Origin: Escherichia coli
GTDB lineage: Bacteria; Pseudomonadota; Gammaproteobacteria; Enterobacterales; Enterobacteriaceae
Assembly: GCF_003019035.1 (NCBI RefSeq)
Contig: NZ_CP027447.1
Reading direction: 5' to 3' (one strand)
DNA length: 64,000 nucleotides
Shown: positions 1 to 64,000 of the stretch, piece by piece
Numbering within the stretch: position 1 is the stretch's first letter
Layout of the letters: each line of letters starts with the position of its first letter
The notes under the pieces: generated by a model
Told to the model about the DNA's origin: nothing
The model's database searches: none
Seen by the model: the letters and a program-made list of their open reading frames with translations, nothing else
Made by a program: the position numbers and the translations under genes

Positions 1-136
1 ATAAATACCTGTAAAAGGCGCTAAAAATAGCGACTTGGGCGATTTTTGCAGCAAACGATTCAAAAGATGAGAAAAACCGTTGACGAAGGTCGAGGCAATC
101 CGTAATATTCGCCTCGTTCCCAACGGAACACAACGC

Positions 137-213
137 GGAGCGGTAGTTCAGTCGGTTAGAATACCTGCCTGTCACGCAGGGGGTCGCGGGTTCGAGTCCC
201 GTCCGTTCCGCCA
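137..213 (+). tRNA. aspV: tRNA-Asp (anticodon GTC)
   Basis: 77-nt sequence GGAGCGGTAGTTCAGTCGGTTAGAATACCTGCCTGTCACGCAGGGGGTCGCGGGTTCGAGTCCCGTCCGTTCCGCCA with cloverleaf-compatible arms, GTC anticodon context (CTGTCAC) and encoded 3' CCA; matches the E. coli tRNA-Asp sequence from memory. Confidence 0.93.
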
Positions 214-242
214 CTATTCACTCATAAAAATGAGTTCAGAGA

Positions 243-273
243 GCCGCAAGATTTTTAATTTTGCGGTTTTTTT
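243..273 (+). terminator. Rho-independent terminator after tRNA-Asp
   Basis: GCCGCAAG...TTGCGG hairpin followed by a T-run (ttgcggttttttt). Confidence 0.6.
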
Positions 274-540
274 GTATTTGAATTCCACCATTTCTCTGTT
301 CAATGATTTTACTCTGGCGTAAGTGCGTGATTCTCGCTTGTTGTCTCATTCATTAAAATTCAATAATGATATCGAACCATTCAGCTTAAATATATTTCCA
401 GAGAATAAATTTATATTGATTAAATGAATGTATATTTCAAATTGATTTTGTTTGTTATTATTTAAGTGAGGTATATAATTAGAGTCCGTTATCAATGCTA
501 AATATTCTAATCATTATGACAGGCGAGGGAGTGTCCAATT

Positions 541-1326
541 ATGAATTCAAAAAAGCTTTGTTGCATATGTGTGTTATTCTCGCTGCTTGCAGGATGTGCC
601 TCTGAATCTTCTATTGATGAAAAGAAGAAAAAAGCTCAAGTCACACAAAGTAATATTAATAAAAACACTCCCCAGCAACTGACAGACAAAGATTTATTCG
701 GTAATGAAACCACTCTGGCCGTATCCGAGGAGGATATTCAAGCTGCGCTTGATGGAAATGAGTTCCGCGTTCCCCTTAATTCTCCTGTAATACTTGTTCA
801 ATCCGGCAACCGCGCACCGGAAACCATTATGCAGGAGGAGATGCGAAAATATTATACTGTTTCCACATTCTCTGGTATCCCGGACAGGCAAAAGCCTCTG
901 ACTTGTAACAAAAACAAAGATAAAAATGAGAACGAGGATGTTGCCAGTGCTGAAAATATGAACTGGATGCAGGCATTGCGTTTTGTGGCTGCGAAAGGGC
1001 ATCAGAAAGCGATTATTGTTTACCATGATACGTTGCAGACAGGAAAATATGACACTGCACTGAAATCAACAGTATGGTCCGACTATAAAAATGACAAACT
1101 CACTGACGCTATCTCCCTGCGCTACCTGGTACGTTTCACGCTGGTGGATGTGGCAACAGGTGAGTGGGCTACCTGGTCGCCGGTGAATTATGAATATAAA
1201 GTGCTTCCACCATTGCCCGACAAGAATGAAGCCAGTACGACTGATATGACAGAGCAGCAAATCATGCAACTTAAGCAAAAGACCTATAAAGCGATGGTAA
1301 AAGATTTGGTTAACCGCTATCAATAA
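541..1326 (+). CDS. yafT: Lipoprotein YafT
   Basis: 261-aa ORF; N-terminal lipoprotein signal (LLAGCASE lipobox); RBS gaggga upstream of ATG; position right after aspV as in E. coli K-12. Confidence 0.8.
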
Positions 1327-1462
1327 TAAATTATATCTGCCGCCAGGAATTTCTGGCGGAAATAATACAAAATTCTTTGCATAAGAAATTTTTCTTGACA
1401 AAGACAGTGCAAGAAAGGACATGGAATCCGGAGTTAAAAACTGTTTGTTTTAGAATATTTAA

Positions 1463-1942
1463 TTATTTAACTGCTGAATCTTCCTTGCGAGAAATATATC
1501 CATTATTACATTTCATGCCATTTTTAATATAGATTGCTCCTGGGAAAATTCCCGTATTATTACCGCAGGGGTGATAATTAGTATTGACATATCCTGTGAC
1601 AAAAGGAGCTATTAAAGGTGCTATTACGATAGCTATTAGTAAAAATATAAGAGTTAGCTGTATTGTTATGTCTGTGGCGAAATTGACTACCTTCGTTTTT
1701 TTGATTAAGAATGATTTTATTATCGTAAGTAAAATTACATGAATATTTAAAAAGGAAAACGACATGAAACCGAAGCACAGAATCAACATTCTCCAATCAT
1801 AAAATATTTCCGTGGAGCATTTTATTATTGAATATAGAGGTTTAACTCCGGTAAAAAACAAAGAAGCATTGAATGCAGGGAAAAATAATATGGCCATAAA
1901 AAACATCGAAAGAAACTCTTTTAATTTAACATGTAAACGCAT
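1463..1942 (-). CDS. Small polytopic inner-membrane protein (YkfM-like); candidate immunity protein for the upstream effector
   Basis: 159-aa ORF in very AT-rich DNA, several hydrophobic helices (FFMAILFFPAF, MLILCFGFMSFSFL, LTLIFLLIAIVIAPLIAPFV); starts about 10 bp after the upstream gene stop. Size and position match K-12 ykfM from memory (not verified). Confidence 0.55.
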   Translation of the reverse strand: MRLHVKLKEFLSMFFMAILFFPAFNASLFFTGVKPLYSIIKCSTEIFYDWRMLILCFGFMSFSFLNIHVILLTIIKSFLIKKTKVVNFATDITIQLTLIFLLIAIVIAPLIAPFVTGYVNTNYHPCGNNTGIFPGAIYIKNGMKCNNGYISRKEDSAVK

Positions 1943-1951
1943 GGTTAATCC

Positions 1952-2881
1952 TCATATCACGGGTGGAGTGTTAAGAACATACATAAATGGAGTCATGTTT
2001 TCCCTTTTCCATTTATCAAGTTCCTGTTGCCGTTTTAGTCCATCTCTAATTGCATATTTTAATTTTTCTGATAAATGGCATTGAGCATCGATTTCATTTA
2101 AAACAACTGTACACACTATCCCTGTCAGTAAAATTGCTCCTCCGACAAGAATTACTGGAAAGCCAAAGCTAACACAGGCAAAAGAAGCCAGGCTTCCAAT
2201 AGCGGTTGCAACACCACCGGCTATAACTGCTTTGGCCACATCCATTGAAAAATCGCCAAGAAAATTAACCAGATCTCGCTCTGAACTCATAATAAATTCT
2301 ATGGTTCTCCAGGCTACTGAAAACCAGATACAGAACTTAACTCCTTTTATTGATTCAGATAAAGCTCCTCGCCAGCCAATAGCGAGTTCCAGAACTTGAG
2401 GCGCTCGTGAAGAGAAAATATATTTACCGAGCTTTTCTAAAAGCCAGGGGCTGGATGTTGTGATTTTTATATATTTCTCTCCAAGTATTTCAAAGTAACT
2501 TGCTTTTGTATACTTTAAGGCATTAAGGTTAAATATAATTTTCCCATTGTCATCAAACTCAGTCATTAATTTACCCGCGTTAACTAACCAGGCGAGTGTA
2601 TCTTTTATACCTGAAGGATGTGTAGTGATAAAATGAATGTAATCAAATGATGTTATTGGGCTGAGTATTTTTTTTGCAACATCAAGTGTCAAGAGAATAA
2701 CATGATGAGTGTTCTGATGCCTTAACTCATCAATGAGTGGGACGTCGTTAAGATAAGGGTGCTGAGGTACTAGCTGGTTTATCGGCTGAGCCCCCCGAAG
2801 AATGTCACCCACATAATCAGCCCACTGTGCATTCTGTGTGTTGTTGTTATTCCTTAAACCAGCCATTTTATCTCTCCGCAA
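1952..2881 (-). CDS. Putative Hcp-associated T6SS cargo effector with C-terminal glycine-zipper transmembrane hairpin (YafU-like, full length)
   Basis: 309-aa ORF in AT-rich DNA immediately downstream of an Hcp paralogue (28-bp gap); C-terminal region AVIAGGVATAIGSLASF...FPVILVGGAILLTGIVCTVV has two glycine-zipper helices typical of membrane-disrupting toxins. Function inferred from context only. Confidence 0.5.
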   Translation of the reverse strand: MRRDKMAGLRNNNNTQNAQWADYVGDILRGAQPINQLVPQHPYLNDVPLIDELRHQNTHHVILLTLDVAKKILSPITSFDYIHFITTHPSGIKDTLAWLVNAGKLMTEFDDNGKIIFNLNALKYTKASYFEILGEKYIKITTSSPWLLEKLGKYIFSSRAPQVLELAIGWRGALSESIKGVKFCIWFSVAWRTIEFIMSSERDLVNFLGDFSMDVAKAVIAGGVATAIGSLASFACVSFGFPVILVGGAILLTGIVCTVVLNEIDAQCHLSEKLKYAIRDGLKRQQELDKWKRENMTPFMYVLNTPPVI

Positions 2882-2909
2882 TAGTAATTTATTATGTTAT
2901 TACAGTAAG

Positions 2910-3392
2910 TTACTGTACACGATCCTGCCATTTACTCATTGCATTCGTACCGGCTAACGTATGCTCCCAGGAAATATCTTCATAAATAAAGGCAATTCTC
3001 TCCTGTGGTTCCAGTTCTTTTTCCAGGACAGCATGCGGTGTGACAAAATCAATACTTGATATTCGGGCTTTTGACAGATTTATTTTATAATAAGGCTGGT
3101 AAATACCCGCTTTACTGGTTCGGTAGAGTATAAATTCACATAATGCCATTTTTTCATTGTCACTAAGTGCTTTTGCCAGCAATGGTGAGGATTTATCAAC
3201 CGGTTTGGTGATAATTAATTCATGATGATTGACATTTTGACTTCTTGAGATGGAATGCATTAACGCATAAACCATGATCTGATCTTTATGTTCTGGCTGC
3301 GCTTTGTTTCCGACAGAATCAAGCGTTGAGCAACCTGCTGAAATTAGCCCTTGTGTCTCTCCACTCAAAGATAAATAACTTATATTTGCCAT
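2910..3392 (-). CDS. Hcp-family protein (second, divergent Hcp paralogue)
   Basis: 160-aa ORF; N-terminal YLSLSGETQGLISAGCSTLDSVGN and C-terminal ISWEHTLAGT motifs parallel the main Hcp at 23478-23996 (YISITGQTQGNITAGAFTADSVGN ... IEWEHVKSGT). Confidence 0.7.
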   Translation of the reverse strand: MANISYLSLSGETQGLISAGCSTLDSVGNKAQPEHKDQIMVYALMHSISRSQNVNHHELIITKPVDKSSPLLAKALSDNEKMALCEFILYRTSKAGIYQPYYKINLSKARISSIDFVTPHAVLEKELEPQERIAFIYEDISWEHTLAGTNAMSKWQDRVQ

Positions 3393-3415
3393 GATAATCT
3401 CCTTTAATTAAATAA

Positions 3416-4768
3416 TTATTTTTCGGCCGTGGTACCGGTTGCCGCCTCTGGCATGACGTTATTCTTCAGCAGCAGCCAGCGGCTTAACACGCCTTCGAGT
3501 CGCTCATTAATTTGTTTTTCCAGCGCATCTGTATTCTGCTTCTGCGCACGGGCATCCTGGTACTGCGTCAACAGAGACTCAACGGGTGTTTCCTGCCCCA
3601 GTCCCCGCTCCGCCTGCCAGATGACATTTTTGATATAGGAAAGGGTTAGTCCCTCTTTCTCGCGCTGCATCACTAGATCTGCAAAAGCATGTAAGTCCTG
3701 GCGGGTCTGCAACCAGCCACGCAACTGCGGGCTACTCTGTGCGCGGGTTTTGAGTGCCTCATTCCATTGTGTCGAGGCCTGTTGCTGTTGCAGGCTTTCC
3801 GGCCAGCGACTGTCGGCAACACGCATCATCTGCATCCCGGTTTCCAGCGGCTGTACCGGGGAGGTATCAAGAAGTTGTTGCAGCCTGCGCTCATAGTTTT
3901 CGAGTTCAGGTGAGGCCATCCACACCGTTGCTGCGCCCTGAGCGGTGTCGTTAACCTGTAACAGTTGCTGCTGCACCGGATAGACCTGCCACCACCACAA
4001 TGCTGAGGCGACAGCCACTGAACAGGCGATCCCTGCGATAAACCCTCTTACCATACTGCCTTGCTTTATCACACTGGCCTGTGGGGGATTCTCTGTCAGA
4101 CTGCGCACTTCCACTTTCATCTCAGGCAGGCCAGGCAGGGGAGGCACTACCGCTTCTGGTGTGGAAGATGCCTGTGTTTCCGGGGCATAAATCAGCGTTC
4201 TGACCGTGGTCTGTGCGGCGTTCTCAGTGTTACTCTTCAGCTGGGGTTCAAGCCGTTTACGCGTGTTCTGCATAAAATAGAGCAGATTCTCCACGCGCGG
4301 AACGCGCTTCAGTTCCACCTGCTGGAGCTTATCGCAGATAAGCTGCAATGCCCGCTCTGTGCGGTAGATCAGTGGTAGGTCGGATTCCGCAAAGGAGATT
4401 TGCTGACGCAGAATATTGCCGGTTCGGGAGTTAAACCAGTCCAGCATTTCAGTACGCGCCGGGCCGCCCTGCGGCCAGAACTTATCCCAGTCGTGGCTTA
4501 CCATTGCCGCCAGCAGTTCCGCACCTTCGCAGAATCCCGCCAGTCCCTGTGTCCGTGTCCGGGCAAGCGTATAGTAGGTGGCGGTGTGTAAATCCACACC
4601 GTTGGCTTTAAAAATCGCCAGCGCCAGCGACTCCACCAGTTTCCAGTTCAGCTCAGGCTGTGACGGGTGGCTGGCTTTGTTTATTTCCTCGCGGATGGCG
4701 CTGAATTCCGGCAGCCCGCGCGGGTCACTGCCGGTAACGATAGTTTGTGTCAGTACGTTACTATTCAT
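3416..4768 (-). CDS. tagA: TssA-like ImpA_N-domain protein with transmembrane segment (TagA/VasL-like)
   Basis: Start set at MNSNVLTQ with strong RBS (gaggagg); N-terminal DPRGLPEFSAIREEINKA resembles the ImpA_N motif; mid-protein TM helix (GFIAGIACSVAVASALWWW). The ORF-track N-terminal extension overlaps the tssM stop and is rejected. Confidence 0.55.
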   Translation of the reverse strand: MNSNVLTQTIVTGSDPRGLPEFSAIREEINKASHPSQPELNWKLVESLALAIFKANGVDLHTATYYTLARTRTQGLAGFCEGAELLAAMVSHDWDKFWPQGGPARTEMLDWFNSRTGNILRQQISFAESDLPLIYRTERALQLICDKLQQVELKRVPRVENLLYFMQNTRKRLEPQLKSNTENAAQTTVRTLIYAPETQASSTPEAVVPPLPGLPEMKVEVRSLTENPPQASVIKQGSMVRGFIAGIACSVAVASALWWWQVYPVQQQLLQVNDTAQGAATVWMASPELENYERRLQQLLDTSPVQPLETGMQMMRVADSRWPESLQQQQASTQWNEALKTRAQSSPQLRGWLQTRQDLHAFADLVMQREKEGLTLSYIKNVIWQAERGLGQETPVESLLTQYQDARAQKQNTDALEKQINERLEGVLSRWLLLKNNVMPEAATGTTAEK

Positions 4769-4778
4769 CCCTGCCTCC

Positions 4779-7700
4779 TCAGTACAGTGTGTCTGACAGA
4801 CCAAACTGGCTGAACAACCCACCGCTGAACGGGTTATCTTCCGTGTCGGTATGCACACGGTAGGTCATCGCGCCACCGTCCACGCTAAAGCGCACGGTAA
4901 AGTTGCCATCCTGTACTCCGGTCAGTTGTCCGGCCCCGAACAGGCGGAACTGCGCCCACGGCCCGCTGAAGCTGATACTGCGCGGCGCGTTGCCGCTGGT
5001 GCCGATGAGCGTCAGCTTACTTTCGTTGCCTTCGCGCATGTTGTTAGGCCAGACCAGATGGGCGGTATAGTTACGGCCCTGGCTGTAATCGACTAACTGA
5101 CCGTCAAGGTTCAGTACACTGCGGCGTTTATTGCCTGAAAGCGATACCGTTTCCACGGCAAAGGATGTTCCCAGACCGTTCTGTTTGCTGAAGAAGATGT
5201 CACGGATTTTCTGCGCAGTTTCCAGTTGCGCAATAATATCTTCGCGAATAATGACGTTGTTATCGCCGTCTTCCAGGCTCAGATCATTGTCGATAAACAG
5301 TTTCAGGTTCTGCTGGTAGAAGGTATCCAGTATGCCATCCGGTTTAAAGAATCGTTCGAAGGCATCCAGTGAGGCATCCTGTGCAGAACGTGGATTAAAC
5401 GGATAGTTATTTGCCAGTTGCTCGTTAAACGGTTTCACCACGCTGTCGCGCCAGTCCACTTCCATATAGTGAACGGCTTCCACCATCACCACATGCCAGG
5501 CCTGGTCAGCCAGCCTGCCTACCCAGCGGTTGAGCGGAGCAGGCAGTGTTTTTGCCATCTGGCGGGTGGCGAATATTGGATCGCTGCTGTTCTGATCAAG
5601 CCTTAACTGCACGGCTTTCAGCGCCGATTTCCCTGGTACAGGCGCGTTCTGGATTGCCAGCAGGTAGCGGTGTAACTCGGTGAGCTGCTGGTATACGGCC
5701 TGCATCGTGCTTTCTTTGTCTTTCTGTACTGTCAGGGTACTGTTTTCCGGGGCGAATTCATGCCCGAGGCGGGTAAGTAACTGGTAATCCGGCTCTGCCA
5801 GGGCCTCATCCCGCTCTTTGGCAGAGAGTTTTTCAGAAAAGACTCCTGGCTGTGTGTTGTCACGCAGCACGGTCAGCGCCCGCTGCAAAGGCTGGTCGCC
5901 GCTGATAACCTGCTCCAGAGTGCCAGTCAGTTGTCCAATGGACTCAAAATTGCGGATATTGAGATTGTCCATCCCGGCCCGCCAGGTGGCGGTGTAGTCG
6001 CTGATATACTGCTCGGTCAACTGGCGCTGAATTTCCGCGCGGTCGGCGTCACTGTATTTCACGCTGCGGGTGAGGTTGAGTACCCAGGAATCCATCGCCG
6101 TCAGTTCAACCAGTTCATCGCGCTGTTTTACAAAATAGCTTTGCAGGCCGTAACGGGTAAGAAACTGTGGAACAACCAGTTTGTTATCATCGGCAGATGT
6201 AAACACCTGGTCAAAGGTTGGCCCTACCTGGTCACGCAGATTGAGGTCAGCAGGAAGAACGCCCAGCGCCCGCGTTTTCAGGCTCTGATAAACCCGCTGG
6301 TAGACAGGCAGTTTGCTCAGTTCTTTCTGTGCTGATACCACGGGCTTGTCATATGGCGTCCAGCGGCTGATGGCATCACCGTCGCCCGCCTGACGCTCTG
6401 CATGCCAGTCAGTATGAGCCAGCGCGTAGTCAAGATGGGACATCAGTTGTGTCTGGATATCGCGCTGTCCGTGGAACTTTTCGCTCCAGCGTTTTGCCAT
6501 ATACTGCTTCACCACCTCATTGTTACGTCCGCTTTTGTCCTCCAGCATTCGCATCACGCGCAGCACCGCGAGTTTTTCTTCACTCTCCGGCGGCGCGGCA
6601 TTCATCGCTTTGACCAGCCCGTTAAACAGCGAGGGCAGGTAACGCTGCTCCAGAAGTTGCAGATAGGTCTGTTCCACATATGGCCCGATACGTCTCCCCT
6701 GGTACAGGCCCATATCGGCCAGACGGCTGCGCTCGCCCCAGTCGCCATAGGCCAGTGTTGCATCGCGTACCGGGTTCAGCAGTGGCAGTTGCAGGTTGCC
6801 AAAGTCATCTTCCCCCTGCGGAGGCGGCACGTCCATAAAGGCTTTGGCCTGCTTAAGCACGGTGATGCCGGACTGATAGTTACCGTTGTAATAGTGATGC
6901 CAGCCGGTGATGAGCAGCAGTGCCGCCACGCCGCCTGTGGCAGAGAAAACCGTCAGGCGGCGACGGGAACGCATCAGCCAGGCGCTGCTCTCTGTTGCCA
7001 GATTAGGCTCTGCGAGTAATGCCTGCGGGAACAGGCTGCGGGTGAAATAAGGCGCGGTGTCCACCAGAGGCCAGGACGCCAGTGGGTTATTGCCCAGTCG
7101 GTACTGGCGGGCAGCAGACTGGGTGAATATATCATCCATCTGTCCACGCTGAAGCGAAGAGGTGAGATAGACACCACGCAGCATCACGTTCATATTTTCG
7201 CCGTCAAGCAGACCCTCAAGCAGTGACACCAGCGGCTCACGGCTTCCCTGCATCTGGCGGGAAAAACTGAATAAAGACGCGCGGGTGTGAGTCTGGGTGA
7301 CCATCAGATCCGGCAACGCCAGATTCATTCGATCCACCCATGTCTGCCAGAAAGCATTCAACTCTGTTCGCCAGTCATCATTTTCATGAGCACGGCGGGT
7401 GAACGTAACACCCAGAATCGCATCGCGATCCTGTCTGTTCAGTGACTGAAACAGGGCGGCAAAACCCTGCAATAAATCAAGCCGGGTCAGTACCACGTAA
7501 ACCGGTAACTGGCAATGAAGATGCTGGCGTATATCCTGTAAGCGGCTGCGCAGCGTCTGTAACAGATGCTCGCGGCGGCGTTTGTCTGCGGTCAGCAGAT
7601 CGGGTAAATCGAGTGTCAGAATAATCCCGTTCAGCGGCTGGCGCGCGCGCTTTTCCTTCAGCCAGCCGAGGGCATGTTCCCACAGACGGCGATGCAGGAT

Positions 7701-8303
7701 ATCCGCATCAGCGGGAGCGCAGAGTGTGCCGTCGATATCAAAGATCACCGCCTGTTTACCGACATGGGGCGTGAGGTACAGGCGTTGTTCTGCGCCGCGC
7801 GCGCCCTCCGGGGCATAAATAATGTCTGACGGAAACCCCTCGCGCAGCAGTGTCGTTTTGCCACTGCCCACAGGACCGATGACCATATACCACGGCAACT
7901 GCCACAGGAAACGGCGGTTGTCGAGATGGCGTTGCAGGCGCAGCAGCCAGCGGTCGAGGTAACGCTGCTGGGCGTTCAGTTCCACACTGAGCGCATCAAC
8001 GGCTTCCTCGCGCTGTTGCTTTTGCATTTTTTCAAGCTGTTGCAGGCGCTTCATTACCCGGACGGTAAGCCACACCAGGGCAATAATCCCCCACGCCGCC
8101 GTTGCCAGCCAGCGGTTCGCCAGTGGTTTGAGCCACTGCTCTTCATACAGCGTCCATGTCGGGCCTTTCCACCAGATCCATACCAGCAGGAAAATCCACG
8201 CCAGTATCAGCAGCCAGAATGCAGAAACTTTAAACCGGGGCATCGCCGGGCGCAGGGCTGATTTGAGTTCGCTGAATAGTCGGGGTGTTGGTAATCTGAA
8301 CAC
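4779..8303 (-). CDS. tssM: T6SS membrane complex protein TssM (IcmF)
   Basis: 1174-aa ORF; N-terminal TM helices, Walker A GPVGSGKTT, large periplasmic C-terminal domain. Confidence 0.9.
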   Translation of the reverse strand: MFRLPTPRLFSELKSALRPAMPRFKVSAFWLLILAWIFLLVWIWWKGPTWTLYEEQWLKPLANRWLATAAWGIIALVWLTVRVMKRLQQLEKMQKQQREEAVDALSVELNAQQRYLDRWLLRLQRHLDNRRFLWQLPWYMVIGPVGSGKTTLLREGFPSDIIYAPEGARGAEQRLYLTPHVGKQAVIFDIDGTLCAPADADILHRRLWEHALGWLKEKRARQPLNGIILTLDLPDLLTADKRRREHLLQTLRSRLQDIRQHLHCQLPVYVVLTRLDLLQGFAALFQSLNRQDRDAILGVTFTRRAHENDDWRTELNAFWQTWVDRMNLALPDLMVTQTHTRASLFSFSRQMQGSREPLVSLLEGLLDGENMNVMLRGVYLTSSLQRGQMDDIFTQSAARQYRLGNNPLASWPLVDTAPYFTRSLFPQALLAEPNLATESSAWLMRSRRRLTVFSATGGVAALLLITGWHHYYNGNYQSGITVLKQAKAFMDVPPPQGEDDFGNLQLPLLNPVRDATLAYGDWGERSRLADMGLYQGRRIGPYVEQTYLQLLEQRYLPSLFNGLVKAMNAAPPESEEKLAVLRVMRMLEDKSGRNNEVVKQYMAKRWSEKFHGQRDIQTQLMSHLDYALAHTDWHAERQAGDGDAISRWTPYDKPVVSAQKELSKLPVYQRVYQSLKTRALGVLPADLNLRDQVGPTFDQVFTSADDNKLVVPQFLTRYGLQSYFVKQRDELVELTAMDSWVLNLTRSVKYSDADRAEIQRQLTEQYISDYTATWRAGMDNLNIRNFESIGQLTGTLEQVISGDQPLQRALTVLRDNTQPGVFSEKLSAKERDEALAEPDYQLLTRLGHEFAPENSTLTVQKDKESTMQAVYQQLTELHRYLLAIQNAPVPGKSALKAVQLRLDQNSSDPIFATRQMAKTLPAPLNRWVGRLADQAWHVVMVEAVHYMEVDWRDSVVKPFNEQLANNYPFNPRSAQDASLDAFERFFKPDGILDTFYQQNLKLFIDNDLSLEDGDNNVIIREDIIAQLETAQKIRDIFFSKQNGLGTSFAVETVSLSGNKRRSVLNLDGQLVDYSQGRNYTAHLVWPNNMREGNESKLTLIGTSGNAPRSISFSGPWAQFRLFGAGQLTGVQDGNFTVRFSVDGGAMTYRVHTDTEDNPFSGGLFSQFGLSDTLY

Positions 8304-8321
8304 AAAAACTCCTGTTCTCTT

Positions 8322-9737
8322 TTATTGTTCTGCCGTGAATTTTTGTTCTAGCTGCTCAAGCAGGGACGGCTCCCAGTCTGCCACCATCATCTGCAATCCC
8401 ATCCTGAACAACATCCGGTACTGTTGCTGCGCAAGCTGTATCAGCCCCGCCTCCTCCGTCAACTGTGCGGCAAGGTACTGGCGGTGAAACTGATCGCGGG
8501 GTTCACCGGCGGGCAACGTATCCAGATACCGTAAGGCGGCTTCCAGCCCCTGTTCATCAAAACACAACCGCGCAGCCTGAATATCTTCATTACTCACCTG
8601 TATGACTGGCGCGGCCTGGTTACCTGGCTGAGTTGCAAGCCATTGCTTCGTTTTTTCAGAAACAAACGGTGTGTGGTCGTTAAACAGAAGATCGGCAAGA
8701 GCGGGCAGACGGCCAAGGAAGGAAACGACTTCATCGCGGATGGCATCGGCCACGGCGGTATAGCCAAGACGGTGCGCCGTCTGTGCAGAAATGCAGTGAC
8801 CGTCCAGCCAGTAGGGTGCCAGCAATACGCTTTTTTCCACCTGCTGCCACAGCGCCATATCGGCACTACCGAGCTGAGCATGGTAATCCGCCACCATATC
8901 GGCAGAGACCGCAGCCAGTGGGGTACGTCCATCGCTTTCCGCCTGGGGCGTACTGGTGATGGATTGCCACAGGGCATGGCGGCGGAGGCGATAGCCCAGC
9001 GGCGAGTCCGGCTGGCGTTCACATAAAATAGCCGCCACTTTTAACAGCGTGTCGCGCCAGGCTTTGTCGTCGTGACTGTCGATGGCGATCTGTAGAGCCG
9101 GAGCACTGGTTTGCGTCATGCTGCTTTCAGACGTGACGGTGGTTTGTGGTGAACTACCGGAGGCCGCCGGAGTGGGGACCGGAGCAGGAGCCGCACGATT
9201 AAACGTACGCTGGTACAGGGCAAAAAGATCATCGGTAGCCTGTGCCAGTTCCGGGACGTTATGTGACTGCCAGCACTGTGCCAGTTTCGCCAGTTCACCT
9301 AATAGCGCATCGCGCTGCGCTGTGGCGGCGTTCTGTGAAAAGCCTTCAATACCTGTTTCAAAGCGTTTAATGACCTGGCTGGCGAAGCGTTTTTTATGTG
9401 CCATATTCTGCGGCGCGGCCACCGCCCAGTAATGTTCCACATACAGTGCCAGCAGGCGCAAGGCCAGAAGCGGATCACCGGCATGTTGCAGGGTTCTCAG
9501 CAGATGCGCCAGCAGACGAAAATCCTTACTCTCCGAAGCCAGAATGACCAGCCCCCGGCGCTGGAGTTCCGGGATATCCAGTTGGCTGTGGGCCAGTGAA
9601 CCCAGTTTGACGATTTCGCCGTCGATATACTCCCAGTCCGGGTTGTCATCTTTTAGCGCCGATGCCTGTTTTTCTTCAGGCAGGTTTTCCAGCAGGTGCG
9701 ATATCCAGACATTCGGATCGCGTAAGTCCATTGCCAT
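8322..9737 (-). CDS. tssA: T6SS protein TssA (probable)
   Basis: About 470 aa from MAMDLRDP with RBS gggagaa; position between tssM and clpV in a T6SS operon; assigned by context and size, not a strong motif. Confidence 0.5.
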   Translation of the reverse strand: MAMDLRDPNVWISHLLENLPEEKQASALKDDNPDWEYIDGEIVKLGSLAHSQLDIPELQRRGLVILASESKDFRLLAHLLRTLQHAGDPLLALRLLALYVEHYWAVAAPQNMAHKKRFASQVIKRFETGIEGFSQNAATAQRDALLGELAKLAQCWQSHNVPELAQATDDLFALYQRTFNRAAPAPVPTPAASGSSPQTTVTSESSMTQTSAPALQIAIDSHDDKAWRDTLLKVAAILCERQPDSPLGYRLRRHALWQSITSTPQAESDGRTPLAAVSADMVADYHAQLGSADMALWQQVEKSVLLAPYWLDGHCISAQTAHRLGYTAVADAIRDEVVSFLGRLPALADLLFNDHTPFVSEKTKQWLATQPGNQAAPVIQVSNEDIQAARLCFDEQGLEAALRYLDTLPAGEPRDQFHRQYLAAQLTEEAGLIQLAQQQYRMLFRMGLQMMVADWEPSLLEQLEQKFTAEQ

Positions 9738-9741
9738 ATTT

Positions 9742-10485
9742 TTATTCTCCCGCCCAGTGGCAGGCGTCGCGTAGCGGCGCAATAACCCGTGCCAGCCCGT
9801 CAATGTTAAAGGTCAGCTTTCCGGCTGCGTTGTCTGCGCCGGTATCCACCGTCAGCGTTGTTGCGCCGAACAGTTGCTTAATTTCATCAATCCCGGACAG
9901 CCCCCGGCTGGACTCCAGCAGGGTGCCGTTCTCGCGCACAAACCAGTGGCTGCGCAATACCCGGCTGTCGGCATTCAGGGTGACGGCGATATCATGGACA
10001 TCCAGAGGGTGCACCAGCGCCACCTGCATCCGGGTGATATTGTCCACACAGCTGAACATCAGCACCGGGCGAGGCGGAACATGGCCGATAGCCGGGGTGG
10101 TTACCACCACCGTCGGGCGTTCCCCCGGCACCTGCGTCACCAGCAGCTCTGTGGTGTTGCCCTGGCGACGTTTTTCCTGCTCTATGGCACGGGTCCAGGC
10201 TTCGCCCACAAAACTGGCTTTGACCAGCGCCCCGTCAAACCCTGACGGGGACAGCGGTTCCAGCAGGCGGTCATAGCAGTCAAGCCGCTCCAGCGCCGCG
10301 AACTCCCGCCGACAGGACTGCATGGCCTGTAATGTGGCTGTCGCATCCGGCGGGGTCGCTGTGGCGACGGCTACCGCCACACCGGCCATTGACGATGTTT
10401 CTGCGGGCGCGGCACTGGCGGGTAAGCCCGCCATCAGGCCCGCAATAAACCATCCTGTCTGCCGGAAAACGCGCAACCTGCTCAT
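9742..10485 (-). CDS. Secreted T6SS-associated protein (VasI-like)
   Basis: 247-aa ORF with N-terminal signal peptide (FIAGLMAGLPASAAPA); embedded between clpV and tssA. Confidence 0.4.
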   Translation of the reverse strand: MSRLRVFRQTGWFIAGLMAGLPASAAPAETSSMAGVAVAVATATPPDATATLQAMQSCRREFAALERLDCYDRLLEPLSPSGFDGALVKASFVGEAWTRAIEQEKRRQGNTTELLVTQVPGERPTVVVTTPAIGHVPPRPVLMFSCVDNITRMQVALVHPLDVHDIAVTLNADSRVLRSHWFVRENGTLLESSRGLSGIDEIKQLFGATTLTVDTGADNAAGKLTFNIDGLARVIAPLRDACHWAGE

Positions 10486-13241
10486 AAAACCGTTTCATCT
10501 TCTGTGACGGACTCGTCGTCCAGAGCATCTTCCACATCTGCTGTGAACGTGCCGTCTGCCGCCGACAGCCGAATCCGGGCAATCGCCGTGTTGGCTGCCA
10601 TCTTCTGCAACAGCAGCAGGGAGAGCGGCGGCAGCATGTCGCCGTCAATGACCGATTCGAGCATCCTCGCGCCGTTTTCCGCTCGGGTGACGCGGCTCAT
10701 GATTTCGTCCGTCACTTCCGGCTCAATAATCACTTCCGCGCCAAAGCGACTGCGCAGCACGTTATCCAGACGGGTGAGTTTCCCGGCAATAATGGTGGCG
10801 AGCGTCTCTTTCGACAACGGCAGGTACGGCACCACTTCCATACGCGCCAGCAGGGCAGGTTTAAAGAAGTCCGCCAGCACCGGATAGAGGGCTTCCTGCA
10901 TGGTCTCCGGGTCATCGGCGTGTTCGACAATCACCTGGTAGCCAAGGTTGGAGGTGAGGAAGAAGACGATGTTTTTACAGTCAATCAGGCGACCTTCGCC
11001 GTCTGCCATCTCGCCCTTGTCAAACGCCTGGTAGAACAGGTTGAGGACATCCGGGTGCGCTTTTTCCACTTCATCGAGTAGCACCACCGAGTACGGTTTC
11101 TGGCGAATCGCTTCGGTCAGCACGCCGCCTTCGCCATAGCCAACGTAGCCCGGAGGCGAACCAATCAGGCGTGAAACGGTGTGTTTCTCCTGGAACTCGG
11201 ACATATTAATGGTGGTCAGGTACTGGCGACCGCCGTAGAGCAGTTCTGCCAGTTGCAGAACGGTTTCGGTTTTACCCACGCCGCTGGGGCCAGCCAGCAG
11301 GAACGCGCCGAGCGGGCGTCCCGGGCGGCGCAGGTCGGCGCGTGCAGTCAGCAGATGCTTATGCAGGCTGGCAATCGCCAGATCCTGGCCTTTGATGGTG
11401 TCGCCCAGCCATTTCGGCAGGTCGGTGATGACCGACATTTCATTCTGCGACAGGCGGTTAAGCGGAACGCCAGTCCATTCGGCAATCACCGCCGCAATCT
11501 GTTTTTTATCGACGTGCGGGGAGACCTGCAACCGGTCGTTATGCAGGGCGTCCAGTTCGGCAGTAAGCTGTGCCAGCCGTTGTACCGGGGAAACTGTTTC
11601 AGCGGTCTCTTCCGGCTGTTCGCTGCCAGCTTCATCAGCCGGTTCGGCATCGGTATTATCCTGTTCTGCCTCAGACGGCGTATCCTCCGCGGCATCTGCG
11701 TCCGGCAACGACGCCGCATCGTCTTCTGCCATACCCAGTAACTGCTGGCGCAGCGCGATAATTTCCTGTACCAGCGTCTGTTGCTGATGCCAGGCGGCTT
11801 CCAGTTCGTCCAGCGCCGTCAGCGTTTCATCATACTGCACCAGCACCTCCGTCATCCGTGAGGTGTCGGTACGCAGCCCGATGCGAAGCTCGCGCTCAAG
11901 CTGGCGAATTTCCGCCTCCTGCTGGTGGCTCAGGGTGGTCAGCGCCGAGATTTGCTTCGGTGGCGATGAAAGGTTAATGGCCACGCGGGCGCAGGCCGTA
12001 TCCAGCACATCAATGGCTTTGTCCGGCAACTGACGTCCGGAGAGATAACGCTCGCTTAATGTCGCAGCGGCCTGCAAGGCATCATCGTCAATCAGGACGC
12101 CGTGAGACTGTTCATAGACCGCCGACAGACCACGCAGAATAATGGTGGCTTCGGCGGCACTGGGTTCGCTGACCTTCACCAACTGGAAGCGGCGCGACAG
12201 GGCGGCATCTTTCTCGAAGTATTTTTTGTACTCGCTCCAGGTGGTGGCGGCGATGGTTTTCAGCTCGCCGCGCGCCAGTGCCGGTTTGAGCAGGTTGGAG
12301 ATATCCAGCCCGCCCTGCTGGTTGCCCGCCCCAATCAGGGTATGCGCTTCGTCGATAAACAGAATGACCGGCACCGGGGAGGATATGACCTCCGCCATCA
12401 GCCCCTTGAAGCGTTTTTCAAACTCACCTTTCACCGATGCCCCGGCCTGCAATGCACCCAGGTCAAGGGTCATAATGTCGGTGTTTTTCAGTTTGTCCGG
12501 CACCTGGCCTGCCACGATGCGCAGCGCCAGCCCTTCAATCAGCGCGCTTTTACCCACACCCGCTTCACCCACCACCACCGGATTGTTTTTACGACGGCGG
12601 CAGAGAATGTCGATCATCAGGTCGATTTCGTGGTCGCGGCACAGTACCGGATCAAGCCTGCCGTTACGGGCATCTTCGGTCATGTTTTTGGCGTAGCGGG
12701 CAAGCAGGGTGTCAGCAGCGTCCGTCAGTGTGCCTGCGCCTTTACCGTCTGCATCCGGCACGACTGATTCCGCCGACTCCTGTGTCCACTGCACAAAGTC
12801 CTGCTGCAGACGGTCACGGTTAATGCCGGTCAACAGCCGGGCGGCAGCAGGCGGTATATAACGCAGCGGCGAATGCAGCAGGGCCAGCAGCAACACGCCG
12901 CCGCGCAGTTCGCTGTGCTGCATCTCAGCCGACGCCAGCAGCCAGCCCTCTTTCAGCCACTCAACCAGCATCGGGGAAAACGCCGGGTAGCTGTCCGCAG
13001 AACGGGCGGTTGTGTAGTTCTCCACCGTCAGTGCCAGGCGCAACTCTTCCATGCCAATATCGCCCTGGCGGGTAATAACCCGCAGGTCACTGCGTGGCAT
13101 GGCGAGCATCTGAATAAGCACATGGCTGACGGTAATTTCCGCTGCCTGCTGGCTCATACATTCAGAGGCGGCCATCTCCAGCGCCTGGCGGGAGAACAGG
13201 TTAAGCCGTTTTACCAGCGTGGGAAGATCAATCTGGATCAT
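10482..13241 (-). CDS. clpV: T6SS AAA+ ATPase ClpV (TssH)
   Basis: Two AAA+ modules (Walker A GEAGVGKS and GPSGVGKT), ClpB-like middle region; start set at MIQIDLPTLVKRLN to avoid overlap with tssL. Confidence 0.9.
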   Translation of the reverse strand: MIQIDLPTLVKRLNLFSRQALEMAASECMSQQAAEITVSHVLIQMLAMPRSDLRVITRQGDIGMEELRLALTVENYTTARSADSYPAFSPMLVEWLKEGWLLASAEMQHSELRGGVLLLALLHSPLRYIPPAAARLLTGINRDRLQQDFVQWTQESAESVVPDADGKGAGTLTDAADTLLARYAKNMTEDARNGRLDPVLCRDHEIDLMIDILCRRRKNNPVVVGEAGVGKSALIEGLALRIVAGQVPDKLKNTDIMTLDLGALQAGASVKGEFEKRFKGLMAEVISSPVPVILFIDEAHTLIGAGNQQGGLDISNLLKPALARGELKTIAATTWSEYKKYFEKDAALSRRFQLVKVSEPSAAEATIILRGLSAVYEQSHGVLIDDDALQAAATLSERYLSGRQLPDKAIDVLDTACARVAINLSSPPKQISALTTLSHQQEAEIRQLERELRIGLRTDTSRMTEVLVQYDETLTALDELEAAWHQQQTLVQEIIALRQQLLGMAEDDAASLPDADAAEDTPSEAEQDNTDAEPADEAGSEQPEETAETVSPVQRLAQLTAELDALHNDRLQVSPHVDKKQIAAVIAEWTGVPLNRLSQNEMSVITDLPKWLGDTIKGQDLAIASLHKHLLTARADLRRPGRPLGAFLLAGPSGVGKTETVLQLAELLYGGRQYLTTINMSEFQEKHTVSRLIGSPPGYVGYGEGGVLTEAIRQKPYSVVLLDEVEKAHPDVLNLFYQAFDKGEMADGEGRLIDCKNIVFFLTSNLGYQVIVEHADDPETMQEALYPVLADFFKPALLARMEVVPYLPLSKETLATIIAGKLTRLDNVLRSRFGAEVIIEPEVTDEIMSRVTRAENGARMLESVIDGDMLPPLSLLLLQKMAANTAIARIRLSAADGTFTADVEDALDDESVTEDETVL

Positions 13242-13249
13242 AAACGTCC

Positions 13250-14011
13250 TTATCGAAGTAATTTGTTTAGCTGGTGCAGGATGTCCTGCGTCTGGCTGTC
13301 CAGCCGCAACAGATAGAACAGGTAAAACAACGCCAGCACGACAACGCCACCACAAAAAATATGTTTAATGGTCAGGTGACTGATGAGCTGATAACGCCCG
13401 CCCTGGTTTTTTTTGTCCTGGTGTAACAGCGGGAAAGGGGCATCGCCGCGTAGTTTATGCAGGACGTGGTACAGGCGGCGGTAGATCTGCTCAAATTCTC
13501 CCTGATCCTGTGCTGCCACTTTGTAGCGCCCGCGAAATCCCAGAGAAAAACAGAGCCAGAGAAATTCCAGCAGATCCTGGTAACGTTTGGGTTCACGGAT
13601 CAGGCGCTCCAGCAGGATGAAAACTTTCTCGCCACCCCAGGCTTCGTTGTGGAAATGGACCAGCAATGACTGCTTGATCCACTCGTTCTTGTTCGACCAG
13701 CCGTTACCGAGCGCCGCTTCATCAATAAACGTGCAGAGGATGTAGCGAAACGAGATAATCACGCCCGGTTCGTAGCCCTGCTCCTGAAGCAGTTGCTCCA
13801 CGGCCTGAACATCCGTCACCACCTGAGCAAAAAGATGCTCCGGCATCGTCTGGCTGTTCATGGTTGAAAGGCGCATCACCATACCGAGGAGCGGCGTGGC
13901 TGCGTCGATCATCGGATTCAGGCTGTTGCCACGAAGCGCGAGATGGTAGTCGCGCTGGCCTTTTTCGTCGTGTCCGATAAATGGTGGCAGAGACAGTGAC
14001 TCCTCATCCAT
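13250..14011 (-). CDS. tssL: T6SS membrane protein TssL (DotU-like), no periplasmic peptidoglycan-binding extension
   Basis: 253-aa ORF, cytoplasmic DotU-like domain and a single C-terminal TM helix (VVVLALFYLFYLL) ending shortly after. Confidence 0.8.
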   Translation of the reverse strand: MDEESLSLPPFIGHDEKGQRDYHLALRGNSLNPMIDAATPLLGMVMRLSTMNSQTMPEHLFAQVVTDVQAVEQLLQEQGYEPGVIISFRYILCTFIDEAALGNGWSNKNEWIKQSLLVHFHNEAWGGEKVFILLERLIREPKRYQDLLEFLWLCFSLGFRGRYKVAAQDQGEFEQIYRRLYHVLHKLRGDAPFPLLHQDKKNQGGRYQLISHLTIKHIFCGGVVVLALFYLFYLLRLDSQTQDILHQLNKLLR

Positions 14012-14015
14012 CGTC

Positions 14016-15347
14016 TTACCCTCTTATAGCCCACAGTTGCATATTCAGGTCCGGAAAACTGCCGGAGACATGCAGTGCAACGGCCCCGGCGGCAGCTATT
14101 TCAGCCCAGGCCTGGCCGCTTTTGTCGAGTTCGAAATAGCTGAACCCGGAATGGTAGGGAAGCTGGCGGGGAGCCACCATCAGTGCACGCAGAGGAATAC
14201 CGGGGATCTGCACACTGACCATATTGCGGATTTTTTCCGGCGAGGAAATTTTCGACTGCTGGATAAACTGGCGCTGGATCTGATCGACCGGCATGTTTGC
14301 CGCCACGGCCAGCACAAAGGTGGCAGATTGCAGCAGTTCTGTGTCATGGATATCGGCCTGCCAGATACCGTCACGCAGATGCAGCGGCAGATTGACGGCT
14401 CTTGGCGACAGTACGGTATGCAGCGCCCGTTTGACTTCCGGTAACAGCGTTTTAAATGTTTTGGTCAGGTCATGATGATCATACACATCAAGCGGGCAGG
14501 GCAGGCGCGACGGCTCGGTAAAGGTCATCAGTTCACCCAGCAACCCCGCAAGATCAAGGTAGAAATCTTCCGGGTGGAGCTGGGATCGACGAGCGCGATG
14601 GGTAAACCGGGTCTGGTTACGGTTAAGTAACTGCAACATCATAAATTCCGCCACATCCGCGATGCCGCTCTGCGCCGGAGAGCCAATGCGGTTTGCCAGA
14701 TCGCTTGCCCGTCCGCCAATGGCCCCCTGTACCTCTTTGAGATAAACACGCAGTTTCTTACTGACCTGAATATTCTGGCAGGAGGGGATAAAATCGTCAT
14801 CCAGCGTCAGGGAGCCGTCGGCATGGCGATCGCTGATACGGCAAAGCGGGAGCGTAATATAGGCGCTCATATCTTCTGCACCGCTCATAATGCGCGGCGT
14901 AAGTTGACCCAGCGTCAGTGTTCGCGCGTCACCTTCTTCTGAATGCAAATCCCGGACATCGGCATAATTCAGCCGGTAACGCCCGATTCGCCGCCCGTCG
15001 CTGATTTCATTTCTCACATCACTGGCGACCGGCAGAGCGAGGTAAATATTGCGGCTTCTTTCGTCCGGAAAATTTTGCGGGTGCAGCGGATCGGGCAGTG
15101 CGTCCTGGTCGGGGATAGAAAAGACGGTGCCGTCGGGCAGTGTGCCTGACGCGCTGTCAATCATGATCTTACCCTGCGCCAGCAGTTCATTGTTGAGGGT
15201 GAGTTCGGTAAATCCCCAGGATAAATCATTCATGGCCCGGAAACGCTGGTTATCCAGGTAGTCGTTGTAACGCTGCTGTTGCTGGAAATGGTGTGGGCGC
15301 ATCAGCATCCCTTCCTGCCACATCACCTTGTTGCGGGTGGTTGCCAT
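14016..15347 (-). CDS. tssK: T6SS baseplate protein TssK
   Basis: 443-aa ORF starting MATTRNKVMWQEGMLMRPHHFQQ, characteristic TssK N-terminus; operon position. Confidence 0.8.
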   Translation of the reverse strand: MATTRNKVMWQEGMLMRPHHFQQQQRYNDYLDNQRFRAMNDLSWGFTELTLNNELLAQGKIMIDSASGTLPDGTVFSIPDQDALPDPLHPQNFPDERSRNIYLALPVASDVRNEISDGRRIGRYRLNYADVRDLHSEEGDARTLTLGQLTPRIMSGAEDMSAYITLPLCRISDRHADGSLTLDDDFIPSCQNIQVSKKLRVYLKEVQGAIGGRASDLANRIGSPAQSGIADVAEFMMLQLLNRNQTRFTHRARRSQLHPEDFYLDLAGLLGELMTFTEPSRLPCPLDVYDHHDLTKTFKTLLPEVKRALHTVLSPRAVNLPLHLRDGIWQADIHDTELLQSATFVLAVAANMPVDQIQRQFIQQSKISSPEKIRNMVSVQIPGIPLRALMVAPRQLPYHSGFSYFELDKSGQAWAEIAAAGAVALHVSGSFPDLNMQLWAIRG

Positions 15348-15349
15348 AA

Positions 15350-15874
15350 TTATTCATCCTCTTTTTTCATTTCGATGCTGCTTTGACGTACATGCACCAG
15401 CAGGCGGTAATGGTGGCCGGTTCCTTCCACCGTCTCGATTTGTTTCCATTCAGTGGCCTGGTCATCGGAGAAATAGGCCACGACACCAATAAACTGCGTT
15501 TTCTCATCCAGCTTTACCGGCGGCAGGGTTTTGATGGTGTCCGGCAACAGGTTGAAATCCTGGTGGTCGATATAGTTTTTACCCAGCACATCCGGTAGCG
15601 GCGTACTGGCTATCTGGTCATAGTCGGCTGCCAGCAATTTTGAGTCGTCAGTCAGGTACACCAGTTGCACATCCACGGCGGCTGATTCACCCTCCGCATT
15701 GGTATTGGTGTCCGGTTCGGTCAGCAGGGTGACGGTTATTTCCGAAGGTTGCTCCTTCAGGCTCCCGACCTGGATATCCGGGTTTTTGATCACCTCACTG
15801 ATTTTTTTCGCCGTTTCGCAGCCGGTTAATATGACGCACATCAGCACGCAGGCCAGAAACGCCTTCCTGTTCAT
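15350..15874 (-). CDS. tssJ: T6SS outer-membrane lipoprotein TssJ
   Basis: 174-aa ORF with lipoprotein signal (CVILTGCETA). Confidence 0.8.
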   Translation of the reverse strand: MNRKAFLACVLMCVILTGCETAKKISEVIKNPDIQVGSLKEQPSEITVTLLTEPDTNTNAEGESAAVDVQLVYLTDDSKLLAADYDQIASTPLPDVLGKNYIDHQDFNLLPDTIKTLPPVKLDEKTQFIGVVAYFSDDQATEWKQIETVEGTGHHYRLLVHVRQSSIEMKKEDE

Positions 15875-17172
15875 GCTTCCGGCTCCCGCTGTTTTTCACG
15901 AAGCACCCGGTCATAGACCTGGGCGTAGACCTCGTTAAACAGCATCTCAAACCCCTGCTGGCGATCGGAGGCCAGCTCTTCGTAATAATGGCTGTACATT
16001 TGCCATGCTCCGGCATCATCCAGCGGCTGGCGCAGTTCATGGCTGCGGCGGTACTGCACAAAGCGGCGCAGCAGATTTTGTGGTGAGAAGGCGTCCAGCA
16101 GGACACGAAGCGACTCCACAATCGCCGCCCGGTTAGCTTCTTCGTGGTGGCGGACATTGCGCAGGCTTTCACTGACAGCGGCGGGAGCCGCCAGATGTAC
16201 CGGACTTTTACCTTCGGCAAACATCACGTCGAGCGCGGTGGCGTAATCCATGTTCAGGCGCAGCGGGTTATCTTCCAGCGGGCGCAAATGTTTGTCTGAG
16301 AGGCTGTTACGCTGCTGCTGCAAATCAAGCAGACCTTTTATTGCGGCCTGTAACGTGCGTCCGGCCTCCTCCAGAAAATCATCCGCATCGTCGGAATTGC
16401 TCACGGTAAGCGAGCCGCCAAGACCGCGCAGTAAGGGGGTGACCGCAAGGTGGCGTTGCGCCATTTCTGCCACAGAGACGTCATCATTACGCTCGCCGGG
16501 GCTGGCATAAATGGGCGGCAGATCCATAAACGGCGTATTGATCCCCCCATTACTTGCCGGATCGGACAGCGGTGCCGATGGCCGGACAGCCGCAATGCCT
16601 GAAAGCGGATCGCCCGCGGTAATCAGGCTTTCGGACTGAAGTGCCTGGAGTGGATCGGCAGAAAAACCGTTTACCACGGTGTCTGCAAGCTGATGCCGGT
16701 GAGTCATTCCCGGATAGTGTGGCGCACCCTCCGTTGACAGCAGGGTATCCGTGAGCATATCGCGATTGGTGACGATGGTTTCGGGAGTGGCCATTTCCTC
16801 ATCGTAATGGGGGATATCTCCCCGGTTCAGATGAACCCTCACCATCAGACGCCCTATCTGGATCTCATCGCCCTGGCGCAGCTGTATCAGGTCTGATGTT
16901 GCTGTGACTTTTGCCTGGTTCAGCCACAGTTGTGCCGTCTGCGGGCGCAGACAAAATGTGCCATCGTGCAGGATAACGGTAAAGGCCTGAGCCGGAATGC
17001 TCTGCTGACGATCCTGTACCGACCAGTGGCATTCGGGGCCATGGCCGACATTTCCCTGCTGCGTGAACAGACAGCGCGCCGCCCGCCCGCTTTCCAGCTC
17101 ACTGCCGTTAATGACCTGCAATGAAAGCGTCTGTAGTTTCTCTTCCGGCATATTCTGCTCCGTGATTATCAT
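15871..17172 (-). CDS. tagH: FHA-domain T6SS accessory protein (TagH/Fha-like)
   Basis: 433-aa ORF; N-terminal region with FHA-like pattern (GR...G...DG.F.L...LWLNQ...L.QGDEIQIGR); operon position between tssG and tssJ. Confidence 0.5.
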   Translation of the reverse strand: MIITEQNMPEEKLQTLSLQVINGSELESGRAARCLFTQQGNVGHGPECHWSVQDRQQSIPAQAFTVILHDGTFCLRPQTAQLWLNQAKVTATSDLIQLRQGDEIQIGRLMVRVHLNRGDIPHYDEEMATPETIVTNRDMLTDTLLSTEGAPHYPGMTHRHQLADTVVNGFSADPLQALQSESLITAGDPLSGIAAVRPSAPLSDPASNGGINTPFMDLPPIYASPGERNDDVSVAEMAQRHLAVTPLLRGLGGSLTVSNSDDADDFLEEAGRTLQAAIKGLLDLQQQRNSLSDKHLRPLEDNPLRLNMDYATALDVMFAEGKSPVHLAAPAAVSESLRNVRHHEEANRAAIVESLRVLLDAFSPQNLLRRFVQYRRSHELRQPLDDAGAWQMYSHYYEELASDRQQGFEMLFNEVYAQVYDRVLREKQREPEA

Positions 17173-17175
17173 AAT

Positions 17176-18264
17176 TTACGACCGTACCCTGATGGTGACT
17201 GAGGGTCGTTCTTCCGGTGTGCCGAGGAAGCTGGTCCAGCCCAGCAGCGCACTTTTGTTATCGCCCAGGCGCATTGCGCCCACCTGCTCCGGTGCCAGCC
17301 CCAGATGTAAGTCCCAGGCAAGCTGATCGCGCAGGATGAAGGACACAAACATCGTCAGTGGCAGGAAGTTTTCGCCGGACGGCAGAAAAGAGAGGAGCTG
17401 TTTTCGGGTCAGGCTGGTAATACTGAGCTGGAATTTTCCGCTGAGATCGGGCACCCGTGTACCCAGAACAAAGTTGCCCAGTACCGATCTTCCGGCCAGT
17501 TTTTCGCCATTTTTAAGGGAATAGCTCCCCAGGCTGTTTTGCTGATCCGGTTCAATATCCACCTTGCGACGTTGCCAGTTTTGCAGCGTCACGTCTGACA
17601 AGTCAAAACAGTGTGACACCAGGCCGCAGATGATTTCCGGGGATCGTCCCGGATTTGCCAGGATCCCGGAATACGCCAGCATTTTGCTGTGATTAATCGC
17701 CAGCTTATCGCGAAGCTGGCGGTGGCCCAGCCCGACAAGGGAGTACATGCGCTGCGAGAACGCATCCACACCGCCGTTACGAAAACTGATGTGATAGCGG
17801 TACTTACGCCAGATATGCCAGACAAACTGGGTCAGGCGGTGGCTGAACATATCCAGAAAATCGCCTACCGGACTTTGTTCATGTACCGCTTTCCAGGCCA
17901 GGTGATCCAGGTAATAACCGGGGAGAGGCGACTGGCTCCCCTGTAACCCCATAAAGGTGGTGGTCATCCTGAATGCCCCTGACGTATCCCGTTTCAGCCC
18001 ACTGATATCACTGCACGGGAAGGCAAGGCTGGCATCGGCGCTGAAACGCAGGGTTTCCTGTGCCGGATCATCGCGCAGGGATAATTCCGGTGTCCCCTTT
18101 TCACCCTGTGCCAGGCGGTGCAACAGCTCCGCCATCGCAAAAAAATTGTAAGAGCAGGCGTTATGGAAAACCTGTGCCAGCGGATCATTCTGCTCTTTAT
18201 CTGCCGGGGGATGTCCCGGACTCAGATAAGAGGATGCTGCCCGGTTCTTTCCGTCCATTTCCAT
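17176..18264 (-). CDS. tssG: T6SS baseplate protein TssG
   Basis: 362-aa ORF directly downstream of tssF with short overlap, typical tssF-tssG coupling. Confidence 0.75.
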   Translation of the reverse strand: MEMDGKNRAASSYLSPGHPPADKEQNDPLAQVFHNACSYNFFAMAELLHRLAQGEKGTPELSLRDDPAQETLRFSADASLAFPCSDISGLKRDTSGAFRMTTTFMGLQGSQSPLPGYYLDHLAWKAVHEQSPVGDFLDMFSHRLTQFVWHIWRKYRYHISFRNGGVDAFSQRMYSLVGLGHRQLRDKLAINHSKMLAYSGILANPGRSPEIICGLVSHCFDLSDVTLQNWQRRKVDIEPDQQNSLGSYSLKNGEKLAGRSVLGNFVLGTRVPDLSGKFQLSITSLTRKQLLSFLPSGENFLPLTMFVSFILRDQLAWDLHLGLAPEQVGAMRLGDNKSALLGWTSFLGTPEERPSVTIRVRS

Positions 18265-20072
18265 GTCTCCTGGCTTTCTGTGTTCACAACGGTCAGCATG
18301 TGGAATGAGTTAACGCTGGCGTACAGCGACAGAAAATGCGAAAGCACCGTACCGAGCAGATACATTTCCCCTTCACAGACAAACGGCTCCGGGTGCAGAT
18401 ACAGCGTGGAGGCCAGCCCCCGGACGGGAATGCCCGTAAACAGGCGATCGACAGGGCGGGTCTCCAGACGCTCAATGGCATCCAGCTTTTGTTGTGACAG
18501 CCGCGCCGTCTGCGGATGATGGATTGCGTGGCGATCAAAGTTGGCGATGACCTGCTTCAGCGCGTCCGTATCTAGTAATGACAGATAATTCAGGTTCATG
18601 GCGGAGAGCAGGGACCAGTGCAGGCTGCCATCAATGACCGGCCAGAGCGGTTGCGTCGGGCGGGTAATGTTGCGAAATGAAGCAACAGCCGCATTTTTAC
18701 CGGTTGTGCCGGTGATATCGCCGGAACGAATTTGTGACGGAAGCTCACGGTTGGTACAGGTCAGCGATACCGAAACCACTTCATTACTGAGCAGCGATTC
18801 GTCTGACGGATAACTGCCATCAGCATGTATAAAAGCAAGGGTATGATCAAAGCCGCGATGGAACAGGGATGTTTTGGTCCGGTGATGCCAGTACACCACT
18901 TCCCGCTTCCGGCTGTATTCCATCTGATGGCTGAAACTTTCAAAGGCAGGCCACTGGCGCGCGGCCTGCGTCGAAACAGGACGCCCCAGATCTTTTTTCC
19001 TGAACATATCCTGCACCTGGCTCACCACGCCGTTAACGGAAAAGACATCGTAATGTTCCGGATAGTGGCGGCTGGGAACCAGCGGATAGTCTGCCCGCCG
19101 GTTGTCCAGCGTGATGGCTTCTGCATGGTGGATAAATAAATTAATGGCAGGTGCGCAATACAGGCGCAGAGAATCGCGGCGCAGCCGGATGTCCACGGGC
19201 AATGGGCGCGAAAAACGCAGTTGCAGGGTAAAGGATTCAGCCTGCAATCCGTCAGGCAACGCCGGGCAACCACAAAGATCAAAAAAGAGAAACGCATCCG
19301 GGTAACAGAAATACTCCTGAAGGATCCGGTAGCCGCTGTGGACGTTTTTCGGCCAGGGCAGCATGGCATCCTGCGGCTCAAAACCGACAGCTTTCAGCAT
19401 AAACTCAGGCAGGCGAATATGCTGTTCACCCACAGTCAGGTCGGCACCCTGCAAGTATTCACAGAACCATAAATAAAGCTGGTCACGGGTATAGTTGTCG
19501 TCATTGCCGAGCCAGAAGCGAAGTTTGTTCAGATCCAGCGTGCGGAAGTCCGTTCCCGGTGCGACCGAAAAGGTGATGTTGATAACACCATTACGGGTCG
19601 TACTGCGGTTTTCAATCTGCTCCAGGCGAACGGGCAGCAGCCAGATATCCCGGCAGAGGGTGAAGGTACAGGGAGGCGGCTCCTCCTTTTTAGCATCGGA
19701 GGGCAGCACTTCATCGACTCTAATTTCCCCGGCGTTGGTTGTAAACTGCTCATTACGGGGGATTAACACCGGCACAGAAGACTTATCCATATCCGGCGTA
19801 TATTCAATAAGGGTCATTGCCGGAACCGGACGCAGGTAATTAGGCCACAGCATCTTAATAAGCCCGTGCGTCAGTTCTGGGAATTCATCCTCAATTTTCT
19901 GGCGGAGATTGCCGGTAAGAAAAGCCACGCCTTCCAGCAGGCGTTCAATATCCGGATCCGCATCTTTTTCGGCCAGGAAGCGGGCCAGATGGGGTTTTTC
20001 CGTTGCCAGCAGCTTGCTGAGCTGGCGCAGGTAATCGAGTTCTTCCCGGAAATAGCGTTCTTCAAATTCCAT
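18222..20072 (-). CDS. tssF: T6SS baseplate protein TssF
   Basis: 616-aa ORF starting MEFEERYFREELDYLRQL, typical TssF N-terminus. Confidence 0.8.
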   Translation of the reverse strand: MEFEERYFREELDYLRQLSKLLATEKPHLARFLAEKDADPDIERLLEGVAFLTGNLRQKIEDEFPELTHGLIKMLWPNYLRPVPAMTLIEYTPDMDKSSVPVLIPRNEQFTTNAGEIRVDEVLPSDAKKEEPPPCTFTLCRDIWLLPVRLEQIENRSTTRNGVINITFSVAPGTDFRTLDLNKLRFWLGNDDNYTRDQLYLWFCEYLQGADLTVGEQHIRLPEFMLKAVGFEPQDAMLPWPKNVHSGYRILQEYFCYPDAFLFFDLCGCPALPDGLQAESFTLQLRFSRPLPVDIRLRRDSLRLYCAPAINLFIHHAEAITLDNRRADYPLVPSRHYPEHYDVFSVNGVVSQVQDMFRKKDLGRPVSTQAARQWPAFESFSHQMEYSRKREVVYWHHRTKTSLFHRGFDHTLAFIHADGSYPSDESLLSNEVVSVSLTCTNRELPSQIRSGDITGTTGKNAAVASFRNITRPTQPLWPVIDGSLHWSLLSAMNLNYLSLLDTDALKQVIANFDRHAIHHPQTARLSQQKLDAIERLETRPVDRLFTGIPVRGLASTLYLHPEPFVCEGEMYLLGTVLSHFLSLYASVNSFHMLTVVNTESQETWKWTERTGQHPLI

Positions 20073-20075
20073 CTG

Positions 20076-20489
20076 TCAGTCCACCCGGTAATGCTGGCTG
20101 CCATTCGGTGCCATATCAAATTCAAGCACTTCATGCGTTTCGTTAAATGTCACCCAGGCTGTAATATGAAACGTCATATCCAGCGGGCTGGCGGCGGATG
20201 AAACCACAGCCTGCACTTCAGCGTGTGAGATCCGGGGTTCATAGCGTTCTATACATTGCGCGATGGCCCGACTCATTGATTGGCGGAAGTTTTCAGCCCC
20301 TTCCGGTTCATCAATGCCCAGTTCAGGCGCACCCCGGCAACTACCGGACCGGGTATTAAGAATGTTTCGCAGGTTCTGGCGAATGGACTGCCTGAGCGCA
20401 TGAATACTGCTTCCCTGCCGGTTTCTGGCCGGTGAGGCTTCCATACGCTCAAAAAGAGAACCTGTGGTTCTTTCCCGATCCGGTATCAT
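20076..20489 (-). CDS. tssE: T6SS baseplate protein TssE (gp25-like)
   Basis: 137-aa ORF between tssC and tssF; size and position typical of TssE. Confidence 0.8.
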   Translation of the reverse strand: MIPDRERTTGSLFERMEASPARNRQGSSIHALRQSIRQNLRNILNTRSGSCRGAPELGIDEPEGAENFRQSMSRAIAQCIERYEPRISHAEVQAVVSSAASPLDMTFHITAWVTFNETHEVLEFDMAPNGSQHYRVD

Positions 20490-20495
20490 GGCGTG

Positions 20496-21971
20496 TTACT
20501 CCCTGTCTAACCGGCCAACCAGGGAAAGCTCAAAGTTTGCCCCCATAAATTTAAAATGGGGCCGCACGCTCAGCGCGACCTGGTACCAGCCGGGTTCGCC
20601 TTCCACATCCATAACCTCAACTTTGGCAGCGCGCAGAGGTTTACGGCTGCGCACGTCCGCAGGCGGGTTTTCCTGGTCGGCAACATACTGACGGATCCAG
20701 GTATTAAGCTCTCTTTCTAAGTCGCTCCTTTCTTTCCATGACCCCAGTTGTTCACGCTGCAACACCTTGATGTAGTGCGCTAACCGGTTGATGATGAAGA
20801 GATAAGGAAGCTGCGTACCCAGCTTATAGTTGGTTTCTGCGTCTTTGCCCGGAAAGTGCTTCGGTTTTTGTACCGAGTTTGCAGAGAAAAAGGCTGCATT
20901 ATCAGAGTCTTTACGCATGGTAAGGGTGATAAAACCCTCTTCAGCCAGTTCAAATTCGCGGCGATCGGTGACCAGCACCTCGGTTGGGATTTTGGCCTGA
21001 ATCTGACCCATCGTTTCGAACAGATGCACCGGCAGATCTTTCACTGCGCCGCCGCTTTGCGGACCGATGATATTTGGACACCAGCGGTATTTGGCAAAAC
21101 TGTCTGCGACATTGCACGCCAGCATCCAGGCCGTATTACCCCACAGATAATCTTCGTGGTTCCGGCTGACATCTTCGTGATAGTTAAAGTTCTTAACAGG
21201 GTTATCTGTTGGTGAATAAGGCTGGCGAAGCAGGAAGCGGGGTGCCGTAAGCCCTAAATAGCGCGAATCTTCCGAGTCACGCAGGGCGCGCCATTTGGTG
21301 TAGGCCGGACCTTCAAAGATGGCATAAAGATCTTTGATATTAGGCAGTTCGGTCCACGAGTTCAGCCCCATAAATTCCGGGGAAACGGAGGACAGGAACG
21401 GTGCGTGCGCCATTGCGCCCACGGCACTGACGTATTGCAGCAGTTTCATGTCAGGCGCGGTATTTTTGAACTCATAAGCGCCCAGCACGGCAGCGATGGG
21501 TTCACCGCCAAACTGTCCGAAACCGGACGAATAAACGTGCTTATAAAATCCGGACTGAATAATTTCTGGCGCAAACTCAAAGTCTTCCAGAAGTTCCTGC
21601 TTGGTGACATGAAGCACGTTGACCTTGATGTTTTCACGGAAATCAACGCGATCCACCATTGTTTTCAGTGAGCGCCAGAACGACTCGACCTGCTGAAAGG
21701 CAGGCGCATGGATGATGACATCCATCTGGCGGCTGATGCGTTCATCAATATCTGCAATCATGCTGTCCACGGCCAGTTTATTGACCGGTTCGGCAGATGC
21801 AGTGGATTGCAGGATGCTGGCAATAAAGGCTGTCACACCCTGGCGGGCAACGTCATAACCTTCCGAACCGGGCTGAATACGGGTCTGTGCCATGATTTGA
21901 TCAAGCAGCGACGATGCCTGCTCAGGCTGCCCGGCATGACTGGAAACGAGTTCCTCTTCCTGTAAAGACAT
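20496..21971 (-). CDS. tssC: T6SS sheath large subunit TssC (VipB)
   Basis: 491-aa ORF; conserved sheath protein, follows tssB. Confidence 0.9.
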   Translation of the reverse strand: MSLQEEELVSSHAGQPEQASSLLDQIMAQTRIQPGSEGYDVARQGVTAFIASILQSTASAEPVNKLAVDSMIADIDERISRQMDVIIHAPAFQQVESFWRSLKTMVDRVDFRENIKVNVLHVTKQELLEDFEFAPEIIQSGFYKHVYSSGFGQFGGEPIAAVLGAYEFKNTAPDMKLLQYVSAVGAMAHAPFLSSVSPEFMGLNSWTELPNIKDLYAIFEGPAYTKWRALRDSEDSRYLGLTAPRFLLRQPYSPTDNPVKNFNYHEDVSRNHEDYLWGNTAWMLACNVADSFAKYRWCPNIIGPQSGGAVKDLPVHLFETMGQIQAKIPTEVLVTDRREFELAEEGFITLTMRKDSDNAAFFSANSVQKPKHFPGKDAETNYKLGTQLPYLFIINRLAHYIKVLQREQLGSWKERSDLERELNTWIRQYVADQENPPADVRSRKPLRAAKVEVMDVEGEPGWYQVALSVRPHFKFMGANFELSLVGRLDRE

Positions 21972-22280
21972 ACTGAAAATCCTTCTGTTTTAGCTGTGTT
22001 TCTGAAACCGGCTTTTCGCCATCAGTGAAGTACGCGCTGCCAGTGCGACGCGCTCTGCTGAAACTCACAAAAATGGATAATCTCATCCAATAGATCACTG
22101 ATACGGCGATCCAGTGTTGTAATCAGCGCAGCCACACCATCCTGGTTGATTTCAACGGACGGGCTGAAACATACCTGGTAAACCACCTGCAGAATGTCTG
22201 CAACAGAGAGGTGGTATGTCCCGGAGATATTTTTGTGTGCCGTCATGCCTGGATAACCCTGTTTAATGAAATAGTGGTGG

Positions 22281-22781
22281 TTATTTATTGCTCACCCGGC
22301 CGATTTCTTTGAGCAACTGCTCGCGGGACTCCTCATTTTCCAACAATGCCTGGAGCTGGGTACGGAATGCCGGAAGGTTACCCATCGGCCCCTTCAGTGC
22401 AGTCAGTGCTTCACGCAGTTCCAGCAATTTATTCACTTCCGGAACCTGCCGGGCCACGCTATCTGGTGAAAAATCATCCAGTGATTTGATATTCAGCGCC
22501 ACATTCAGTTCATCGTCTGTTGTGCTTCCCTTCAGCGTGGCGGGGACAGTAAAATTGAGGCCAATGGCTGCTTCAGCCATCACTGCACCGAAATTGTGCT
22601 TGTTAACGGAAACTGCCTGACGTTCATCCAGTGGGGATGTTTCCTGCGTATTTCCGGTATCGCCGACAACGAGCATGTTAAGCGGAAGTTCCACTTCAGC
22701 CGTCTGGCCATCTGTTTTTGGGACATACGATATATTAATACGCTCGCGAGGCGCGACGCTGCCTTCAAATTTTTTGCTCAT
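22281..22781 (-). CDS. tssB: T6SS sheath small subunit TssB (VipA)
   Basis: 166-aa ORF starting MSKKFEGSVAPRERINISYVPKTDGQ; first gene of the minus-strand operon. Confidence 0.9.
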   Translation of the reverse strand: MSKKFEGSVAPRERINISYVPKTDGQTAEVELPLNMLVVGDTGNTQETSPLDERQAVSVNKHNFGAVMAEAAIGLNFTVPATLKGSTTDDELNVALNIKSLDDFSPDSVARQVPEVNKLLELREALTALKGPMGNLPAFRTQLQALLENEESREQLLKEIGRVSNK

Positions 22782-23477
22782 AAAAGTGATCCGTCATGTT
22801 ATCTCGTACAGGCCATGAACACGGCATATTTGTACCGAAAAAAAATATCGGCAATGCCGCCCTAATGGCGGTGAAAATAAAATCACCACTCCTTCATCAC
22901 CCCGCATTCTACGCTTCAAAATAAATAAGAAAAGGACTTTTTATCGATCGTAAAGAGGGGTATTCTGCAAGCGTTAAATAGATTGTGTGAACCTGTGCAA
23001 TTCGCGCCAGGTGTATTATGGCAATAATTTAAATATAGAGCTTTTATGTAACTTATTGAATTATATAATAATTTCATTAAACATAAGCTAATCTGATGAT
23101 TGCTTGTTTATATATTTGTTTTGTGATTGATTAAGTGGGTATTTTTAAGGAATATCTCAAAAATTATCAAAATGATAATTCAGAAAGGATAAATACAATA
23201 TTTATTCATGATTCAGCTTTGGCCATTTTATGGAGGCAATACGGACTTTGAACAGTTGGGTATGGTTATCCAGATATATATTATTAACTTATTGCTGAAT
23301 AAGAGATTTAATGATTTTAAAAATAGTTTTTACGACAACCGTAAATTCTAGCTCGGTTTGTATGTAAAAAATACTGAAAAATGATGCGGTTCCGTGAAGT
23401 GAGCTGCATCTGCCTGTCTGGGATTAACGGCAGGTCATTGTAAGTAGTAATTAACCACGTTAACAAGGAGTTTACAA
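22782..23477. promoter_or_regulatory. AT-rich divergent promoter region between tssB operon and hcp-vgrG-rhs operon; possible Fur-box-like site (23164-23183) and a single GATC (22946-22949)
   Basis: About 700 bp non-coding, roughly 30 percent GC, between divergently oriented operons; ttatcaaaatgataattcag resembles the Fur consensus GATAATGATAATCATTATC. Sites are by eye only. Confidence 0.4.
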
Positions 23478-23996
23478 ATGCCAACACCGTGTTATATCTC
23501 CATCACTGGTCAGACCCAGGGAAATATTACTGCAGGTGCATTTACCGCTGATTCTGTCGGCAACATCTATGTGCAGGGGCACGAAGACGAGATGCTGGTG
23601 CAGGAATTCCTGCATAACGTTACTGTCCCGACCGATCCTCAGTCCGGCCAGCCTGCGGGTCAGCGTGCTCACAAGCCGTTCATTTTTACCGTGGCGCTGA
23701 ACAAAGCTGTTCCGCTGATGTACAACGCACTGGCCTCCGGCGAAATGCTGCCAACCACTGAACTTCACTGGTGGCGTACCTCTGTGGAAGGCAAACAGGA
23801 GCATTATTTCACCACCCGCCTGACCGATTCGACGATTGTCGATATGAAACTGCATATGCCGCATTGCCAGGATCCGGCGAAACGCGAGTTCACCCAGTTG
23901 CTCGAAGTTTCACTGGCCTACCGCAAAATAGAGTGGGAACACGTCAAATCTGGCACCTCCGGTGCCGACGACTGGCGCGCACCGCTGGAAGCATAA
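23478..23996 (+). CDS. hcp: T6SS tube protein Hcp
   Basis: 172-aa ORF, RBS aaggag, Hcp-type N-terminus; followed by hairpin terminator. Confidence 0.9.
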   Translation: MPTPCYISITGQTQGNITAGAFTADSVGNIYVQGHEDEMLVQEFLHNVTVPTDPQSGQPAGQRAHKPFIFTVALNKAVPLMYNALASGEMLPTTELHWWRTSVEGKQEHYFTTRLTDSTIVDMKLHMPHCQDPAKREFTQLLEVSLAYRKIEWEHVKSGTSGADDWRAPLEA

Positions 23997-24007
23997 GTTA
24001 AGCCAAC

Positions 24008-24042
24008 AGCATCCGGCTATCAGGCCGGATGCTGTTTTTGTA
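24008..24042 (+). terminator. Rho-independent terminator/attenuator after hcp
   Basis: Inverted repeat aacagcatccggc ... gccggatgctgtt followed by TTTTT. Confidence 0.6.
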
Positions 24043-24205
24043 TTACGCCGTAAAAAGAAAGGTTGTCAGTAAGGGGTTACGTTCACGGGAGATGGCGGAT
24101 GCCGGAAACTTCGGCGGTAGCGTGCCTGAACGCAAGCGTAACACTGTACTGTTACAGCCGCTTTAACAGCGAACTGTCTGTTTTTCCTTAAACCCGGAGG
24201 TTGCT

Positions 24206-26314
24206 ATGTCAACCGGATTACGTTTCACGCTGGAAGTGGACGGCCTGCCACCGGACGCGTTTGCGGTGGTCTCCTTTCATCTGAACCAGTCACTCTCTTC
24301 GCTCTTTTCCCTCGATCTCTCTCTGGTCAGCCAGCAGTTTCTCTCCCTTGAATTTGCGCAGGTGCTGGACAAAATGGCCTACCTGACGGTATGGCAGGGC
24401 GATGACGTACAGCGCCGGGTGAAAGGTGTGGTGACCTGGTTTGAACTGGGGGAGAACGACAAAAACCAGATGCTGTACAGCATGAAGGTGTGCCCACCGC
24501 TGTGGCGCACAGGGCTGCGCCAGAACTTCCGTATCTTCCAGAATGAGGACATCGAAAGCATACTCGCGACGATCCTGAAAGAAAACGGGGTGACCGAGTG
24601 GAGTCCGCTGTTCAGCGAGCCGCATCCTTCCCGTGAGTTTTGTGTCCAGTACGGCGAAACCGATTACGATTTCCTGTGCCGGATGGCGGCGGAGGAAGGC
24701 ATCTTCTTTTATGAGGAGCACGCGCAAAAAAGTACCGACCAGAGCCTGGTCCTGTGCGACACCGTGCGTTATCTGCCGGAGTCCTTTGAGATCCCCTGGA
24801 ATCCGAACACCCGTACCGAGGTGAGCACCCTATGCATCAGCCAGTTCCTCTACAGCGCACAAATCCGCCCATCTTCCGTGGTGACCAAAGACTACACCTT
24901 TAAACGACCCGGCTGGGCAGGGCGTTTTGATCAGGAAGGCCAGCACCAGGATTACCAGCGCACACAGTATGAAGTGTATGACTACCCCGGACGTTTCAAG
25001 GGTGCCCACGGGCAGAACTTTGCCTGCTGGCAGATGGATGGCTGGCGAAACAACGCAGAAGTGGCGCGCGGAACAAGCCGTTCGCCGGAGATATGGCCGG
25101 GACGGCGAATTGCGCTGACGGGGCATCCGCAGGCGAACCTGAACCGGGAATGGCAGGTGGTGGCAAGTGAACTGCACGGCGAGCAGCCGCAGGCGGTGCC
25201 GGGACGCAGTGGTTCAGGTACCACGCTGAATAACCACTTTGCGGTAATACCGGCAGACAGAACATGGCGGCCACAGCCGTTGCTGAAACCGCTGGTGGAC
25301 GGCCCGCAGAGCGCCGTCGTGACGGGACCGGCAGGAGAAGAAATCTTCTGTGATGAACATGGCCGCGTGCGGGTGAAATTTAACTGGGACCGTTATAACC
25401 CGTCAAACCAGGACAGTTCATGCTGGATCCGTGTGGCACAGGCGTGGGCAGGCACCGGGTTTGGTAACCTGGCGATACCGCGTGTGGGTCAGGAGGTCAT
25501 TGTGGACTTCCTCAACGGCGATCCGGACCAGCCGATTATTATGGGGCGCACCTACCACCAGGAAAACCGCACCCCCGGCAGCCTGCCGGGAACAAAGACG
25601 CAAATGACCATTCGTTCAAAAACCTATAAGGGCAGCGGGTTTAATGAACTGAAGTTTGACGATGCGACAGGGAAAGAACAGGTCTACATCCACGCGCAGA
25701 AGAACATGAACACCGAGGTGCTGAATAACCGCACCACAGATGTGATAAACAACCATGCTGAGACCATCGGCAACAATCAGGTGATTGCGGTTACCAACAA
25801 TCAGATACAGACGGTGGGCGTTAACCAGATAGAGACGGTGGGCAGTAACCAGATCATTAAAGTGGGCTCTGTTCAGGTGGAAACGATTGGACTTGTTCGT
25901 GCGCTGACTGTGGGCGTGGCGTATCAGACGACGGTAGGTGGCATTATGAACACCTCGGTGGCCCTGATGCAGTCCTCGCAGATCGGTTTGCATAAATCGT
26001 TGATGGTCGGGCTGGGTTATGACGTCAAAGTCGGAAATAACGTTACCTTCACCGTTGGTAAAACGAAAAAGGATGATACCGGGCAGACCGCGATTTACTC
26101 CGCCGGTGAGCATCTGGAACTCTGCTGTGGTAAGGCAAGGCTGGTGCTGACTAAGGACGGACAAATTTTTCTCAACGGCACAAAAATTCATTTGCAGGGT
26201 AAGGAGCAGGTTAATGGTGACTCACTGTTGATTAACTGGAACTGTGCAGCCTCGAAATCCCCACCGAAGACCCCTGATGAAAAGCAGGATACGCCGGATA
26301 TGAGAGAGTACTGA
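24206..26314 (+). CDS. vgrG: T6SS spike protein VgrG (no C-terminal effector extension)
   Basis: 702-aa ORF, RBS ggagg; gp27/gp5-like region with repeated VxxNQ beta-helix motifs (NNQVIAVTNNQIQTVGVNQIETVGSNQIIKVGSVQ). Confidence 0.9.
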   Translation: MSTGLRFTLEVDGLPPDAFAVVSFHLNQSLSSLFSLDLSLVSQQFLSLEFAQVLDKMAYLTVWQGDDVQRRVKGVVTWFELGENDKNQMLYSMKVCPPLWRTGLRQNFRIFQNEDIESILATILKENGVTEWSPLFSEPHPSREFCVQYGETDYDFLCRMAAEEGIFFYEEHAQKSTDQSLVLCDTVRYLPESFEIPWNPNTRTEVSTLCISQFLYSAQIRPSSVVTKDYTFKRPGWAGRFDQEGQHQDYQRTQYEVYDYPGRFKGAHGQNFACWQMDGWRNNAEVARGTSRSPEIWPGRRIALTGHPQANLNREWQVVASELHGEQPQAVPGRSGSGTTLNNHFAVIPADRTWRPQPLLKPLVDGPQSAVVTGPAGEEIFCDEHGRVRVKFNWDRYNPSNQDSSCWIRVAQAWAGTGFGNLAIPRVGQEVIVDFLNGDPDQPIIMGRTYHQENRTPGSLPGTKTQMTIRSKTYKGSGFNELKFDDATGKEQVYIHAQKNMNTEVLNNRTTDVINNHAETIGNNQVIAVTNNQIQTVGVNQIETVGSNQIIKVGSVQVETIGLVRALTVGVAYQTTVGGIMNTSVALMQSSQIGLHKSLMVGLGYDVKVGNNVTFTVGKTKKDDTGQTAIYSAGEHLELCCGKARLVLTKDGQIFLNGTKIHLQGKEQVNGDSLLINWNCAASKSPPKTPDEKQDTPDMREY

Positions 26315-26380
26315 TCCCGTACCTGTTCAGTATTCAGTAACAAACAAGCATTAAAAATAAACAGAAGAAGGAATTGAATC

Positions 26381-29300
26381 ATGAGCGGAAAACCGGCGGC
26401 GCGTCAGGGAGATATGACCCAGTATGGCGGTCCCATTGTCCAGGGTTCGGCAGGTGTAAGAATTGGCGCGCCCACCGGCGTGGCCTGTTCAGTGTGCCCG
26501 GGCGGAGTCACTTCCGGCAACCCGGTAAACCCGCTGCTGGGAGCGAAGGTGCTGCCCGGTGAGACGGATGTTGCGCTGCCCGGTCCGCTGCCGTTCATTC
26601 TCTCCCGCACCTACAGCAGCTACCGGACCCGGACGCCTGCACCGGTGGGCGTTTTCGGCCCCGGCTGGAAAGCGCCTTCTGATATCCGCTTACAGCTACG
26701 TGATGACGGACTGATACTCAACGACAACGGCGGGCGGAGCATTCACTTTGAGCCGCTGCTGCCGGGGGAGGCGGTGTACAGCCGCAGCGAGTCAATGTGG
26801 CTGGTGCGTGGCGGTAAGGCAACGCAGCCGGACGGCCACACGCTGGCACGGCTGTGGGCGTCGCTGCCGCCGGATATCCGGTTAAGCCCGCATCTTTACC
26901 TGGCGACCAACAGCGCACAGGGGCCGTGGTGGATACTCGGCTGGTCAGAGCGGGTGCCGGGTACTGAGGACGTACTGCCAGCGCCGCTGCCGCCGTACCG
27001 GGTGCTTACCGGGCTGGCGGACCGCTTCGGGCAGACGCTGACGTACCGGCGTGAGGCCGCCGGTGACCTGGCCGGGGAAATCACCGGCGTGACGGACGGT
27101 GCCGGGCGGAAGTTCCGTCTGGTGCTGACCACACAGGCGCAGCGGGCGGAAGAGGCCCGTAAACAGCACACCGCTTCCTTATCTTCCCCTGACACCCCCC
27201 GCCCTCTTTCAGACTCAGCTTTCCCCGACACACTGCCCGGTACGGAATACGGCCCCGACAGGGGTATCCGCCTTTCGGCGGTGTGGCTGATGCACGACCC
27301 GGCATACCCGGAAAGCCTGCCCGGTGCGCCACTGGCGCGGTACACGTATACGGAAGCCGGTGAACTGCTGGCGGTATATGACCGCAGCAATACGCAGGTG
27401 CGCGCTTTCACGTATGACGTGCAGCACCCGGGCCGGATGGTGGGGCACCGTTATGCGGGAAGGCCGGAGATGCGCTACCGCTACGACAATACCGGGCGGG
27501 TGGTGGAGCAGCTGAACCCGGCAGGGTTAAGCTATCGCTATCTTTATGAGCAGGACCGCATCACCATCACGGACAGCCTGAACCGGCGAGAGGTGCTGCA
27601 TACAGAAGGCGGGGCCGGGCTGAAGCGGGTGGTGAAAAAAGAACTGGCGGACGGCAGCGTCACGCACAGCGGGTATGACGCGGCAGGAAGGCTCACGGCA
27701 CAGACGGACGCGGCGGGACGGCAGACAGAGTACGGTCTGAATGTGGTGTCAGGCGATATCACGGACATCACCACGCCGGACGGGCGGGAGACGAAATTTT
27801 ACTATAACGACGGGAACCAGGTGACGGCAGTGGTGTCCCCGGACGGGCTGGAGAGCCGCCGGGCGTATGATGAGCGGGACAGGCTGGTAACGGAGACATC
27901 GCGCAGTGGGGACGTCATCCGGTATGCTTATGATAATCCGCACAGTGAATTACCGGCCACGACAACAGATGCGACGGGCAGCACCCGGCAGATGACCTGG
28001 AGCCGCTACGGGCAGTTGCTGGCGTTCACCGACTGCTCGGGCTACCAGACCCGCTATGAGTACGACCGCTTCGGCCAGATGACGGCGGTCCACCGCGAGG
28101 AAGGCATCAGCCTTTACCGCCGCTATGACAACCGTGGCCGGTTAACCTCGGTGAAAGACGCACAGGCCCGTGAAACGCAGTATGAGTACAACGCCGCAGG
28201 CGACCTGACTGCCGTTATCACCCCGGATGGCAACCGGAGTGAGACACAGTACGATGGGTGGGGAAAGGCCATCAGCACCACGCAGGGCGGGCTGACGCGC
28301 AGTATGGAGTACGATGCTGCCGGACGTATCACCACGCTGACTAACGAGAACGGCAGCCACAGCGACTTTAGTTACGATGCGCTGGACCGCCTGATACAGC
28401 AGGGCGGCTTTGACGGGCGGACGCAACGTTATCATTATGACCTGACCGGAAAACTCACGCAGAGTGAAGATGAGGGGCTTGTCATCCTCTGGTACTACGA
28501 TGAATCGGACCGTATTACTCACCGCACGGTAAACGGTGAACCGGCAGAACAGTGGCGGTATGACGGCCACGGCTGGCTGAGAGAAATCAGCCACCTGAGC
28601 GAAGGCCACCGTGTTGCCGTCCACTATGGCTATGATAATAAAGGCCGCCTGACCAGTGAGCGCCAGACGGTGCATCACCCGGAGACGGGAGAGCTGCTCT
28701 GGCAGCATGAGACCGGACATGCGTACAACGAACAGGGGCTGGCAAACCGCGTCACGCCGGACAGTCTGCCGCCGGTGGAGTGGCTGACCTATGGTAGCGG
28801 TTATCTGGCAGGCATGAAGCTGGGCGGGACGCCGCTGCTGGAGTTCACGCGCGACCGCCTGCACCGTGAGACGGTGCGCAGCTTCGGCAGCATGGCAGGC
28901 AGTAATGCCGCATACGAACTGACCAGCACATACACCCCTGCAGGCCAGTTACAGAGTCAGCACCTGAACAGCCTGGTGTATGACCGTGACTACGGGTGGA
29001 ATGACAACGGAGACCTGGTGCGCATCAGCGGCCCGCGACAGACGCGGGAATACGGCTACAGCGCCACGGGCAGGCTGGAGAGTGTGCGCACCCTCGCACC
29101 GGACCTGGACATCCGCATCCCGTATGCCACGGACCCGGCGGGCAACCGGCTGCCGGACCCGGAGCTGCACCCGGACAGTACACTCACAGTGTGGCCGGAT
29201 AACCGCATCGCGGAGGATGCGCACTATGTCTACCGCCACGATGAATACGGCAGGCTGACGGAGAAGACGGACCGCATCCCGGCGGGTGTGATACGGACGG

Positions 29301-29989
29301 ACGACGAGCGGACCCACCACTACCACTACGACAGCCAGCACCGCCTGGTGTTCTACACGCGGATACAGCATGGCGAGCCACTGGTCGAGAGCCGCTACGT
29401 CTACGACCCGCAGGGACGGCGAATGGCGAAACGGGTATGGCGGCGGGAGCGTGACCTGACGGGGTGGATGTCGCTGTCGCGTAAACCGGAGGTGACGTGG
29501 TACGGCTGGGACGGCGACCACCTGACGACGGTGCAGACCGACAGCACACGTATCCAGACGGTATACGAGCCGGGAAGCTTCACACCGCTCATCCGCATCG
29601 AAACAGACAACGGCGAGCGGGAGAAAACGCAGCGGCGGAGCCTGGCGGAGAAGCTCCAGCAGGAAGGGAGCGAGGACGGACACGGTGTGGTGTTCCCGGC
29701 TGAACTGGTGAGGATGCTGGACAGGCTGGAGGAAGAAATCCGGGCAGACCGCGTGAGCGGTGAAAGCCGGACGTGGCTTGCACAGTGCGGGCTGGCGGTG
29801 GAGCAACTGGAAAAACAGGTGGAGCCGGAATACACGCCGGAACGCACACTGCATCTTTACCACTGCGACCATCGGGGACTGCCGCTGGCGCTTATCAGCG
29901 AAGACGGCAATACGGTGTGGAGCGCGGAGTATGATGAATGGGGAAACCTGCTTAATGAGGAGAACCCGCATCATGTGTATCAGTCATAG
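26381..29989 (+). CDS. rhs: PAAR-like/Rhs-repeat protein core, terminated by an in-frame TAG at 29987-29989
   Basis: 1202-aa ORF; N-terminal AARQGD...[18 protein letters not shown] (prePAAR/PAAR-like), long run of YD/Rhs repeats ([32 protein letters not shown]), ends ...[10 protein letters not shown] then stop. Confidence 0.85.
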
Positions 29990-30598
29990 CGTCTGCCGGG
30001 GCAGCAGCATGATGAGGAGTCGGGGCTGTATTATAACCGGAACCGGTACTACAATCCGTTGCTGGGGAGGTATATTACCCAGGATCCAATTGGGCTGGAG
30101 GGGGGATGGAACCTGTATAATTACCCACTGAATCCGATAATAAGGATGGATCCTTTGGGTTTGTATAATTTATATCAATTATTATATGATGTTTGGCATG
30201 ATGATTCATATGGAACATCATCAATTGATATTACTGGCAGTGGAGATCTAATATCATTAGGTGGTCATGCAGGACTTGGCGTTGCGTTTGCTAAAAAGAA
30301 AGGTGAAATGTTATCTGATATTTGTATTTATGCTACAGCATGCGGACATGCAGGAATTGGTGGTGGGATAAATGCGGCTATCACATATTCTGAGACCAAG
30401 TCTTTACCTACATCGGGAGTCAGCAATTCAGTAGGTGTAACGGTTGGCGGCGGAGTTGGGGGGCATTTTGCGTATACTTATGTAGTGGATGTTGATAATC
30501 CAGAATCATCGACAGAATCTGTTGGTATCGGTGCAGGTGTTGACGCTTCAGTTATGACTCTGGCTTGTAGAACGTGGCAAGAATGCTGGGTCAATTAA
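29990..30598 (+). CDS. In-frame continuation of the Rhs gene after the TAG: end of conserved core (RLPGQQ...[10 protein letters not shown]...DPLGL) plus about 145-aa glycine-rich C-terminal toxin domain of unknown activity
   Basis: Same reading frame as 26381-29989 (both start at coordinate mod 3 = 2) with a single stop between; contains the Rhs core-end motif [44 protein letters not shown], then an AT-rich Gly-rich tail ([35 protein letters not shown]). Confidence 0.6.
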
Positions 30599-30609
30599 CA
30601 GGAGGAAAT

Positions 30610-31005
30610 ATGAAAGAATATATATTTTTAGTTTTATTTTTATTGTGTGGTTGTTCTCCAGTGGACATAGAGCCAGCTAGACAAGAAGTTAATATCTTTC
30701 GTGGTTTATATCAGACAGGAAAATACAGTGATATATATAAAATCACTTCAAGTGATTTTCAGACTGCCACATCTGAAAAAAAATTTATCGACATAATGAG
30801 CGAAGCAAAAGGAAAAGATCTTGGGACTTATAAAAAATCAACCCTTAAAACTGAAAAAATCACTCGCGGATTATTTTCAAACGATGAAATTACATTGATA
30901 TATTTCTCAGAATATTCAAAAAGAATTGTCCAAGAGGTTTTTGTGTTTAATGTTGAAGACAAAAAAGTAAAATTAAAAGGTTATAGGTATGATTCGATTA
31001 ATTAA
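30610..31005 (+). CDS. Small lipoprotein, putative cognate immunity protein for the Rhs C-terminal domain
   Basis: 131-aa ORF from ATG with RBS aggagg 5 bp upstream; signal peptide with cysteine (FLVLFLLCGCSP); AT-rich; starts 12 bp after the Rhs tip stop. Confidence 0.55.
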   Translation: MKEYIFLVLFLLCGCSPVDIEPARQEVNIFRGLYQTGKYSDIYKITSSDFQTATSEKKFIDIMSEAKGKDLGTYKKSTLKTEKITRGLFSNDEITLIYFSEYSKRIVQEVFVFNVEDKKVKLKGYRYDSIN

Positions 31006-31099
31006 ATTTTTTGATGATGACTTCAATTAGTAGAACATGTATTTTTCGATAAAAGCACCGATGACTTTTTCATGAAGTTCTACAGAGCGCGAGAAACAG

Positions 31100-32450
31100 A
31101 TGGTTCTGCGAGTCAGACGTTTGATTCAGGTTCTCAGGGGCAGATTCAGGGACAGGGAAAGATCATCAGAAGTTCACTTTTTGCACTAAATAATTCGCAT
31201 TTTATGTTTAAAAATTGAGATATTTCTCATTACCTGAAACTGTTTTTTTATTGCTTATACATGATCAAATACTCCTTACATAATTAAGGAGAACAAAATG
31301 GAACTTAAAAAATTGATGGAACATATTTCTGTTATCCCCGATTACAGACAAGCCTGGAAAGTGGAACATAAATTATCGGATATTCTACTGTTGACTATTT
31401 GTGCCGTTATTTCGGGTGCAGAAGGCTGGGAAGATATAGAGGATTTTGGGGAAACACATCTCGATTTTTTGAAGCAATATGGTGATTTTGATAATGGTAT
31501 TCCTGTTCACGATACCATTGCCAGAGTTGTATCCTGTATCAGTCCTGCAAAATTTCACGAGTGCTTTATTAACTGGATGCGTGACTGCCATTCTTCAGAT
31601 GATAAAGACGTCATCGCAATTGATGGAAAAACACTCCGGCATTCTTATGACAAGAGTCGCCGCAGGGGAGCGATTCATGTCATTAGTGCGTTCTCAACAA
31701 TGCACAGTCTGGTCATCGGACAGATCAGGACGGATGAGAAATCCAATGAGATTACAGCTATCCCTGAACTTCTTAACATGGTGGATATTAAAGGAAAAAT
31801 CATCACAACTGATGCGATGGGTTGCCAGAAAGATATAGCAGAGAAGATACAAAAACAGGGCGGTGATTATTTATTCGCTGTAAAAGGAAATCAGGGTCGG
31901 CTAAATAAAGCCTTTGAGGAAAAATTCCCACTGAAAGAATTAAATAATCCAGAACATGACAGTTACGCAATTAGTGAAAAGAGTCACGGCAGAGAAGAAA
32001 TCCGTCTTCACATTGTTTGCGATGTCCCTGATGAACTTATTGATTTCACGTTTGAATGGAAAGGTCTGAAGAAATTATGCGTGGCAGTCTCCTTTCGGTC
32101 AATAATAGCAGAACAAAAGAAAGAGCCCGAAATGACGGTCAGATATTATATCAGTTCTGCTGATTTAACCGCAGAGAAGTTCGCCACAGCAATCCGAAAC
32201 CACTGGCACGTGGAGAATAAGCTGCACTGGCGTCTGGACGTGGTAATGAATGAAGACGACTGCAAAATAAGAAGAGGAAATGCAGCAGAATTATTTTCAG
32301 GGATACGGCACATCGCTATTAATATTTTAACGAATGATAAGGTATTCAAGGCAGGGTTAAGACGTAAGATGCGAAAAGCAGCCATGGACAGAAACTACCT
32401 GGCGTCAGTCCTTGCGGGGAGCGGGCTTTCGTAATCTTGCCCTGACCCGT
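31100..32450 (+). mobile_element. H-repeat / ISAs1-family insertion sequence at the distal end of the Rhs element (boundaries approximate)
   Basis: Contains the 378-aa H-repeat-associated transposase ORF; exact inverted-repeat ends not resolved by eye. Confidence 0.45.
31298..32434 (+). CDS. ISAs1-family transposase (H-repeat-associated protein)
   Basis: 378-aa ORF, RBS aaggag; DDE-type transposase typically found 3' of rhs genes in E. coli. Confidence 0.8.
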
Positions 32451-32482
32451 AGTCTTACCCCGGCCCTAAACACAACCCCCAC

Positions 32483-33253
32483 TCACCACAACCTAAACTC
32501 ATCCGCATCCTGCCATGCCGGAAACTTTTCTCTATATTCCCGCAATGCCATCATCGACAGCTCCGCATCAATGCGCGTTGCCTGATGCGCGTCGGCGGTG
32601 GCAATAATCTCGCCTTGTGGATTAATCACCCGGCTGTCACCGCGATAATGGCAGCCGTTGCCATCGCTGCCGACGCGATTGCATCCCGCCACATACGCCT
32701 GATTCTCAATCGCGCGGGCTGTCAGCAATGCCTGCCAGTGCAGAGAGCGCGGAGCAGGCCAGTTGGCGACGTACAGGGCGAGGTCATAATCGTTGAGATT
32801 GCGCGACCACACAGGAAAACGTAAGTCGTAGCACACCAGCGGCAAAATACGCCAGCCGCGCCATTCCACAATTACTCGCGCATTGCCCGCTTTATAATGC
32901 AGATGCTCATCTGCCATGCGGAACAGATGACGCTTATCATAAAAATGTACCGTGCCGCCCGGCTCAACCAGCAAAAAGCGGTTAACCGAACCAGACTCCG
33001 TTTGTAATGCAACACTGCCTGCAATCAGCGCATTGCACTGCTGCGCTTTAGCTGTCATCCAGTTCACTACGTCATTTTGTGCTAGCGACGAAGCTGCCGC
33101 TTCCATGGCAAAGCCGCTGGTAAACATCTCCGGTAGAACGATCACATCGCGCCCGGTAATACCTTCCAGTTGACGATCAAAATGGCGCAGGTTGGCAGGG
33201 CCATCCATCCACACCAGTGGTTGCTGCAAAAGCGTAATCTTCAAACCAGGCAC
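32483..33253 (-). CDS. yafV: Carbon-nitrogen hydrolase family protein YafV (omega-amidase)
   Basis: Nitrilase-superfamily features (catalytic Cys context LPLVCYDLRFPVW); start set at GTG giving MPGLKITLLQQPLVW with RBS ggag. Confidence 0.85.
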   Translation of the reverse strand: MPGLKITLLQQPLVWMDGPANLRHFDRQLEGITGRDVIVLPEMFTSGFAMEAAASSLAQNDVVNWMTAKAQQCNALIAGSVALQTESGSVNRFLLVEPGGTVHFYDKRHLFRMADEHLHYKAGNARVIVEWRGWRILPLVCYDLRFPVWSRNLNDYDLALYVANWPAPRSLHWQALLTARAIENQAYVAGCNRVGSDGNGCHYRGDSRVINPQGEIIATADAHQATRIDAELSMMALREYREKFPAWQDADEFRLW

Positions 33254-33406
33254 GGTGTACAACTCCTTTATGCGAAGGGTTTTATAACTCTAACACCTTA
33301 TCAGGCAGTTGCCTTAGCGCAGAATAAATTGATAACAAATGCTGATATTGGAAATATCTGATTTGCAAATTATCGTGTTATCGCCAGGCTTTAGGAGGTT
33401 AATAAC

Positions 33407-33880
33407 ATGGGCAGGATAAGCTCGGGAGGAATGATGTTTAAGGCAATAACGACAGTCGCCGCTCTGGTCATCGCCACCAGTGCAATGGCGCAGGATGATT
33501 TAACCATTAGCAGCCTTGCAAAGGGCGAAACCACCAAAGCTGCGTTTAATCAGATGGTGCAAGGGCATAAGCTGCCTGCCTGGGTGATGAAAGGCGGTAC
33601 TTATACCCCTGCACAAACCGTAACGTTGGGAGATGAGACGTATCAGGTGATGAGCGCGTGCAAACCGCATGACTGTGGCTCGCAACGTATCGCTGTGATG
33701 TGGTCCGAGAAATCTAATCAGATGACGGGGCTGTTCTCGACCATTGATGAGAAAACGTCGCAAGAGAAACTCACCTGGTTGAATGTGAACGATGCGCTTT
33801 CTATTGATGGTAAAACGGTGCTGTTCGCGGCGTTGACCGGCAGCCTGGAAAACCATCCGGATGGCTTTAATTTTAAATAA
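33407..33880 (+). CDS. ivy: Inhibitor of vertebrate lysozyme Ivy
   Basis: 157-aa ORF with signal peptide and the CKPHDC loop motif; RBS aggagg. Confidence 0.9.
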   Translation: MGRISSGGMMFKAITTVAALVIATSAMAQDDLTISSLAKGETTKAAFNQMVQGHKLPAWVMKGGTYTPAQTVTLGDETYQVMSACKPHDCGSQRIAVMWSEKSNQMTGLFSTIDEKTSQEKLTWLNVNDALSIDGKTVLFAALTGSLENHPDGFNFK

Positions 33881-33894
33881 TTAGCGGATAAAGA

Positions 33895-33916
33895 AACGGA
33901 GCCTTTCGGCTCCGTT
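33895..33916. terminator. Bidirectional hairpin terminator between convergent ivy and fadE
   Basis: aacggagcc tttc ggctccgtt perfect hairpin flanked by A/T runs. Confidence 0.5.
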
Positions 33917-33922
33917 ATTCAA

Positions 33923-36367
33923 TTACGCGGCTTCAACTTTTCGCACTTTCTCCGGCAACTTTACCGGCTTCGTCGCCAGCTCTTCCGGATCAAAGTCATC
34001 AACATTAATACTGCGCAGACGGCTTTCTTCAGCTTTCACAAGAATAGCGGCTTCATCTTTATCAATCAGCCCCTTCGCCAGCGCGTTATGCGCCAGTTCA
34101 TCCAGACGGGTAAATGGCAGGTTTTTACCCAGCTCTTTACAGATCCTCTGATGAATTGGGTCGGCGGCAATCACATCCACCAGTGCCTCTTCCAGTAAAC
34201 CAACCGGGTTATGCTCGCTCGGCGTCAGGTACTGACCGCGGCCAATACGTGAGCGGGTGGCGTTTGGCACTTGTAAAATCTTCGCCACTTTATGATCCAG
34301 CTTGTCAGACGGTGCCAGATAATGACGTCCGGTCGGGAAGATCACCACATTCAGCAGCCCGGCAACCACGCGGTTCGGGAAGTTTTGCAGTAAATCGTCC
34401 ATCGCCTGCTCTGCCTGATACAGCGCATCCTGTACGCCCCAGTGCACCAGCGGCAGGTCGGCTTCATTACGGCCTTCGTCGTCATAACGCTTCAGAACGG
34501 CAGAGGCGAGGTAAAGCTGGCTTAAAATATCCCCCAGACGTGCCGAGATGCGCTCGCGACGTTTCAGGCTGCCGCCCAGCACCGCCATCGAGACATCAGA
34601 AAGCAGGGCGAGGTTGGCGCTCAGGCGGTTAAGATGCTGATAGTAGCGTTTAGTGGCATCGCCGGTTGGCGTGCTGCTGGTTAAACCGCGCGTCAGGCCC
34701 AGCCAGAAGCTGCGAACTTTGTTGCTACCGACGTGACCGATATGTTTGAACAGCAGTTTATCGAACGCGTTAACGTCATTGTTCTTCGCCGCTTCCATCT
34801 CTTCCAGCACGTACGGATGGCAACGAATCGCCCCCTGGCCGAAGATCATCATACTGCGGGTCAGAATGTTGGTCCCTTCAACGGTGATGGCAATCGGTGC
34901 GCCCTGATAAGCACGGGCCAGGAAGTTGCTCTGCCCGAGCATAATGCCTTTACCGCCGGTAATATCCATTGCATCAATAATTGACTGCTGCCCGCGGTGG
35001 GTACAGTGATACTTAACGATAGCCGACAGCACGGCAGGTTTTTCACCGAGCATAATGCCGTAGGTAATCAGCGATGCCGCAGCATCCATCACGTAGGCAT
35101 TACCGGCAATACGCGCCAGCGGCTCTTCAATCCCTTCCATCTTACCAATAGAGATTTTGAACTGACGGCGGATGTGCGCATACGCACCCGTTGCCAGCGC
35201 TACCGATTTCACGCCGCCGGTTGAGTTGGAAGGCAGGGTGATACCGCGGCCTACCGAGAGGCACTCCACCAGCATCCGCCAGCCTTGCCCGGCCATTTTC
35301 GGCCCGCCGATGATGTAATCGATCGGCACGAAGACATCTTTACCGCGCGTCGGTCCGTTCTGGAACGGTACGTTCAGCGGGAAGTGGCGACGACCAATTT
35401 CCACGCCCGGCGTGGTGGTCGGGATCAGCGCACAGGTAATACCTAAATCTTCTGTACCGCCGAGTAATTTCTCCGGGTCGGAGAGTTTAAACGCCAGCCC
35501 AAGCACGGTCGCAATCGGTGCCAGCGTAATGTAACGTTTGTTCCAGGTCAGTCGCATCCCCAGCACCTGCTGGCCCTGCCACTCGCCCATGCAAACAATC
35601 CCGGTATCCGGAATCGCGCCCGCATCGGAACCCGCTTCGGGGCTGGTCAGTGCAAAGCAAGGGATCTCCTGACCACGCGCCAGACGCGGCAGATAGTGAT
35701 CTTTCTGCTCGTCAGTGCCGTAATGTTGCAGCAGCTCGCCCGGACCTAATGAGTTCGGCACGCCGACGGTAATCGCCAGGATCCCGCTCACGCCGGAGAG
35801 TTTTTGCAGCACGCGAGACTGGGCATAAGCCGAGAACTCCAGCCCGCCGTACTCTTTTTTGATGATCATCGCGAAGAAGCGATGCTCTTTAAGATACGCC
35901 CACAGCTCCGGCGGCAAATCCGCCAGCTCATGGGTAATCTGGAAATCATTCGCCATCCGGCAGGCTTCTTCTACCGGACCGTCGAGAAACGCTTGCTCTT
36001 CAGCGGTCAGGCGCGGCTGCGGATAGTTATGCAGCTTTTTCCAGTCCGGCTTGCCCTGGAACAAATCGCCTTCCCACCAGGTGGTGCCCGCATCAATCGC
36101 TTCTTTCTCCGTGCGCGACATCGGCGGCATCACCTTACGGAAACCGCGAAATACCGGCGCGGAAATCATCGACCTACGCATAGGCGCAAAGTTAAATGGC
36201 ACGAGGATAATGGCCAGAGGCACCAGTACCCACACCGACCACAGACCAGCGACGCCGAGGGCGGCTGTCCAGGCGAGCAAAATCAGACTGCTGATAAATA
36301 AGCTCACGCGGTGATAGAACAACGCGCCGAGCAGGACAACCGTAGCGAGAATACTCAAAATCATCAT
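33923..36367 (-). CDS. fadE: Acyl-CoA dehydrogenase FadE
   Basis: About 814 aa from [20 protein letters not shown]; N-terminal membrane segment and acyl-CoA dehydrogenase core; the ORF-track N-terminal extension is rejected. Confidence 0.9.
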
Positions 36368-36387
36368 AACGAAAAGCCCCTTACTTG

Positions 36388-36406
36388 TAGGAGGTCTGAC
36401 CACTTG
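36388..36406 (-). promoter_or_regulatory. Candidate FadR operator upstream of fadE
   Basis: Palindromic GGTCTGACC core (gaggtctgaccac) about 25 bp upstream of the fadE start, resembling FadR sites (TGGTCnGACC). Confidence 0.4.
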
Positions 36407-36606
36407 TGATGATATGGTTGTAGTGGATGTGAAAACATTTAGCAATGCGTTTACAATATAATTACAACAAAGCTCACATTGTTGCTGTTTTTATCCGCAC
36501 TTCAGGTCAAAAAGTCCTGGTCATAGCACCTGCCCGTACTTCTCGCTTTTGGCGGTATCCGGTACACTGCATTTTGTCTATTACATTTATGCTGAAGGAT
36601 ATCCTC

Positions 36607-37185
36607 ATGTACCAGGATCTTATTCGTAACGAACTGAACGAAGCGGCGGAAACGCTGGCTAACTTTTTAAAAGATGACGCCAATATTCACGCCATTCAGC
36701 GCGCGGCGGTCCTGTTAGCAGACAGCTTTAAAGCCGGTGGCAAAGTGCTTTCCTGCGGCAACGGCGGCTCCCATTGCGACGCTATGCACTTTGCCGAAGA
36801 GTTGACCGGTCGCTACCGTGAAAACCGTCCGGGCTACCCGGCGATTGCCATTTCTGACGTTAGTCATATTTCCTGCGTCGGTAACGATTTTGGTTTCAAT
36901 GATATTTTCTCCCGTTACGTTGAAGCGGTAGGTCGCGAAGGCGATGTACTGCTGGGGATCTCTACCTCCGGTAACTCTGCAAACGTGATCAAAGCGATCG
37001 CAGCGGCGCGTGAGAAGGGGATGAAAGTGATCACCCTGACCGGTAAAGATGGCGGCAAAATGGCTGGCACGGCGGATATTGAAATTCGCGTTCCGCACTT
37101 TGGTTATGCCGACCGCATTCAGGAGATCCACATTAAAGTGATCCATATCCTGATCCAGTTAATTGAAAAAGAGATGGTTAAGTAA
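36607..37185 (+). CDS. gmhA: Phosphoheptose isomerase GmhA (LpcA)
   Basis: 192 aa from [21 protein letters not shown]; SIS-domain motifs ([24 protein letters not shown]). Confidence 0.9.
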
Positions 37186-37193
37186 GGTCTTTT

Positions 37194-37227
37194 CTCCCTT
37201 TCAGGGAGAGGGCCGGGGTGAGGGTAA
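37194..37227. repeat. GC-rich palindromic intergenic repeat (Box C-like family; family name uncertain)
   Basis: ctccctttcagggagagggccggggtgagggtaac; shares the CCCTC...GGGAGAGGG.TAGGGTGAGGG core with copies at 40476, 46942 and 56662-56770. Confidence 0.5.
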
Positions 37228-37300
37228 CAACCTGCACCTTTGTACTTTTTAATCAATCTTCGCCGGGGGCCATGCGCTCCCGCTGTTGTGGAGGTTACCC

Positions 37301-38068
37301 ATGTGCGAATTGCTCGGGATGAGCGCCAACGTCCCTACCGATATCTGCTTTAGTTTCACCGGACTTGTACAGCGTGGTGGTGGAACCGGGCCACATAAAG
37401 ATGGCTGGGGCATTACCTTTTACGAAGGTAAAGGCTGTCGCACATTTAAAGATCCGCAACCCAGCTTTAATTCCCCCATCGCCAAACTTGTCCAGGACTA
37501 CCCGATAAAATCCTGTTCGGTGGTGGCTCATATTCGCCAGGCGAATCGGGGAGAGGTGGCGCTGGAAAATACTCACCCGTTTACCCGCGAGTTATGGGGG
37601 CGTAACTGGACTTATGCCCATAATGGACAACTGACGGGCTACAAATCACTGGAAACCGGCAACTTCCGCCCGGTCGGTGAAACCGATAGCGAAAAAGCCT
37701 TTTGCTGGCTCCTGCATAAATTAACGCAGCGTTACCCGCGCACACCGGGCAACATGGCGGCAGTGTTTAAATATATCGCCTCACTGGCGGATGAACTGCG
37801 GCAGAAGGGCGTTTTCAACATGCTGCTTTCTGACGGGCGCTATGTAATGGCGTATTGCTCGACTAATTTACACTGGATCACCCGCCGCGCGCCGTTTGGC
37901 GTGGCAACGTTGCTGGATCAGGATGTGGAAATCGACTTCAGCTCGCAGACCACACCGAATGATGTGGTTACGGTGATTGCGACACAGCCGCTGACGGGCA
38001 ATGAAACCTGGCAAAAGATTATGCCAGGCGAATGGCGCTTATTTTGCCTCGGGGAGCGTGTAGTTTGA
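37301..38068 (+). CDS. yafJ: Class II glutamine amidotransferase-like protein YafJ
   Basis: Starts [10 protein letters not shown] (N-terminal nucleophile Cys after Met); RBS ggagg. Confidence 0.85.
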
Positions 38069-38779
38069 TGCCAGCTGTGGTTGCACAACTTCGTGGCTTA
38101 ACGGCTTGCTGACCACGTAACGGCCATTGACCACAGAAACGGTCGGTGGCTTACGGGTTTGCTCAAAGTAGTCGTAACCTGGCTTCAGCTGCTCCCAGAA
38201 GTCCTTAAAGTTGGAATATTTATGGCGCTTCATATTGGCGTCGGTCATGCGGAACGGGTAAATACTCACTTGCACGCTCGGCTGACCAAAAACCAGCGCA
38301 CCAGTAACGAACTGGAAGATCTCATCAATACCCTGATTGGTCATCGCGTAGCAGCCGATGGAAACACAATCGCCGTGGATCATCAGATATTTCCCTTCAT
38401 AACCATGCGCACGGTCATAGGCATTGGGGAATCCAATATTAATCGCTTTGTAGTAACGGCTGTCTGGTTTTAACTGATTACGCTGGACGCTATAAAACCC
38501 TTCCGGGCTTTTGAAATCGCCCTGACGCTGTTTTGGCCCTAAGCCGCCGGAATATTTACAGATTTTATAGCTGTCGAGCAGTTGATATTGCTCGCCCATT
38601 TTGACGTAGAGATCGAGCGTACGTTCTTCCTTGAAGATCTGGATGTAGACAGGGGATCCCATCAACTGCTGCTTATACTCTTTGCTCACTGGCGTGGTCG
38701 AGCTACTGCTGCCCAGCAAACCGGCAAACGAAACGCACGGGATCAACAACATCGCAAGAATTAATGCGATTTTACGCAT
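38039..38779 (-). CDS. yafK: L,D-transpeptidase-fold protein YafK (DpaA)
   Basis: 246-aa ORF with signal peptide; YkuD-like catalytic region ([14 protein letters not shown]). Confidence 0.85.
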
Positions 38780-38934
38780 ACTGCTTATTCCTTGATAAAA
38801 CGGTTACACACGCCAGGACGGCAAAATGGATCCCAAATCGGAATAGTCTGGATTGGGAAGGCTCACATTATCACCAAAAGAGTTTTACGCAAGCCTGTCG
38901 GCGCAGGGTTTACAAATTTCATCGGCAGCGGGCT

Positions 38935-39213
38935 TTACCCAAAGAGCGCCGCGTGAGTTCCAGTTCTCTCAAATCGTAAAAGTTTATCGGTAAGTTTGTA
39001 AATCAGGATCCAGTCCGGTTCGACATGAGCATCGCGATAACCTTTCCATGAACCTTGCAGCGGGTGGTCTTTATAAACAGCTGGAAGCAGTAAAGTATTA
39101 TTGATAAGAAGCGTCATAAGATATTTCAATTTATTCATATCCTTATGACGCTTTTGTGCAAGTTTTACATCCTTTGAAAATTGTCCCGAGTATTCAATAT
39201 CCCTTTGAATCAT
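38935..39213 (-). CDS. yafQ: Type II toxin YafQ (RelE-family mRNA interferase)
   Basis: 92-aa ORF immediately downstream of dinJ; classic antitoxin-toxin order. Confidence 0.9.
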   Translation of the reverse strand: MIQRDIEYSGQFSKDVKLAQKRHKDMNKLKYLMTLLINNTLLLPAVYKDHPLQGSWKGYRDAHVEPDWILIYKLTDKLLRFERTGTHAALFG

Positions 39214-39215
39214 AT

Positions 39216-39476
39216 TTAAATTCCTAATTTATCAAATAAATCATCGGCGTCTTTGGCCTTATGAACACCAACGCCAGCTTCGCTGTTTTTGATTGATTGA
39301 ATAGTTAATTGATTAGGCTCGCGTAAATCAAACGGCAATGCCTTTTCACGCGCGACTTTTGTGAGGGTTATGCGAACCAGGTCAGAGATGGTCAGCCCCA
39401 TCCCGGCCAGTACGTCCGCCGCCTGATTCTTCAGATCTTCATCGATTCGGGCGCGAACAAACGCGTTAGCAGCCAT
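39216..39476 (-). CDS. dinJ: Antitoxin DinJ
   Basis: 86-aa ORF, RBS aggag; precedes yafQ by 2 bp; LexA box directly upstream. Confidence 0.9.
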   Translation of the reverse strand: MAANAFVRARIDEDLKNQAADVLAGMGLTISDLVRITLTKVAREKALPFDLREPNQLTIQSIKNSEAGVGVHKAKDADDLFDKLGI

Positions 39477-39492
39477 TGGGGTATCTCCTGTG

Positions 39493-39508
39493 CTGTATAT
39501 TTATTCAG
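39493..39508. promoter_or_regulatory. LexA (SOS) box in dinJ promoter
   Basis: CTGTATATTTATTCAG matches CTGT-N8-ACAG with one mismatch, located just upstream of the dinJ RBS. Confidence 0.7.
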
Positions 39509-39685
39509 CTTGAATTGTAGCTCAAATGAGCAACAGCGACAATCCATGAGTAATTTAATAAACGGATGTTTTTACATAATTAACTGAAATATATTTATTA
39601 ATTTTATAATAATGGTTTATTAAGTTTGTTCAGGTACGGGCCGGGATACACTGCAACATCAATGCATGACCAGCCATTATTGAGA

Positions 39686-40435
39686 ATGTCTTTGCCGTCG
39701 ATTCCCTCTTTTGTGTTGTCGGGATTATTGTTGCTTTGCTTGCCGTTTTCTTCATTTGCCAGCGCCACCACATCACATATCTCTTTCAGCTACGCCGCCC
39801 GCCAGCGGATGCAAAACCGTGCGCGTTTATTAAAACAGTACCAAACCCATCTGAAAAAACAGGCCAGCTATATTGTGGAAGGCAATGCCGAAAGCAGAAA
39901 GGCGCTGCGCCAGCACAACCGCGAACAGATAAAACAGCATCCAGAATGGTTTCCTGCGCCGCTCAAGGCGAGTGACAGACGCTGGCAGGCGCTGGCGGAG
40001 AACAACCATTTCTTAAGCAGCGACCATCTACACAACATCACCGAAGTGGCGATTCACCGCCTGGAGCAGCAGCTTGGCAAGCCTTACGTCTGGGGCGGCA
40101 CGCGGCCCGATCAAGGCTTCGACTGTAGCGGGTTGGTTTTTTATGCCTACAACAAGATCCTCGAGGCGAAACTCCCGCGCACGGCTAATGAGATGTATCA
40201 CTACCATCGGGCAACGATTGTGGCGAATAACGACCTGCGCCGGGGAGATTTGCTGTTTTTCCATATTCACAGCCGCGAGATAGCCGATCATATGGGGGTG
40301 TATCTGGGAGACGGTCAGTTTATCGAGTCACCACGTACCGGCGAAACCATTCGGATAAGCCGGTTAGCTGAACCTTTCTGGCAGGATCATTTTTTAGGCG
40401 CGCGGCGGATTTTGACGGAAGAGACGATTTTGTAG
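39686..40435 (+). CDS. yafL: NlpC/P60-family lipoprotein YafL
   Basis: Start at MSLPSIPSFVLSGLLLLCLPFSS; NlpC/P60 catalytic motifs (GFDCSGLVFYAY ... DHMGVYLGDGQFIESP). Confidence 0.85.
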   Translation: MSLPSIPSFVLSGLLLLCLPFSSFASATTSHISFSYAARQRMQNRARLLKQYQTHLKKQASYIVEGNAESRKALRQHNREQIKQHPEWFPAPLKASDRRWQALAENNHFLSSDHLHNITEVAIHRLEQQLGKPYVWGGTRPDQGFDCSGLVFYAYNKILEAKLPRTANEMYHYHRATIVANNDLRRGDLLFFHIHSREIADHMGVYLGDGQFIESPRTGETIRISRLAEPFWQDHFLGARRILTEETIL

Positions 40436-40475
40436 GACGGCAATACTGCGAAAAAGTTAAAGTCGTACACGTTTT

Positions 40476-40503
40476 TCTCCCTCGCCCCAAAGGGGCGAGG
40501 GGA
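40476..40503. repeat. GC-rich palindromic repeat / hairpin at the yafL-lfhA junction
   Basis: tctccctcgccccaaaggggcgagggga perfect stem-loop between convergent yafL and lfhA; same family core as 37194/46942/56662. Confidence 0.45.
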
Positions 40504-40532
40504 CAGTCCGAGACCTTATATAGTCTCCCCCA

Positions 40533-42626
40533 TCAACTCAACGCCCCCATAATCTTCAACTCCAGCTCGTCCGGCACTTCGTTATACGACAGCACATGCA
40601 GCCCCGGCGCAAACAATCTCGCATAGCGCGCCAGCAAAGGGCGCAACTGCGGTGGCACCAGCAGCACAGGGTCTTTCCCCGCCGCTTTCATCTGCTCCTT
40701 CACTTGCGGCATCGTACTCTGGAACTGGTTGAGCATATTCGGGTCAACCGGCACGCTGTCGAGCATCACTTTGCCGGCCTGTTGCGCCTGATTCACCACG
40801 TTGGTCAGCAGATTTTCCAGCTCATTATTCAGCGTATACACCGTCAGCTCCTGCTTGCGAACGAACGGATGGGTAATGCTGCGCCGCAGCGCCAGGCGCA
40901 CATCTGCCGCCAGCAGAATATGATCTTTGGTCACCGCACTACTGGCGACAAGCACGGTGGCGATGGTGACGATATCGCGCAGGGAAACGCCTTCAGTCAG
41001 CAGCGCCCGGTACACTTTCAGCAACTGGCTGTAATTCAGCGCCGCGCTCAAATCCTCCGCCAGGCGCGGTGCCATCGACGACAAACGGTTATGCAGCTGA
41101 GTAATATCGTCATAGTTAAACAAATCAGGAATATAGCTGCGCACAATCTTATTCACATGTGTGGCAATTACGCTGGCGCTGTCGATCACCTGATACCCCA
41201 TATTCAGCGCCTTCGCCTTCTGCGCGGGCTGGATCCAGGTGACCGGCATCCCATATGCCGGGTCATTCCCCAGTACGCCGTCAATCTCGCCGTAGGTTTC
41301 GCTGGAGGGCAGGGCCATCAGTTTATCCGCCGGAATATCCGCTTCATCAGCCTTAATGCCGTTGATGAAAATGGCGTACTGGCTGGGCTTGAGACGGAAG
41401 TTTTCCCGAATACGGATCTCCGGCAGCAGCACGCCGTTACCGTCGGATATCACCTGCCGCACGCCGCGAATCCGCTGGGTGAGCGGGTTCCCCTGCGCTT
41501 TGTCCACCAGCGCCACCAGCTTGTAGCCGAGGCTTAAGCTGATGGGCTCGATCAGCGGAATGGTTTCCCAACTGACCTGTTGCTCGCTGGTTTCGGTGAT
41601 GGTTCGGGTCAGCGTTTCGAGGCTTTTCTCCTCCGCCTCCGCCGCCTGCGGGCGTTTGCTCATCCGCCAGCCGGTAAAGCCAAGCAGGGCGCTGAACAGC
41701 AAAAATGGCAGATGCGGCATCCCCGGCACCACCGCCAGCACAAACATGATCCCGGTGGCGGTGTAGAGCACCGACGGACTTGCCAGCAGCTGGTGGCGCA
41801 CGTCATGGGCGATATCGCCGTTGTCGCTGACGCGGGTGACGATAATTGCCGCCGCGGTGGAGAGCAGCAGGGACGGGATCTGCGCCACCAGCCCGTCGCC
41901 GATGGTCATCAGCACATATTGCTGGAAGGCGGCGTCGGCGCTCAGGTTGTATTTGAAGATCCCGATACAGACGCCGCCGATCAGGTTGATCGCCAGAATC
42001 ATCATCCCGGCGATGGCATCGCCGCGCACAAACTTCGATGCCCCGTCCATCGCGCCGTAGAAATCGGCCTCGCTGGCAACATCTTTACGCCGGGTTTGCG
42101 CCTGCGCCTGGTTGATCAATCCGGCGTTAAGATCGGCGTCAATCGCCATCTGCTTGCCGGGCATCGCGTCCAGGGTAAAGCGGGCAGAAACCTCGGAAAT
42201 ACGCTCGGCCCCTTTGGTGACGACGATAAAGTTGATGATCATCAGGATGATAAACACCACAAAGCCGACGACAAAGTTGCCGCCAATCACCACCTGACCA
42301 AATGACTCAATCACCTTACCCGCCGCGCCTGCGCCGAGATGCCCGTGCAGCAGCACCACGCGCGTAGAAGCAACGTTAAGCGTCAGGCGCATTAGGGTGG
42401 TGATCAGCAAAATGGTCGGGAACAGGCTGAATTCCAGCGGTCGTTTCGCCGACACCGCCACCAGCAGCACCATCACCGCCAGCACAATGTTGAAGGTGAA
42501 CAGAATATCCAGCAACGCAGGCGGCAGCGGCAGAATAACCATCGCCAGAATACACAGGATCACCAGCGGCACGCCGAGATTGCCGCCGCGCAGCAGCGCG
42601 AGGAACGATTTAGTTGTTTTCGCCAT
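40533..42626 (-). CDS. lfhA: Lateral flagellar export gate protein (FlhA homologue)
   Basis: 697-aa ORF, N-terminal polytopic membrane domain plus cytoplasmic domain, FlhA-like. Confidence 0.9.
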   Translation of the reverse strand: MAKTTKSFLALLRGGNLGVPLVILCILAMVILPLPPALLDILFTFNIVLAVMVLLVAVSAKRPLEFSLFPTILLITTLMRLTLNVASTRVVLLHGHLGAGAAGKVIESFGQVVIGGNFVVGFVVFIILMIINFIVVTKGAERISEVSARFTLDAMPGKQMAIDADLNAGLINQAQAQTRRKDVASEADFYGAMDGASKFVRGDAIAGMMILAINLIGGVCIGIFKYNLSADAAFQQYVLMTIGDGLVAQIPSLLLSTAAAIIVTRVSDNGDIAHDVRHQLLASPSVLYTATGIMFVLAVVPGMPHLPFLLFSALLGFTGWRMSKRPQAAEAEEKSLETLTRTITETSEQQVSWETIPLIEPISLSLGYKLVALVDKAQGNPLTQRIRGVRQVISDGNGVLLPEIRIRENFRLKPSQYAIFINGIKADEADIPADKLMALPSSETYGEIDGVLGNDPAYGMPVTWIQPAQKAKALNMGYQVIDSASVIATHVNKIVRSYIPDLFNYDDITQLHNRLSSMAPRLAEDLSAALNYSQLLKVYRALLTEGVSLRDIVTIATVLVASSAVTKDHILLAADVRLALRRSITHPFVRKQELTVYTLNNELENLLTNVVNQAQQAGKVMLDSVPVDPNMLNQFQSTMPQVKEQMKAAGKDPVLLVPPQLRPLLARYARLFAPGLHVLSYNEVPDELELKIMGALS

Positions 42627-43749
42627 CCAGTTTAAGCACCTCTTTGGGAATGGAAATATGTCTGTTCAGAGCCGGGCGCGGCTGTGCGCCCTCGCGCCAG
42701 TGTTTCATTTGCAGGACGTAGGTCAGAACGTGGGCGATAGCCCGGTAAAGCTGAAACGGAATTTGCTGGTTCACCTGGGTGGTGTAGTAAACCGAGCGCG
42801 CCAGTCGCGGGAACTCGACCACTTCCACCTGATTCTCAGTGGCGACCTGGCGAATATAGAGGGCGATTTCATCGGTGCCTTTCGCCACCACAAACGGCGC
42901 GGCGGCGCGAGACTGGTCATACTGCAACGCCACGGCGTAGTGGATCGGGTTGGTGATCACCACGTTGGCTTTCGGCACCACTTTGCGAATTTGCCCCATC
43001 GCCAGTTGCCGTTGCAGCCGCCGCACGCGCGCCTTCACTTCCGGCTTGCCTTCCTGATTTTTGTACTCTTCTTTCAGCTCCTGTTTGGTCATCTTCAGCC
43101 CTTTGGTAAACAGGGCTTTCGCCAGCGGTACGTCGATCAGCGCGAAGAAGATAAACAGGATGACAAAGTTGCGCATCACGCTGGCGTAGAGCGATAAACC
43201 ATCGTTAATTGCCAGTTTGAACGGCAGCGCCTGCAGGCCGAGAAAGGCGGCAAAGTTATTGCGCAGGCTTACCCACAGCATCACCAGTATCACCACCGAC
43301 TTCACCGTCATCTTTCCCGTTTCCGCCAGATGCTCGCTGGAAAACAGCCGCCCAATCCCTTTTAACGGACTGATTTTGCTGAAATCAGGGAGGATTTTTT
43401 TCGGCAGAAACAGCCAGCCGCCAGGCACCAGCGAGGAGAGCAGTGCGGCGGCGGGCATCGGCAGCAAGGTAAGAATAAACTTGCCGAGAATTAACAGGTG
43501 ATGGCGCAGAAACTGGCCGATCACATCCGGGTTATTAATCTCCTGCGCGTACTGATGCACGCTGATAAAACTCTCGCGCACAAAATCGGCATACCACGGG
43601 AAGCTGCTGGAGATCACCACAAATGCCGCAAACAGGCTCGCCGCCAGCCCCATATCCTTCGAGCGCGGCAGTTGCCCCTCTTCACGCGCTTTACGCAGCT
43701 TTTGCGCCGAGGGTTTCTCTGTTTTTTCTTCGCTGCTGCTATCCGCCAT
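42610..43749 (-). CDS. lfhB: Lateral flagellar export switch protein (FlhB homologue)
   Basis: 379-aa ORF; autocleavage-type motif NPIH (NPTH variant) in VVITNPIHYAVAL; overlaps lfhA start. Confidence 0.9.
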   Translation of the reverse strand: MADSSSEEKTEKPSAQKLRKAREEGQLPRSKDMGLAASLFAAFVVISSSFPWYADFVRESFISVHQYAQEINNPDVIGQFLRHHLLILGKFILTLLPMPAAALLSSLVPGGWLFLPKKILPDFSKISPLKGIGRLFSSEHLAETGKMTVKSVVILVMLWVSLRNNFAAFLGLQALPFKLAINDGLSLYASVMRNFVILFIFFALIDVPLAKALFTKGLKMTKQELKEEYKNQEGKPEVKARVRRLQRQLAMGQIRKVVPKANVVITNPIHYAVALQYDQSRAAAPFVVAKGTDEIALYIRQVATENQVEVVEFPRLARSVYYTTQVNQQIPFQLYRAIAHVLTYVLQMKHWREGAQPRPALNRHISIPKEVLKLDGENN

Positions 43750-44521
43750 AGTGACCTTTCAGCGCGTCGAGTTGCTGCAACACAAAATTCGCCAGATGCA
43801 GATAGTGATCCGGCAGGTTGTAGAGCAGGGTGGCGAAGCAAACCAGCCCCGCCAGCATGTTGATGGGAAAGCCGAGCGAAAAAAGGTTCAGCGGCGGCGC
43901 AATGCGGTTAAGCAGGCCAAAGCAGCCCTGCACAATCAGCATGATAAAAGTGGTCGGCAGCGCCAGCAGTGATGCGGACGCCAGTACCCAGCTAAAGGCC
44001 AGCGCGATGGTGCGCAGGGTTTGCGGATGCAGCGCGTTGCCAATCGGCCAGTAGGTGAAGCCCTTATACAGCACGCTTACCAGCAGCAGATGCCCGTCCA
44101 TGGCAAAAAACAGCAGGATCGCGTAGACGTTAATTAATTCCGCCAGCACGGTTGTTGATGCGCCGCTGCTCGGGTCGTTCATCACCGCCATGCTCATCCC
44201 CATATTGAACGAGAGAATTTGCCCGGCCAGTTGCAGCGCCAGAAACAGAAACTGAAACATCAGCCCGAACAACATGCCCCATAAGATTTGCTCCACCGTC
44301 AGGATCAAACTGTTGAGCGAGAGCAAATCATGGGGAATGGGATGGGGGATCAACGGCGTGATGATGATTGCCAGCGCCAGCGACAAAATAATCCGCACGC
44401 GCACGGTCAGGGCGCTGTTATCCAGCACCGGCACATAGCGCAGAAACGCCATAATGCGCACGAAGGGAAACCACAGCCCCAGCGCCAGATCCATCAGTTG
44501 CGTAACGTCGCTTGTGCGCAT
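43739..44521 (-). CDS. lfiR: Lateral flagellar export protein (FliR homologue)
   Basis: Polytopic membrane protein; start set at MRTSDVTQLMD adjacent to the lfiQ stop. Confidence 0.8.
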   Translation of the reverse strand: MRTSDVTQLMDLALGLWFPFVRIMAFLRYVPVLDNSALTVRVRIILSLALAIIITPLIPHPIPHDLLSLNSLILTVEQILWGMLFGLMFQFLFLALQLAGQILSFNMGMSMAVMNDPSSGASTTVLAELINVYAILLFFAMDGHLLLVSVLYKGFTYWPIGNALHPQTLRTIALAFSWVLASASLLALPTTFIMLIVQGCFGLLNRIAPPLNLFSLGFPINMLAGLVCFATLLYNLPDHYLHLANFVLQQLDALKGHYGG

Positions 44522-44522
44522 C

Positions 44523-44795
44523 TTAATGCACCAGCAGGGCGGCCTGGGTAAACAGGTGAATGCAGAGATCATGCAACTGGATAATCATCCATTTGCCGCA
44601 CACGCCCAGCACCACCAGCGTGACAATCAGCCTCGGCAAAAAGCTCAGGGTCTGTTCGTTAATCTGCGTCACCGCCTGGAACACGCTCACCAGCAGGCCG
44701 ACCAGCAGGCTTGGCACCACCAGTACCGAAACCAGCAAAATCACTACTTTAATGCCGCTGGCGACAATGTCGGCGGCTACGTCTACGGTCAACAT
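44523..44795 (-). CDS. lfiQ: Lateral flagellar export protein (FliQ homologue)
   Basis: 90-aa two-helix membrane protein. Confidence 0.85.
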   Translation of the reverse strand: MLTVDVAADIVASGIKVVILLVSVLVVPSLLVGLLVSVFQAVTQINEQTLSFLPRLIVTLVVLGVCGKWMIIQLHDLCIHLFTQAALLVH

Positions 44796-44797
44796 AA

Positions 44798-45550
44798 TCA
44801 GCCCAGCCCCAGCCCGCGAATGCTGGTGGTGAGCGTGCCGATGGTCAGCGACCAGCCGTCAATCAGCACAAACAGCATCAGTTTAAAGGGCAGCGAAACA
44901 ATCAGCGGCGACAGCATCATCATCCCCATCGCCATCAATACGCTGGCGACAATCAGGTCGATAACCAGAAACGGGATGTAAATCATAAAGCCAATCTGGA
45001 AAGCGGTTTTCAGCTCGCTCAGTACATAGGCGGGCACCACGATGGAGAGATCCTGGTCGGCGGCATTGCCCTTCGCGCCGCCGATGGTCATGATTTGCGC
45101 CATCGCTTTTTTGTCGGTCTGCGCCAGCATAAAGCGTTTTAGCGGCGTCGCGGCGGTGCTTAACGCATCGGTCAGGGTAATCCGATCGTTTTCGAACGGC
45201 ACCACCGCGTGGTCGTAAATATTGAGCCAGATGGGGCGCATCACCAGCAGGGTGAGTGAGAGCGCAATACCTATCAGAATGCGGTTCGGCGGCGTTTGTT
45301 GCAGCCCCAGCGCCTGGCGCAGCAGCGACAGCACGATAATAAAGCGCGTAAAGCAGGTCATCATCAGCACCATCGTCGGCAGCAAACCGACGAGGGTCAT
45401 CAGAATCAGTACCTGAATTTTGACGCTGTACTCCTGAGTGTTGCCGTGGGTCACCACGTTAAGTAGCGCAATATCGCCACCCTGGGCCAACGCCAGCGGC
45501 GCAAGCGCCAGCAGCCCAAGGCCCAGCGCCAGTTGAGTGCGGCGTTTCAT
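44798..45550 (-). CDS. lfiP: Lateral flagellar export protein (FliP homologue)
   Basis: 250-aa ORF with signal peptide and FliP C-terminal signature (GMMMLSP...SLPFKLMLFVLIDGW). Confidence 0.9.
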   Translation of the reverse strand: MKRRTQLALGLGLLALAPLALAQGGDIALLNVVTHGNTQEYSVKIQVLILMTLVGLLPTMVLMMTCFTRFIIVLSLLRQALGLQQTPPNRILIGIALSLTLLVMRPIWLNIYDHAVVPFENDRITLTDALSTAATPLKRFMLAQTDKKAMAQIMTIGGAKGNAADQDLSIVVPAYVLSELKTAFQIGFMIYIPFLVIDLIVASVLMAMGMMMLSPLIVSLPFKLMLFVLIDGWSLTIGTLTTSIRGLGLG

Positions 45551-45918
45551 GGTGCCAGGTCGTTGATATCGCGGGTGTTAAACTCCAGCACGCGCAGGCC
45601 GTACTTCTCGTTGACCACCACCACTTCCGCTTTGCCCAGCAGGATATTGTTCACTTTGATATCCAGCGGCTCCCCGGCGAGCTTATCCAGCTCAATCACC
45701 GTGTCGTCGTCGATGTTAAGCAGGTCGGCTAACATAATTTCCACCGACGACACTTCCAGCGTTAAGGTCACCGGAATGCGTTTCAGCAGCGTCATCGAGT
45801 CGGAAAAGCGGTCTTCCAGGCGGGTGACCAGCGTTTCGGCGTCGGCGGATTTCGTGACAGGCGCAACTTCATCGGCGAGGCCAAAATCCCCGGCTAAAAT
45901 ATCGTCTTGTTTACTCAT
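45547..45918 (-). CDS. lfiN: Lateral flagellar switch protein (FliN homologue)
   Basis: Start set at MSKQDDILAGDFG; C-terminal SpoA-like region. Confidence 0.8.
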   Translation of the reverse strand: MSKQDDILAGDFGLADEVAPVTKSADAETLVTRLEDRFSDSMTLLKRIPVTLTLEVSSVEIMLADLLNIDDDTVIELDKLAGEPLDIKVNNILLGKAEVVVVNEKYGLRVLEFNTRDINDLAP

Positions 45919-46762
45919 GGCTATTCTCATTCTTGCCCGCCAGCTCCGACAAAAACAGTTTGTCTTTGTCTTCCACAATCAGGGCGCTAAATAATTCAGA
46001 TTGCCCAATCGCCACCGGGAACGTTTCTCCCAGCGAGATGGGTAAAATATCCCCGGCTTTTATCTGCGCCAGATCGGCGACATTCATCGATAGCTCGGCG
46101 ATTTTGACGTTCAGGGTCAGCGGCAGGGAGCGGATGATTTCTTTAATCAGGGCCGGTTTATTAACGGATTTCGCCACCTGCTGCGGTTTACTGTGCTCGC
46201 TGTGGCGGATCAGATTCAAAATAAAATCGGTGTGGGCGTCGTCGAGCAAAATACGAAAACTGCTCTCTTCATCGCCCGCAAGGGTAAAGGTTAATTGATA
46301 CGCCCAGTGGGTAATCACCGTGCTGCTGTCCAGTTTTAATTTCAGCGCAATACCGGAGGTTTGCAGATTAAAGATCAGCGTGCAGATATCCAGCGCGAGT
46401 CGGTTCTTTAACCGCGTTTCGGTTTTGGTCGGCAGCCCGTTATGCGCTTTCGCCTCTTCAAGAGAGGACTCCAGACCATAAAAATTGCCCAGCAGCATTA
46501 ACAGCAAGGAGCGATCAATATCAAACGCCAGATGCCCGACCTGGGAAACCATCAGTTCGGCGTTTTTATTAATAATATCCATTTCGCAGCCAATCTTTTT
46601 TAAGGTGATATTGCTGCGATGCTTTTTGAGAAAGTAGCTGCCAAGATGCGAATCAATCACGTCAAAATTCCCCGTAAACAGGGTCGGCAGGCGATGGTAG
46701 GGGCGTCCGAGCCGATTACCTTCTAATTTAAAGATGCCTGGCGTTTTACTGTACTTCAGCAT
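45911..46762 (-). CDS. lfiM: Lateral flagellar switch protein (FliM homologue)
   Basis: 283-aa ORF, first gene of the lfiMNPQR-lfhBA operon. Confidence 0.75.
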   Translation of the reverse strand: MLKYSKTPGIFKLEGNRLGRPYHRLPTLFTGNFDVIDSHLGSYFLKKHRSNITLKKIGCEMDIINKNAELMVSQVGHLAFDIDRSLLLMLLGNFYGLESSLEEAKAHNGLPTKTETRLKNRLALDICTLIFNLQTSGIALKLKLDSSTVITHWAYQLTFTLAGDEESSFRILLDDAHTDFILNLIRHSEHSKPQQVAKSVNKPALIKEIIRSLPLTLNVKIAELSMNVADLAQIKAGDILPISLGETFPVAIGQSELFSALIVEDKDKLFLSELAGKNENSHE

Positions 46763-46941
46763 GGCTTACTTTCTCTGCTGTAATGGTATGGGTGTTTCTG
46801 TGCACGCAAATCCGGCTGTGACACAAGGTGAGGTATTAAATAGAGGGGGAGTGAAAGGGGCAAATTATTAATAGGGTGAAAAAATAATTAATCGATTAAT
46901 TGCTTAATGGGAGTTATTTTCGCCAATCAGTCTGCGGTCTG

Positions 46942-46981
46942 TCCCCTCGCCCCATCCGGGGAGAGGGTTAGGGTGAGGGGG
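46942..46981. repeat. GC-rich palindromic repeat (Box C-like family) in the lfiM / lafK divergent region
   Basis: tcccctcgccccatccggggagagggttagggtgaggggg. Confidence 0.5.
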
Positions 46982-47134
46982 CATCACAGATGTCGAAATT
47001 AACAGTATTAATATCTAACTAATTGTTTACCATCAAATAATATTTTTATTATCGTTTAATTCGAACTTGTTAATCCCGCCGGTGATACGCTTCAGAACAT
47101 CCTGTTTTCTGTCGCTACTGATATCGTTCACCCT

Positions 47135-48121
47135 ATGTCTGAACTTATTGCAACTGCCGCTTCCAGCATTAACGCTTTTACTCTGGCAAAGCGTGTCGCC
47201 GCCTTTAACGTGCCGGTGCTCATTCAGGGCGAAACCGGTGCGGGCAAAGAGTGCGTGGCGAAATATATTCACACAGTCGCCTTTGGTGAAAATGAAAGCG
47301 CACCCTATGTCGGCGTGAACTGCGCGGCGATCCCGGAAAATATGCTGGAATCTACCTTATTTGGCTACGACAAAGGCGCATTTACCGGCGCAATTGCCAG
47401 CGTGCCAGGAAAAATGGAACTGGCGAATAACGGCACCTTATTACTCGATGAAATTGGCGATATGCCGCTGGCGTTACAGGCCAAAATATTACGCGTATTG
47501 CAGGAACAACAGGTTGAGCGATTAGGCAGCAACCGACAAATTAAACTCAATTTTCGCCTGATTGCCTGTACCAATAAAAACCTTGAACAGGAAGTTGCCA
47601 CCGGGCGTTTTCGTGAAGATCTCTATTATCGTCTGGCGGTGATTCCTATTACCATGCCGCCGCTGCGTGAACGTCTGAACGATATTATTCCGCTGGCAGA
47701 GTCATTTATTAAAAAATACTCCACGGTGCTGGTGAAAAATATCACCCTGTCGGAATCTACCCGCCGGGCGCTGCTCAATTACCGCTGGCCCGGCAACGTG
47801 CGCCAGCTCGAAAACGCCATTCAGCGTGGAATGATTTTAAATCGCGACGGCGTGATTTTCCCGGATGCCTTAGGCCTGCCGGAAACAGACGTTGCCGACC
47901 ACAGTGAACTGCAATGGCCTGTTCAGCCTGCCGTCCACATTGCCGAAACCAGCGATTTAGGCCAGCACGGACGAAGTGCGCAATATCAATATATCGCCGA
48001 CCTGATGCGTAAATATCAGGGCAACCGCAGCAAAATTGCCGACCTGTTAGGCATTACCCCGCGCGCACTGCGCTATCGACTGGCCTCCATGCGCAAGCAC
48101 GGTATCGAAGTTTTCTCCTGA
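47135..48121 (+). CDS. lafK: Sigma-54-dependent transcriptional activator of lateral flagella, lacking an N-terminal receiver domain
   Basis: 328-aa ORF beginning directly in the AAA+ sigma-54 activation domain (Walker A GETGAGKE, GAFTGA motif, C-terminal HTH); an upstream in-frame stop precludes a receiver domain. Confidence 0.8.
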   Translation: MSELIATAASSINAFTLAKRVAAFNVPVLIQGETGAGKECVAKYIHTVAFGENESAPYVGVNCAAIPENMLESTLFGYDKGAFTGAIASVPGKMELANNGTLLLDEIGDMPLALQAKILRVLQEQQVERLGSNRQIKLNFRLIACTNKNLEQEVATGRFREDLYYRLAVIPITMPPLRERLNDIIPLAESFIKKYSTVLVKNITLSESTRRALLNYRWPGNVRQLENAIQRGMILNRDGVIFPDALGLPETDVADHSELQWPVQPAVHIAETSDLGQHGRSAQYQYIADLMRKYQGNRSKIADLLGITPRALRYRLASMRKHGIEVFS

Positions 48122-48135
48122 CCCGGAAGTTAAAA

Positions 48136-48477
48136 ATGAGCATTACCACAATCAACAGCACCATGCAGGCGCAAATCATGCAGGACGTGCAGCGGATGCA
48201 GGCCAACGCCCAGGCACCGGTGCTGCCCGCCATGACCTTCAGTTCCACCGACCCGGACGTTTCGTTTAACCGCATTATGAGCGGTGCGCTCGGTCATGTT
48301 GACCAGTTCCAGCAGGTGGCGGAGCAGCAGCAAACGGCTGTCGACACGGGCAAAAGTGATGACCTGGCAGGGGCGATGATCGCCAGCCAGCAGGCGTCGC
48401 TCTCGTTCTCCGCGCTGGTTCAGGTGCGCAACAAAATCGCCACCGGATTTAACGATCTGATGAGTATGTCGATCTAA
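48136..48477 (+). CDS. lfiE: Lateral flagellar hook-basal body protein (FliE homologue)
   Basis: 113-aa ORF; FliE-like C-terminus. Confidence 0.8.
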   Translation: MSITTINSTMQAQIMQDVQRMQANAQAPVLPAMTFSSTDPDVSFNRIMSGALGHVDQFQQVAEQQQTAVDTGKSDDLAGAMIASQQASLSFSALVQVRNKIATGFNDLMSMSI

Positions 48478-48481
48478 CCCT

Positions 48482-50128
48482 ATGAATGAAAAAATAAAGA
48501 AGTTAACCCAGGTGTTTCCGGCGTTTCGACTGCGTCTTGCAGATAACAAACGCTGGGCGCTGATGGCGGGAGTGGGGCTTGCCGTGGCGGCGACGGCGAT
48601 TATCGTTAGCGTGCTGTGGACCGGTAATCGCGGCTACGTCTCGCTCTACGGACGCCAGGAAAATCTGCCCGTGTCGCAGATTGTCACCGTGCTGGACGGC
48701 GAAAAGCTCAGCTACCGCATCGACCCGCAAAGCGGGCAGATTCTGGTGCCGGAAGATGAACTGTCGAAAACGCGTATGACCCTTGCCGCGAAAGGCGTGC
48801 AGGCGATCTTGCCCAGCGGCTACGAGCTGATGGACAAAGACGAAGTGCTCGGCAGCAGCCAGTTCGTGCAGAACGTGCGCTACAAACGCAGCCTCGAAGG
48901 GGAGCTGGCGCAGAGCATTATGTCGCTGGACGCGGTGGAGAGCGCGCGGGTGCATCTGGCGCTCAACGAAGAGAGCTCGTTTGTGGTCAGCGATGAGCCG
49001 CAAAACAGCGCCTCGGTGGTGGTGCGTCTGCATTACGGCGCGAAGCTGAATATGGACCAGGTGAACGCCATTGTGCATCTGGTTTCCGGCAGCATTCCGG
49101 GGCTGCACGCCAGCAAAGTTAGCGTCGTCGATCAGGCGGGAAATCTGCTGACCGACGGCATTGGCGCGGGCGAAGCGGTTTCAGCCGCTACCCGTAAACG
49201 CGATCAGATCCTCAAAGATATTCAGGACAAAACCCGCGCCAGCGTGGCGAACGTGCTGGATTCGCTGGTCGGCAGCGGGAATTACCGCGTCAGCGTCATG
49301 CCGGATCTCGACCTCAGTAATATCGATGAAACTCAGGAACACTACGGCGACGCGCCGAAAATCAACCGCGAAGAAAACGTGCTGGACAGCGATACCAATC
49401 AGGTGGCGATGGGTGTGCCCGGTTCGCTCAGTAACCGTCCGCCGATTGCAGCGAATCAGATGACCAACGGTACGGAAGAAAACCGCTCGCCGGAAGCCCT
49501 TTCGAAACACAGCGAAAGCAAGCGCGATTACTCTTACGACCGCAGCGTCCAGCATATTCAGCATCCCGGCTTTGCGGTGAAACGCCTTAACGTGGCGGTG
49601 GTGCTCAATCAAAACGCTCCGGCGCTGAAAAACTGGAAGCCGGAGCAGACCACGCAACTGACCGCGTTGCTGAACAATGCCGCCGGGATCGACGTCCAGC
49701 GCGGTGACAATCTCACCTTATCGCTGCTTAACTTTGTGCCGCAGGCGGTGCCGGTCGAACCAATTATTCCGCTGTGGAAAGACGACAGCGTGCTGGCCTG
49801 GGTGCGGCTGATTGGCTGCGGCCTGCTGGCGCTGTTGTTGCTGTTCTTTGTGGTGCGCCCGGTAATGAAACGGCTGACGGCGGTACGTGCACCGGTTATC
49901 ACACCAGAACCGGAAGCCGTCAGCGAACCGTGGATCGCCATGCCGGAAGAGGAGCGCAAAAACGTCGATCTGCCGTCGCTACCCGGCGATGACAGCCTGC
50001 CTTCGCAGAGTTCCGGCCTCGAAGTAAAACTCGAGTTCCTGCAAAAACTGGCCATGAGCGACACCGATCGCGTAGCCGAAGTTCTCAGACAATGGATCAC
50101 CAGCAATGAGCGAATTGACAACAAATAA
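48482..50128 (+). CDS. lfiF: Lateral flagellar MS-ring protein (FliF homologue)
   Basis: 548-aa ORF with N-terminal TM helix, periplasmic ring domains and a second TM helix near the C-terminus. Confidence 0.85.
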   Translation: MNEKIKKLTQVFPAFRLRLADNKRWALMAGVGLAVAATAIIVSVLWTGNRGYVSLYGRQENLPVSQIVTVLDGEKLSYRIDPQSGQILVPEDELSKTRMTLAAKGVQAILPSGYELMDKDEVLGSSQFVQNVRYKRSLEGELAQSIMSLDAVESARVHLALNEESSFVVSDEPQNSASVVVRLHYGAKLNMDQVNAIVHLVSGSIPGLHASKVSVVDQAGNLLTDGIGAGEAVSAATRKRDQILKDIQDKTRASVANVLDSLVGSGNYRVSVMPDLDLSNIDETQEHYGDAPKINREENVLDSDTNQVAMGVPGSLSNRPPIAANQMTNGTEENRSPEALSKHSESKRDYSYDRSVQHIQHPGFAVKRLNVAVVLNQNAPALKNWKPEQTTQLTALLNNAAGIDVQRGDNLTLSLLNFVPQAVPVEPIIPLWKDDSVLAWVRLIGCGLLALLLLFFVVRPVMKRLTAVRAPVITPEPEAVSEPWIAMPEEERKNVDLPSLPGDDSLPSQSSGLEVKLEFLQKLAMSDTDRVAEVLRQWITSNERIDNK

Positions 50129-51116
50129 GAGCAACAGCTACCTGGAACAGGCGGCGATCCTGCTACTGTGCCTTGGCGAAGAAGCGGCGGCGACGGTGAT
50201 GCAAAAACTCAGCCGCGAAGAAGTGGTGCGCCTGAGCGAAAACATGGCGCGGCTTTCCGGTGTCAAAACCAGCATGGCGCGCAAAGTGATCAACAACTTC
50301 TTTGATGAGTTCCGCGAACAGAGCGGGATCAACGGCGCGTCGCGATCTATGTTGCAGGGCATTCTCAACAAAGCGCTAGGCACCGAGATCGCCAGCAGCG
50401 TGATCAACGGCATCTACGGCGATGAGATCCGCTCGCGGATGGCGCGCCTGCAATGGGTGGAACCACGCCAGCTGGCGATGCTGATCTCCGAAGAACATCT
50501 GCAATTGCAGGCGGTGTTCCTCGCGTTTCTGACGCCGGAAATCTCGGCAGCGGTGCTTTCGTATCTCAACGAATCGGTGCAAAACGAAATTCTCTATCGG
50601 GTGGCGAAACTCAACGACGTCAACCGCGACGTGGTGGATGAACTGGACAGGCTGATCGAACGCGGCCTGTCGGTGCTTTCGGAGCACGGCTCGAAGGTGA
50701 AAGGCATCAAACAGGCGGCGGATATCGTCAACCGCTTCCAGGGCAACCAGCAGGTGATCCTCGACCAGATGCGCGAGCGCGACGAAGACGTGCTGGAGCA
50801 GTTGCAGGATGAGATGTACGACTTCTTTATTCTCAGCCGCCAGAACGAAGAGGTGCGCCGTCGCCTGCTCGACGAAGTGCCGATGGAAGACTGGGCGGTG
50901 GCGCTGAAAGGCACCGAAGCTCTGCTGCGTCGCTCCATTTACGCGGTAATGCCAAAACGTCAGGTGCAGCAACTGGAAGCGATCACTGCGCGCCTGGGGC
51001 CGGTGCCGGTCAGCCGTATCGAACAGATCCGCCGCGAAATCATGGGCATTGCCCGTGAACTGGAAGAGGCGGGCGAAATTCAGCTACAGCTCTTTGCGGA
51101 ACAGACGGCGGAGTAA
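50106..51116 (+). CDS. lfiG: Lateral flagellar rotor/switch protein (FliG homologue)
   Basis: 336-aa ORF immediately after lfiF. Confidence 0.85.
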   Translation: MSELTTNKSNSYLEQAAILLLCLGEEAAATVMQKLSREEVVRLSENMARLSGVKTSMARKVINNFFDEFREQSGINGASRSMLQGILNKALGTEIASSVINGIYGDEIRSRMARLQWVEPRQLAMLISEEHLQLQAVFLAFLTPEISAAVLSYLNESVQNEILYRVAKLNDVNRDVVDELDRLIERGLSVLSEHGSKVKGIKQAADIVNRFQGNQQVILDQMRERDEDVLEQLQDEMYDFFILSRQNEEVRRRLLDEVPMEDWAVALKGTEALLRRSIYAVMPKRQVQQLEAITARLGPVPVSRIEQIRREIMGIARELEEAGEIQLQLFAEQTAE

Positions 51117-51119
51117 CCC

Positions 51120-51830
51120 ATGACCATTGAAACACTGCGCGGGCGCTATCGCCTGCATCGTTTCCCGCCGCGCCAGCGTGCGGTGACCGGAGAACCGCTC
51201 ACCGCCAGCATCAGCGCCGCCGATTACCAGCGCCAGTTGATGGACGGTTTTCAGGAAGGGCTGCAAAAAGGGTTTGCTCAGGGAATGACCGAAGGCCAGG
51301 AGCAGGGCTTTAGCGAAGGTCATCAACAAGGTTTTGCCGAGGGGCGACGCCAGGGCTACACCGAAGGCAGCCTCGCCGGGCAGCAGGAAGGGCGCAAACA
51401 GTTTGTTGACGCGGCACAGCCGCTGGAAGCCATCAGCGGAAAAGTGAACGACTTCCTCGCCCATATCGAACGTAAACAGCGGGAAGATTTGCTGCAACTG
51501 GTGGAAAAAGTCACCCGCCAGGTGATCCGCTGCGAACTGGCGCTGCAACCGACGCAGTTGCTGGCGCTGGTGGAAGAGGCACTGGCGGCCTTCCCGGCAA
51601 TGCCGGAGACCCTCCAAGTGATGCTAAGTACGGAAGAATTTAACCGCTTGCGCGACGCGGTGCCGGAAAAGGTCAGCGAATGGGGGCTGACGCCTTCGCC
51701 GGATCTGCCGCCGGGTGAATGCCGGGTGATTACCGATAAATCTGAACTGGATATCGGCTGCGAGCACCGCCTTGAACAGTGCATGACCGCGCTGAAAGAA
51801 ACACTCACGCCGGAGTCGCAGGGTGAGTGA
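51120..51830 (+). CDS. lfiH: Lateral flagellar export protein (FliH homologue)
   Basis: 236-aa ORF with Gln/Glu-rich coiled region (GFQEGLQKGFAQGMTEGQEQGFSEGHQQGFAEG) directly upstream of the ATPase gene. Confidence 0.75.
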   Translation: MTIETLRGRYRLHRFPPRQRAVTGEPLTASISAADYQRQLMDGFQEGLQKGFAQGMTEGQEQGFSEGHQQGFAEGRRQGYTEGSLAGQQEGRKQFVDAAQPLEAISGKVNDFLAHIERKQREDLLQLVEKVTRQVIRCELALQPTQLLALVEEALAAFPAMPETLQVMLSTEEFNRLRDAVPEKVSEWGLTPSPDLPPGECRVITDKSELDIGCEHRLEQCMTALKETLTPESQGE

Positions 51831-53160
51831 TTTTTCCGCTTTCGATAACGCCCTGCGCTCGCTGGAGTCGATCCCGCTGGCCCGCGTCGCCGGGCGGCTG
51901 GTGCGCCTTAATGGCATCCTGCTGGAGAGCGTCGGCTGCCCGCTAATGACCGGGCAGCTGTGTCGCATCGAAAGCGCCAATCACACGCTGATCGACGCGC
52001 AGGCCGTGGGCTTTAATCGCGACATCACTTACTTAATGCCGTTTAAACAACCGGTCGGCCTGATGGCAGGCGCGCGCGTCTTCCCGGAAGAAAAAGCCCA
52101 CGACATCCTGATTGGCGAAAGCTGGTTAGGCCGCGTGGTTAACGGCCTCGGCGAACCGCTGGATGGCAAAGGCCGCCTGAACGGCAACGACCTTCTGTCG
52201 CCGCTGCCGCCGTCGGTTAATCCCTTAACCCGCCGTTCGGTGGACGAACCGCTGGACGTGGGCGTGAAAGCGATCAACGGCCTGCTGACCATCGGCAAAG
52301 GCCAGCGTGTCGGGCTGATGGCGGGCAGCGGCGTCGGGAAAAGCGTGCTGCTGGGGATGATCACCCGCCAGACCAAAGCCGACATTGTGGTGGTCGGGTT
52401 GATTGGCGAACGCGGGCGCGAAGTAAAAGAGTTTATCGACCACTCGCTGGGCGCGGACGGGCTGGCAAAGTCTATCGTCGTCGTCGCGCCCGCCGATGAA
52501 TCGCCGCTGATGCGCCTGAAAGCCACCGAACTGTGCCACTCCATCGCTGCCTGGTTTCGCGACCGCGGGCATCACGTTTTACTGCTGGTGGATTCCCTGA
52601 CCCGTTACGCGATGGCCCAGCGGGAAATAGCTCTCTCGCTCGGCGAACCGCCCGCCACCAAAGGCTATCCGCCGTCGGCATTCGGCATGATCCCCAAACT
52701 GGTCGAGAGCGCAGGCAACAGCGAAAGCGCGGGATCGATGACCGCCATCTACACCGTGTTGGCGGAAGGCGACGATCAGCAAGATCCGATTGTCGACTGC
52801 GCCCGTGCGGTGCTGGACGGGCATATCGTATTAACCCGCAAACTGGCGGAAGCGGGGCACTATCCGGCTATTGATATCGGCCAGTCGATCAGCCGTTGCA
52901 TGAATCAGGTGACCAGCCTGGAACATCAGCAATCCGCCCGTGCGTTAAAGCAAAACTACGCCGCGTATATGGAGATCAAACCGCTGATCCCGCTCGGCGG
53001 CTACGTGGCAGGTGCCGACGCCAGCGTCGACAAAGCGGTAAAAATGTTCCCGGCTATCGAGCGTTTTTTGCGCCAGGAGATGTGCGAACCCGCCTCCCTG
53101 GAACTGGTGCAAAGCCGCCTGCAAATTCTCTTTCCTGGCGTCAAAAAGGCAGAACAGTAA
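51823..53160 (+). CDS. lfiI: Lateral flagellum-specific ATP synthase (FliI homologue)
   Basis: 445-aa ORF (GTG start) with Walker A GSGVGKS and F1/T3SS-ATPase-like core. Confidence 0.9.
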   Translation: MSDFSAFDNALRSLESIPLARVAGRLVRLNGILLESVGCPLMTGQLCRIESANHTLIDAQAVGFNRDITYLMPFKQPVGLMAGARVFPEEKAHDILIGESWLGRVVNGLGEPLDGKGRLNGNDLLSPLPPSVNPLTRRSVDEPLDVGVKAINGLLTIGKGQRVGLMAGSGVGKSVLLGMITRQTKADIVVVGLIGERGREVKEFIDHSLGADGLAKSIVVVAPADESPLMRLKATELCHSIAAWFRDRGHHVLLLVDSLTRYAMAQREIALSLGEPPATKGYPPSAFGMIPKLVESAGNSESAGSMTAIYTVLAEGDDQQDPIVDCARAVLDGHIVLTRKLAEAGHYPAIDIGQSISRCMNQVTSLEHQQSARALKQNYAAYMEIKPLIPLGGYVAGADASVDKAVKMFPAIERFLRQEMCEPASLELVQSRLQILFPGVKKAEQ

Positions 53161-53162
53161 CC

Positions 53163-53597
53163 ATGCGACAAATCATCGACACCCTGGCGCAGTTGCAGCG
53201 CCTGCGGGATAAATCGGTCAAAGACAAAACCGTCGAGCTGGCAAAGCAAAAACAGATTTGTGCGGGTTATGACAACAATATCAAAGCATTAGGCTACCTG
53301 GTGGAGAAAACATCTGCGGGCGCGGCAGCGTCGGTGGAATCGCTGAAAAACGTCAGCGGTTACAAAGGTACGCTGCGCAAGGTGATCGCCTGGCAGGAGC
53401 AGGAAAAAACGCTAGCTAGCATCAAAGCCACGCGAATGCAGAAAAACCTCACGGCGGCGGCGTGCGAAGAGAAAGTGGTGGCCCTGACGCTGGACGACAA
53501 ACGCCGCGAGCAGCAAGAAAGTGCCACGGCGAAAGCGCAAAAAGCGGTGGATGACATCGCCGTCCAGTGCTGGCTGCGGCATAAGTTAGCGGAGTAG
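53163..53597 (+). CDS. lfiJ: Lateral flagellar export chaperone (FliJ homologue)
   Basis: About 144 aa from MRQIIDTLAQLQRLRDKS; position after the FliI homologue. Confidence 0.7.
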   Translation: MRQIIDTLAQLQRLRDKSVKDKTVELAKQKQICAGYDNNIKALGYLVEKTSAGAAASVESLKNVSGYKGTLRKVIAWQEQEKTLASIKATRMQKNLTAAACEEKVVALTLDDKRREQQESATAKAQKAVDDIAVQCWLRHKLAE

Positions 53598-53599
53598 CC

Positions 53600-54004
53600 A
53601 TGAAAACGGTCATCACCTTCGGCACCTTCGATGTGTTTCATGTCGGTCATCTGCGCCTTTTACAACGCGCCCGCACGCTGGGCGAACGGCTGCTGGTCGG
53701 CGTATCGTCCGACGCCTTAAATATCGCCAAAAAGGGCAGAGCACCGGTTTACCCTCAGGATGACCGCATGGCGATTATCGCCGGGCTGGCGTGCGTGGAT
53801 GGCGTATTTCTCGAAGAATCGCTGGAGCAGAAAGCGGAGTATTTGCGCGGGTACAGTGCGGATATTTTGGTGATGGGCGATGACTGGGCAGGGAAGTTTG
53901 ATAGCTTTGCGTATATTTGTGAGGTGGTGTATTTCCCCCGTACGCCGTCGGTGTCGACGACGGGGATTATTGAGGTGATTAGGGGGAAATCAGCAACCTA
54001 CTGA
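53600..54004 (+). CDS. Glycerol-3-phosphate cytidylyltransferase (TagD-like) encoded at the end of the lafK-lfiEFGHIJ operon
   Basis: 134-aa ORF starting 3 bp after lfiJ; nucleotidyltransferase HxGH motif (FGTFDVFHVGHLRLL) and C-terminal MGDDWAGKFD...CEVVYFPRTPSVSTTGI, closely paralleling Bacillus TagD as recalled. Confidence 0.8.
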   Translation: MKTVITFGTFDVFHVGHLRLLQRARTLGERLLVGVSSDALNIAKKGRAPVYPQDDRMAIIAGLACVDGVFLEESLEQKAEYLRGYSADILVMGDDWAGKFDSFAYICEVVYFPRTPSVSTTGIIEVIRGKSATY

Positions 54005-54052
54005 TTTAATTCCCGAAGTGAGAGAAGATGATGCCGTTTGGCTATGTTAAAT

Positions 54053-54155
54053 ATGTTTAAAAAATCGCGTTTTTTCGACATATCCCCAAAACATGTCGAT
54101 GGCATAAACGTATTCCAACGACATGTTTAAAAATCGCATTTTATCGACATATCCC
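54053..54155. repeat. Two about 34-bp imperfect direct repeats, each with internal dyad symmetry, between convergent TagD-like and glycosyltransferase genes
   Basis: atgtttaaaaaatcgcgttttttcgacatatcccc (54053-54087) and atgtttaaaaatcgcattttatcgacatatccc (54123-54155); the second overlaps the glycosyltransferase stop codon. Confidence 0.6.
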
Positions 54156-56612
54156 TGACGATTCCTTGCCCGCCAACGTCTCCACAATCACCATCGCCGC
54201 CCGTTCTCCCGCCTTGCCATCCATAAACGCATCGCAATAGTGATGACGAATCTTCGTAAGCCGCGCCTGCACCGCACCCCAGTCAAACGCCTCTGACAAC
54301 AAATAACGCAGTTCCGCAACATCATGAGCCACCGGCAATATTTCGCGGATTCGCTGGTCGGCGCTCTCCGGCGTGGAGTAGCTTTTCTCGCCGTCGAGCA
54401 ATTCACTCATGCCCGGAAAGTCGAGCAGGATCACCCGCTTATCGACATGGATAGCATCGAAAATAAAGCCGCTGTTATCGGTCAGCACGTAATCGGCCTT
54501 TGCCAGCAGCGCCAGCGTGTGGCGGGCGGAGTCGGTGCGCTGTTTTAAATGTCTGCGCGCGAGTGCCAGCGATGCAGTTTCTTCCGGGCGCGAGCAGGTG
54601 CCGTGGTGCAGTTTGCAAATCAGGTTCACATCATCGCTTAAGCGCCCCAATTTTTCTGCCCAGTGGGGCAGGGAGCTTAATGCGCCAAACGTTGGGGCGT
54701 AGAGCACCGTAGGTTTACGGGAATCGGGTTGAATATTTTCTGGCAGAATGCGGTCAAACGTGCCGTTATGCCAGGCGTCGAAGCGCGGGTTGCCGACTGC
54801 TTTTGCATTGCCGAAATGCGCCAGCGCCCGCTGGCTGTAGTGGCTGTAACACAAAATGCGCTGATAAAAACGGTTCCAGTCGGCGTGGTTCCACGTCTCT
54901 TTGGCTAAGCCGTACATGGCGCGAACGTTCACCGCTGCCAGGCCATTGAGCGCGGGCGTGTGGTAGGGGCTGACCAGGCATTTCACCCGCTGACCGTGTG
55001 CCTGCATTTCAGATAAGCGCATTCCTTTAAGCTGCGGATCGTCGATGCTTTTTAGCGTCTCCAGCATTTCATCCAGAAACGGTTTAAACACGCGGTCATT
55101 GATCACCAGTGTGCAGCTCTGCCCCTGCGCCTGTAGAGCGGTGATGATTGGGCGATACAGCGAGTAGTGGAATGAGGTTTCCATAAAAAAGCCGATGGTG
55201 TTGGCGATGGGGAATGCGGATGGTTTTGTAACTACGGGTAACTTATTGAAATAGTGACTAATGTTGTCGGTCACTTTTTTCTCGATGTCACTAAAGCCCG
55301 GTCGCTGATAACTAAGGCTCGGGTAACAGGCCAGCCATTTGTCGGCGCGCAGCAGCGGCTGCCAGCACTCTTCCAGCGAGTGCTCACCGTTGCCCATCTG
55401 CTGTGCCAGTTGCGGGTAGTAGCGGCTGTTCACCAGATAAGCACACACTTTGCGGCAGTCCCGCGCGTGCACCAGCCCCGGCAAACTTTTTAGCATCGTT
55501 CCCTGCGAAATTTCGCCGCCAAGGATCATCACCTGCCAGGGAATTTTCGCCAGGCTCGCCAGCAGCGTGTTCAGCACCTGAATATGTTTCTCCTGCTTGA
55601 GAATAACCGCGTCATCTTCCAGCAGCAGATAGTTTTGCCAGCCGTGCTGTTGCGCCAGGCGCAGCGCCTGCAAGTGCGACAGGCGGCGGCCCCGTTGACC
55701 GTTTTCATCTTCACAGGCGGCAAGGCGGGTGATTTTCTCGGGCGGAATATGCAGCAGTGCCAGTTCTTCACGGATCTGTTGTAAGCGATCCGGGCGTTTA
55801 TCCAGATTGATCAATACGACCTGATCGATCGCCTGATGGTTGATCGCCTGGTGATGAGTGGCGTTATGCAGACTCAGATAAGCATTGCGGAGCAGCGGAT
55901 CGCGGACGATATCCGTAAGCGCCGCGTTTACTGGCGTGCTGGCCCCGAGAATAAAGTCTTTATCAAAGGTGTTGTGGCTGTGCGAGATACACAAAATCGT
56001 GCGCTCGCCGGGCAGTTGTAGCGGGTTAGCGCTGAAATTGTCGGTGAAACTTTTCTCTTCGCCTAAATTGCAATCGTCATCGTAGCGGTGCTTTTTCAGG
56101 TAGTTACGGTGATAGCAAAAGGTGCCGTTGAGGATGTTATGCGGGCCGAAGCTGCGGCTTTGAAAGATGCGATTGATGTGGCTGTACCAGATGGGGATCT
56201 GGTCGGAACCGGAGATGAGCGCCCGGTTTTTTTGCATCATAGCGATGGTGTAAGAGATTTTATCTGCCGGGTAGTAGTCGTCATCGTCCATGCAGAGGAT
56301 GTATTCGCCGCGCGCCAGTTCGTTGAGCATATTGCGTTTTTTGCCCAGCGGCAGTTTTTCCGGGTGATGGATGTAGCGGATGTTGAAGGCTTCCTGTGTG
56401 CCATTGGTCAGGCGGTCGATGATGTGTTGATGGCTTTGCGGGGAATCGTCGAGGATGATGAGTTCGCGGCGGTCTGCCGGGTAGTCCTGATAGCGGTACA
56501 TATAAAGCAGGTACGGCAGGAATGCGCTGCGGTTCCAGGTTGGCGTGACGACGCTGACGAACGGTTTTTCGCGCTGGGTGGCGAGTGTTTTGATAATGGT
56601 TGGTGTTGGCAT
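54141..56612 (-). CDS. Large multidomain glycosyltransferase: N-terminal GT2-like, central GT25-like and C-terminal TagB/TagF-like CDP-glycerol glycerophosphotransferase domains
   Basis: N-terminus VSVVTPTWNRSAFL...ILDDSP...CMDDDDYY (GT-A/DxD); central VVLINLDKRPDRLQQI (GT25-like); C-terminus TVLYAPTFG...VLTDNSGFIFDAI (TagF-like). Start set at MPTPTIIK; the ORF-track extension to 56684 runs through a repeat element and is uncertain. Confidence 0.7.
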   Translation of the reverse strand: MPTPTIIKTLATQREKPFVSVVTPTWNRSAFLPYLLYMYRYQDYPADRRELIILDDSPQSHQHIIDRLTNGTQEAFNIRYIHHPEKLPLGKKRNMLNELARGEYILCMDDDDYYPADKISYTIAMMQKNRALISGSDQIPIWYSHINRIFQSRSFGPHNILNGTFCYHRNYLKKHRYDDDCNLGEEKSFTDNFSANPLQLPGERTILCISHSHNTFDKDFILGASTPVNAALTDIVRDPLLRNAYLSLHNATHHQAINHQAIDQVVLINLDKRPDRLQQIREELALLHIPPEKITRLAACEDENGQRGRRLSHLQALRLAQQHGWQNYLLLEDDAVILKQEKHIQVLNTLLASLAKIPWQVMILGGEISQGTMLKSLPGLVHARDCRKVCAYLVNSRYYPQLAQQMGNGEHSLEECWQPLLRADKWLACYPSLSYQRPGFSDIEKKVTDNISHYFNKLPVVTKPSAFPIANTIGFFMETSFHYSLYRPIITALQAQGQSCTLVINDRVFKPFLDEMLETLKSIDDPQLKGMRLSEMQAHGQRVKCLVSPYHTPALNGLAAVNVRAMYGLAKETWNHADWNRFYQRILCYSHYSQRALAHFGNAKAVGNPRFDAWHNGTFDRILPENIQPDSRKPTVLYAPTFGALSSLPHWAEKLGRLSDDVNLICKLHHGTCSRPEETASLALARRHLKQRTDSARHTLALLAKADYVLTDNSGFIFDAIHVDKRVILLDFPGMSELLDGEKSYSTPESADQRIREILPVAHDVAELRYLLSEAFDWGAVQARLTKIRHHYCDAFMDGKAGERAAMVIVETLAGKESSGICR

Positions 56613-56661
56613 GGTGTTTGGGTGAGTTAATGGGTGAATGTGATGAATGTGCGTGCTGATG

Positions 56662-56770
56662 CCCTCACCCCGACCCTCTCCCACAGGGAGAGGGAGAAAA
56701 CCAGCGCCGATTTTAACACCGTGCTCGATCGGTTCCCTCGCCCCTTTGAGGAGAGGGTTAGGGGGAGGGG
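56662..56770. repeat. Pair of inverted GC-rich repeat units (Box C-like family)
   Basis: ccctcaccccgaccctctcccacagggagaggga (56662-56697) and ccctcgcccctttgaggagagggttagggggagggg (56735-56770) in opposite orientation. Confidence 0.5.
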
Positions 56771-56790
56771 AAAAGCGCGCACAGAGCGAC

Positions 56791-57720
56791 TCACGTCAGC
56801 AGCGAAAATGCTGACAGCAGCGGCTCTGCCGCACATAACGACTGGAGCTGCTGGCGAATCGCCGCAGCATTTTCACTCTCTCGCCAGCGTTCAAACACCG
56901 CAAAAAGGGCGAAAATATCCTCCTTCCGCAGCGGTGAACCATCCAGCGTCCATAAACTGATTAACGTGCGGATGAGATAAAAATCACACACCAGCGGGCA
57001 ATAATCTGCTCCGTCTGCCTGCCCAATCACGTCGTGATAAACGCGGTAAATCAGCCAGTTGCGCATCATCCACGGCGCGGCGGCAAAATGCTGTTGCCAG
57101 GTGGTTTGCCACTGCACCTTAAGCTGCTGTTGCAACAAAGCTTCGCTGTTGGCGTCATGCAACGTCAGCAAAGTCACCTGCAACGGTAGCGAGGCTTTGC
57201 GCGGGCTTTCCGGCAAAATCGACCAGTCAAACGCAAAACTCCCGAGCAGCGTCACCAGTTGGCGCGCCAGTTGTGGCACGGGTGGGAGTTGGGCGAACTG
57301 TGCCTGTAGCGTGCCTTTTTGTGCATGATCCCCCAGCGCCTGTGGCAGCGTTGTCAAGCGGGCAAGAATATCTCCGTCTCTGCCCGGCATTTTACTGGCG
57401 CGGGAGAGCAAAATCCCGACGGCATACAGGGAAAGCTCCGGGGTTAAATCGGGGAGCGTAAGGGTACTCAAAATTATCTGGTTGACTATCGCATCGCGCG
57501 CGGATAGCTCGGCGGCATTGTCTTCCACAGGGCGGTAGGTGAGCTGTAAATCAAAGGCCCTGGCATCGTTGAGCACCGCTTTGCAACTTTCAATATCGGT
57601 CAATGCCAGGCTCTGGCGAATCTCATTCTTCCAGACCTTGCGGACGTACAAAGGCGAATCGGGATATTGCGTCATAAAATTGCGCACGTATTCCGGTTCG
57701 TAACATTCAATAAAACTCAT
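56791..57720 (-). CDS. Hypothetical protein of the Flag-2 locus
   Basis: About 309 aa from MSFIECYEPEYVRNF; no recognisable motif by eye; sits between lfgN and the glycosyltransferase gene on the same strand. Confidence 0.5.
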   Translation of the reverse strand: MSFIECYEPEYVRNFMTQYPDSPLYVRKVWKNEIRQSLALTDIESCKAVLNDARAFDLQLTYRPVEDNAAELSARDAIVNQIILSTLTLPDLTPELSLYAVGILLSRASKMPGRDGDILARLTTLPQALGDHAQKGTLQAQFAQLPPVPQLARQLVTLLGSFAFDWSILPESPRKASLPLQVTLLTLHDANSEALLQQQLKVQWQTTWQQHFAAAPWMMRNWLIYRVYHDVIGQADGADYCPLVCDFYLIRTLISLWTLDGSPLRKEDIFALFAVFERWRESENAAAIRQQLQSLCAAEPLLSAFSLLT

Positions 57721-57847
57721 AGGTGGCTTCCAGTCTTTATTACTTTGCGGAATGTGCAATAAGCGTGCCGGGAATTTTTGTAATCAAAAACAAGGGATTG
57801 AGAATCAGGCGGAAAATCCGTTTCCGCGATGGGGGAAGGAATTGTCG

Positions 57848-58276
57848 TTATTCCTGGTACAGAAAATCTGCTTCGCCGCCTAAAAAAGACTGAATAAATT
57901 CATACTGGCGAATCAACAGCTCGCCGTTTTTGTCGTTGTAGGCTTTGCAGCGTTCCGCTTTTTGCTCAAGGCGTTGCCACAACTGTTGTGCTGCTGCTTT
58001 TTGCACAGCCGGAAGCCAGGCAAAAACCTGCGCCAGACCGTCACGATTTACACTGACATTGAGCATTTTCAGCAGGCTGTGTCGCTGATGGCTATGCCCA
58101 TGCAACTGCTCATAGTGATGTGTTATCTCGTCGTTTACCGCCAGCAGATCTTCGCTGGCGCGGCGAATCATGCAGATCCGCTGACGCTGGAGAAGTTCGC
58201 GCAGGGAATCGTACAGTGCGTCGTCGTCACGAATGCCCTGCAACAACGCCTTCACCTGTTGTAACCGGATACTCAC
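57848..58276 (-). CDS. lfgN: Lateral flagellar chaperone (FlgN homologue)
   Basis: 142-aa ORF (GTG start) downstream of the FlgM homologue. Confidence 0.65.
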   Translation of the reverse strand: MSIRLQQVKALLQGIRDDDALYDSLRELLQRQRICMIRRASEDLLAVNDEITHHYEQLHGHSHQRHSLLKMLNVSVNRDGLAQVFAWLPAVQKAAAQQLWQRLEQKAERCKAYNDKNGELLIRQYEFIQSFLGGEADFLYQE

Positions 58277-58288
58277 TTCATCGGCCTC

Positions 58289-58567
58289 TTAGTTCTGGAA
58301 AAAACTCAGCATGTCGCTGGCTAACTGTTCGGTGTCCACTTGCAGGCTGCCGGACGCCAGCATCGCTTGCATTTGCGCCACTTTGTCGCTGTCGATATCG
58401 CTCTCTTGCTGGTCGTTCAGCGTTTGCTGGGCAGACTGCAATCCCGCCTGGGTAATGTCGTCGGCGCTCAGCGTCGTGGCGGTGGTCGCCGTGCTTTTGC
58501 GCGGCTGACTGGAGCCTGCCATTGTGGCTGTCGGGCGATTGCCTGGCATCGTCGGGGTGATTTTCAT
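58289..58567 (-). CDS. lfgM: Anti-sigma-28 factor (FlgM homologue)
   Basis: 92-aa ORF; Ser/Thr/Ala/Gln-rich, FlgM-like C-terminus. Confidence 0.7.
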   Translation of the reverse strand: MKITPTMPGNRPTATMAGSSQPRKSTATTATTLSADDITQAGLQSAQQTLNDQQESDIDSDKVAQMQAMLASGSLQVDTEQLASDMLSFFQN

Positions 58568-58597
58568 CGCAACCTCGTCTCGGTATTTGGGTGGGTT

Positions 58598-58634
58598 ACT
58601 CCGGTAAAGCGGTTAACAGGCGGCAAAACTTTAA
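58598..58634 (-). promoter_or_regulatory. Possible sigma-28 (FliA-type) promoter upstream of lfgM
   Basis: Minus-strand TAAAGTTT exactly matches the sigma-28 -35 element; downstream -10 region (aaccgctt vs GCCGATAA) matches only partially. Confidence 0.3.
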
Positions 58635-58647
58635 TCGCCTGCGCAAA

Positions 58648-59385
58648 TTACTCCGCGCTTACCGTCGTCACCACGCCGCTTTCTGCCACCATTGCGCTGA
58701 TGACCCGCTGGCTGCTGGCGTTACGTACTTTCACCATCTCGCCTTTGCGGCCATTTTTCAGCGCCACGCCGGGCATCGAGGCGGTGATCCCCGCGCTCTG
58801 GTAAACAATCATCACCGGCTCATCGCGTTCGACCAGCACTGGCGAAACCAGCTCTTCTTTGGTGATTGGTCTGCCCGGTTGCAACGCGTGCTTACTGCTG
58901 AAACCAATTGCGTCATCGAGCTCCATCAGCACATCCCGCCGCTGGGCGCTGACGTTGTAGGGCTTCAGCTCCACATCATTTGCCGTGAGCGGCGTATCGC
59001 GGGCAATCAGTGACTTTGCCATCACCACCGGCACCAGAACATCCGGGCGCACCGCGACGTTCATCTGCCAGCTTTGCGGGCAACTGACGGTGAAGTTCAT
59101 CCGGTTAAGGGCGATTTCCGCAGGCGACGTCAGCGTGACGCCGGGTGACGTTGTACAGGGCGCGGCGGTCGCAATCTGCGACGGAATATAGACCTTAAAG
59201 GTGTAGCGATAGTCATGCCATTGCCGCTGCTGCGCCAGCGATTCAATTTTTTGGCTCGCGGCATTCAGTACCTGGGCGTTGATTTGTTCCCGCGCGCTAT
59301 GTTGCACGGGATGGACGGCGGCGTAGCCCGGTAAGGCCAGCGCCAGGAGGAAATAAAACTTCCGCCTGCAAAATTGAAAACTCAT
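58648..59385 (-). CDS. lfgA: Lateral flagellar P-ring assembly chaperone (FlgA homologue)
   Basis: Start at MSFQFCRRKFYFLLALALPGYAA (signal peptide) with RBS; divergent from lfgB. Confidence 0.75.
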   Translation of the reverse strand: MSFQFCRRKFYFLLALALPGYAAVHPVQHSAREQINAQVLNAASQKIESLAQQRQWHDYRYTFKVYIPSQIATAAPCTTSPGVTLTSPAEIALNRMNFTVSCPQSWQMNVAVRPDVLVPVVMAKSLIARDTPLTANDVELKPYNVSAQRRDVLMELDDAIGFSSKHALQPGRPITKEELVSPVLVERDEPVMIVYQSAGITASMPGVALKNGRKGEMVKVRNASSQRVISAMVAESGVVTTVSAE

Positions 59386-59414
59386 AAACCCTTTCTCATC
59401 AGTCACTTAAAAAT

Positions 59415-59430
59415 TGGCACAGCGATTGCA
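59415..59430 (+). promoter_or_regulatory. Sigma-54 (-24/-12) promoter for the lfgBCDEFG operon
   Basis: TGGCAC-agcga-TTGCA, an exact match to the RpoN consensus, about 37 bp upstream of the lfgB ATG (59467). Confidence 0.65.
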
Positions 59431-59466
59431 TAGCGTATGCGGATTGAAGCAGGAGTGACGCAGGAA

Positions 59467-59802
59467 ATGGGGATCAGTTTTCAGCAGGCATTGGGAGTAC
59501 ATCCGCAGGCAGTGAAGTTACGTCTTGAGAGGACCGAGCTACTGACTGCGAATCTGGCGAATGTCGATACGCCAAATTTCAAGGCTAAAGATATTGATTT
59601 TGCCAGGGAGATGCAACGGGCAAATAACGCGGCGGTGGATGTCCAGTACCGCGTGCCGATGCAGCCGTCAGAAGATGGCAACACCGTGGAACTGAACAGC
59701 GAACAGGCACGGTTTTCACAAAATAGTATGGATTATCAAAGCAGTCTGACCTTTCTGAATCTGCAAATCAGCGGCATCAGAGAGGCCATTGAAGGGAAAT
59801 AA
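59467..59802 (+). CDS. lfgB: Lateral flagellar proximal rod protein (FlgB homologue)
   Basis: Start set at MGISFQQ (RBS aggag) downstream of the sigma-54 promoter; rod-family motif (LTANLANVDTPNFKA). Confidence 0.8.
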   Translation: MGISFQQALGVHPQAVKLRLERTELLTANLANVDTPNFKAKDIDFAREMQRANNAAVDVQYRVPMQPSEDGNTVELNSEQARFSQNSMDYQSSLTFLNLQISGIREAIEGK

Positions 59803-59804
59803 GC

Positions 59805-60236
59805 ATGTCATTTACTGATATCTATCAGATTTCCGGCTCGGCGATGACGGCGCAAACGCTACGTCTGAATACCGTCGCCAGTAACCTGGCGAATGCTAAT
59901 GCACCTGCCGGCAGCGAGGCGCAGGCGTATAAAGCGCGCAGCCCGGTGTTTGCGGCGGTGTATCACCACAGCTTGCTGGTGGGTACACATCGTCATGCCA
60001 TTGATGGTGCCAGCGTGCAGGTGCAGGACGTGCTGCAAACCGGCGGGGCGGTGAAACGCTATGAACCGCATTCGCCGCTGGCGGATGCTAACGGGGATGT
60101 CTGGTATCCCGACGTCAACGTGGTGGAACAGATGGCGGACATGATGTCGGCCTCGCGCGATTTTGAAACCAATGTCGATGTGCTCAACAACGTGAAAAGT
60201 ATGCAGCAAAGCCTGCTGAAACTGGGAGAAGCCTGA
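59805..60236 (+). CDS. lfgC: Lateral flagellar rod protein (FlgC homologue)
   Basis: 143-aa ORF; LASNLANANAP rod-family motif. Confidence 0.85.
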   Translation: MSFTDIYQISGSAMTAQTLRLNTVASNLANANAPAGSEAQAYKARSPVFAAVYHHSLLVGTHRHAIDGASVQVQDVLQTGGAVKRYEPHSPLADANGDVWYPDVNVVEQMADMMSASRDFETNVDVLNNVKSMQQSLLKLGEA

Positions 60237-60949
60237 TGAATACCCTGGCGCTGAATGCGCAATCGCCGCAGCCGACCGCCACGGCGGAAAGCAACAACGT
60301 GGCGGCCAGCGACACGCAAAGTAGCAGCGATAGCTCGCCCGTCGATACCTTCCTGACGCTGTTTGTCGCTGAGATCCAAAACCAGGACCCGACCGACCCG
60401 ACCGACGCCACCGAATATATCGACCAGCTTTCGTCAATGGCGCAGGTGGCGATGATGGAAGAGATGAGCGTGCAGGCGAATACCAACGCGGTGTTGATGA
60501 GCAACATTCAGGTGATGGCGCTCGGCAACCTGGTGGGCGACGACATTATGGTGCAGACCACCGCCTTGCAGGTGAGTGACCAGACCATTAACGGTCGCGC
60601 CACGCTTGACGACGCCTGTACCACCGCCGATCTCCACTTTACCGATGCCGCAGGCGATGACTATACGGTGTCGCTGATCCCGGAAGGGAGTTCGTCCGTC
60701 GGGCCAGGCCAGGTGGATTTCTCGGTGAATCCCGCGGATTACGGTATCCCGCCGGGTGATTACGACGTCTCGGTGGTCACCAACACCGGGGAAGAAGAGG
60801 TGCCGATTGAAGTCTCCGGCGAAGTGGAAGATGTGCGCATCCCGCTCGACGGCAGCTCTCCGGTGCTCAATGTTGCAGGTGTAGGCGAAGTGCCGTTCAC
60901 CATGATTAGCCAGTTTGGCGTACCCGATGCCGACAGTGATGTGGCGTAA
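60236..60949 (+). CDS. lfgD: Lateral flagellar hook capping protein (FlgD homologue)
   Basis: 237-aa ORF; position between the FlgC and FlgE homologues. Confidence 0.8.
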   Translation: MNTLALNAQSPQPTATAESNNVAASDTQSSSDSSPVDTFLTLFVAEIQNQDPTDPTDATEYIDQLSSMAQVAMMEEMSVQANTNAVLMSNIQVMALGNLVGDDIMVQTTALQVSDQTINGRATLDDACTTADLHFTDAAGDDYTVSLIPEGSSSVGPGQVDFSVNPADYGIPPGDYDVSVVTNTGEEEVPIEVSGEVEDVRIPLDGSSPVLNVAGVGEVPFTMISQFGVPDADSDVA

Positions 60950-60971
60950 GAACAATTAACAGGAAGAAACA

Positions 60972-62174
60972 ATGAGTTATGAAATTGCCGCAACGGGGCT
61001 GAATGCCGTTAACGAACAGCTGGACGGGATCAGTAACAACATCGCCAACGCCGGAACGGTAGGCTATAAGTCGATGACCACCCAGTTTTCAGCCATGTAT
61101 GCCGGAAGTCAGGCGATGGGCGTCAGCGTGGCAGGCACCGCGCAAAGTATTTCGCGCGGCGGTTCGCTGGTATCCACCGGTAACGCGCTGGATCTGGCGA
61201 TTAACGACGACGGTTTTTTTGTTACCTGCGACAGCGCGGGCAACATTTCTTATACCCGCGCCGGATCGTTTGAAACCGACAAAAACGGCTATATCGTCAA
61301 CGCCTCAGGCGCTTATTTGCAGGGCTATCCGGTCGATGACACGGGCACCCTGCAAACCGGTACAGTCACCGATATCCAGATCAAAACTGGCAATATTCCG
61401 GCGCAGGCCAGCAGCAGCCTGACCTTTACCGCCAACTTCGATGCCAGCGACGACGCTATCGACCGCACTACCGTACCGTTCGACGCGACCAACAGCAGCT
61501 CGTACACCGACAGCTACACCACCACGGTGTACGACTCATTAGGCAACGAACATTCGGTATGCCAGTACTTCACCAAAACCAGCGACAACACCTGGGAAGT
61601 GCAGTACACCTTCGACGGTCAGCAGCAGACCGGCGTTCCAGCGACGACGTTAACCTTCGACCCGAACACCGGGAAGCTGACTTCGCCAACTACGCCGCAG
61701 ACCATTGAATTTCAGACCGACGCCGCCGCACCCATCGACTTAACCGTCGATTACTCCACCTGTACGCAATACGGTTCTGAATTTTCTGTCACCACCAACG
61801 CCGCCGACGGCTACGCCTCCGCGACTCAGAACGGTGTGCAGGTCGATGACGATGGCAAAGTTTACGCCACCTACAGCAACGGCGAGCGCATGTTGCAGGG
61901 CCAGGTGGTGCTGGCGACTTTCCCTAACGACGACGGCCTGCAAGCCGTAAGCGGTACCGCGTGGGTACAAACCGGGGAATCCGGCACGCCACTGATTGGT
62001 GTTCCCGGTTCCGGAACCTGCGGCACGCTCACGTCGGGAGCGCTTGAGAGCTCTAACGTCGATATTACCAGCGAACTGGTTAACCTGATGACCGCCCAGC
62101 GTAACTATCAGGCCAACACCAAAGTGATCGCCACCAGCACGCAGCTCGATGACGCGCTGTTCCAGGCAATGTAA
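60972..62174 (+). CDS. lfgE: Lateral flagellar hook protein (FlgE homologue)
   Basis: 400-aa ORF; N-terminal GLNAVNEQLDGISNNIANAGTVGYK and C-terminal hook-family heptads. Confidence 0.9.
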   Translation: MSYEIAATGLNAVNEQLDGISNNIANAGTVGYKSMTTQFSAMYAGSQAMGVSVAGTAQSISRGGSLVSTGNALDLAINDDGFFVTCDSAGNISYTRAGSFETDKNGYIVNASGAYLQGYPVDDTGTLQTGTVTDIQIKTGNIPAQASSSLTFTANFDASDDAIDRTTVPFDATNSSSYTDSYTTTVYDSLGNEHSVCQYFTKTSDNTWEVQYTFDGQQQTGVPATTLTFDPNTGKLTSPTTPQTIEFQTDAAAPIDLTVDYSTCTQYGSEFSVTTNAADGYASATQNGVQVDDDGKVYATYSNGERMLQGQVVLATFPNDDGLQAVSGTAWVQTGESGTPLIGVPGSGTCGTLTSGALESSNVDITSELVNLMTAQRNYQANTKVIATSTQLDDALFQAM

Positions 62175-62911
62175 TGGATCGCTTGATTTATACCGCCCTG
62201 AGCGGGGCTTCTCAGACGTTGTATGAGCAGCAGATTAGCGCCAACAACCTGGCGAACGTCAACACCAACGGTTTTCGCGCCGATATGGCAATGGCGACCA
62301 ATGACAAGGTGAAAGGCGGCGGCTTCGACACTCGCTATATGGCGCAGGAAGGGGCCAGCGGCGTGAACGACAGCACGGGTGCGGCGGAGAAAACCGAACG
62401 CCCGCTGGACGTGGCGATTCAGGGCGCGGGTTACATTGCGGTGCAGGATAAAAACGGCAACGAAGTCTATACCCGCAACGGCAACATTCAGCAGGACGAC
62501 CAGGGGCAACTGACCATCGACGGCAATCTGGTGCTGGGGGATAACGGGCCGATCATTCTGCCGCCGAACGCTATTGCTTCGTTTGGCAGCGACGGCACGC
62601 TGTCGGTGACGCCCGATGACGGCGACGTGACCGCGACGATGGATATCGACCGCCTGAAGCTGGTGGATATTCCGGTTGCTAACCTGGCGAAAAATCCTGA
62701 AGGGATGCTGATAACGGCGGATGGCGTTCCGGCCCAGCGCGATGAAAACATCAAAGTCAGCGGCGGTTTTCTCGAAGGCAGCAACGTCTCGGCGGTGAGC
62801 GAAATGATGTCGTCCATCGCCATGAATCGCCAGTTTGAAGCGCAGATCAAGATGATGAAAACCGCCGAAGATATCAGCGACGCGGGCAACCGCTTATTGC
62901 GCGGCTCGTAA
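62174..62911 (+). CDS. lfgF: Lateral flagellar rod protein (FlgF homologue)
   Basis: 245-aa ORF overlapping the lfgE stop (TAATG). Confidence 0.85.
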   Translation: MDRLIYTALSGASQTLYEQQISANNLANVNTNGFRADMAMATNDKVKGGGFDTRYMAQEGASGVNDSTGAAEKTERPLDVAIQGAGYIAVQDKNGNEVYTRNGNIQQDDQGQLTIDGNLVLGDNGPIILPPNAIASFGSDGTLSVTPDDGDVTATMDIDRLKLVDIPVANLAKNPEGMLITADGVPAQRDENIKVSGGFLEGSNVSAVSEMMSSIAMNRQFEAQIKMMKTAEDISDAGNRLLRGS

Positions 62912-62920
62912 CCGCACATC

Positions 62921-62954
62921 GTAGGCCGGATAAGGCGTTCACGCCGCATCCGGC
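62921..62954. repeat. REP (repetitive extragenic palindrome) element
   Basis: gtaggccggataaggcgttcacgccgcatccggc matches the E. coli REP consensus. Confidence 0.75.
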
Positions 62955-62989
62955 AACTGCGGCCCAAAAATAACACGGAATTTACCACC

Positions 62990-63775
62990 ATGAACGCAGC
63001 ACTATGGATCAGCAAAACCGGCCTCTCGGCGCAGGATGCTGAAATGAGCGCGATTGCCAACAACATCGCCAACGTTAACACCACCGGCTTCAAGCGCGAT
63101 CGGGTGATGTTTCAGGATCTGTTCTACCAGACCCAGGAAGCGCCGGGCGCGATGCTCGACCAGAACAACATCATGCCGACCGGGCTGCAATTCGGGAGCG
63201 GCGTACGCATTGTCGGTACCCAGAAAACCTTCACCGAAGGCAACGTTGAGACCACCGACAACGCGATGAATGTCGCCATTATGGGGCAGGGATTTTTGCA
63301 GGTGCAAAAGGCCAACGGCGATATCGCCTATACCCGCGATGGCAACTTACAGGTGAACGCCGACGGCGTACTGACCAACTCGCAGGGCTTGCCGTTGCAG
63401 CCGGAAATCGACGTTCCGGCGGGGGCGACCAACGTTGCGTTTGGTGAGGACGGCACGGTGACGGCGATCTTACCCGGCGACAGCGATGTGACCGAGTTAG
63501 GGCAACTGACACTGGTGAACTTCGCTAACCCGGCGGGGCTCTCCGCCGAGGGCGACAACCTGTATCTGGAAACCGCTGCCAGCGGTCAGCCGACCGAAGG
63601 CGTACCGGGCGAAGATGGGCTTGGCACCTTGCAGGATAACGCGCTGGAAGGATCGAACGTGGATATCGTCAACGAGATGGTGGCGATGATTACGGTGCAA
63701 CGCGCGTACGAGATGAACGCCAAAATGGTCTCGGCGGCAGACGATATGTTGCAGTACATCAGTCAGACGCTGTAA
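62990..63775 (+). CDS. lfgG: Lateral flagellar distal rod protein (FlgG homologue)
   Basis: 261-aa ORF; N-terminal ALWISKTGLSAQDAEMSAIANNIANVNTTGFK rod motif. Confidence 0.9.
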   Translation: MNAALWISKTGLSAQDAEMSAIANNIANVNTTGFKRDRVMFQDLFYQTQEAPGAMLDQNNIMPTGLQFGSGVRIVGTQKTFTEGNVETTDNAMNVAIMGQGFLQVQKANGDIAYTRDGNLQVNADGVLTNSQGLPLQPEIDVPAGATNVAFGEDGTVTAILPGDSDVTELGQLTLVNFANPAGLSAEGDNLYLETAASGQPTEGVPGEDGLGTLQDNALEGSNVDIVNEMVAMITVQRAYEMNAKMVSAADDMLQYISQTL

Positions 63776-63785
63776 GGCCGAAATG

Positions 63786-63821
63786 TCGGATGCGACGCTG
63801 ACGCGTCTTATCCGACCTACA
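63786..63821. repeat. REP element
   Basis: gtcggatgcgacgctgacgcgtcttatccgacctac, REP-type palindrome after lfgG. Confidence 0.7.
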
Positions 63822-63857
63822 AGAGCACATAACTCACTGTATTTAAACAGGCAGAAC

Positions 63858-64000
63858 GTGAAAAATTATCTCTGGCTGGTGGCGCTGCTTCCCCTGCTTA
63901 GCGGGTGTGAATCGCAGGCCATTCTGGTCAAAAAAGACGACGCATACTTTGCGCCACCAACCACCGAAGCGCCGCCTCCGGCAGACGGGCGTGCCGGGGG
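63858..64000 (+). CDS. lfgH: Lateral flagellar L-ring lipoprotein (FlgH homologue), 5' partial, runs off the window
   Basis: GTG start; translation VKNYLWLVALLPLLSGCE has a lipobox (LLSGC); ORF open to the window end. Confidence 0.55.
   Translation, partial: MKNYLWLVALLPLLSGCESQAILVKKDDAYFAPPTTEAPPPADGRAG

Follow-up and report, generated by a model that had tools for sequence, protein, structure and literature searches.

Two known optional loci, a tRNA-Asp T6SS cluster and Flag-2, in an Escherichia coli genome and their very probable loss from K-12

The window analyzed here, a 64,000-nucleotide stretch of Escherichia coli DNA, carries in order dnaQ, aspV, a T6SS cluster, the backbone genes yafV to yafL, and then Flag-2. 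The interval between aspV and yafV (window 214-32458) is variable, and up to its Rhs tail we assigned the following features to it and to its left anchor.

137-213, plus strand: aspV, tRNA-Asp(GTC), left anchor of the variable interval (ARAGORN, Rfam)
541-1326, plus strand: yafT lipoprotein gene, GC ~0.43, inside the variable interval (K-12 annotation)
1463-1942, minus strand: ykfM, 159 aa with 3-4 hydrophobic segments, downstream of hcp
1952-2866, minus strand: full-length yafU, 304 aa with a Gly-rich hydrophobic segment at 213-260, downstream of hcp
2910-22781, minus strand: T6SS core operon (SCU-301 RefSeq annotation of 99.9-100% identical DNA, ORFs, Pfam)
10482-13241, minus strand: tssH/clpV, intact
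23478-23996, plus strand: second hcp, divergent from tssB, with an AT-rich intergenic region in between
24206-26314, plus strand: vgrG/tssI, 702 aa, intact (NCBIfam TIGR03361, 626 bits)

The core operon consists of hcp, vasL (ImpA_N/VasL), tssM, tssA, vasI, tssH/clpV, tssL/icmH, tssK, tssJ, tagH, tssG, tssF, tssE, tssC, a small ORF, and tssB, with Pfam matches for Hcp, VasL, and VasI. All 13 core components TssA-M, Hcp and VgrG included, are present as open reading frames under names taken from the SCU-301 RefSeq annotation. We found no Pfam family for yafT, and an effector/immunity role of ykfM and yafU is conceivable. The T6SS site extends from tRNA-Asp at 137-213 to yafV at 32483-33253. DNA similarity to annotated clusters, together with the tRNA-Asp site, indicates that the cluster is probably of the E. 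coli T6SS-2 type, whose members have the same set of genes (tssA-M, two or three hcp genes, vasL, vasI, and tagH) with vgrG-Rhs downstream. T6SS clusters of O104:H4, O111, and many commensals share ~97% DNA identity with that of the window, and the O157 and B2 genomes depart from the window sequence beginning at 1195-1271. We take Salmonella SPI-6, in a sister genus, to be a T6SS-bearing island at aspV, the same tRNA hot spot, presumably with a T6SS phylogenetic subtype and cargo different from those of the window. T6SS-2 variants integrate at tRNA-Asp, and tRNA-Asp clusters with T6SS-2 organization have been described (PMC8715443). The same dnaQ-aspV-to-yafV site is occupied by the EHS/37-kb aspV island of O157:H7 EDL933 and by the ECC-1470 and APEC-O1 variants (PMC5363993, PMC8715443, PMC3032704).

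Downstream of vgrG, the cluster ends in an Rhs element with an H-repeat.

26381-30598, plus strand: Rhs, matching RHS_core positions 1-1202, then an amber codon, then 1204-1261 (NCBIfam NF041261)
30610-31005, plus strand: dsORF-e4 (RefSeq name), a 131-aa predicted lipoprotein with lipobox LLCGC, directly after the Rhs tip
31013-31146, plus strand: IS1 fragment
~31147-32448, plus strand: ISEc1/H-repeat, transposase 31298-32434, right limit of homology 32444-32448

The order vgrG then rhs is present, and the Rhs core at 26381-29986 scored 2591 bits against NF041261. Unlike in known E. coli T6SS-2-type clusters, the Rhs frame is broken by one amber codon (TAG at 29987-29989; TAC in SCU-301), and there is no uninterrupted reading frame from the Rhs core into the toxin tip. 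A DPIGL motif and then the low-GC, Gly-rich C-terminal tip follow the amber codon, and the element thus has the core, DPxGL motif, variable tip, downstream small ORF, and H-rpt (ISEc1) of an Rhs element with H-repeat. Searches of dsORF-e4 against Pfam and NCBIfam gave no family above threshold; it is likely an immunity gene. The limits of ISEc1 were set from homology breaks, and the repeat finder returned no clean terminal inverted repeats for it. The block formed by the tip, dsORF-e4, the IS1 fragment, and ISEc1 is 97% identical to RhsE/ydcC loci elsewhere, and among 5426 genomes only SCU-301 has such an RhsE-type block adjoining yafV. These observations bear out the original prediction of a T6SS cluster of about 31 kb between yafT and yafV with an H-repeat end; the measured length is 31.1 kb.

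To the right lie the backbone, a short spacer, and Flag-2.

32483-40435, unstranded: conserved backbone of yafV, ivy, fadE, gmhA, yafJ, dpaA, yafQ, dinJ, and yafL, 97% identical to K-12
40441-40537, unstranded: yafL-lfhA spacer, 97 bp
40533-64000, unstranded: first 23.5 kb of Flag-2, continuing beyond the window (synteny with the annotated AR_0077 locus, tblastn)

As predicted, Flag-2 begins directly after yafL at a palindrome: lfhA starts at 40533, 97 bp past yafL, and the spacer contains a palindrome at 40478-40504 with a 10-bp stem (z = -3.6), with a second copy at 56735-56757. We rejected a curated RNA family as an identity for this palindrome, since the tRNA was the sole match in an Rfam scan of the whole window. 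The spacer stands where K-12 has the rayT REPtron (rayT with REP sequences on either side, ~900 bp) and O111 has a hicAB pair; its 97-bp state was found in 130 of 5426 genomes. The window has no counterpart of K-12 extract 11968-12863, and it differs from the Flag-2 locus of EAEC 042 and other Enterobacterales in lacking rayT between yafL and lfhA. The expectation that K-12 carries other genes after yafL therefore holds for rayT only, and the K-12 genes that follow are Flag-2 remnants.

The order of Flag-2 genes is lfhAB-lfiRQPNM (minus strand), lafK-lfiEFGHIJ (plus strand), cargo, lfgNMA (minus strand), and lfgBCDEFG (plus strand), with the cargo comprising genes for a nucleotidyltransferase, an 847-aa glycosyltransferase, and a FliB-like methylase. 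All 26 Flag-2 genes in the window are intact. Cluster 1, in the order lfhAB-lfiRQPNM-lafK-lfiEFGHIJ, has 14 of 14 genes at full length with 97.9-100% amino-acid identity to AR_0077; cluster 2 (lfgNMABCDEFGHIJKL) is represented from lfgN to lfgG, with the rest in two matching draft assemblies; and cluster 3 (lafA to lafTU), ending beside dinB, lies beyond the window and is present in GCA_018027855.1. No complete E. coli genome exceeded 97.4% identity over 42300-64000. We observed 0 mismatches in 6,467 bp between window 57534-64000 and GCA_018027855.1 and 1 mismatch in 15,353 bp between the window and another draft assembly. Exact protein look-ups reached the window lineage with LfgA and LfgL and gave other lineages with LfgD and LafU, which are common to many haplotypes. 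We also considered whether the window might be chimeric, combining SCU-301 with a Flag-2 of foreign origin, and rejected this because divergence from AR_0077 and Atlantibacter is continuous across the site between 42236 and 42237 and draft assemblies match. The Flag-2 locus of EAEC 042 was reportedly described by Ren et al. 2005, J Bacteriol 187:1430. In EAEC 042 and other Enterobacterales, lfhA is likewise the first gene on the yafL side (PMC6993521), and lfgC is intact in the window versus reported frameshifted in EAEC 042 (PMC3032704).

Comparison with K-12 defined two breakpoints within these loci.

2304-2308, unstranded: left end of the K-12-type 29.8-kb deletion, GTTCT microhomology (blastn against K-12)
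42234-42239, unstranded: left breakpoint site of the canonical Flag-2 deletion, between 42236 and 42237 at LfhA codons 130/131, uncut in the window, where lfhA is intact

By blastn, K-12 is collinear with the window over 1-2308 (99.3%), 32154-40440 (97%), and 40538-42236 (95%), with no match to 2309-32153 or to anything past 42236. The partner GTTCT copy lies at 32154-32158, and the K-12 deletion joins 2308 to 32154 via this 5-bp microhomology, a junction found in 371 of 5426 genomes. K-12 retains ykfM, only the 3' end of yafU, and an ISEc1 fragment, the yafF pseudogene, which is the ISEc1 3' end from 32154; its annotation lists yafU', yafF', lfhA', and lafU' as pseudogenes. The presumed contiguity of yafT and yafV in K-12 is thus inexact, as ykfM, yafU', and yafF' lie between them. 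At the other locus, the window presents the uncut left site of the K-12 fhiA (lfhA')-mbhA (lafU') scar, and the K-12 match ends exactly at 42236. K-12 fhiA and mbhA are terminal Flag-2 remnants (PMC3032704), and an lfhA-lafU deletion was reported in 76 of 100 E. coli strains (De Maayer et al. 2020, PMC6993521).

In the aspV-yafV interval, variable DNA begins at ~220, directly after aspV, rather than at 1400, and homology to the window stops at ~219/220 in ~20% of genomes; other breaks occur at 450, 1195-1271, and 1536. Accordingly, yafT is not universal core, being broken in O157 and B2 genomes (1195-1271) and missing from H10407-type genomes. ETEC H10407 has a different island at aspV (CP4-like sil/pco); as a further case of loss, it has no tss genes but keeps an Rhs remnant and ISAs1 adjoining yafV. 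On the right, genomes with yafV only begin to match the window at 32458. We measured composition as GC steps between adjacent 300-nt windows, with percentiles relative to the whole window. Of three GC shifts proposed originally, those at 30160 (-0.21 over 30031-30160, 99.8th percentile) and 32460 (+0.16 over 32401-32460, 98th percentile) were evident. The one at 1400 proved a modest internal step, with its local maximum of -0.15 (98th percentile) at ~1261-1400 and a value of just -0.10 at position 1400. Steps of equal or greater size had gone unlisted at 3421 (+0.19), 22871 (-0.20), 23381-23511 (+0.24), and 26391 (+0.20), and the stretch 214-3400 is AT-rich throughout (GC 0.30-0.44).

We find it very probable that the window holds two known optional loci, the tRNA-Asp T6SS cluster with a vgrG-Rhs-H-repeat tail and Flag-2, and that K-12 differs from it by loss rather than by the absence of insertions into an empty site. 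Loss of both is favored because K-12 keeps internal fragments of both loci. In the K-12 lineage, the alignment shows that the 29.8-kb deletion fused mid-yafU to the 3' portion of the ISEc1 transposase via the 5-bp microhomology and that the Flag-2 interior was excised between LfhA codon 130/131 and LafU codon 53. The original reading, in which two foreign islands entered a K-12-like backbone at junctions near 1400, 32460, and 40530 and K-12 is the unoccupied state, draws on the lack of both loci in K-12, the compositional steps near 1261-1400, 30031, and 32401, and the tRNA gene and IS element at the ends. We consider it very improbable: besides the persisting fragments (yafU', yafF', lfhA', and lafU'), the K-12 breakpoints (2308/32154 and 42236) lie inside island genes rather than at 1400 or 40530, other genomes break at the several left positions given above, and adjacent 300-nt windows show no GC step at the yafL/lfhA junction (40440-40530). 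The placement at aspV, the H-repeat terminus, and a right edge within ~10 bp of 32460 did hold. A classical integrase-mediated island in the 3' end of aspV, still able to excise, is also improbable, if slightly less so. The cluster lies immediately downstream of a tRNA gene, has atypical composition, and uses a site also used by other elements, such as the H10407 CP4-like sil/pco island and the 37-kb aspV island of EDL933, described as a composite pathogenicity island (PMC5363993). However, the ORFs and annotation of 214-32458 include no integrase or excisionase, searching 1-43000 for repeats yielded short chance matches only, with no aspV 3'-end duplicate and no meaningful flanking direct or inverted repeats, and variation between genomes consists of internal deletions and module replacement; the classical junction signatures are thus missing. 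The homology-break classes instead indicate that the interval is probably a mosaic, recombining hot spot, not integrase-borne, with candidate modules comprising AT-rich hcp-yafU-ykfM-yafT, the GC-rich tss core, and a Rhs tip/immunity gene/ISEc1 block that may have come from an RhsE-like locus by replacement. Ancient horizontal acquisition would fit both the AT-rich and GC-rich blocks and the placement at a tRNA gene. That both loci are ancestral and uniformly present, without island architecture, has next to no probability. From the remnants in K-12 and H10407 it is clear that the loci used to be more widespread, but among the 5426 complete genomes only 2020 (37%) carry the T6SS part, scored at ≥80% coverage, and 1258 (23%) carry Flag-2, counts that establish both clusters as variable accessory loci, and the aspV-yafV interval has several alternative contents.

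The Flag-2 breakpoint site abuts a GATC inside the palindrome TGATGATCATCA. In the deletion, LfhA codon 130/131 is fused to LafU codon 53; the divergent fragments lfhA' and lafU' stay behind, and the interior, 35.3 kb in the window lineage, is gone. In E. coli, 4087 genomes share this junction, set in at least five flank haplotypes ~5% apart; with 1292 genomes intact at the left junction, 5379 of 5426 are accounted for, with almost no alternative junctions. E. albertii, Citrobacter, Kluyvera, and Atlantibacter have it too, matching to the nucleotide, with flanks genus-specific right up to it. In the accessible literature, the scar is reported from many taxa, as are "direct repeats", and the parts available make no statement of a nucleotide-identical junction across genera with genus-specific flanks. 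Random microhomology-mediated deletion is disfavored: among direct-repeat pairs between lfhA and lafU, 68 exact 8-mer and 2 exact 10-mer pairs are bypassed for a 2-3-nt microhomology, GAT in E. coli or AT in Atlantibacter. An ancestral fixed deletion with Flag-2 re-import from other genera was likewise rejected, as similarity between genera is no higher in the interior than in the flanks.

The fixed junction suggests either that a precise deletion recurs or that a very old polymorphism has been maintained. Our tentative preference, held at somewhat short of even confidence, is that one precise deletion has recurred in distinct clones of E. coli as well as in E. albertii, Citrobacter, Kluyvera, and Atlantibacter, by a conserved mode of excision, site-specific or at a hot spot, that removes a 35-kb locus encoding no recombinase; we found no recombinase or recognizable recombination site explaining the fixed junction. 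In favor of recurrence are the flank identity of SCU-301 described below, the several E. coli flank haplotypes, the genus-specific flanks, and the lack of decay in the remnants. Less likely, one ancient deletion allele has been kept beside the intact locus across species and spread by homologous recombination, with the flanks homogenized by conversion tracts ending at the heterology boundary and the remnants perhaps under selection. Consistent with this, one junction occurs everywhere with almost no alternatives, the locus is a mosaic of 95% and 99.8% segments reflecting intense recombination, the lfhA' and lafU' remnants contain no stops and show far more synonymous than non-synonymous changes, even when Atlantibacter species are compared with one another, and ST131 work treats the region as recombinant (PMC5369007). 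Against it, both alleles would have to have been retained ever since Escherichia, Citrobacter, Kluyvera, and Atlantibacter diverged, and the intact locus diverges along with its host to either side of the junction site. Furthermore, the near-clonal but deleted SCU-301 is identical to the window lineage for 1292 bp left and 901 bp right of the junction, including a private SNP 7 bp from it (+7), which ordinary crossovers cannot deliver. Since a gain ("insertion") of Flag-2 within the ST131 clone, rather than loss, has been described (PMC5369007), the direction of change in any single lineage is not settled.

The gene content and order originally observed are real, and the two-island interpretation is partly supported. 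The layout is ordinary and already known, with two well-described optional gene clusters; as part of established E. coli genome geography, the two-island finding as stated matters little, and the corrected boundaries, like the recognition that K-12 derives from two deletions, serve annotation only. If it is true that a 35-kb flagellar locus is repeatedly lost at one nucleotide in several genera, this would be an unrecognized off-switch for a costly organelle; the alternative would be unusually strong balancing selection keeping both Flag-2 alleles. Under either reading, the K-12 lfhA and lafU "pseudogenes" would need re-interpretation.

The original prediction placed about 31 kb of T6SS genes between yafT and yafV, and both the gene order and the 31-kb size were correct. 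The single tRNA in the window is tRNA-Asp(GTC) at 137-213 (ARAGORN), and over its first 25 kb the window matches, at 100% identity, SCU-301 (NZ_CP051751.1), a near-clonal relative from whose RefSeq record we took over the T6SS gene names. Pfam and NCBIfam scans confirmed window ORFs as Hcp, ImpA_N/VasL, VasI, VgrG (626 bits), and RHS core (2591 bits), and the ISEc1 element is annotated in RefSeq as an ISAs1-family H-repeat. Within the aspV-yafV interval, no integrase is annotated, and a repeat search did not find a flanking repeat of the tRNA 3' end.

Gene order of the T6SS interval, as in SCU-301, and features within it
Left side: dnaQ, aspV, yafT (lipoprotein), ykfM, full-length yafU (hypothetical), hcp
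T6SS genes: vasL, tssM, tssA, vasI, tssH, icmH/tssL, tssK, tssJ, tagH, tssG, tssF, tssE, tssC, a small ORF, tssB
Divergent from tssB: hcp, vgrG, RHS core protein, dsORF-e4, IS1 fragment, ISEc1 transposase
After the ISEc1 transposase: yafV, ivy, fadE
1463-2866: yafU and ykfM, directly downstream of hcp; YafU has ~304-305 aa with a Gly-zipper-like hydrophobic segment at about 213-260, and YkfM has 159 aa with 3-4 hydrophobic segments
29900-32444: Rhs tip, dsORF-e4 (lipoprotein), IS1 fragment, and ISEc1 block

The comparison with K-12 on which the prediction drew requires correction. In blastn of the window against MG1655 235500-257000, matches covered 1-2308 (99.3%), 32154-37190 and 37248-40440 (both 97%), and 40538-42236 (95.06%), with yafV to yafL 97% identical. 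Contrary to the prediction, the K-12 yafT gene is not adjacent to yafV, since ykfM, a 339-bp yafU pseudogene, and a yafF pseudogene lie between them. K-12 yafU' corresponds to the 3' end of the window's 305-codon gene and yafF' to that of the ISEc1 transposase, and GTTCT is common to both deletion ends (2304-2308 and 32154-32158). These remnants and the shared GTTCT indicate that K-12 lost 29.8 kb by microhomology-mediated deletion, and the resulting junction is restricted to 371 of 5426 complete genomes. After yafL, K-12 carries ~900 bp with rayT between REP sequences, and the window carries 97 bp; the K-12 lfhA' match then runs exactly up to 42236 and is followed by lafU'. Because lfhA' and lafU' are Flag-2 remnants, the claim that K-12 carries other genes at this position holds for rayT only, and the K-12 genes beyond rayT have been stated to be Flag-2 remnants (PMC3032704; PMC6993521).

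Two of the three sharp GC shifts that had been proposed are among the strongest 2% of steps in the window: -0.21 at about 30031-30160, coinciding with the Rhs core/tip boundary, and +0.16 at 32401-32460, coinciding with the ISEc1/yafV boundary. A step near 1400 exists but is less pronounced (-0.15 at 1261, -0.10 at 1400) and internal to an AT-rich block at 214-3400. Equal or larger steps, unlisted in the prediction, occur at 3421, 22871, 23381-23511, and 26391, and no GC step was found at the yafL/lfhA junction. The palindromic repeat at the start of Flag-2 is present at 40478-40504 (z = -3.6 on folding). The left boundary given in the prediction also needs correcting.

In a spread sample of matches to window 1-3500, coverage was full in 2565 genomes. 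Elsewhere, homology ended at 2308 (the K-12 type), 1536, 1195-1271, 450, or 219/220. The 1195-1271 class, which comprises O157:H7 and B2 strains, ends inside yafT and is consistent with a second T6SS-2 variant at tRNA-Asp (PMC8715443); the 219/220 class ends immediately past aspV and makes up ~20% of the sampled matches. On the right side, ISEc1 homology stops at 32444-32448, and genomes without ISEc1 match from 32458. These ends delimit a variable interval of ~220-32458 with yafT inside it, and 1400 is not a junction. In ETEC H10407, a CP4-like element with cbtA and sil/pco metal-resistance genes follows aspV in place of the tss genes (20214-40219 of the H10407 region L005 and 1-14676 of L006), indicating that aspV is used by several different elements. 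Beside yafV, H10407 retains an Rhs gene truncated at its N-terminus, along with a dsORF and an ISAs1 element, making it another eroded derivative.

Window 1-25000 is present at ≥80% in 2020 of the 5426 genomes and the Flag-2 stretch 42300-64000 at ≥80% in 1258, while the K-12-type lfhA'/lafU' junction occurs in 4087. These frequencies agree with published figures of flag-2 in 24% of Escherichia and the scar in 76/100 E. coli (PMC6993521). An aspV-associated T6SS has been described for EDL933 (PMC5363993), as 'EHS' in E. coli W and other B1 strains (PMC3032704), and as T6SS-2 variants integrated at tRNA-Asp (PMC8715443). Given these descriptions of the aspV T6SS and of Flag-2, the architecture as originally framed is real but already known, and is of low interest as written.

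Neither YafU nor YkfM matched a family in Pfam or NCBIfam. The two look like a candidate membrane-targeting effector and immunity pair, and K-12, with ykfM but only the yafU 3' end, resembles a putative orphan immunity gene state. Recombination between the conserved Rhs core and the H-repeat is known to exchange tips. The block at 29900-32444 matches, at 97% identity, RhsE/ydcC loci that lie at another position in most genomes and, among the 5426 genomes, is joined to yafV only in SCU-301 besides the window; it looks like a tip/immunity swap through such Rhs core-H-repeat recombination. The Rhs core is broken by a single amber codon, TAG at 29987-29989, where SCU-301 has TAC (Tyr), and past it the frame is open again and encodes the DPIGL motif and a Gly-rich C-terminal tip. 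The main Rhs effector is therefore probably inactive in the window, unless the TAG base is a sequencing error. Within 220 bp of the ISEc1 transposase gene (31753-31972), 12 SNPs separate the window from SCU-301 in otherwise identical DNA, which could reflect gene conversion between ISEc1 copies or copy collapse in one assembly.

Flag-2 locus and associated repeats
From 40533: lfhA, lfhB, lfiRQPNM, lafK, lfiEFGHIJ, three cargo genes, lfgNMA, lfgBCDEFG
40479-40501 and 56735-56757: copies of a GC-rich intergenic palindrome, CCCTCGCCCC-AAA-GGGGCGAGGG
62918-62955 (lfgF-lfgG spacer) and 63783-63822 (post-lfgG spacer): REP-like sequences matching K-12 REP copies

All 26 Flag-2 genes in the window are full length, and their proteins are 95-100% identical to the annotated AR_0077 locus. 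Identity to AR_0077 alternates between 99.8% and ~95% across 600-nt bins, the O111 locus is ~5% diverged from the window throughout, and no complete genome is >97.4% identical to the window's Flag-2. Flag-2 proteins are nevertheless 98-100% identical between haplotypes (LfhA, 100%), and this DNA mosaic of deep haplotypes encoding near-identical proteins indicates strong purifying selection and frequent short-tract recombination. The lfgD-lfgE, lfgF-lfgG, and lfgG-lfgH spacers differ in length in other haplotypes (L013-L020), suggesting that repeat elements may come and go inside Flag-2.

The yafL-lfhA spacer is a small hot spot, occupied in at least three ways: the rayT REPtron in K-12 (11968-12863 of the MG1655 region L002), AR_0077, ATCC 8739, and PT62; a hicAB toxin-antitoxin pair in O111 11128 (4469-5096 of the O111 region L008), 2015C-3905, and 2015C-3121; and the 97-bp form with the GC-rich palindrome (40441-40537) in 130 genomes, including SCU-301 and FDAARGOS_497. 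Each state occurs with and without Flag-2. The second palindrome copy is flanked by the Flag-2 glycosyltransferase and FliB-like genes. No copies are expected by chance, no Rfam family matched, and the palindrome may resemble boxC-type repeats.

Sites of the Flag-2 deletion
Window 42236|42237: uncut left site
GCA_018027855.1 contig (L024) 20029|20030: right site
MG1655 region (L002) 14562|14563: K-12 junction

The E. coli deletion junction reads AAAGTTGAT|TGTCAAC, and the reciprocal circle junction to be expected from Flag-2 excision is GCTGTGGAT|GATCATCAGG. Flag-2 is missing from SCU-301, where the K-12 junction falls on the same base. Across ~30 kb of unique DNA, 1 SNP and 1 single-base indel separate SCU-301 from the window; the remaining differences are in multi-copy vgrG/Rhs and ISEc1 sequences. 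Over 40945-42236, the two are 100% identical. Exact-protein look-ups in NCBI drafts found the window lineage in GCA_003884515.1 (1 mismatch in 15,353 bp) and GCA_018027855.1 (0 mismatches in 6,467 bp), whose contig extends to lafU and dinB; the deletion spans 42237-77562 (35,326 bp) of the composite sequence. Right of the right breakpoint, Flag-2-positive GCA_018027855.1 and SCU-301 have 0 mismatches over 901 bp, including a T at +7 absent from 15 other alleles, while the next-closest Flag-2-positive haplotypes show 6-7 site differences. With identical flanks on both sides, the intact and deleted alleles share one private haplotype up to the junction.

This junction is shared by at least five left-flank haplotypes that differ from one another by 4.5-6% (K-12, window, O111, BEN2908, and PT62 types). 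No stop or indel was found in the 566 retained lfhA codons of 8 deletion alleles, and ~85% of lfhA' differences among deletion alleles are at third codon positions. The 2015C-3121 deletion allele equals the intact O111 11128 allele across all 1699 left-flank bases, and the 380 bp closest to the junction are identical in intact ATCC 8739 and the K-12 deletion allele. Genomes with the deletion, together with those intact at the left junction, make up 5379 of 5426, so that alternative junctions are rare. The left breakpoint abuts GATC within the palindrome TGATGATCATCA, the right breakpoint is in the loop of an 8-bp hairpin, and the ends share only GAT. Between lfhA and lafU, 68 exact 8-mer and 2 exact 10-mer direct-repeat pairs went unused, and no recombinase or recognisable site is evident at the junction.

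One genome per species was scanned with a junction pattern of 24 specified bases that left third codon positions degenerate; it matched E. albertii, 3 Atlantibacter species, Kluyvera ascorbata, and Citrobacter sp. MGH106. Further matches were an E. coli draft and two contigs that resemble E. coli but had been assigned to gut MAGs. These two short contigs (L036 and L037, from 'Clostridiales' and 'Collinsella' MAGs) bear lfhA'/lafU' scars of the E. coli type, with 1 to 86 mismatches to K-12, and are probably mis-binned E. coli DNA. By tblastn, the join is identical in all matches, with LfhA from residue 131 and LafU from residue 53. Flanks in these other taxa are 18-24% diverged from E. coli up to the junction, and their lfhA' contains no stops or indels save one frameshift in E. 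albertii. Synonymous codon differences greatly outnumber non-synonymous ones, even between Atlantibacter species (lfhA', 112:8 and 202:19; lafU', 93:41).

Atlantibacter has been reported without flag-2 (0/5 strains; PMC6993521), but A. subterraneus has full-length LfhA (696 aa, 99% identical) and LafU (332 aa) on contigs showing an intact locus. Left of the junction, 19/1701 nt separate the A. subterranea deletion allele from this locus; to the right, a single nt differs within the first 150. The Atlantibacter ends share only AT (GTTAAT|GATC and GTGGAT|CGTC). Intact loci of E. coli and Atlantibacter are 81-83% and 85-77% identical on either side of the junction site, and this similarity indicates that there was no recent exchange of the interior between genera. 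Truncated genes in many taxa and direct repeats have been described (PMC6993521), and work on ST131 speaks of Flag-2 'insertion' and recombination (PMC5369007); nucleotide-level junction identity across genera is not stated in the accessible papers on the scar, flag-2, or ST131.

We tentatively propose from these comparisons that a site-specific or hot-spot process may repeatedly produce the Flag-2 deletion at one fixed position, although we hold this at somewhat short of an even chance. Recurrent deletion would be a simple explanation for the pairing of SCU-301 with the window lineage, the range of haplotypes, flanks that are specific to each genus, and remnants that have not decayed. A rather doubtful alternative is that a single old deletion allele persisted alongside the intact locus in several genera; the matching flanks would then have been homogenised by conversion tracts ending where heterology starts, and selection may act on the remnants. 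What probability remains falls to mixtures of recurrent deletion and an old persisting allele, or to a junction that passed between genera and was then homogenised. The Flag-2 deletion junction, whose left site at 42236|42237 lies just outside the coordinates of the original prediction, is the sole item deserving follow-up.

Follow-up and report, generated by a model that had tools for sequence, protein, structure and literature searches.

The last three genes of an aspV-linked T6SS cluster in Escherichia coli probably form an Hcp-effector-immunity cassette, in which an effector of the Tme family is paired with YkfM, a Tmi-like immunity protein, and a second Hcp would act as the carrier; we put the probability of this reading at roughly 0.78. 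The genes lie in a window of 64,000 nucleotides (the whole stretch of DNA that was analysed, from contig NZ_CP027447.1). Family membership, motifs, synteny and a deletion in K-12 were observed directly. The finding is not novel: the assignment to the Tme family dates from a 2020 study, in which the Tme/Tmi family and this exact E. coli pair were already catalogued (Fridman et al., 2020; PMC7046647). The features discussed below are as follows.

1463..1942, minus strand: YkfM, 159 aa, with three TM helices and a Cys-containing C-terminal tail, the same protein as WP_001236645.1 of K-12
1952..2866, minus strand: Tme-family T6SS effector, 304 aa, 34.0 kDa, the same protein as WP_000908052.1 (RefSeq CDS and published table)
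1955..2308, minus strand: part of the effector, residues 187-304, that survives as the K-12 yafU pseudogene (blastn and translation, 100% protein identity)
2036..2503, minus strand: Tme toxin domain, residues 122-277 (limits and E value from Fridman et al., 2020, Suppl. Data 5)
2087..2089, minus strand: Asp260, flanking the TM helix (family alignment, published family definition)
2090..2230, minus strand: hydrophobic helical hairpin, residues 213-259, presumed to insert into the membrane (Kyte-Doolittle, model)
2231..2242, minus strand: DxxK motif D209-V-A-K212, a Tme hallmark (family alignment)
2309..32153, no strand: segment of 29.8 kb missing from K-12, which aligns to 1-2308 and then to 32154-36166
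2732..2839, minus strand: N-terminal module, residues ~10-45, a candidate delivery or loading signal (conservation)
2910..3392, minus strand: second Hcp, 160 aa, matching TIGR03344, at the end of the tssM-tagA operon arm; presumed to be a dedicated carrier of the effector

The trio sits between the T6SS gene tagA and yafT/aspV. It had originally been described as three tightly packed minus-strand genes in AT-rich DNA, and this is borne out by the list of open reading frames, all on the minus strand (1463-1942, 159 aa; 1952-2881, 309 aa from a TTG; 2910-3392, 160 aa), and by a GC content of 0.31-0.40 over positions 1400-3400, against 0.53-0.61 in the T6SS core; the AT-rich DNA of the trio may be subject to H-NS silencing. 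The tagA/VasL gene (3416-4858) lies upstream of the Hcp gene at a spacing of 23 bp, the effector gene is directly downstream of tssM-tagA-hcp, and the ORFs of the T6SS core are full length in the window, with vgrG present. The Hcp gene has a strong Shine-Dalgarno sequence (AAGGAG) and is separated from the effector gene by 43 bp (28 bp if the TTG start is used), whereas only 9 bp separate the effector gene from ykfM, the Shine-Dalgarno sequence of which overlaps the effector stop codon. With this layout and these Shine-Dalgarno sites, the trio is predicted to be translationally coupled. A promoter and terminator scan of positions 1300-3600 gave no signal above shuffled expectation. The three are real genes rather than chance ORFs, because they are conserved in Salmonella, Rahnella and other enterics.

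The coordinates first given for the middle gene correspond to a real ORF, but its proposed length of 309 aa does not stand: the gene in fact starts with the ATG at 2866, which gives 304 aa. This ATG lies 15 nt inside the TTG, is preceded by a GGAGAG Shine-Dalgarno sequence 7-12 nt upstream and is the start called by RefSeq (in a strain 100% identical to window positions 1-4900). Most homologues of the effector, the closest included, start at the same MAGLR/MASLR, and a longer N-terminal extension was found in one only.

In Supplementary Data 5 of the study defining the Tme family (Fridman et al., 2020; Nat Commun 11:1085), WP_000908052.1 is listed as a Tme protein with a Tme domain at residues 122-277 (E 3.7e-36) and a TM helix predicted by Phobius at residues 234-256; the same table records an Hcp upstream at 43 bp and the 159-aa, 3-TM protein WP_001236645.1 downstream at 9 bp (PMC7046647). 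The family is defined by a DxxK motif, a TM helix and a flanking Asp (PMC7046647), and among 133 aligned family members D209 is conserved in 123, K212 in 129 and D260 in 131. With a profile that we made from the E. coli clade, 702 representative proteins were matched at E<=1e-3, most of them along query positions ~120-280; PAAR-, LysM- and other N-terminally extended proteins were among them. The Tme domain is C-terminal, ending at residue 277 of 304 in the effector and followed by a median of 34 residues in 132 relatives. Identity to most members of the family is ~15-25%. Neither the 304-aa protein nor YkfM matched a family in Pfam, NCBIfam or PADLOC, the link to Tme being reached only via the genomic context of homologues; RefSeq labels the full-length effector a "hypothetical protein". 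Sequence-family and structure searches likewise gave no match to a housekeeping fold or family. The proposal of a membrane-disrupting toxin is thus supported at the level of sequence by membership of the Tme family, by the presence of its hallmarks and by the accession in the published table (PMC7046647).

The hydrophobic part of the domain has Kyte-Doolittle peaks at residues 214-232 (1.91) and 238-256 (2.71). Two glycine-zipper helices had been proposed here (216-229 and 241-255 in the 304-aa numbering); the first does show a small-xxx-small pattern (A216/A220/G224/S228), but the second is less regular. An AlphaFold model based on a 109-sequence alignment, with a pLDDT of 76.7 overall and ~80-95 over residues 120-300, places helices at 199-234 and 238-263, whereas a shallow 9-sequence alignment gave a pLDDT of 46. 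The predicted fold is a hydrophobic helical hairpin among long amphipathic helices, resembling that of VasX or colicin-type pore formers, but the effector matched none of the solved pore-forming toxins significantly, either in structure or in sequence.

YkfM was expected to be a polytopic membrane protein, and it does have three TM segments: hydrophobic stretches lie at residues ~10-28, 53-75 and 97-115 (Kyte-Doolittle), and Phobius helices at 12-32, 52-75 and 96-119 are given in Supplementary Data 5 (PMC7046647). Fridman et al. redefined the DUF1240 family as Tmi immunity proteins (Fridman et al., 2020; PMC7046647). YkfM gave no match to PF06836 (DUF1240) in Pfam, even at E<=10, and it is therefore called "DUF1240-like" here, in the sense of Fridman et al., rather than a member of the Pfam family. 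Its counterpart at the equivalent Salmonella position, which carries a precomputed PF06836 hit, shares 51% identity with it (E 1e-47), and there are weaker matches to two further DUF1240 proteins, so that YkfM would belong to the Tmi/DUF1240 family by transitive homology. Five residues (Y123, C126, Y138, K140 and C145) are invariant across eight syntenic Tmi proteins, and among these eight partners PF06836 matches four at E<=0.001 and six at E<=0.1. Its homology to DUF1240 proteins and its listing as the downstream partner (PMC7046647) both favour the immunity role first proposed for it, and by analogy with these proteins YkfM would be the cognate immunity protein of the effector.

By analogy with its studied relatives, the 304-aa protein would be toxic and would act in the periplasm. 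On firing of the T6SS, the effector would reach the periplasm of a Gram-negative neighbour, where its C-terminal domain (~122-277, with the DxxK motif and the hairpin) would insert into the inner membrane, with loss of the potential and permeabilisation of the cell. YkfM, as a three-TM inner-membrane protein in the producer and its kin, would specifically neutralise the cognate toxin; the conserved tail at its C-terminus (Y-x-x-C ... Y-x-K ... C) is probably on the periplasmic side. The 160-aa Hcp would be the probable carrier and the ~45-aa N-terminal module the probable loading part. In the E. coli/Salmonella clade, several well-conserved positions do not carry the consensus residue of the family, namely S138 (G in 119/133), L143 (R in 115/133), A155 (N in 103/133) and S195 (D in 106/133), and the activity of the effector may therefore be altered or weakened. 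A search of the literature found no experimental study of the E. coli effector/YkfM pair, and the effector was not detected in a study of an ETEC T6SS.

The 160-aa protein matches TIGR03344 over residues 1-157 (E 2.9e-60; 203 bits, the curated cutoff being 58.9), which identifies it as an Hcp (TssD). It is divergent, as the original prediction had it, sharing 29% identity with the 172-aa Hcp encoded beside vgrG at 23478-23996. Gene linkage suggests that it is probably the carrier of the effector. This step is the weakest link, because the effector, at 34 kDa, is large for an Hcp cargo and Vibrio Tme1 uses a RIX domain. Cargo carried inside Hcp rings is reportedly small in the classical cases, and the 34-kDa effector is larger.

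An appreciable but clearly lesser probability attaches to a reading in which the Tme/Tmi pair is genuine but the 160-aa Hcp is not its carrier, the N-terminal module loading instead on VgrG, PAAR or an adaptor and the Hcp being a tube subunit of the main operon that happens to lie by an insertion hotspot. In strains such as UTI89 and ECNB21-M121, an Hcp occupies the exact position with no cargo behind it, and so exists independently of the effector. A Tme gene is followed directly by a gene for a small protein at all ten loci compared (eight of these proteins have a precomputed DUF1240 hit, TM segments having been checked for YkfM only), whereas an Hcp is adjacent to the pair at seven of them and not found nearby at three. 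Other members of the family are fused to PAAR, VgrG, MIX or LysM domains, and Vibrio Tme1 is delivered via its N-terminal RIX domain: the first 60 aa of Tme1 are necessary and sufficient for secretion. At 34 kDa the effector is also large for a cargo of the Hcp lumen. The orphan Hcp-Tme-Tmi islands found outside T6SS clusters in Rahnella and at locus L010 are, however, hard to explain unless Hcp and effector cooperate. Furthermore, Hcp allele and cassette switch together, strains that carry other cargo or none having an Hcp with 54-56% identity to this one, and Hcp identity tracks that of the N-terminal module rather than that of the toxin domain: in the contrast with Salmonella-type loci, Hcp is 98%, the module 79% and the toxin domain 30% identical.

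The N-terminal module has the consensus W-x-D-Y-x-G-x-x-L-R-G-x-x-P-I-N-Q-L-V-P-Q-H-P-Y. Relatives in which the toxin domain is only 30-36% identical retain 82-85% identity in the module. Across seven Hcp-Tme-Tmi loci (21 locus pairs), Hcp identity and module identity co-vary (Spearman 0.72, confounded by phylogeny), and Tmi identity does not track toxin-domain identity in the same 21 pairs (Spearman -0.19); the locus pairs are phylogenetically non-independent, and for this reason only the 98/79/30% contrast is used as evidence. A search of 5.8 billion proteins with the N-terminal 75 aa yielded, among 24 candidates, nothing but truncated E. coli fragments and so gives no evidence either way on the module in toxins other than Tme. 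RIX is an arginine-rich N-terminal domain of ~55 aa, reported only in Vibrionaceae and Moritellaceae, and the module of the E. coli effector is not visibly arginine-rich. Gene linkage and analogy suggest that this ~45-aa module probably specifies the loading of the effector. A bolder and more doubtful proposal is that it constitutes an undescribed, Hcp-allele-matched loading signal (compare MIX, FIX and RIX), by which a single dedicated Hcp could carry swappable Tme toxin domains of ~34 kDa; as a corollary, the intact orphan ykfM of ~420 complete E. coli genomes, that of K-12 among them, might truly protect against gut E. coli armed with Tme.

The site at which the cassette lies has at least four allelic states. 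Other cassettes found there are the O157 type, with an Hcp, a 73-aa protein, a 198-aa protein and a DUF1311 protein, and the UTI89 type, with Hcp alone. The O157-type cargo was considered as a relative of the effector and rejected (E 0.21), and its 198-aa protein belongs to no Pfam family. Tandem DUF1240 arrays were seen among the loci, and at one Salmonella locus a decayed second Tme lies beside an intact Tmi that shares 93% identity with the Tmi accompanying the intact allele. Close to half of the complete E. coli genomes carry a T6SS of the type found in the window, and the N-terminal half of the effector occurs in 2574 of 5426, with a patchy distribution; an intact orphan ykfM is present in ~420. 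Cassette swapping, tandem DUF1240 arrays and decayed toxins beside intact immunity genes are signatures of polymorphic toxins, not of housekeeping genes.

K-12 retains a remnant of the module. It had been proposed that the small membrane gene corresponded to K-12 ykfM and the effector to a full-length version of yafU, K-12 thus keeping an orphan immunity gene and a decayed effector, and direct alignment confirms both points. K-12 matches window positions 1-2308 at 99.3%; its YkfM (b4586) has the same accession and position as the protein of the window, and its 357-bp yafU pseudogene (b0218), in the same position by yafT/aspV, is 100% identical to effector residues 187-304 and lacks residues 1-186, and with them the N-terminal module as well as the initial third of the Tme domain. 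The missing segment contains the N-terminal part of the effector, the Hcp, the whole T6SS, vgrG, Rhs and part of ISEc1, and its right end falls inside an ISAs1-family element (transposase ORF at 31298-32434). K-12 lost the toxin N-terminus, the Hcp and the entire T6SS in a single IS-associated deletion of 29.8 kb that left ykfM intact. K-12 ykfM is an orphan, because effector residues 1-186, the Hcp and the T6SS are all absent. Judging from these alignments, immunity outlived the toxin twice independently, in K-12 and at one Salmonella locus, which lends indirect support to a role of such proteins in protection against the cognate Tme.

The K-12 literature (2010-2024) describes ykfM as an uncharacterised transmembrane or "lethality reduction" gene; ykfM::Tn5 mutants have phenotypes with nalidixic acid, mitomycin C and SDS, and mutations in ykfM recur under peptide-PNA selection. 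No paper linking ykfM or yafU to T6SS was found in the open-access literature. The ykfM::Tn5 phenotypes are unexplained by an immunity role, and such stress-survival effects in a strain with no T6SS, together with the peptide-PNA mutations, would fit a different reading, in which both the 304-aa and the 159-aa protein reside in the inner membrane, with a structural, accessory or stress role, and no secreted toxin or immunity function is involved. The name "Inner membrane protein yafU" given to close homologues in UniProt points in the same direction, as does the lack of some family-consensus residues in the E. coli clade. The name was, however, transferred automatically from the annotation of the K-12 fragment, the hallmarks of Tme are present, the validated relatives are secreted toxins, and the locus has the signatures of a polymorphic toxin and a patchy spread; resident proteins of this kind are improbable. 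Still less credible is a cassette aimed elsewhere than at rival bacteria, as an anti-eukaryotic effector or an anti-phage/abortive-infection membrane module: membrane-permeabilising proteins can affect eukaryotic membranes, a related APEC/NMEC T6SS encoded at the same locus has been implicated in interaction with the host and small membrane toxin/antitoxin pairs are found in defence islands, but none of the three proteins matches a PADLOC defence family, a tightly linked, specific membrane immunity gene favours bacteria as the target, the site at which Tme1 and Tme2 kill bacteria is the Gram-negative periplasm, and the module is embedded in a T6SS operon.

As a discovery, the proposed antibacterial Hcp-Tme-YkfM cassette is of little weight; its value lies in annotation and experiment. 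It provides a concrete, testable function for two y-genes of K-12, ykfM and yafU, as leftovers of the module. K-12 laboratory prey carry an intact predicted immunity gene to one effector of this T6SS, which could bias assays of E. coli against E. coli when MG1655 serves as prey. For three topics the locus offers a clean natural model: cassette swapping at one site, immunity outliving its toxin and the recognition of cargo by Hcp.

Among known systems, Tse4/Tsi4 of Pseudomonas aeruginosa and Ssp4 and Ssp6 of Serratia marcescens resemble the pair described here in being antibacterial T6SS cargo that acts on the inner membrane from the periplasm, with small membrane proteins for immunity. Tse4 has glycine-zipper-like helices, and Ssp4 has been described as Hcp-dependent. 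No sequence or fold relationship of the effector to Tse4, Ssp4 or Ssp6 was detected, and its placement in the Ssp4 family was rejected, the Ssp4 paper treating Tme as a separate class. Tse4, Ssp4 and Ssp6 depolarise cells without gross permeabilisation, whereas Tme1 and Tme2 also admit propidium iodide, and the effector of the window is larger (34 kDa). VasX of Vibrio cholerae is a protein of about 1,085 aa that depends on VgrG and an adaptor for delivery. Tme1 and Tme2 depolarise and permeabilise cells as much as periplasmic VasX does (PMC7046647). These two Vibrio parahaemolyticus effectors are T6SS-secreted and toxic only in the periplasm, where they cause depolarisation and propidium iodide uptake, and each is rescued only by its cognate downstream Tmi (PMC7046647). 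The E. coli effector differs from them in lacking several consensus residues and in having an N-terminal module unlike the RIX domain of Tme1; its gene lies within a T6SS cluster, right after an Hcp, whereas Tme1 is an orphan. Like Tme1/Tmi1 and Tme2/Tmi2, the E. coli pair combines a C-terminal Tme domain with a downstream multi-TM, DUF1240-like gene in a genome that encodes a T6SS.

The three minus-strand ORFs of the original prediction are recovered at the same coordinates by an ORF listing, and have the following setting:

137-213: aspV (tRNA-Asp), with dnaQ at the start of the window
541-1326, plus strand: yafT lipoprotein gene (261 aa), next after aspV
1463-1942, minus strand: ykfM (159 aa)
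1952-2881, minus strand: middle (effector) ORF, 309 aa if read from TTG
2910-3392, minus strand: hcp (160 aa)
3416-4858, minus strand: tagA/VasL, same strand as the cassette
4779-8303, minus strand: tssM, same strand as the cassette
31298-32434, plus strand: ISEc1/ISAs1-family transposase gene, between the Rhs region and yafV; the K-12 deletion ends within it on the right, at 32154

The cassette ORFs lie downstream of tssM and tagA/VasL at successive distances of 23, 43 and 9 bp, and all three have a Shine-Dalgarno sequence in front of them. The AT-richness claimed for them is borne out by a GC content of 0.31–0.40 over 1400-3400, versus 0.53–0.61 in the T6SS core, whose ORFs within the window are full length. 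The middle ORF can be read from a TTG as a 309-aa protein, as first proposed, but translation really begins at the ATG at position 2866 and yields 304 aa (34.0 kDa): this codon has GGAGAG upstream, is the RefSeq start, and is where most homologues start, the closest among them, with a single homologue extending further at the N-terminus. The 160-aa protein is indeed a divergent second Hcp (TIGR03344, E 2.9e-60), with only 29% identity to the 172-aa Hcp beside vgrG (23478-23996). In both E. coli and Salmonella the cassette is bordered by yafT (relatives assigned to Pfam YafT), and the yafT DNA diverges by cassette type (86–92% identity in UTI89-type and similar strains, 99% elsewhere).

The effector/YkfM pair belongs to the Tme/Tmi family of type VI membrane-disrupting effectors and their immunity proteins, in which it has already been catalogued (Fridman et al., 2020, Nat Commun 11:1085; PMC7046647). 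Neither the 304-aa effector nor the 159-aa YkfM has a match in Pfam, NCBIfam or PADLOC and, with these direct scans empty, the genomic contexts of homologues were decisive for the family assignment. Close homologues of the effector are few, being found in E. coli, Salmonella (62%) and Rahnella (39%); the Salmonella orthologue occupies the same tssM-tagA-hcp-X-Y-yafT-dnaQ arrangement, the Rahnella bruchi homologue lies in an isolated island beside an orphan hcp, and in both loci the gene directly 3' of the effector homologue carries Pfam DUF1240. The exact accessions of both window proteins, given to the window genes via a strain 100% identical over 1-4900, are present in Supplementary Data 5 of the study defining the family, in which WP_000908052.1 is entered as Tme (domain at 122-277, E 3.7e-36), 43 bp downstream of a TIGR03344 Hcp, and the 3-TM proteins of 159 aa encoded 9 bp downstream of the E. 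coli Tmes include WP_001236645.1 (YkfM) (Fridman et al., 2020). A profile built on E. coli-clade sequences matched 702 representative proteins at E<=1e-3, mostly aligned to query positions ~120–280 and some with long N-terminal extensions; relatives in structure databases bear PAAR- or LysM-domain annotations. The effector has a DxxK motif (D209 in 123/133 and K212 in 129/133 aligned Tme domains), a flanking D260 kept in 131 of the 133, and hydrophobic helices at 214–232 and 238–256, all published Tme hallmarks that are conserved across the family; the E. coli/Salmonella clade departs at a few otherwise conserved positions of this 133-domain alignment (S138, L143, A155, S195). An AlphaFold model (109-sequence alignment, pLDDT 76.7) places a small beta element ahead of four long helices around a hydrophobic hairpin, and a structure search with it returned no solved structure specifically alike, and hence no confident match to a housekeeping fold.

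YkfM does not match PF06836 directly, and is classed as DUF1240-like because a C-terminal motif (Y123, C126, Y138, K140, C145) is invariant across YkfM and seven syntenic Tmi proteins. Four of the syntenic Tmi proteins match DUF1240 at E<=0.001, and six at E<=0.1. YkfM is also 51% identical (E 1e-47) to the Salmonella DUF1240 protein downstream of the effector orthologue. DUF1240 and DUF1240-like proteins have been redefined as Tmi, the immunity family of Tme (Fridman et al., 2020).

The cassette site behaves like a polymorphic-toxin locus. A small-protein gene directly follows the Tme gene in all ten loci examined (precomputed DUF1240 match in eight), sometimes in arrays of two or three, and Hcp adjoins the Tme gene in seven. 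In the O157-like strain E. coli 2017C-4109 (L003, 3320-5168), the same site between tagA and yafT holds an Hcp 54% identical to that of the window, a 73-aa ORF, a 198-aa protein without a family match and a DUF1311 protein; the cargo is unrelated to the effector, and the cassette probably represents another Hcp-linked effector-immunity set, as yet uncharacterised. In UTI89 (L015, 7667-8146) and ECNB21-M121 (L014, 3948-4427; Hcp 56% identical to the window Hcp), tagA is followed by Hcp and Hcp immediately by yafT, cargo and immunity genes being absent, an arrangement seen in B2/UTI89-type strains and some others. This is the position of the APEC 'Hcp2A'. A 275-aa metagenome protein (P0103) carries a Tme N-terminal module (residues 2–80) that runs in frame into a Tmi-like C-terminus (…YYDWRTVFTVL…), which looks like a deletion joining a decayed effector to its immunity gene.

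The suggestion that K-12 retains an orphan immunity gene and a decayed effector from this island is confirmed by alignment. K-12 matches the window collinearly over 1-2308 (99.3%) and resumes at 32154 (97.1%), corresponding to a single 29.8-kb deletion, with its right end inside the ISAs1-family element, that removed effector residues 1–186, Hcp, the whole T6SS, vgrG and Rhs. K-12 ykfM is intact and encodes a protein identical to YkfM of the window, and yafU is effector residues 187–304 (100% identity). K-12 'yafF' is a leftover piece of the transposase gene. At least 80% of ykfM is present in 2,997 of 5,426 complete E. coli genomes, and at least 80% of the effector part missing from K-12 in 2,574, which suggests an orphan-immunity state in ~420, a difference of counts that runs too high because the genome set includes many laboratory derivatives of K-12 and B. 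The same pattern of an orphan immunity gene beside a dead toxin has arisen independently in Salmonella enterica (L006, DALPDZ010000034.1, 9586-11010), where a decayed second Tme lies downstream of an intact Tme/Tmi pair; its 169-aa and 43-aa fragments are 82% and 88% identical to residues 1–173 and 285–327 of an intact Tme allele (P0019), and the Tmi beside it is intact and 93% identical to the partner of that allele. No statement that K-12 ykfM and yafU are left over from a T6SS effector-immunity module was found in the searchable literature; ykfM is still described as uncharacterised in K-12 papers, and the effector is named 'hypothetical' in RefSeq and 'Inner membrane protein yafU' in UniProt.

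The Rhs toxin of the window looks frameshifted, because within 26381-30598 its core ORF (1202 aa) stops ~70 bp short of the canonical core-end motif, and the motif is found in a further ORF (30059-30598); RefSeq also flags the Rhs core as frameshifted in SCU-301, a strain 99.9% identical. If this frameshift is real, the window T6SS may rely chiefly on Tme as its functional effector. Window 1-40445 is 99.886% identical to SCU-301 (NZ_CP051751.1), with 19 gapped positions in 18 gap openings, and tssH and vgrG, frameshifted in the SCU-301 RefSeq annotation, are full-length ORFs in the window (10482-13355 and 24206-26314), so the SCU-301 frameshifts in these two genes may be assembly errors.

Delivery is the least certain step of the proposed mechanism. 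Effector residues ~10–45 are 82–85% identical in relatives with a toxin domain only 30–36% identical, and two Salmonella-type loci share 98% identity in Hcp, 79% in this N-module, 30% in the toxin domain and 35% in Tmi. The N-terminal 60 aa of Vibrio Tme1 have been described as both necessary and sufficient for secretion, whereas toxicity does not need them. On this precedent and the conservation pattern, it is proposed that the N-module would specify loading onto the co-encoded Hcp. There are several arguments against such loading: a 34-kDa effector is large for Hcp-lumen cargo, Hcp is not nearby in three examined Tme loci, the cross-locus correlation between Hcp and N-module is confounded by phylogeny, and Tmi identity does not track toxin identity across the compared loci. 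No description of an Hcp-linked N-module was found in the searchable literature; the N-module and the origin of K-12 ykfM and yafU are of use for annotation and offer a modest lead, short of a discovery.

No experiment on the E. coli effector/YkfM pair was found in the searchable literature. The Vibrio parahaemolyticus effectors Tme1 and Tme2 are secreted by the T6SS, are toxic in the periplasm but not in the cytoplasm, cause loss of membrane potential and entry of propidium iodide, and are neutralised only by their cognate Tmi (Fridman et al., 2020). By homology with these two proteins, the window effector should be toxic and YkfM protective; like Tme1 and Tme2, the effector would disrupt the inner membrane of a rival from its periplasmic side, and YkfM would protect the producer cell against it.

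Follow-up and report, generated by a model that had tools for sequence, protein, structure and literature searches.

Two ImpA_N proteins, a short TssL and no recognised peptidoglycan-binding domain in the aspV-island T6SS-2 cluster of Escherichia coli

Gene content and distribution of the cluster

Region 3416-14011 (minus strand) of the window, i.e. of the whole stretch of 64,000 nucleotides of E. coli DNA that was analysed, contains tagA, tssM, tssA, vasI, clpV and tssL of the T6SS hosted by the aspV island ("T6SS-2"; Table 1). It is the distal half of the E. coli T6SS-2 cluster, and the island adjoins the tRNA-Asp gene (aspV). For each of the core genes, Pfam or NCBIfam gave an identification above the curated cut-offs, and because the scores are far above these cut-offs the domain matches are not due to chance. 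The gene order is similar to that of V. cholerae, a gene for an FHA protein is present, as is an Rhs effector, and the site is chromosomal; these are the marks of the cluster type named T6SS-2 in the grouping of Journet and Cascales (PMC12981562, PMC10711316).

Of 5426 complete E. coli genomes, 3500 match the region, and in 2666 of these the match covers at least 80% of it. The features described here are documented traits of a gene cluster that is very common in E. coli, and they are already known as such; taken alone, the finding redescribes them and matters little.

None of the 13 core genes is disrupted in the window. The closest genome, that of strain SCU-301, which is set apart by 18 indels in 33 kb, is annotated with a frameshift in clpV; this frameshift is absent here, and clpV is an intact ORF encoding 919 residues. 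The Rhs effector has an in-frame stop directly before the toxin tip.

Table 1. Genes and protein segments of the T6SS-2 cluster, with positions in the window
Feature	Position	Strand	Basis or remark
yafT-like gene at the edge of the island, encoding a predicted outer-membrane lipoprotein; may be accessory	541..1326	+	lipobox LLAGC
tagA (VasL-type TagA, class B / TsmA), 450 aa	3416..4768	-	ImpA_N + TM + VasL
VasL domain at the TagA C-terminus, residues 292-434, wholly alpha-helical	3467..3895	-	PF12486, 81.8 bits (cut-off 27.3)
TagA sole hydrophobic/TM segment, residues 239-263	3980..4054	-	Kyte-Doolittle scan, single hydrophobic window at 239-257; AlphaFold helix 239-274
TagA ImpA_N domain, residues 12-113	4430..4735	-	Pfam PF06812, 69.7 bits
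tssM	4779..8213	-	PGAP start; ORF reaches back to GTG at 8303; Pfam IcmF-related_N, IcmF-related, IcmF_helical, IcmF_C
tssA, long class A TssA (ImpA_N + VasJ), 471 aa	8322..9737	-	Pfam, NCBIfam and PDB matches
vasI / tagO, 247 aa	9742..10485	-	N-terminal signal peptide inferred from sequence
clpV / tssH, 919 aa, intact	10482..13241	-	Pfam AAA_2, AAA_lid_9, ClpB_D2-small; start from translation
tssL, short C-tail-anchored form, 253 aa	13250..14011	-	DotU 195.8 bits; V. cholerae VCA0115 match
TssL post-TM tail, 18 residues, conserved amphipathic motif L-x2-Q-x3-IL-x-QL-x2-LL	13253..13306	-	homologue comparison
TssL TM helix, residues 217-235, only one	13307..13363	-	hydrophobicity scan
tssK, tssJ, tagH (FHA), tssG, tssF, tssE, tssC, tssB (remaining structural operon)	14016..22781	-	Pfam, PGAP annotation
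hcp, vgrG, rhs core (divergent effector operon)	23478..29989	+	Pfam

The two ImpA_N proteins

The sequence-only reading had recognised in this cluster both a TssA candidate and a membrane-anchored ImpA_N protein, and both assignments are borne out by the profile matches. TssA combines an N-terminal ImpA_N domain (PF06812, 29.8 bits; cut-off 26.9) with a C-terminal VasJ domain (PF16989, 243.7 bits) and matches TIGR03362 over its full length (500 bits), while the hydrophobicity scan found no hydrophobic window indicative of a membrane segment. This is the make-up of the class A, or long, TssA (TsaC). The structures closest to it are those of TssA from A. hydrophila (6g7b, 1.7e-84; also 6g7c) and V. 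cholerae (6riu, 3.5e-66), whereas that of EAEC TssA (6rju) matches weakly (1.6e-9).

In TagA, the ImpA_N domain is followed by a single hydrophobic segment, which is part of one long helix in the AlphaFold model, and by a C-terminal VasL domain, as in the class B TagA (TsmA) of the V. cholerae VasL type. Its gene starts 10 nt past the tssM stop, in a cluster that also encodes a long TssA, and the search for TagA homologues was positive in 70 of 80 VasI-linked loci, all from other genera, which had been located with an alignment of 14 close VasI sequences. The two ImpA_N genes encode distinct proteins and are not redundant copies; a recent duplication giving rise to both is ruled out (pairwise BLASTP, E 0.64). 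T6SS phylogenetic groups 1 and 2 normally pair a long TssA with TagA (PMC7896307).

The roles of TagA and TssA have been described (PMC6745524, PMC7545191, PMC6450956, PMC7896307), and the V. cholerae orthologues of both have been characterised (PMC6745524, PMC7545191). By analogy with the V. cholerae and EAEC orthologues, TssA would be the long 'cap' protein travelling with the distal end of the growing sheath, a role shown for the V. cholerae orthologue (PMC6745524), and TagA would be its membrane-bound partner. We infer these roles by transfer from V. cholerae, whose proteins have the same architecture, and from EAEC Sci-1 (E. coli T6SS-1), whose TagA(EC) differs at the C-terminus and shares only 19% identity with the V. 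cholerae type (PMC6745524, PMC7896307). In Sci-1, a membrane-associated ImpA_N partner stops the sheath and holds it, and the TagA of the window would likewise be such a partner.

Since one TM helix is predicted in TagA, the VasL domain would be periplasmic. However, a V. cholerae TagA-mNeonGreen fusion, whose name suggests a C-terminal tag, fluoresces at the membrane (PMC6745524), and this may argue for a cytoplasmic C-terminus of TagA and against a periplasmic VasL domain.

The short TssL and the search for a peptidoglycan-binding domain

As had also been noticed from the sequence, TssL ends right after its TM helix. The DotU domain spans residues 33-234, the single TM helix is C-terminal, and there is no periplasmic domain, which is the organisation of the short C-tail-anchored TssL (VasF type). 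The protein is co-linear to its last residue with V. cholerae VCA0115/VasF (4v3i, 1.1e-55). 'Evolved' TssL proteins, which bear an OmpA-like C-terminal extension, are homologous to the window TssL in the DotU domain and the TM helix; however, the match of the window protein to NCBIfam NF005444, a 438-position profile of DotU-family TssL, is confined to the DotU part (positions 37-266), and the C-terminal part of the profile, roughly 170 positions, is wholly absent.

TssL was found in 74 of the 80 VasI-linked clusters, and all 74 proteins end 0-6 residues past the aligned end of the window TssL; the distance from the TM helix to the C-terminus is 12-22 residues in the 67 homologues with a scored hydrophobic window. 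The short tail itself is strongly conserved. It is conceivable that the missing domain reflects decay, i.e. that TssL is truncated in this strain and the cluster degenerate, and both the stop codon in the Rhs effector and the degeneration of T6SS-2 reported in EHEC (PMC12981562) would agree with this. However, the shared endpoint of TssL in V. cholerae VasF and in 74 of 74 homologues, the well-conserved tail and the integrity of 13 of 13 core genes make decay extremely improbable, and a mutational truncation of TssL is ruled out by that endpoint. The short TssL, together with the lack of a cluster-encoded peptidoglycan-binding domain, characterises the subfamily as a whole and is not a loss in this strain.

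Domain annotation of the cluster proteins, the check by which the sequence-only reading had proposed to be judged, revealed no peptidoglycan-binding domain: profile searches (Pfam, NCBIfam) found no member of the OmpA, LysM, SPOR, SH3b or PG_binding families in any of them. The Pfam scan was carried to E<=10 for nine proteins, including TagA, VasI, TssL, TssJ and TagH, and to E<=0.01 for the rest. The statement of the sequence-only reading that no OmpA-like anchoring protein is evident in the window also stands. Six-frame phmmer/hmmsearch searches with E. coli Pal and the OmpA C-domain, run over the full 64 kb, detected no OmpA-like domain (best E 1.8), while the positive controls were recovered (Pal against OmpA, 1.6e-12; both against PF00691, about 1e-22 and 1e-25), and no OmpA-like gene is annotated by PGAP across the window in near-identical E. 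coli genomes. PF00691, the mark of the OmpA/Pal/MotB-type anchors found in evolved TssL, TagL, TagN, TagP and TagW, was matched by no protein of the cluster. There are two lipoproteins here, TssJ, which matches T6SS-SciN only, and YafT, which belongs to no Pfam family and is predicted from its sequence to be a lipoprotein; neither gave an SH3 match in Pfam of the kind expected for a TagV-type SH3b lipoprotein (Serratia).

An OmpA-like fold is also absent from the AlphaFold models of VasI and TagA, the two proteins with uncharacterised domains. The VasL domain of TagA is not supported as a wall-binding module: it is an all-alpha bundle with generic helical matches only and no match to a peptidoglycan-binding fold. 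VasI was rejected as a cryptic OmpA-like domain, its confident model (pLDDT 86) being a beta domain whose best resemblance is to IalB (3dtd_A). Within 10 kb of the 80 VasI-linked clusters no OmpA-like domain was detected with a two-sequence HMM, which is less sensitive than Pfam. The absence established by homology covers the recognised peptidoglycan-binding families, and a module of another kind may be encoded.

The enterobacterial cluster of the window corresponds to the V. cholerae VCA0107-VCA0123 system, whose genes include vipAB, vasF, clpV, vasH, vasI, vasJ/tssA, vasK/tssM and vasL/tagA. In that large cluster the genes from tssB to tagA follow one another as they do here, vasH apart: unlike V. 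cholerae, the window has no gene for the vasH sigma-54 activator between clpV and vasI. In both, TssA consists of ImpA_N and VasJ, and TagA of ImpA_N, a TM segment and VasL; both have VasI, the last residue of TssL coincides, and a peptidoglycan-binding domain is missing. The window differs from V. cholerae in the additional hcp and variable cargo after tagA, in the Rhs effector after vgrG, and in the sequences of the proteins, which are diverged (E 1e-55 for TssL) and not nearly identical. EAEC Sci-1 has a short C-tail-anchored TssL and a long TssA like the window; in contrast, its gene order is different, and its TagL contributes a peptidoglycan-binding domain in trans (PMC8253398), whereas the window cluster has none. 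On the whole, the locus is very probably a standard E. coli T6SS-2 cluster, in which the TssA-TagA pair, the short TssL and the lack of a peptidoglycan-binding domain are traits of the subfamily.

How the membrane complex may be held

The question of how such a complex is fastened to the cell wall, raised by the sequence-only reading, is legitimate, but it has already been posed: V. cholerae and E. tarda were singled out as notable T6SSs without a peptidoglycan-binding domain, and in asking how these systems work, the authors suggested housekeeping OmpA/Pal-like proteins as stand-ins (PMC8253398). TssJLM, as a complex that spans both membranes and is threaded through the cell wall, would need no dedicated anchor domain; alternatively, it would borrow housekeeping proteins of the OmpA/Pal type. 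The most economical view is that one or the other of these applies.

Taken by itself, the recruitment of an OmpA-family protein whose gene lies in another part of the genome (OmpA, Pal, YiaD, YfiB or a MotB-type protein) appears possible but rather unlikely. It was explicitly proposed in the paper on the TagL structure (PMC8253398), which also cites a precedent, the borrowing of the housekeeping wall enzyme MltE by EAEC Sci-1, and the cluster itself holds no OmpA-family candidate. However, no OmpA-family gene lies in the window either, and the motB-like gene of Flag-2 is located beyond its end.

It is improbable, in our opinion, that the complex is tied to the wall or the outer membrane by a cluster-encoded periplasmic protein of unrecognised fold, mainly VasI/TagO or else the yafT-like lipoprotein. 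VasI has an apparent signal peptide and, according to the homologue search, is limited to the V. cholerae-like T6SS subfamily, and a peptidoglycan-binding domain is missing from every VasI-linked cluster examined. In V. cholerae, VCA0118 is not needed for Hcp secretion but is required for full killing (PMC3166118), a phenotype that fits a stabiliser. However, neither VasI nor YafT matches any peptidoglycan-binding family, the fold of VasI is likewise without such a match, no wall-binding activity is established for the IalB fold, and common descent may be all that lies behind the joint presence of VasI and a short TssL. A search for solved structures of VasI, YafT or the VasL domain found none; the fold of VasI is predicted to be IalB-like.

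The wider proposal that the V. cholerae-like subfamily has exchanged the canonical OmpA-type anchor for VasI/TagO, a YafT-type lipoprotein and/or the amphipathic 18-residue tail of TssL, one or more of which would keep the membrane complex in position, is improbable as well. The IalB-like VasI, the tagA-linked yafT-like lipoprotein and the conserved TssL tail are nevertheless testable candidates in a tractable organism, and they bear on the way in which T6SSs lacking a wall-binding domain resist the contraction of the sheath.

As for yafT, the gene is missing from 58 of the 80 clusters and is retained in genomes that have lost the T6SS, and it may therefore be a neighbour with no relation to the cluster, or else an immunity gene. 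On the other side, a yafT-like gene adjoins tagA in the remaining 22 clusters, which belong to several genera, and in Pragia and Limnobaculum the homologue is co-directional with tagA and lies about 43 nt downstream of it.

Identity and distribution of the cluster

PGAP annotated the minus-strand genes, in order, as a VasL-domain protein, tssM, tssA, vasI, tssH, DotU/tssL, tssK, tssJ, tagH, tssG, tssF, tssE, tssC and tssB, with hcp, vgrG and an Rhs element coming next in divergent orientation; Pfam scans of the window ORFs gave the same identity for all genes. The order is that of the V. cholerae large cluster, except that vasH is missing between clpV and vasI in the window. The V. cholerae order is confirmed for the stretch VCA0115-VCA0121 (PMC3166118). 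In E. coli papers, this organization, which includes an FHA gene and a Rhs effector, is named T6SS-2 (PMC10711316, PMC12981562).

Of 5426 complete E. coli genomes, megablast found the distal half of the cluster in 3500, with 80% or more of its length present in 2666. The genome nearest to the window, SCU-301, has a tRNA-Asp gene directly upstream of this region. The clpV gene, intact in the window, is annotated as frameshifted in SCU-301. Over 33 kb, 26 mismatches and 18 indels separate that genome from the window; the indels are probably assembly errors of that record.

Features of the T6SS-2 cluster and its surroundings (window positions)
Feature	Position	Strand	Description
Low-GC segment	1-4000		variable cargo and lipoprotein end
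yafT-like gene	541-1326	+	predicted outer-membrane lipoprotein, lipobox LLAGC, island edge
Second hcp with variable cargo	1463-3392	-	second hcp, then genes for a 304-aa protein and YkfM
Second hcp	2910-3392	-	after tagA
Distal half of cluster	3416-14011	-	tagA to tssL
TagA	3416-4768	-	450 aa; ImpA_N 69.7 bits, VasL 81.8 bits
TssA	8322-9737	-	471 aa; ImpA_N and VasJ domains
clpV	10482-13241	-	919 aa
TssL	13250-14011	-	253 aa; DotU residues 33-234
TssL tail	13253-13306	-	18 residues
ORF between tssB and tssC	22022-22246	-	74 aa
rhs	26381-30598	+	interrupted core ORF
Stop in rhs core	29987-29989		in frame, plus strand
Toxin tip ORF	30059-30598		C-terminal
Low-GC segment	30001-32000		Rhs tip and transposase gene
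Probable Rhs immunity ORF	30574-31005		
Transposase gene	31298-32434		ISAs1 family
Flag-2 start	40533-64000		flhA, flhB, fliR/Q/P ... flgE/F/G homologues
Other window genes			yafV, ivy, fadE, lpcA, yafJ, dpaA, yafQ-dinJ, yafL

Wall anchoring and the short TssL

The sequence-only reading had seen no OmpA-like protein in the window and a TssL stopping just past its transmembrane helix, and had asked how the membrane complex is held at the cell wall. Pfam profiles, applied at E <= 10 to nine cluster proteins (including those with envelope or uncharacterized parts) and at E <= 0.01 to the remainder, revealed no OmpA, LysM, SPOR, SH3 or PG_binding family in the cluster proteins, so that the search by which that reading could have been overturned was negative. 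Likewise, no OmpA-like domain was found among the six-frame stop-to-stop segments of the whole 64-kb window (best E 1.8) with E. coli Pal, the C-terminal domain of OmpA, and an HMM of both, as queries. The two query sequences were validated by their mutual match (1.6e-12) and their matches to PF00691 (5e-22 and 5e-25).

The claim about TssL proved right as well: its sole transmembrane helix (residues 217-235) is followed by 18 residues. Of the much longer DotU-family TssL profile NF005444 (438 positions), the protein covers no more than the first 266, and its alignment with V. cholerae VasF (4v3i, 1.1e-55) reaches the C-terminal residue of both. The comparison was extended to 80 loci with 10-kb flanks, gathered by VasI alignment from species-representative genomes (many Enterobacterales, Pasteurellaceae, Gilliamella, Halomonas and an Osedax symbiont). 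A TssL homologue occurs in 74 of them, always ending 0-6 residues from the end of the window protein; in the 67 homologues with a scored hydrophobic window, the protein ends 12-22 residues past it. TagA was found in 70 of the 80 loci, and several of those without it are interrupted by a contig end. Judged by these sequence comparisons, both the short TssL and the presence of a TssA-TagA pair are traits of the subfamily. The Pal and OmpA queries, a screen cruder than Pfam, found an OmpA-like domain in none of the 80 loci.

The TssL tail has a mean column identity of 0.73, versus 0.75 for the cytoplasmic domain and 0.56 for the transmembrane helix. Three tail residues (L237, Q240 and L248) never vary among the 74 homologues, and five more (I244, L245, Q247, L251 and L252) reach 89-99% conservation; the same pattern is visible in VasF, and the tail looks like an amphipathic helix.

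The cluster itself does not provide a dedicated wall anchor. The VasI model (78-sequence alignment of diverse homologues; mean pLDDT 86, > 90 for most residues of the folded part, 100-240) shows short N-terminal helices and then a ten-stranded beta domain. In the TagA model (46 homologues from related loci; mean pLDDT 83), the ImpA_N domain is helical, residues 178-237 form a disordered linker and residues 239-274 one long helix, and the VasL domain is helical throughout; therefore, no known wall-binding fold is hidden in either predicted structure. In V. cholerae, VasI (VCA0118) is required for full killing, but not for secretion (PMC3166118). How T6SSs without a peptidoglycan-binding domain work has been asked in a study of TagL, which suggests OmpA- or Pal-like proteins encoded elsewhere (PMC8253398). 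That housekeeping OmpA-family proteins are borrowed in this way seems to us rather unlikely, and an anchor formed by a part specific to the subfamily appears improbable; that no wall anchoring is needed is a further candidate reading. Because the literature already poses it, the question is a recognized open one and not a new anomaly.

TssA, TagA and the proposed mechanism

Both ImpA_N proteins were correctly recognized from the sequence. TssA is matched over its full length by the equivalog TIGR03362 (500 bits), and its closest solved structures are those from A. hydrophila (6g7b, 1.7e-84) and V. cholerae (6riu, 3.5e-66), the TssA of EAEC Sci-1 being much farther. TagA has, besides ImpA_N and VasL, a single hydrophobic stretch (residues 239-263), as expected of the membrane-anchored protein claimed. 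The two resemble each other at profile level only (pairwise BLASTP E 0.64), and identity is likewise low within the V. cholerae pair (12.7%; PMC3166118).

[quoted passage not shown] Interactions among TssM, TssA and TagA are described in further work (PMC7545191, PMC6450956), and 100 T6SS clusters have been analysed (PMC7896307). VCA0121 is dispensable for Hcp secretion and killing (PMC3166118).

With evidence taken over from these orthologues, it is very probable that TssJ, TssL, TssM, TssA and TagA have the identity and roles proposed here. TssJ, TssL and TssM would form the envelope-spanning complex, and TssA would act as cap and chaperone of sheath-tube growth. TagA, fixed in the inner membrane via its single helix, would use its ImpA_N region to capture TssA at the opposite membrane, and would halt growth and keep the sheath extended until firing. 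With a single transmembrane helix behind a cytoplasmic ImpA_N domain, the VasL domain is predicted to be periplasmic; however, V. cholerae TagA-mNeonGreen, whose name suggests a C-terminal tag, fluoresces at the membrane (PMC6745524), which may indicate a cytoplasmic C-terminus.

The original observation is confirmed and its interpretation factually sound, and the TssA-TagA pair and the short TssL without a peptidoglycan-binding domain are already known, documented traits of a very common, well-studied cluster type.

Cargo, Rhs and flanking regions

GC content is 0.38-0.43 in the two low-GC segments, versus 0.54-0.62 over most T6SS genes. The second hcp is followed by a gene whose 304-aa product has two hydrophobic helices at its C-terminus and recurs in only 3 of the 80 loci, and by the gene for multi-TM YkfM; the two look like a variable Hcp-linked effector/immunity pair. 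A yafT homologue adjoins tagA in 22 of the 80 clusters, in several genera; in Pragia and Limnobaculum it is on the same strand as tagA, about 43 nt downstream. No Pfam family was found for YafT, single homologues giving only weak DUF4136 and TolB_N hints, and yafT may represent a hitherto undescribed accessory gene or immunity gene.

The stop in the rhs core precedes the DPIGL end motif by about 30 codons and therefore separates the C-terminal toxin tip from the core. The ORF between tssB and tssC shows a weak match to the TssC N-terminus (VipB profile positions 2-33, E 0.003; TIGR03355 positions 43-82) and may be a duplicated fragment. The Flag-2 lateral flagellar cluster, to our knowledge absent from E. 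coli K-12, begins within the window, and its motB-like gene is located past the window end.

Follow-up and report, generated by a model that had tools for sequence, protein, structure and literature searches.

The question raised by this locus is what controls the long AT-rich spacer between the divergent genes tssB and hcp of an Escherichia coli T6SS. A sequence-only reading of the window, meaning here the whole stretch of 64,000 nucleotides that was analysed, had pointed to a Fur-box-like sequence and a GATC within the spacer and proposed control by Fur and Dam methylation as in a T6SS of enteroaggregative E. coli, with H-NS silencing or a small RNA as further ideas. The answer concerns T6SS-2, the commonest T6SS in E. 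coli, whose silence in the laboratory has blocked functional study in EHEC and other pathotypes.

Pfam profile matches placed tssB at 22281-22781 on the minus strand (PF05591, E=1e-51) and hcp at 23478-23996 on the plus strand (PF05638, E=5e-31), with tssC, tssE and tssF to the left of tssB and vgrG and the gene of an Rhs protein to the right of hcp. The spacer between the two divergent genes is exactly 22782-23477, a length of 696 bp. Strain SCU-301 carries an identical copy (100%), and an identity of 95% or more was observed in 2,228 of 5,426 complete E. coli genomes (roughly 41%), with a single copy each time. The RefSeq gene order in SCU-301 is hcp, vasL, tssM, tssA, vasI, tssH, tssL, tssK, tssJ, tagH, tssG, tssF, tssE, tssC, a hypothetical gene and tssB, with hcp, vgrG and rhs on the divergent side of the spacer, and the annotated cluster adjoins yafV-ivy-fadE. 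The same arrangement was observed in O157:H7 Sakai at ECs_0233/ECs_0234, where a spacer of 696 bp at 263.4-264.1 kb is 97% identical to that of the window over 695 aligned bases. The substitutions are at strain level only and for the most part affect the AT-rich core and the leader of tssB, while the Fur-like stretch (identity spans 23138-23210) and the hcp leader are identical. The Pfam assignments, the RefSeq annotation of a strain with a 100% identical spacer and the presence of the same spacer in O157 Sakai identify the locus in this E. coli DNA as the aspV/yafV-linked T6SS-2, a vas-type cluster with a Vibrio-like vas gene order.

22782-23477, no strand: tssB-hcp intergenic region, the divergent promoter region "t6sP" of E. 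coli T6SS-2, as identified from its Pfam-assigned flanks, its identity to O157 Sakai and published work on EDL933.

The spacer is the same element as t6sP of EHEC EDL933 (z0264/tssB to hcp3; PMC13141884, PMC5363993), with which it shares its flanks, the aspV/yafV locus and the length of 696 bp. It is accordingly already published as the H-NS-repressed divergent promoter of T6SS-2, an ordinary one, and the main reading given here contains nothing new. Papers dedicated to this control region include those of 2017 (PMC5363993), 2022 (Kim, Lee & Yoon, J Microbiol 60:928) and 2026 (PMC13141884). The sole addition made here consists of conserved blocks mapped by comparison of orthologous spacers, together with a covarying GGA hairpin in the hcp leader, which would provide a testable site for a reported effect of CsrA.

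The spacer had been described from the letters of the DNA as a large AT-rich region of about 700 bp with a GC content near 30%, and this description held, its coordinates being exact and the size being kept in orthologues. GC content is 33.3% as compared to 53.9% for the window and drops to 23.5% in the lowest 200-bp windows. The interval 23000-23340 has 26.1% GC and makes up most of the following feature.

22990-23345, no strand: AT-rich core of about 26% GC in the composition profile, a putative platform for H-NS nucleation and spreading.

Orthologous spacers were compared from E. albertii, the E. coli L003 allele (a rare second allele found in 29 genomes), the APEC O1/042 allele (same aspV locus, 83-85% nucleotide identity in hcp, roughly 581 genomes), Yokenella regensburgei and Citrobacter youngae. 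A genome-wide search for tssB relatives gave only 4 loci, and hcp contexts were added through protein homologues. The orthologous tssB-hcp spacers measure 635-705 bp at 29-34% GC and are just 50-70% identical to that of the window. As length and AT-richness are kept despite this low identity, the long AT-rich spacer is a conserved property of this T6SS lineage. In remoter relatives the spacer spans 567-581 bp (C. koseri group) or 280 bp. Conservation is poor across the central 350 bp, and leader elements by both start codons are conserved in all seven spacers.

H-NS silencing had been put forward as a secondary idea, and it is what published EHEC experiments on this 97%-identical locus show (PMC5363993, PMC13141884). 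The T6SS of EDL933 is essentially silent in vitro, deletion of hns raises expression of z0254 (clpV), z0264 (tssB, 60-fold) and z0267 (vgrG), and the same three genes are induced 8- to 40-fold in macrophages (PMC5363993). As z0264 is tssB (PMC13141884), the loss of hns affects genes on either side of the spacer. When placed between gfp and mCherry, t6sP was derepressed in both directions by hns deletion (PMC13141884). The same paper devotes one sentence to binding of H-NS between hcp3 and tssB, for which it credits Wan 2017 and Kim 2022, and one to the presence of several TSSs in the z0264/z0265 divergent promoter, with reference to Kim et al. 2022. The high-affinity H-NS motif TCGATAAATT is matched at 8/10 or better four times in the spacer, three of these matches being in the AT-rich core (at 23050, 23161 and 23225). 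This corresponds to 5.7 matches per kb as compared to 1.1 per kb in the window outside the spacer, a roughly fivefold enrichment that is weak evidence and depends on composition. AT-richness and motif density should thus be read as permissive for H-NS and not as specific evidence for it.

We consider it highly probable that the spacer is the divergent promoter and leader region of T6SS-2, silenced mainly by H-NS, with leaders that may be subject to post-transcriptional control and with Fur and Dam outside the mechanism. The leftward promoter would drive the long structural operon from tssB and tssC onward to hcp2A and the rightward promoter the hcp-vgrG-rhs effector operon. Xenogeneic silencing is the main control, as published for the 97%-identical EHEC sequence: H-NS on the AT-rich spacer keeps both promoters off in the laboratory, and transcription rises upon hns deletion or inside macrophages. 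Deletion of hns led to weak promoter activity and little protein, and T6SS proteins appeared solely in DMEM or MM9 and not in LB (PMC13141884). As deletion alone is insufficient for protein, H-NS is not the whole story. Further layers exist beyond it, with an activator or anti-silencer still missing from the scheme, and the long structured 5' leaders (predicted lengths: tssB, roughly 120-175 nt; hcp, 65 nt or more) suggest a post-transcriptional layer that would most plausibly consist of CsrA acting on the hcp leader.

Related systems show similar behaviour. The vipA2-hcp2B region of APEC/NMEC (phylogroup B2; PMC5874247, PMC6534853) is orthologous, lies at the same aspV locus and is likewise divergent, with a spacer of roughly 705 bp and 31% GC. 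In APEC, hns deletion derepresses both operons of this diverged T6SS-2 allele (PMC5874247), so that APEC T6SS2 is H-NS-repressed like T6SS-2 in EHEC; the APEC system is Fur-independent (PMC5874247). The APEC spacer differs from that of the window in having only 57% identity, no Fur-like palindrome and a CpxR site of its own, and the cargo is DUF2169-PAAR in place of Rhs. Since the APEC spacer is 57% identical and lacks the Fur-like site, results from APEC bear on the system and not on the exact sequence of the window. The SPI-6 T6SS of Salmonella, as cited in PMC5363993 from Brunet et al. 2015, is likewise an acquired island at aspV with AT-rich promoters silenced by H-NS, a likeness that is taken from the literature; its T6SS subtype and gene order differ from those of E. 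coli T6SS-2.

Conserved blocks in the aligned spacers were used to place candidate promoters on both sides of the region. A scan with consensus promoter elements gave 5 promoter-like matches as compared to 3.5 expected. The hexamers that fall in conserved blocks are the following.

22906-22911, minus strand: candidate tssB -10 element TAGAAT with an implied leader of roughly 118 nt, in a CATT(C/T)TAC block that is near-invariant in seven spacers (one substitution, in APEC O1).

22962-22967, minus strand: second candidate tssB -10 element CAGAAT (TTCACA-18-CAGAAT), suggested by the promoter scan and by a block GTAT.(C/A)T.C present in all seven spacers.

23194-23199, plus strand: candidate distal hcp -10 element TACAAT in a conserved block, with ATGATA 16 nt before it.

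The block TA(C/T)AAT.A..ATTCATG, to which the candidate hcp element belongs, is conserved better than any other element of the central region in the seven spacers, and its equivalent in the L003 allele reads GTGACA-16-TATAAT. We infer from this conservation that the hexamers are candidate promoters. A hcp promoter of the sigma-54/VasH type, after the Vibrio cholerae model, was considered and rejected, as no -24/-12 element (TGGCAC-N5-TTGCW, allowing up to 3 mismatches) was matched within 22782-23477 and no vasH-like activator is annotated by RefSeq in the T6SS cluster.

The putative mRNA leaders on either side contain predicted structures, of which one in the hcp leader showed covariation.

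23412-23435, plus strand: conserved stem-loop of the hcp 5' leader, supported by covariation, with an 8-bp stem and a loop GGGAUUAA that carries GGA.

23465-23470, plus strand: hcp Shine-Dalgarno sequence AAGGAG, 7 nt before the ATG and invariant in all aligned spacers, with a second GGA at 23467-23469.

23383-23410, plus strand: first hairpin of the hcp 5' leader, predicted in Escherichia alleles only, with allele changes that appear pairing-compatible by eye.

22812-22869, minus strand: long hairpin of the tssB 5' leader closed by GCCAU/AUGGC, predicted by RNA folding.

In six alleles or species, 93.8% of the base-pair cells of the 23412-23435 stem were paired and three pairs carried compensatory changes, whereas registers slid by 1-3 positions were paired at 29-46%. 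Shuffle controls were exceeded only moderately (15-39 of 500), and this figure refers to six sequences. Several of the pairs are G.U, which argues that the structured molecule is the plus-strand RNA, that is the hcp mRNA leader, so that transcription of hcp has to begin upstream of 23412. The stem-loop is absent from the unrelated leaders of the C. koseri group, Enterobacter and the Salmonella orphan hcp, which limits the hairpin to the Escherichia/Yokenella/C. youngae clade. On the tssB side, the segment 22770-22905 of the minus strand folded at -42.4 kcal/mol (z=-2.77), and the long hairpin was predicted in the Sakai, L003 and APEC O1 alleles and not in E. albertii.

A GGA lies in the loop of the hcp stem-loop or at its 5' edge in all six sequences and is found here at 23421-23423. 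The Shine-Dalgarno GGA follows 46 nt downstream, within the 10-63 nt of a two-site CsrA arrangement. For EHEC, PMC13141884 cites Wang et al. 2017 for a transcriptome in which hcp3 and tssC were reported to be CsrA-repressed. The stem-loop is thus a candidate CsrA site and should be regarded as a lead and not as a finding. The hcp leader resembles RsmA/CsrA-controlled leaders of T6SS mRNAs, such as those reported for RsmA of P. aeruginosa by Allsopp et al. 2017, in pairing a hairpin-loop GGA with a Shine-Dalgarno GGA, the classic two-site arrangement; in the present case both the hairpin and the 46-nt spacing are derived from six sequences and the CsrA site is putative. A clamp in which a CsrA dimer bridges the two GGA sites, blocks hcp translation and so provides the missing post-transcriptional lock is possible but doubtful. 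If true, it would explain why T6SS-2 mRNA rises with almost no protein in hns-deleted EHEC until the medium is changed.

One alternative is that Fur, with or without Dam, represses hcp, tssB or both through 23162-23206 in a manner similar to sci1, perhaps as a second layer under H-NS. The sites that had prompted this idea are present where they were reported, the Fur-box-like sequence at 23164-23183 and the GATC at 22946-22949, and each has a second counterpart in the spacer. The Fur-box-like sequence reads TTATCAAAATGATAATTCAG and sits in a perfect 8-3-8 palindrome.

23162-23180, no strand: perfect palindrome AATTATCAaaaTGATAATT holding the Fur-like site, 12/19 to the Fur consensus, which overlaps the -35-like ATGATA at 23172-23177.

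23188-23206, plus strand: second match to the Fur consensus, 13/19, GATAAATACAATATTTATT, which overlaps the candidate distal hcp -10 element TACAAT at 23194-23199.

22946-22949, no strand: the GATC reported earlier, 216 bp from the Fur-like site.

22788-22791, no strand: a second GATC, missed earlier, 7 nt upstream of the tssB start in the ribosome-binding region GGATCA.

The two Fur matches overlap the best candidate -35 and -10 elements of the conserved block that is the putative hcp promoter. The validated Fur boxes of sci1 in EAEC 042 score no better, at 13/19 and 11/19 (PMC3145626), and for this reason the match count by itself neither proves nor excludes binding of Fur. In hns-deleted EHEC, T6SS proteins depended on DMEM or MM9 (PMC13141884), media taken as iron-poor, which would fit a response to iron.

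The significance that had been attached to these sites was nevertheless lost against a chance control of 1000 dinucleotide-preserving shuffles of the spacer. A score of 12/19 was reached by 90% of shuffles and 13/19 by 39%, and the 2 GATC observed compare to 1.76 expected, with 52% of shuffles having at least 2. A perfect palindrome of the 23162-23180 type was present in 15% of shuffles. Its half-sites face outward (ATTATCA-N3-TGATAAT), unlike the 7-1-7 arrangement of Fur. An intact palindrome was observed solely in the main allele of E. coli. The right arm reads TGAGATTA in E. albertii and TGACAATT in the L003 allele, and the aligned spacers of APEC O1, Yokenella and C. youngae contain no counterpart. 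None of the other alleles, that of E. albertii included, retains the GATC at 22946, and that at 22788 is kept in E. albertii alone. Within 22782-23477 there is no cluster of GATC and none in or near the Fur-like site.

Fur binding data point in the same direction. In O157 Sakai, which is identical over the Fur-like stretch, Fur ChIP-exo gave no peak between 193,075 (dapD) and 288,115 (dinB) under either iron-replete or iron-starved conditions, and neither ECs0233 nor ECs0234 appears in the supplementary tables of the Fur pan-regulon (PMC10164565). Strain 042, which has the APEC-type T6SS-2 allele at 263,117-263,818, likewise showed no peak over 194-330 kb. The sci1 locus of 042 served as positive control in the same ChIP-exo with mixed results: peaks were present at 770 bp upstream of tssB as well as in the hcp-tssH interval, but the validated sci1 Fur boxes themselves had none. 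The sensitivity of Fur ChIP-exo for weak boxes is therefore imperfect, the negatives are not absolute, and that from Sakai was given less weight. In APEC T6SS2, iron limitation and Fur were without effect, though on a diverged allele (PMC5874247), and a published scan of t6sP for transcription-factor sites does not list Fur (PMC13141884).

The comparison with sci1 itself shows how far the analogy reaches. Both regions lie upstream of a tssB-led T6SS operon and have nominally comparable Fur matches (11-13/19 in sci1 and 12-13/19 in the window). However, sci1 is a T6SS-1 with a unidirectional promoter, while the window holds a divergent T6SS-2 promoter; sci1 has three GATC in 53 nt, one of them in a Fur box at the -10 element, an arrangement in which Fur binding and Dam methylation are mutually exclusive, as compared to two in 696 bp here. 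Fur binding and a response to iron have been shown for sci1 (PMC3145626), whereas Fur ChIP-exo was negative at this locus in Sakai. The proposed transfer of the Fur and Dam logic accordingly fails on the 216 bp between the box and its GATC, the lack of a GATC cluster, matches that are at chance level and not conserved, the missing Sakai peak and the different T6SS type. Repression by Fur is hence improbable, conceivable at most as a minor second layer, and the available evidence gives neither Fur nor Dam a part in the mechanism. Reading the spacer as an H-NS-silenced promoter and not as a Fur/Dam switch directs further work to anti-silencers and leader control and away from iron and methylation. 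One other Fur ChIP-exo peak, in KO11FL at 29 kb from pepD, was considered as a T6SS peak and rejected, as it lies in the Flag-2 locus.

The idea that envelope stress, through CpxR, is the principal activating signal of the hcp promoter, as for hcp2B in APEC, likewise has a small chance of being correct. In APEC DE719, CpxR-P binds GTAAA(N4-8)GTAAA roughly 200 bp upstream of the hcp2B ATG and activates the hcp2B operon only (PMC6534853), and GTAAA pentamers are present in the equivalent region of the window at 23342 and 23365. These are, however, 18 nt apart and outside the N4-8 range, and the CpxR segment defined by primers, AGCTTATGTAATCGTGTTCTGAA, falls within an insertion specific to APEC in the alignment, the APEC allele being just 57% identical. 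The effect of CpxR was shown on the APEC allele and would extend to that of the window by analogy.

An independent small RNA or small protein encoded in the spacer, which would account for its long, conserved length and the several TSSs reported for t6sP (PMC13141884, citing Kim et al. 2022) and would agree with stable folding of the leader segments on both sides, is very improbable, given that an Rfam scan of 21800-24300 at permissive E-values gave only noise (best spacer match E=1.6, to a eukaryotic snoRNA model), that a consensus scan found no intrinsic terminator inside the spacer, that the central 350 bp are poorly conserved, that the longest hcp-sense ORF (47 aa, 23208-23351) is broken by stop codons in E. 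albertii and L003, leaving the earlier small-RNA proposal with no conserved ORF, and that the conserved structures abut the starts of tssB and hcp as expected of mRNA leaders. In a repeat search, just short matches were observed, as expected for AT-rich DNA.

Comparison of the T6SS-2 control region across E. coli revealed three strongly diverged alleles. The main allele, which is that of the window and of O157:H7, was found in 2,228 genomes, and the control regions of the other two are located as follows:

L009 2796-3500, control region of the APEC O1/042 allele in APEC O1
L017 23117-23818, control region of the APEC O1/042 allele in 042
L003 5492-6173, control region of the third allele

The APEC O1/042 allele occupies the same aspV locus as the main allele, but the two share only 57% identity across the spacer as compared to roughly 85% in hcp. 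The third allele is rare and lies at a different chromosomal position in 29 genomes, all sharing 99.9% identity or more. Divergence is much faster in the spacer than in the genes flanking it, while its length and AT content are kept.

Two features on either side of tssB were also compared between the alleles:

22812-22869, minus strand, long hairpin predicted in the tssB 5' leader, closed by the stem GCCAU/AUGGC
22022-22246, minus strand, 74-aa ORF between tssC and tssB

The 136-nt fold that contains the hairpin has a predicted free energy of -42.4 kcal/mol (z=-2.77), and eight consecutive U residues are found in the apical loop. The hairpin recurs in the predictions for the Sakai, L003 and APEC O1 alleles; a hairpin of this type was not predicted in the tssB leader of E. 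albertii. The 74-aa ORF corresponds to the RefSeq entry WP_000123970.1, labelled as a hypothetical protein, and had no match in Pfam. It is carried by the main allele of E. coli and O157 and is missing from the APEC O1/042 and L003 alleles, in which the gap between tssB and tssC is only about 20 bp.

The Fur ChIP-exo peaks of EAEC 042 (PMC10164565, Dataset 2, strain 042 sheet) were inspected at sci1, the T6SS-1 cluster of this strain, whose Fur boxes have been validated by experiment. No peak in this list falls on these boxes, just 5' of tssB (4,852,875), the closest peaks being at 4,852,105 and at 4,859,253, the latter between hcp and tssH (PMC10164565). As validated boxes are without a peak, absence from this dataset is therefore not proof of absence.

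Downstream of hcp lies the counterpart of 'h3R', an element described in a 2026 paper (PMC13141884):

23997-24205, hcp-vgrG spacer, 209 bp

The element is reported to uncouple vgrG from hcp and to comprise, besides the leader of vgrG, both a terminator and an internal promoter (PMC13141884). Within the spacer, a weak and partial Rfam match (24004-24033, E=1.4) is probably just the terminator-like hairpin.

Further islands below 35% GC are present in the window at approximately 250-650, 1250-2100, 2450-2700, 30150-31400 and 39050-39750, some close to the Rhs region and others at the T6SS cluster's far end. These would be additional candidate H-NS targets.
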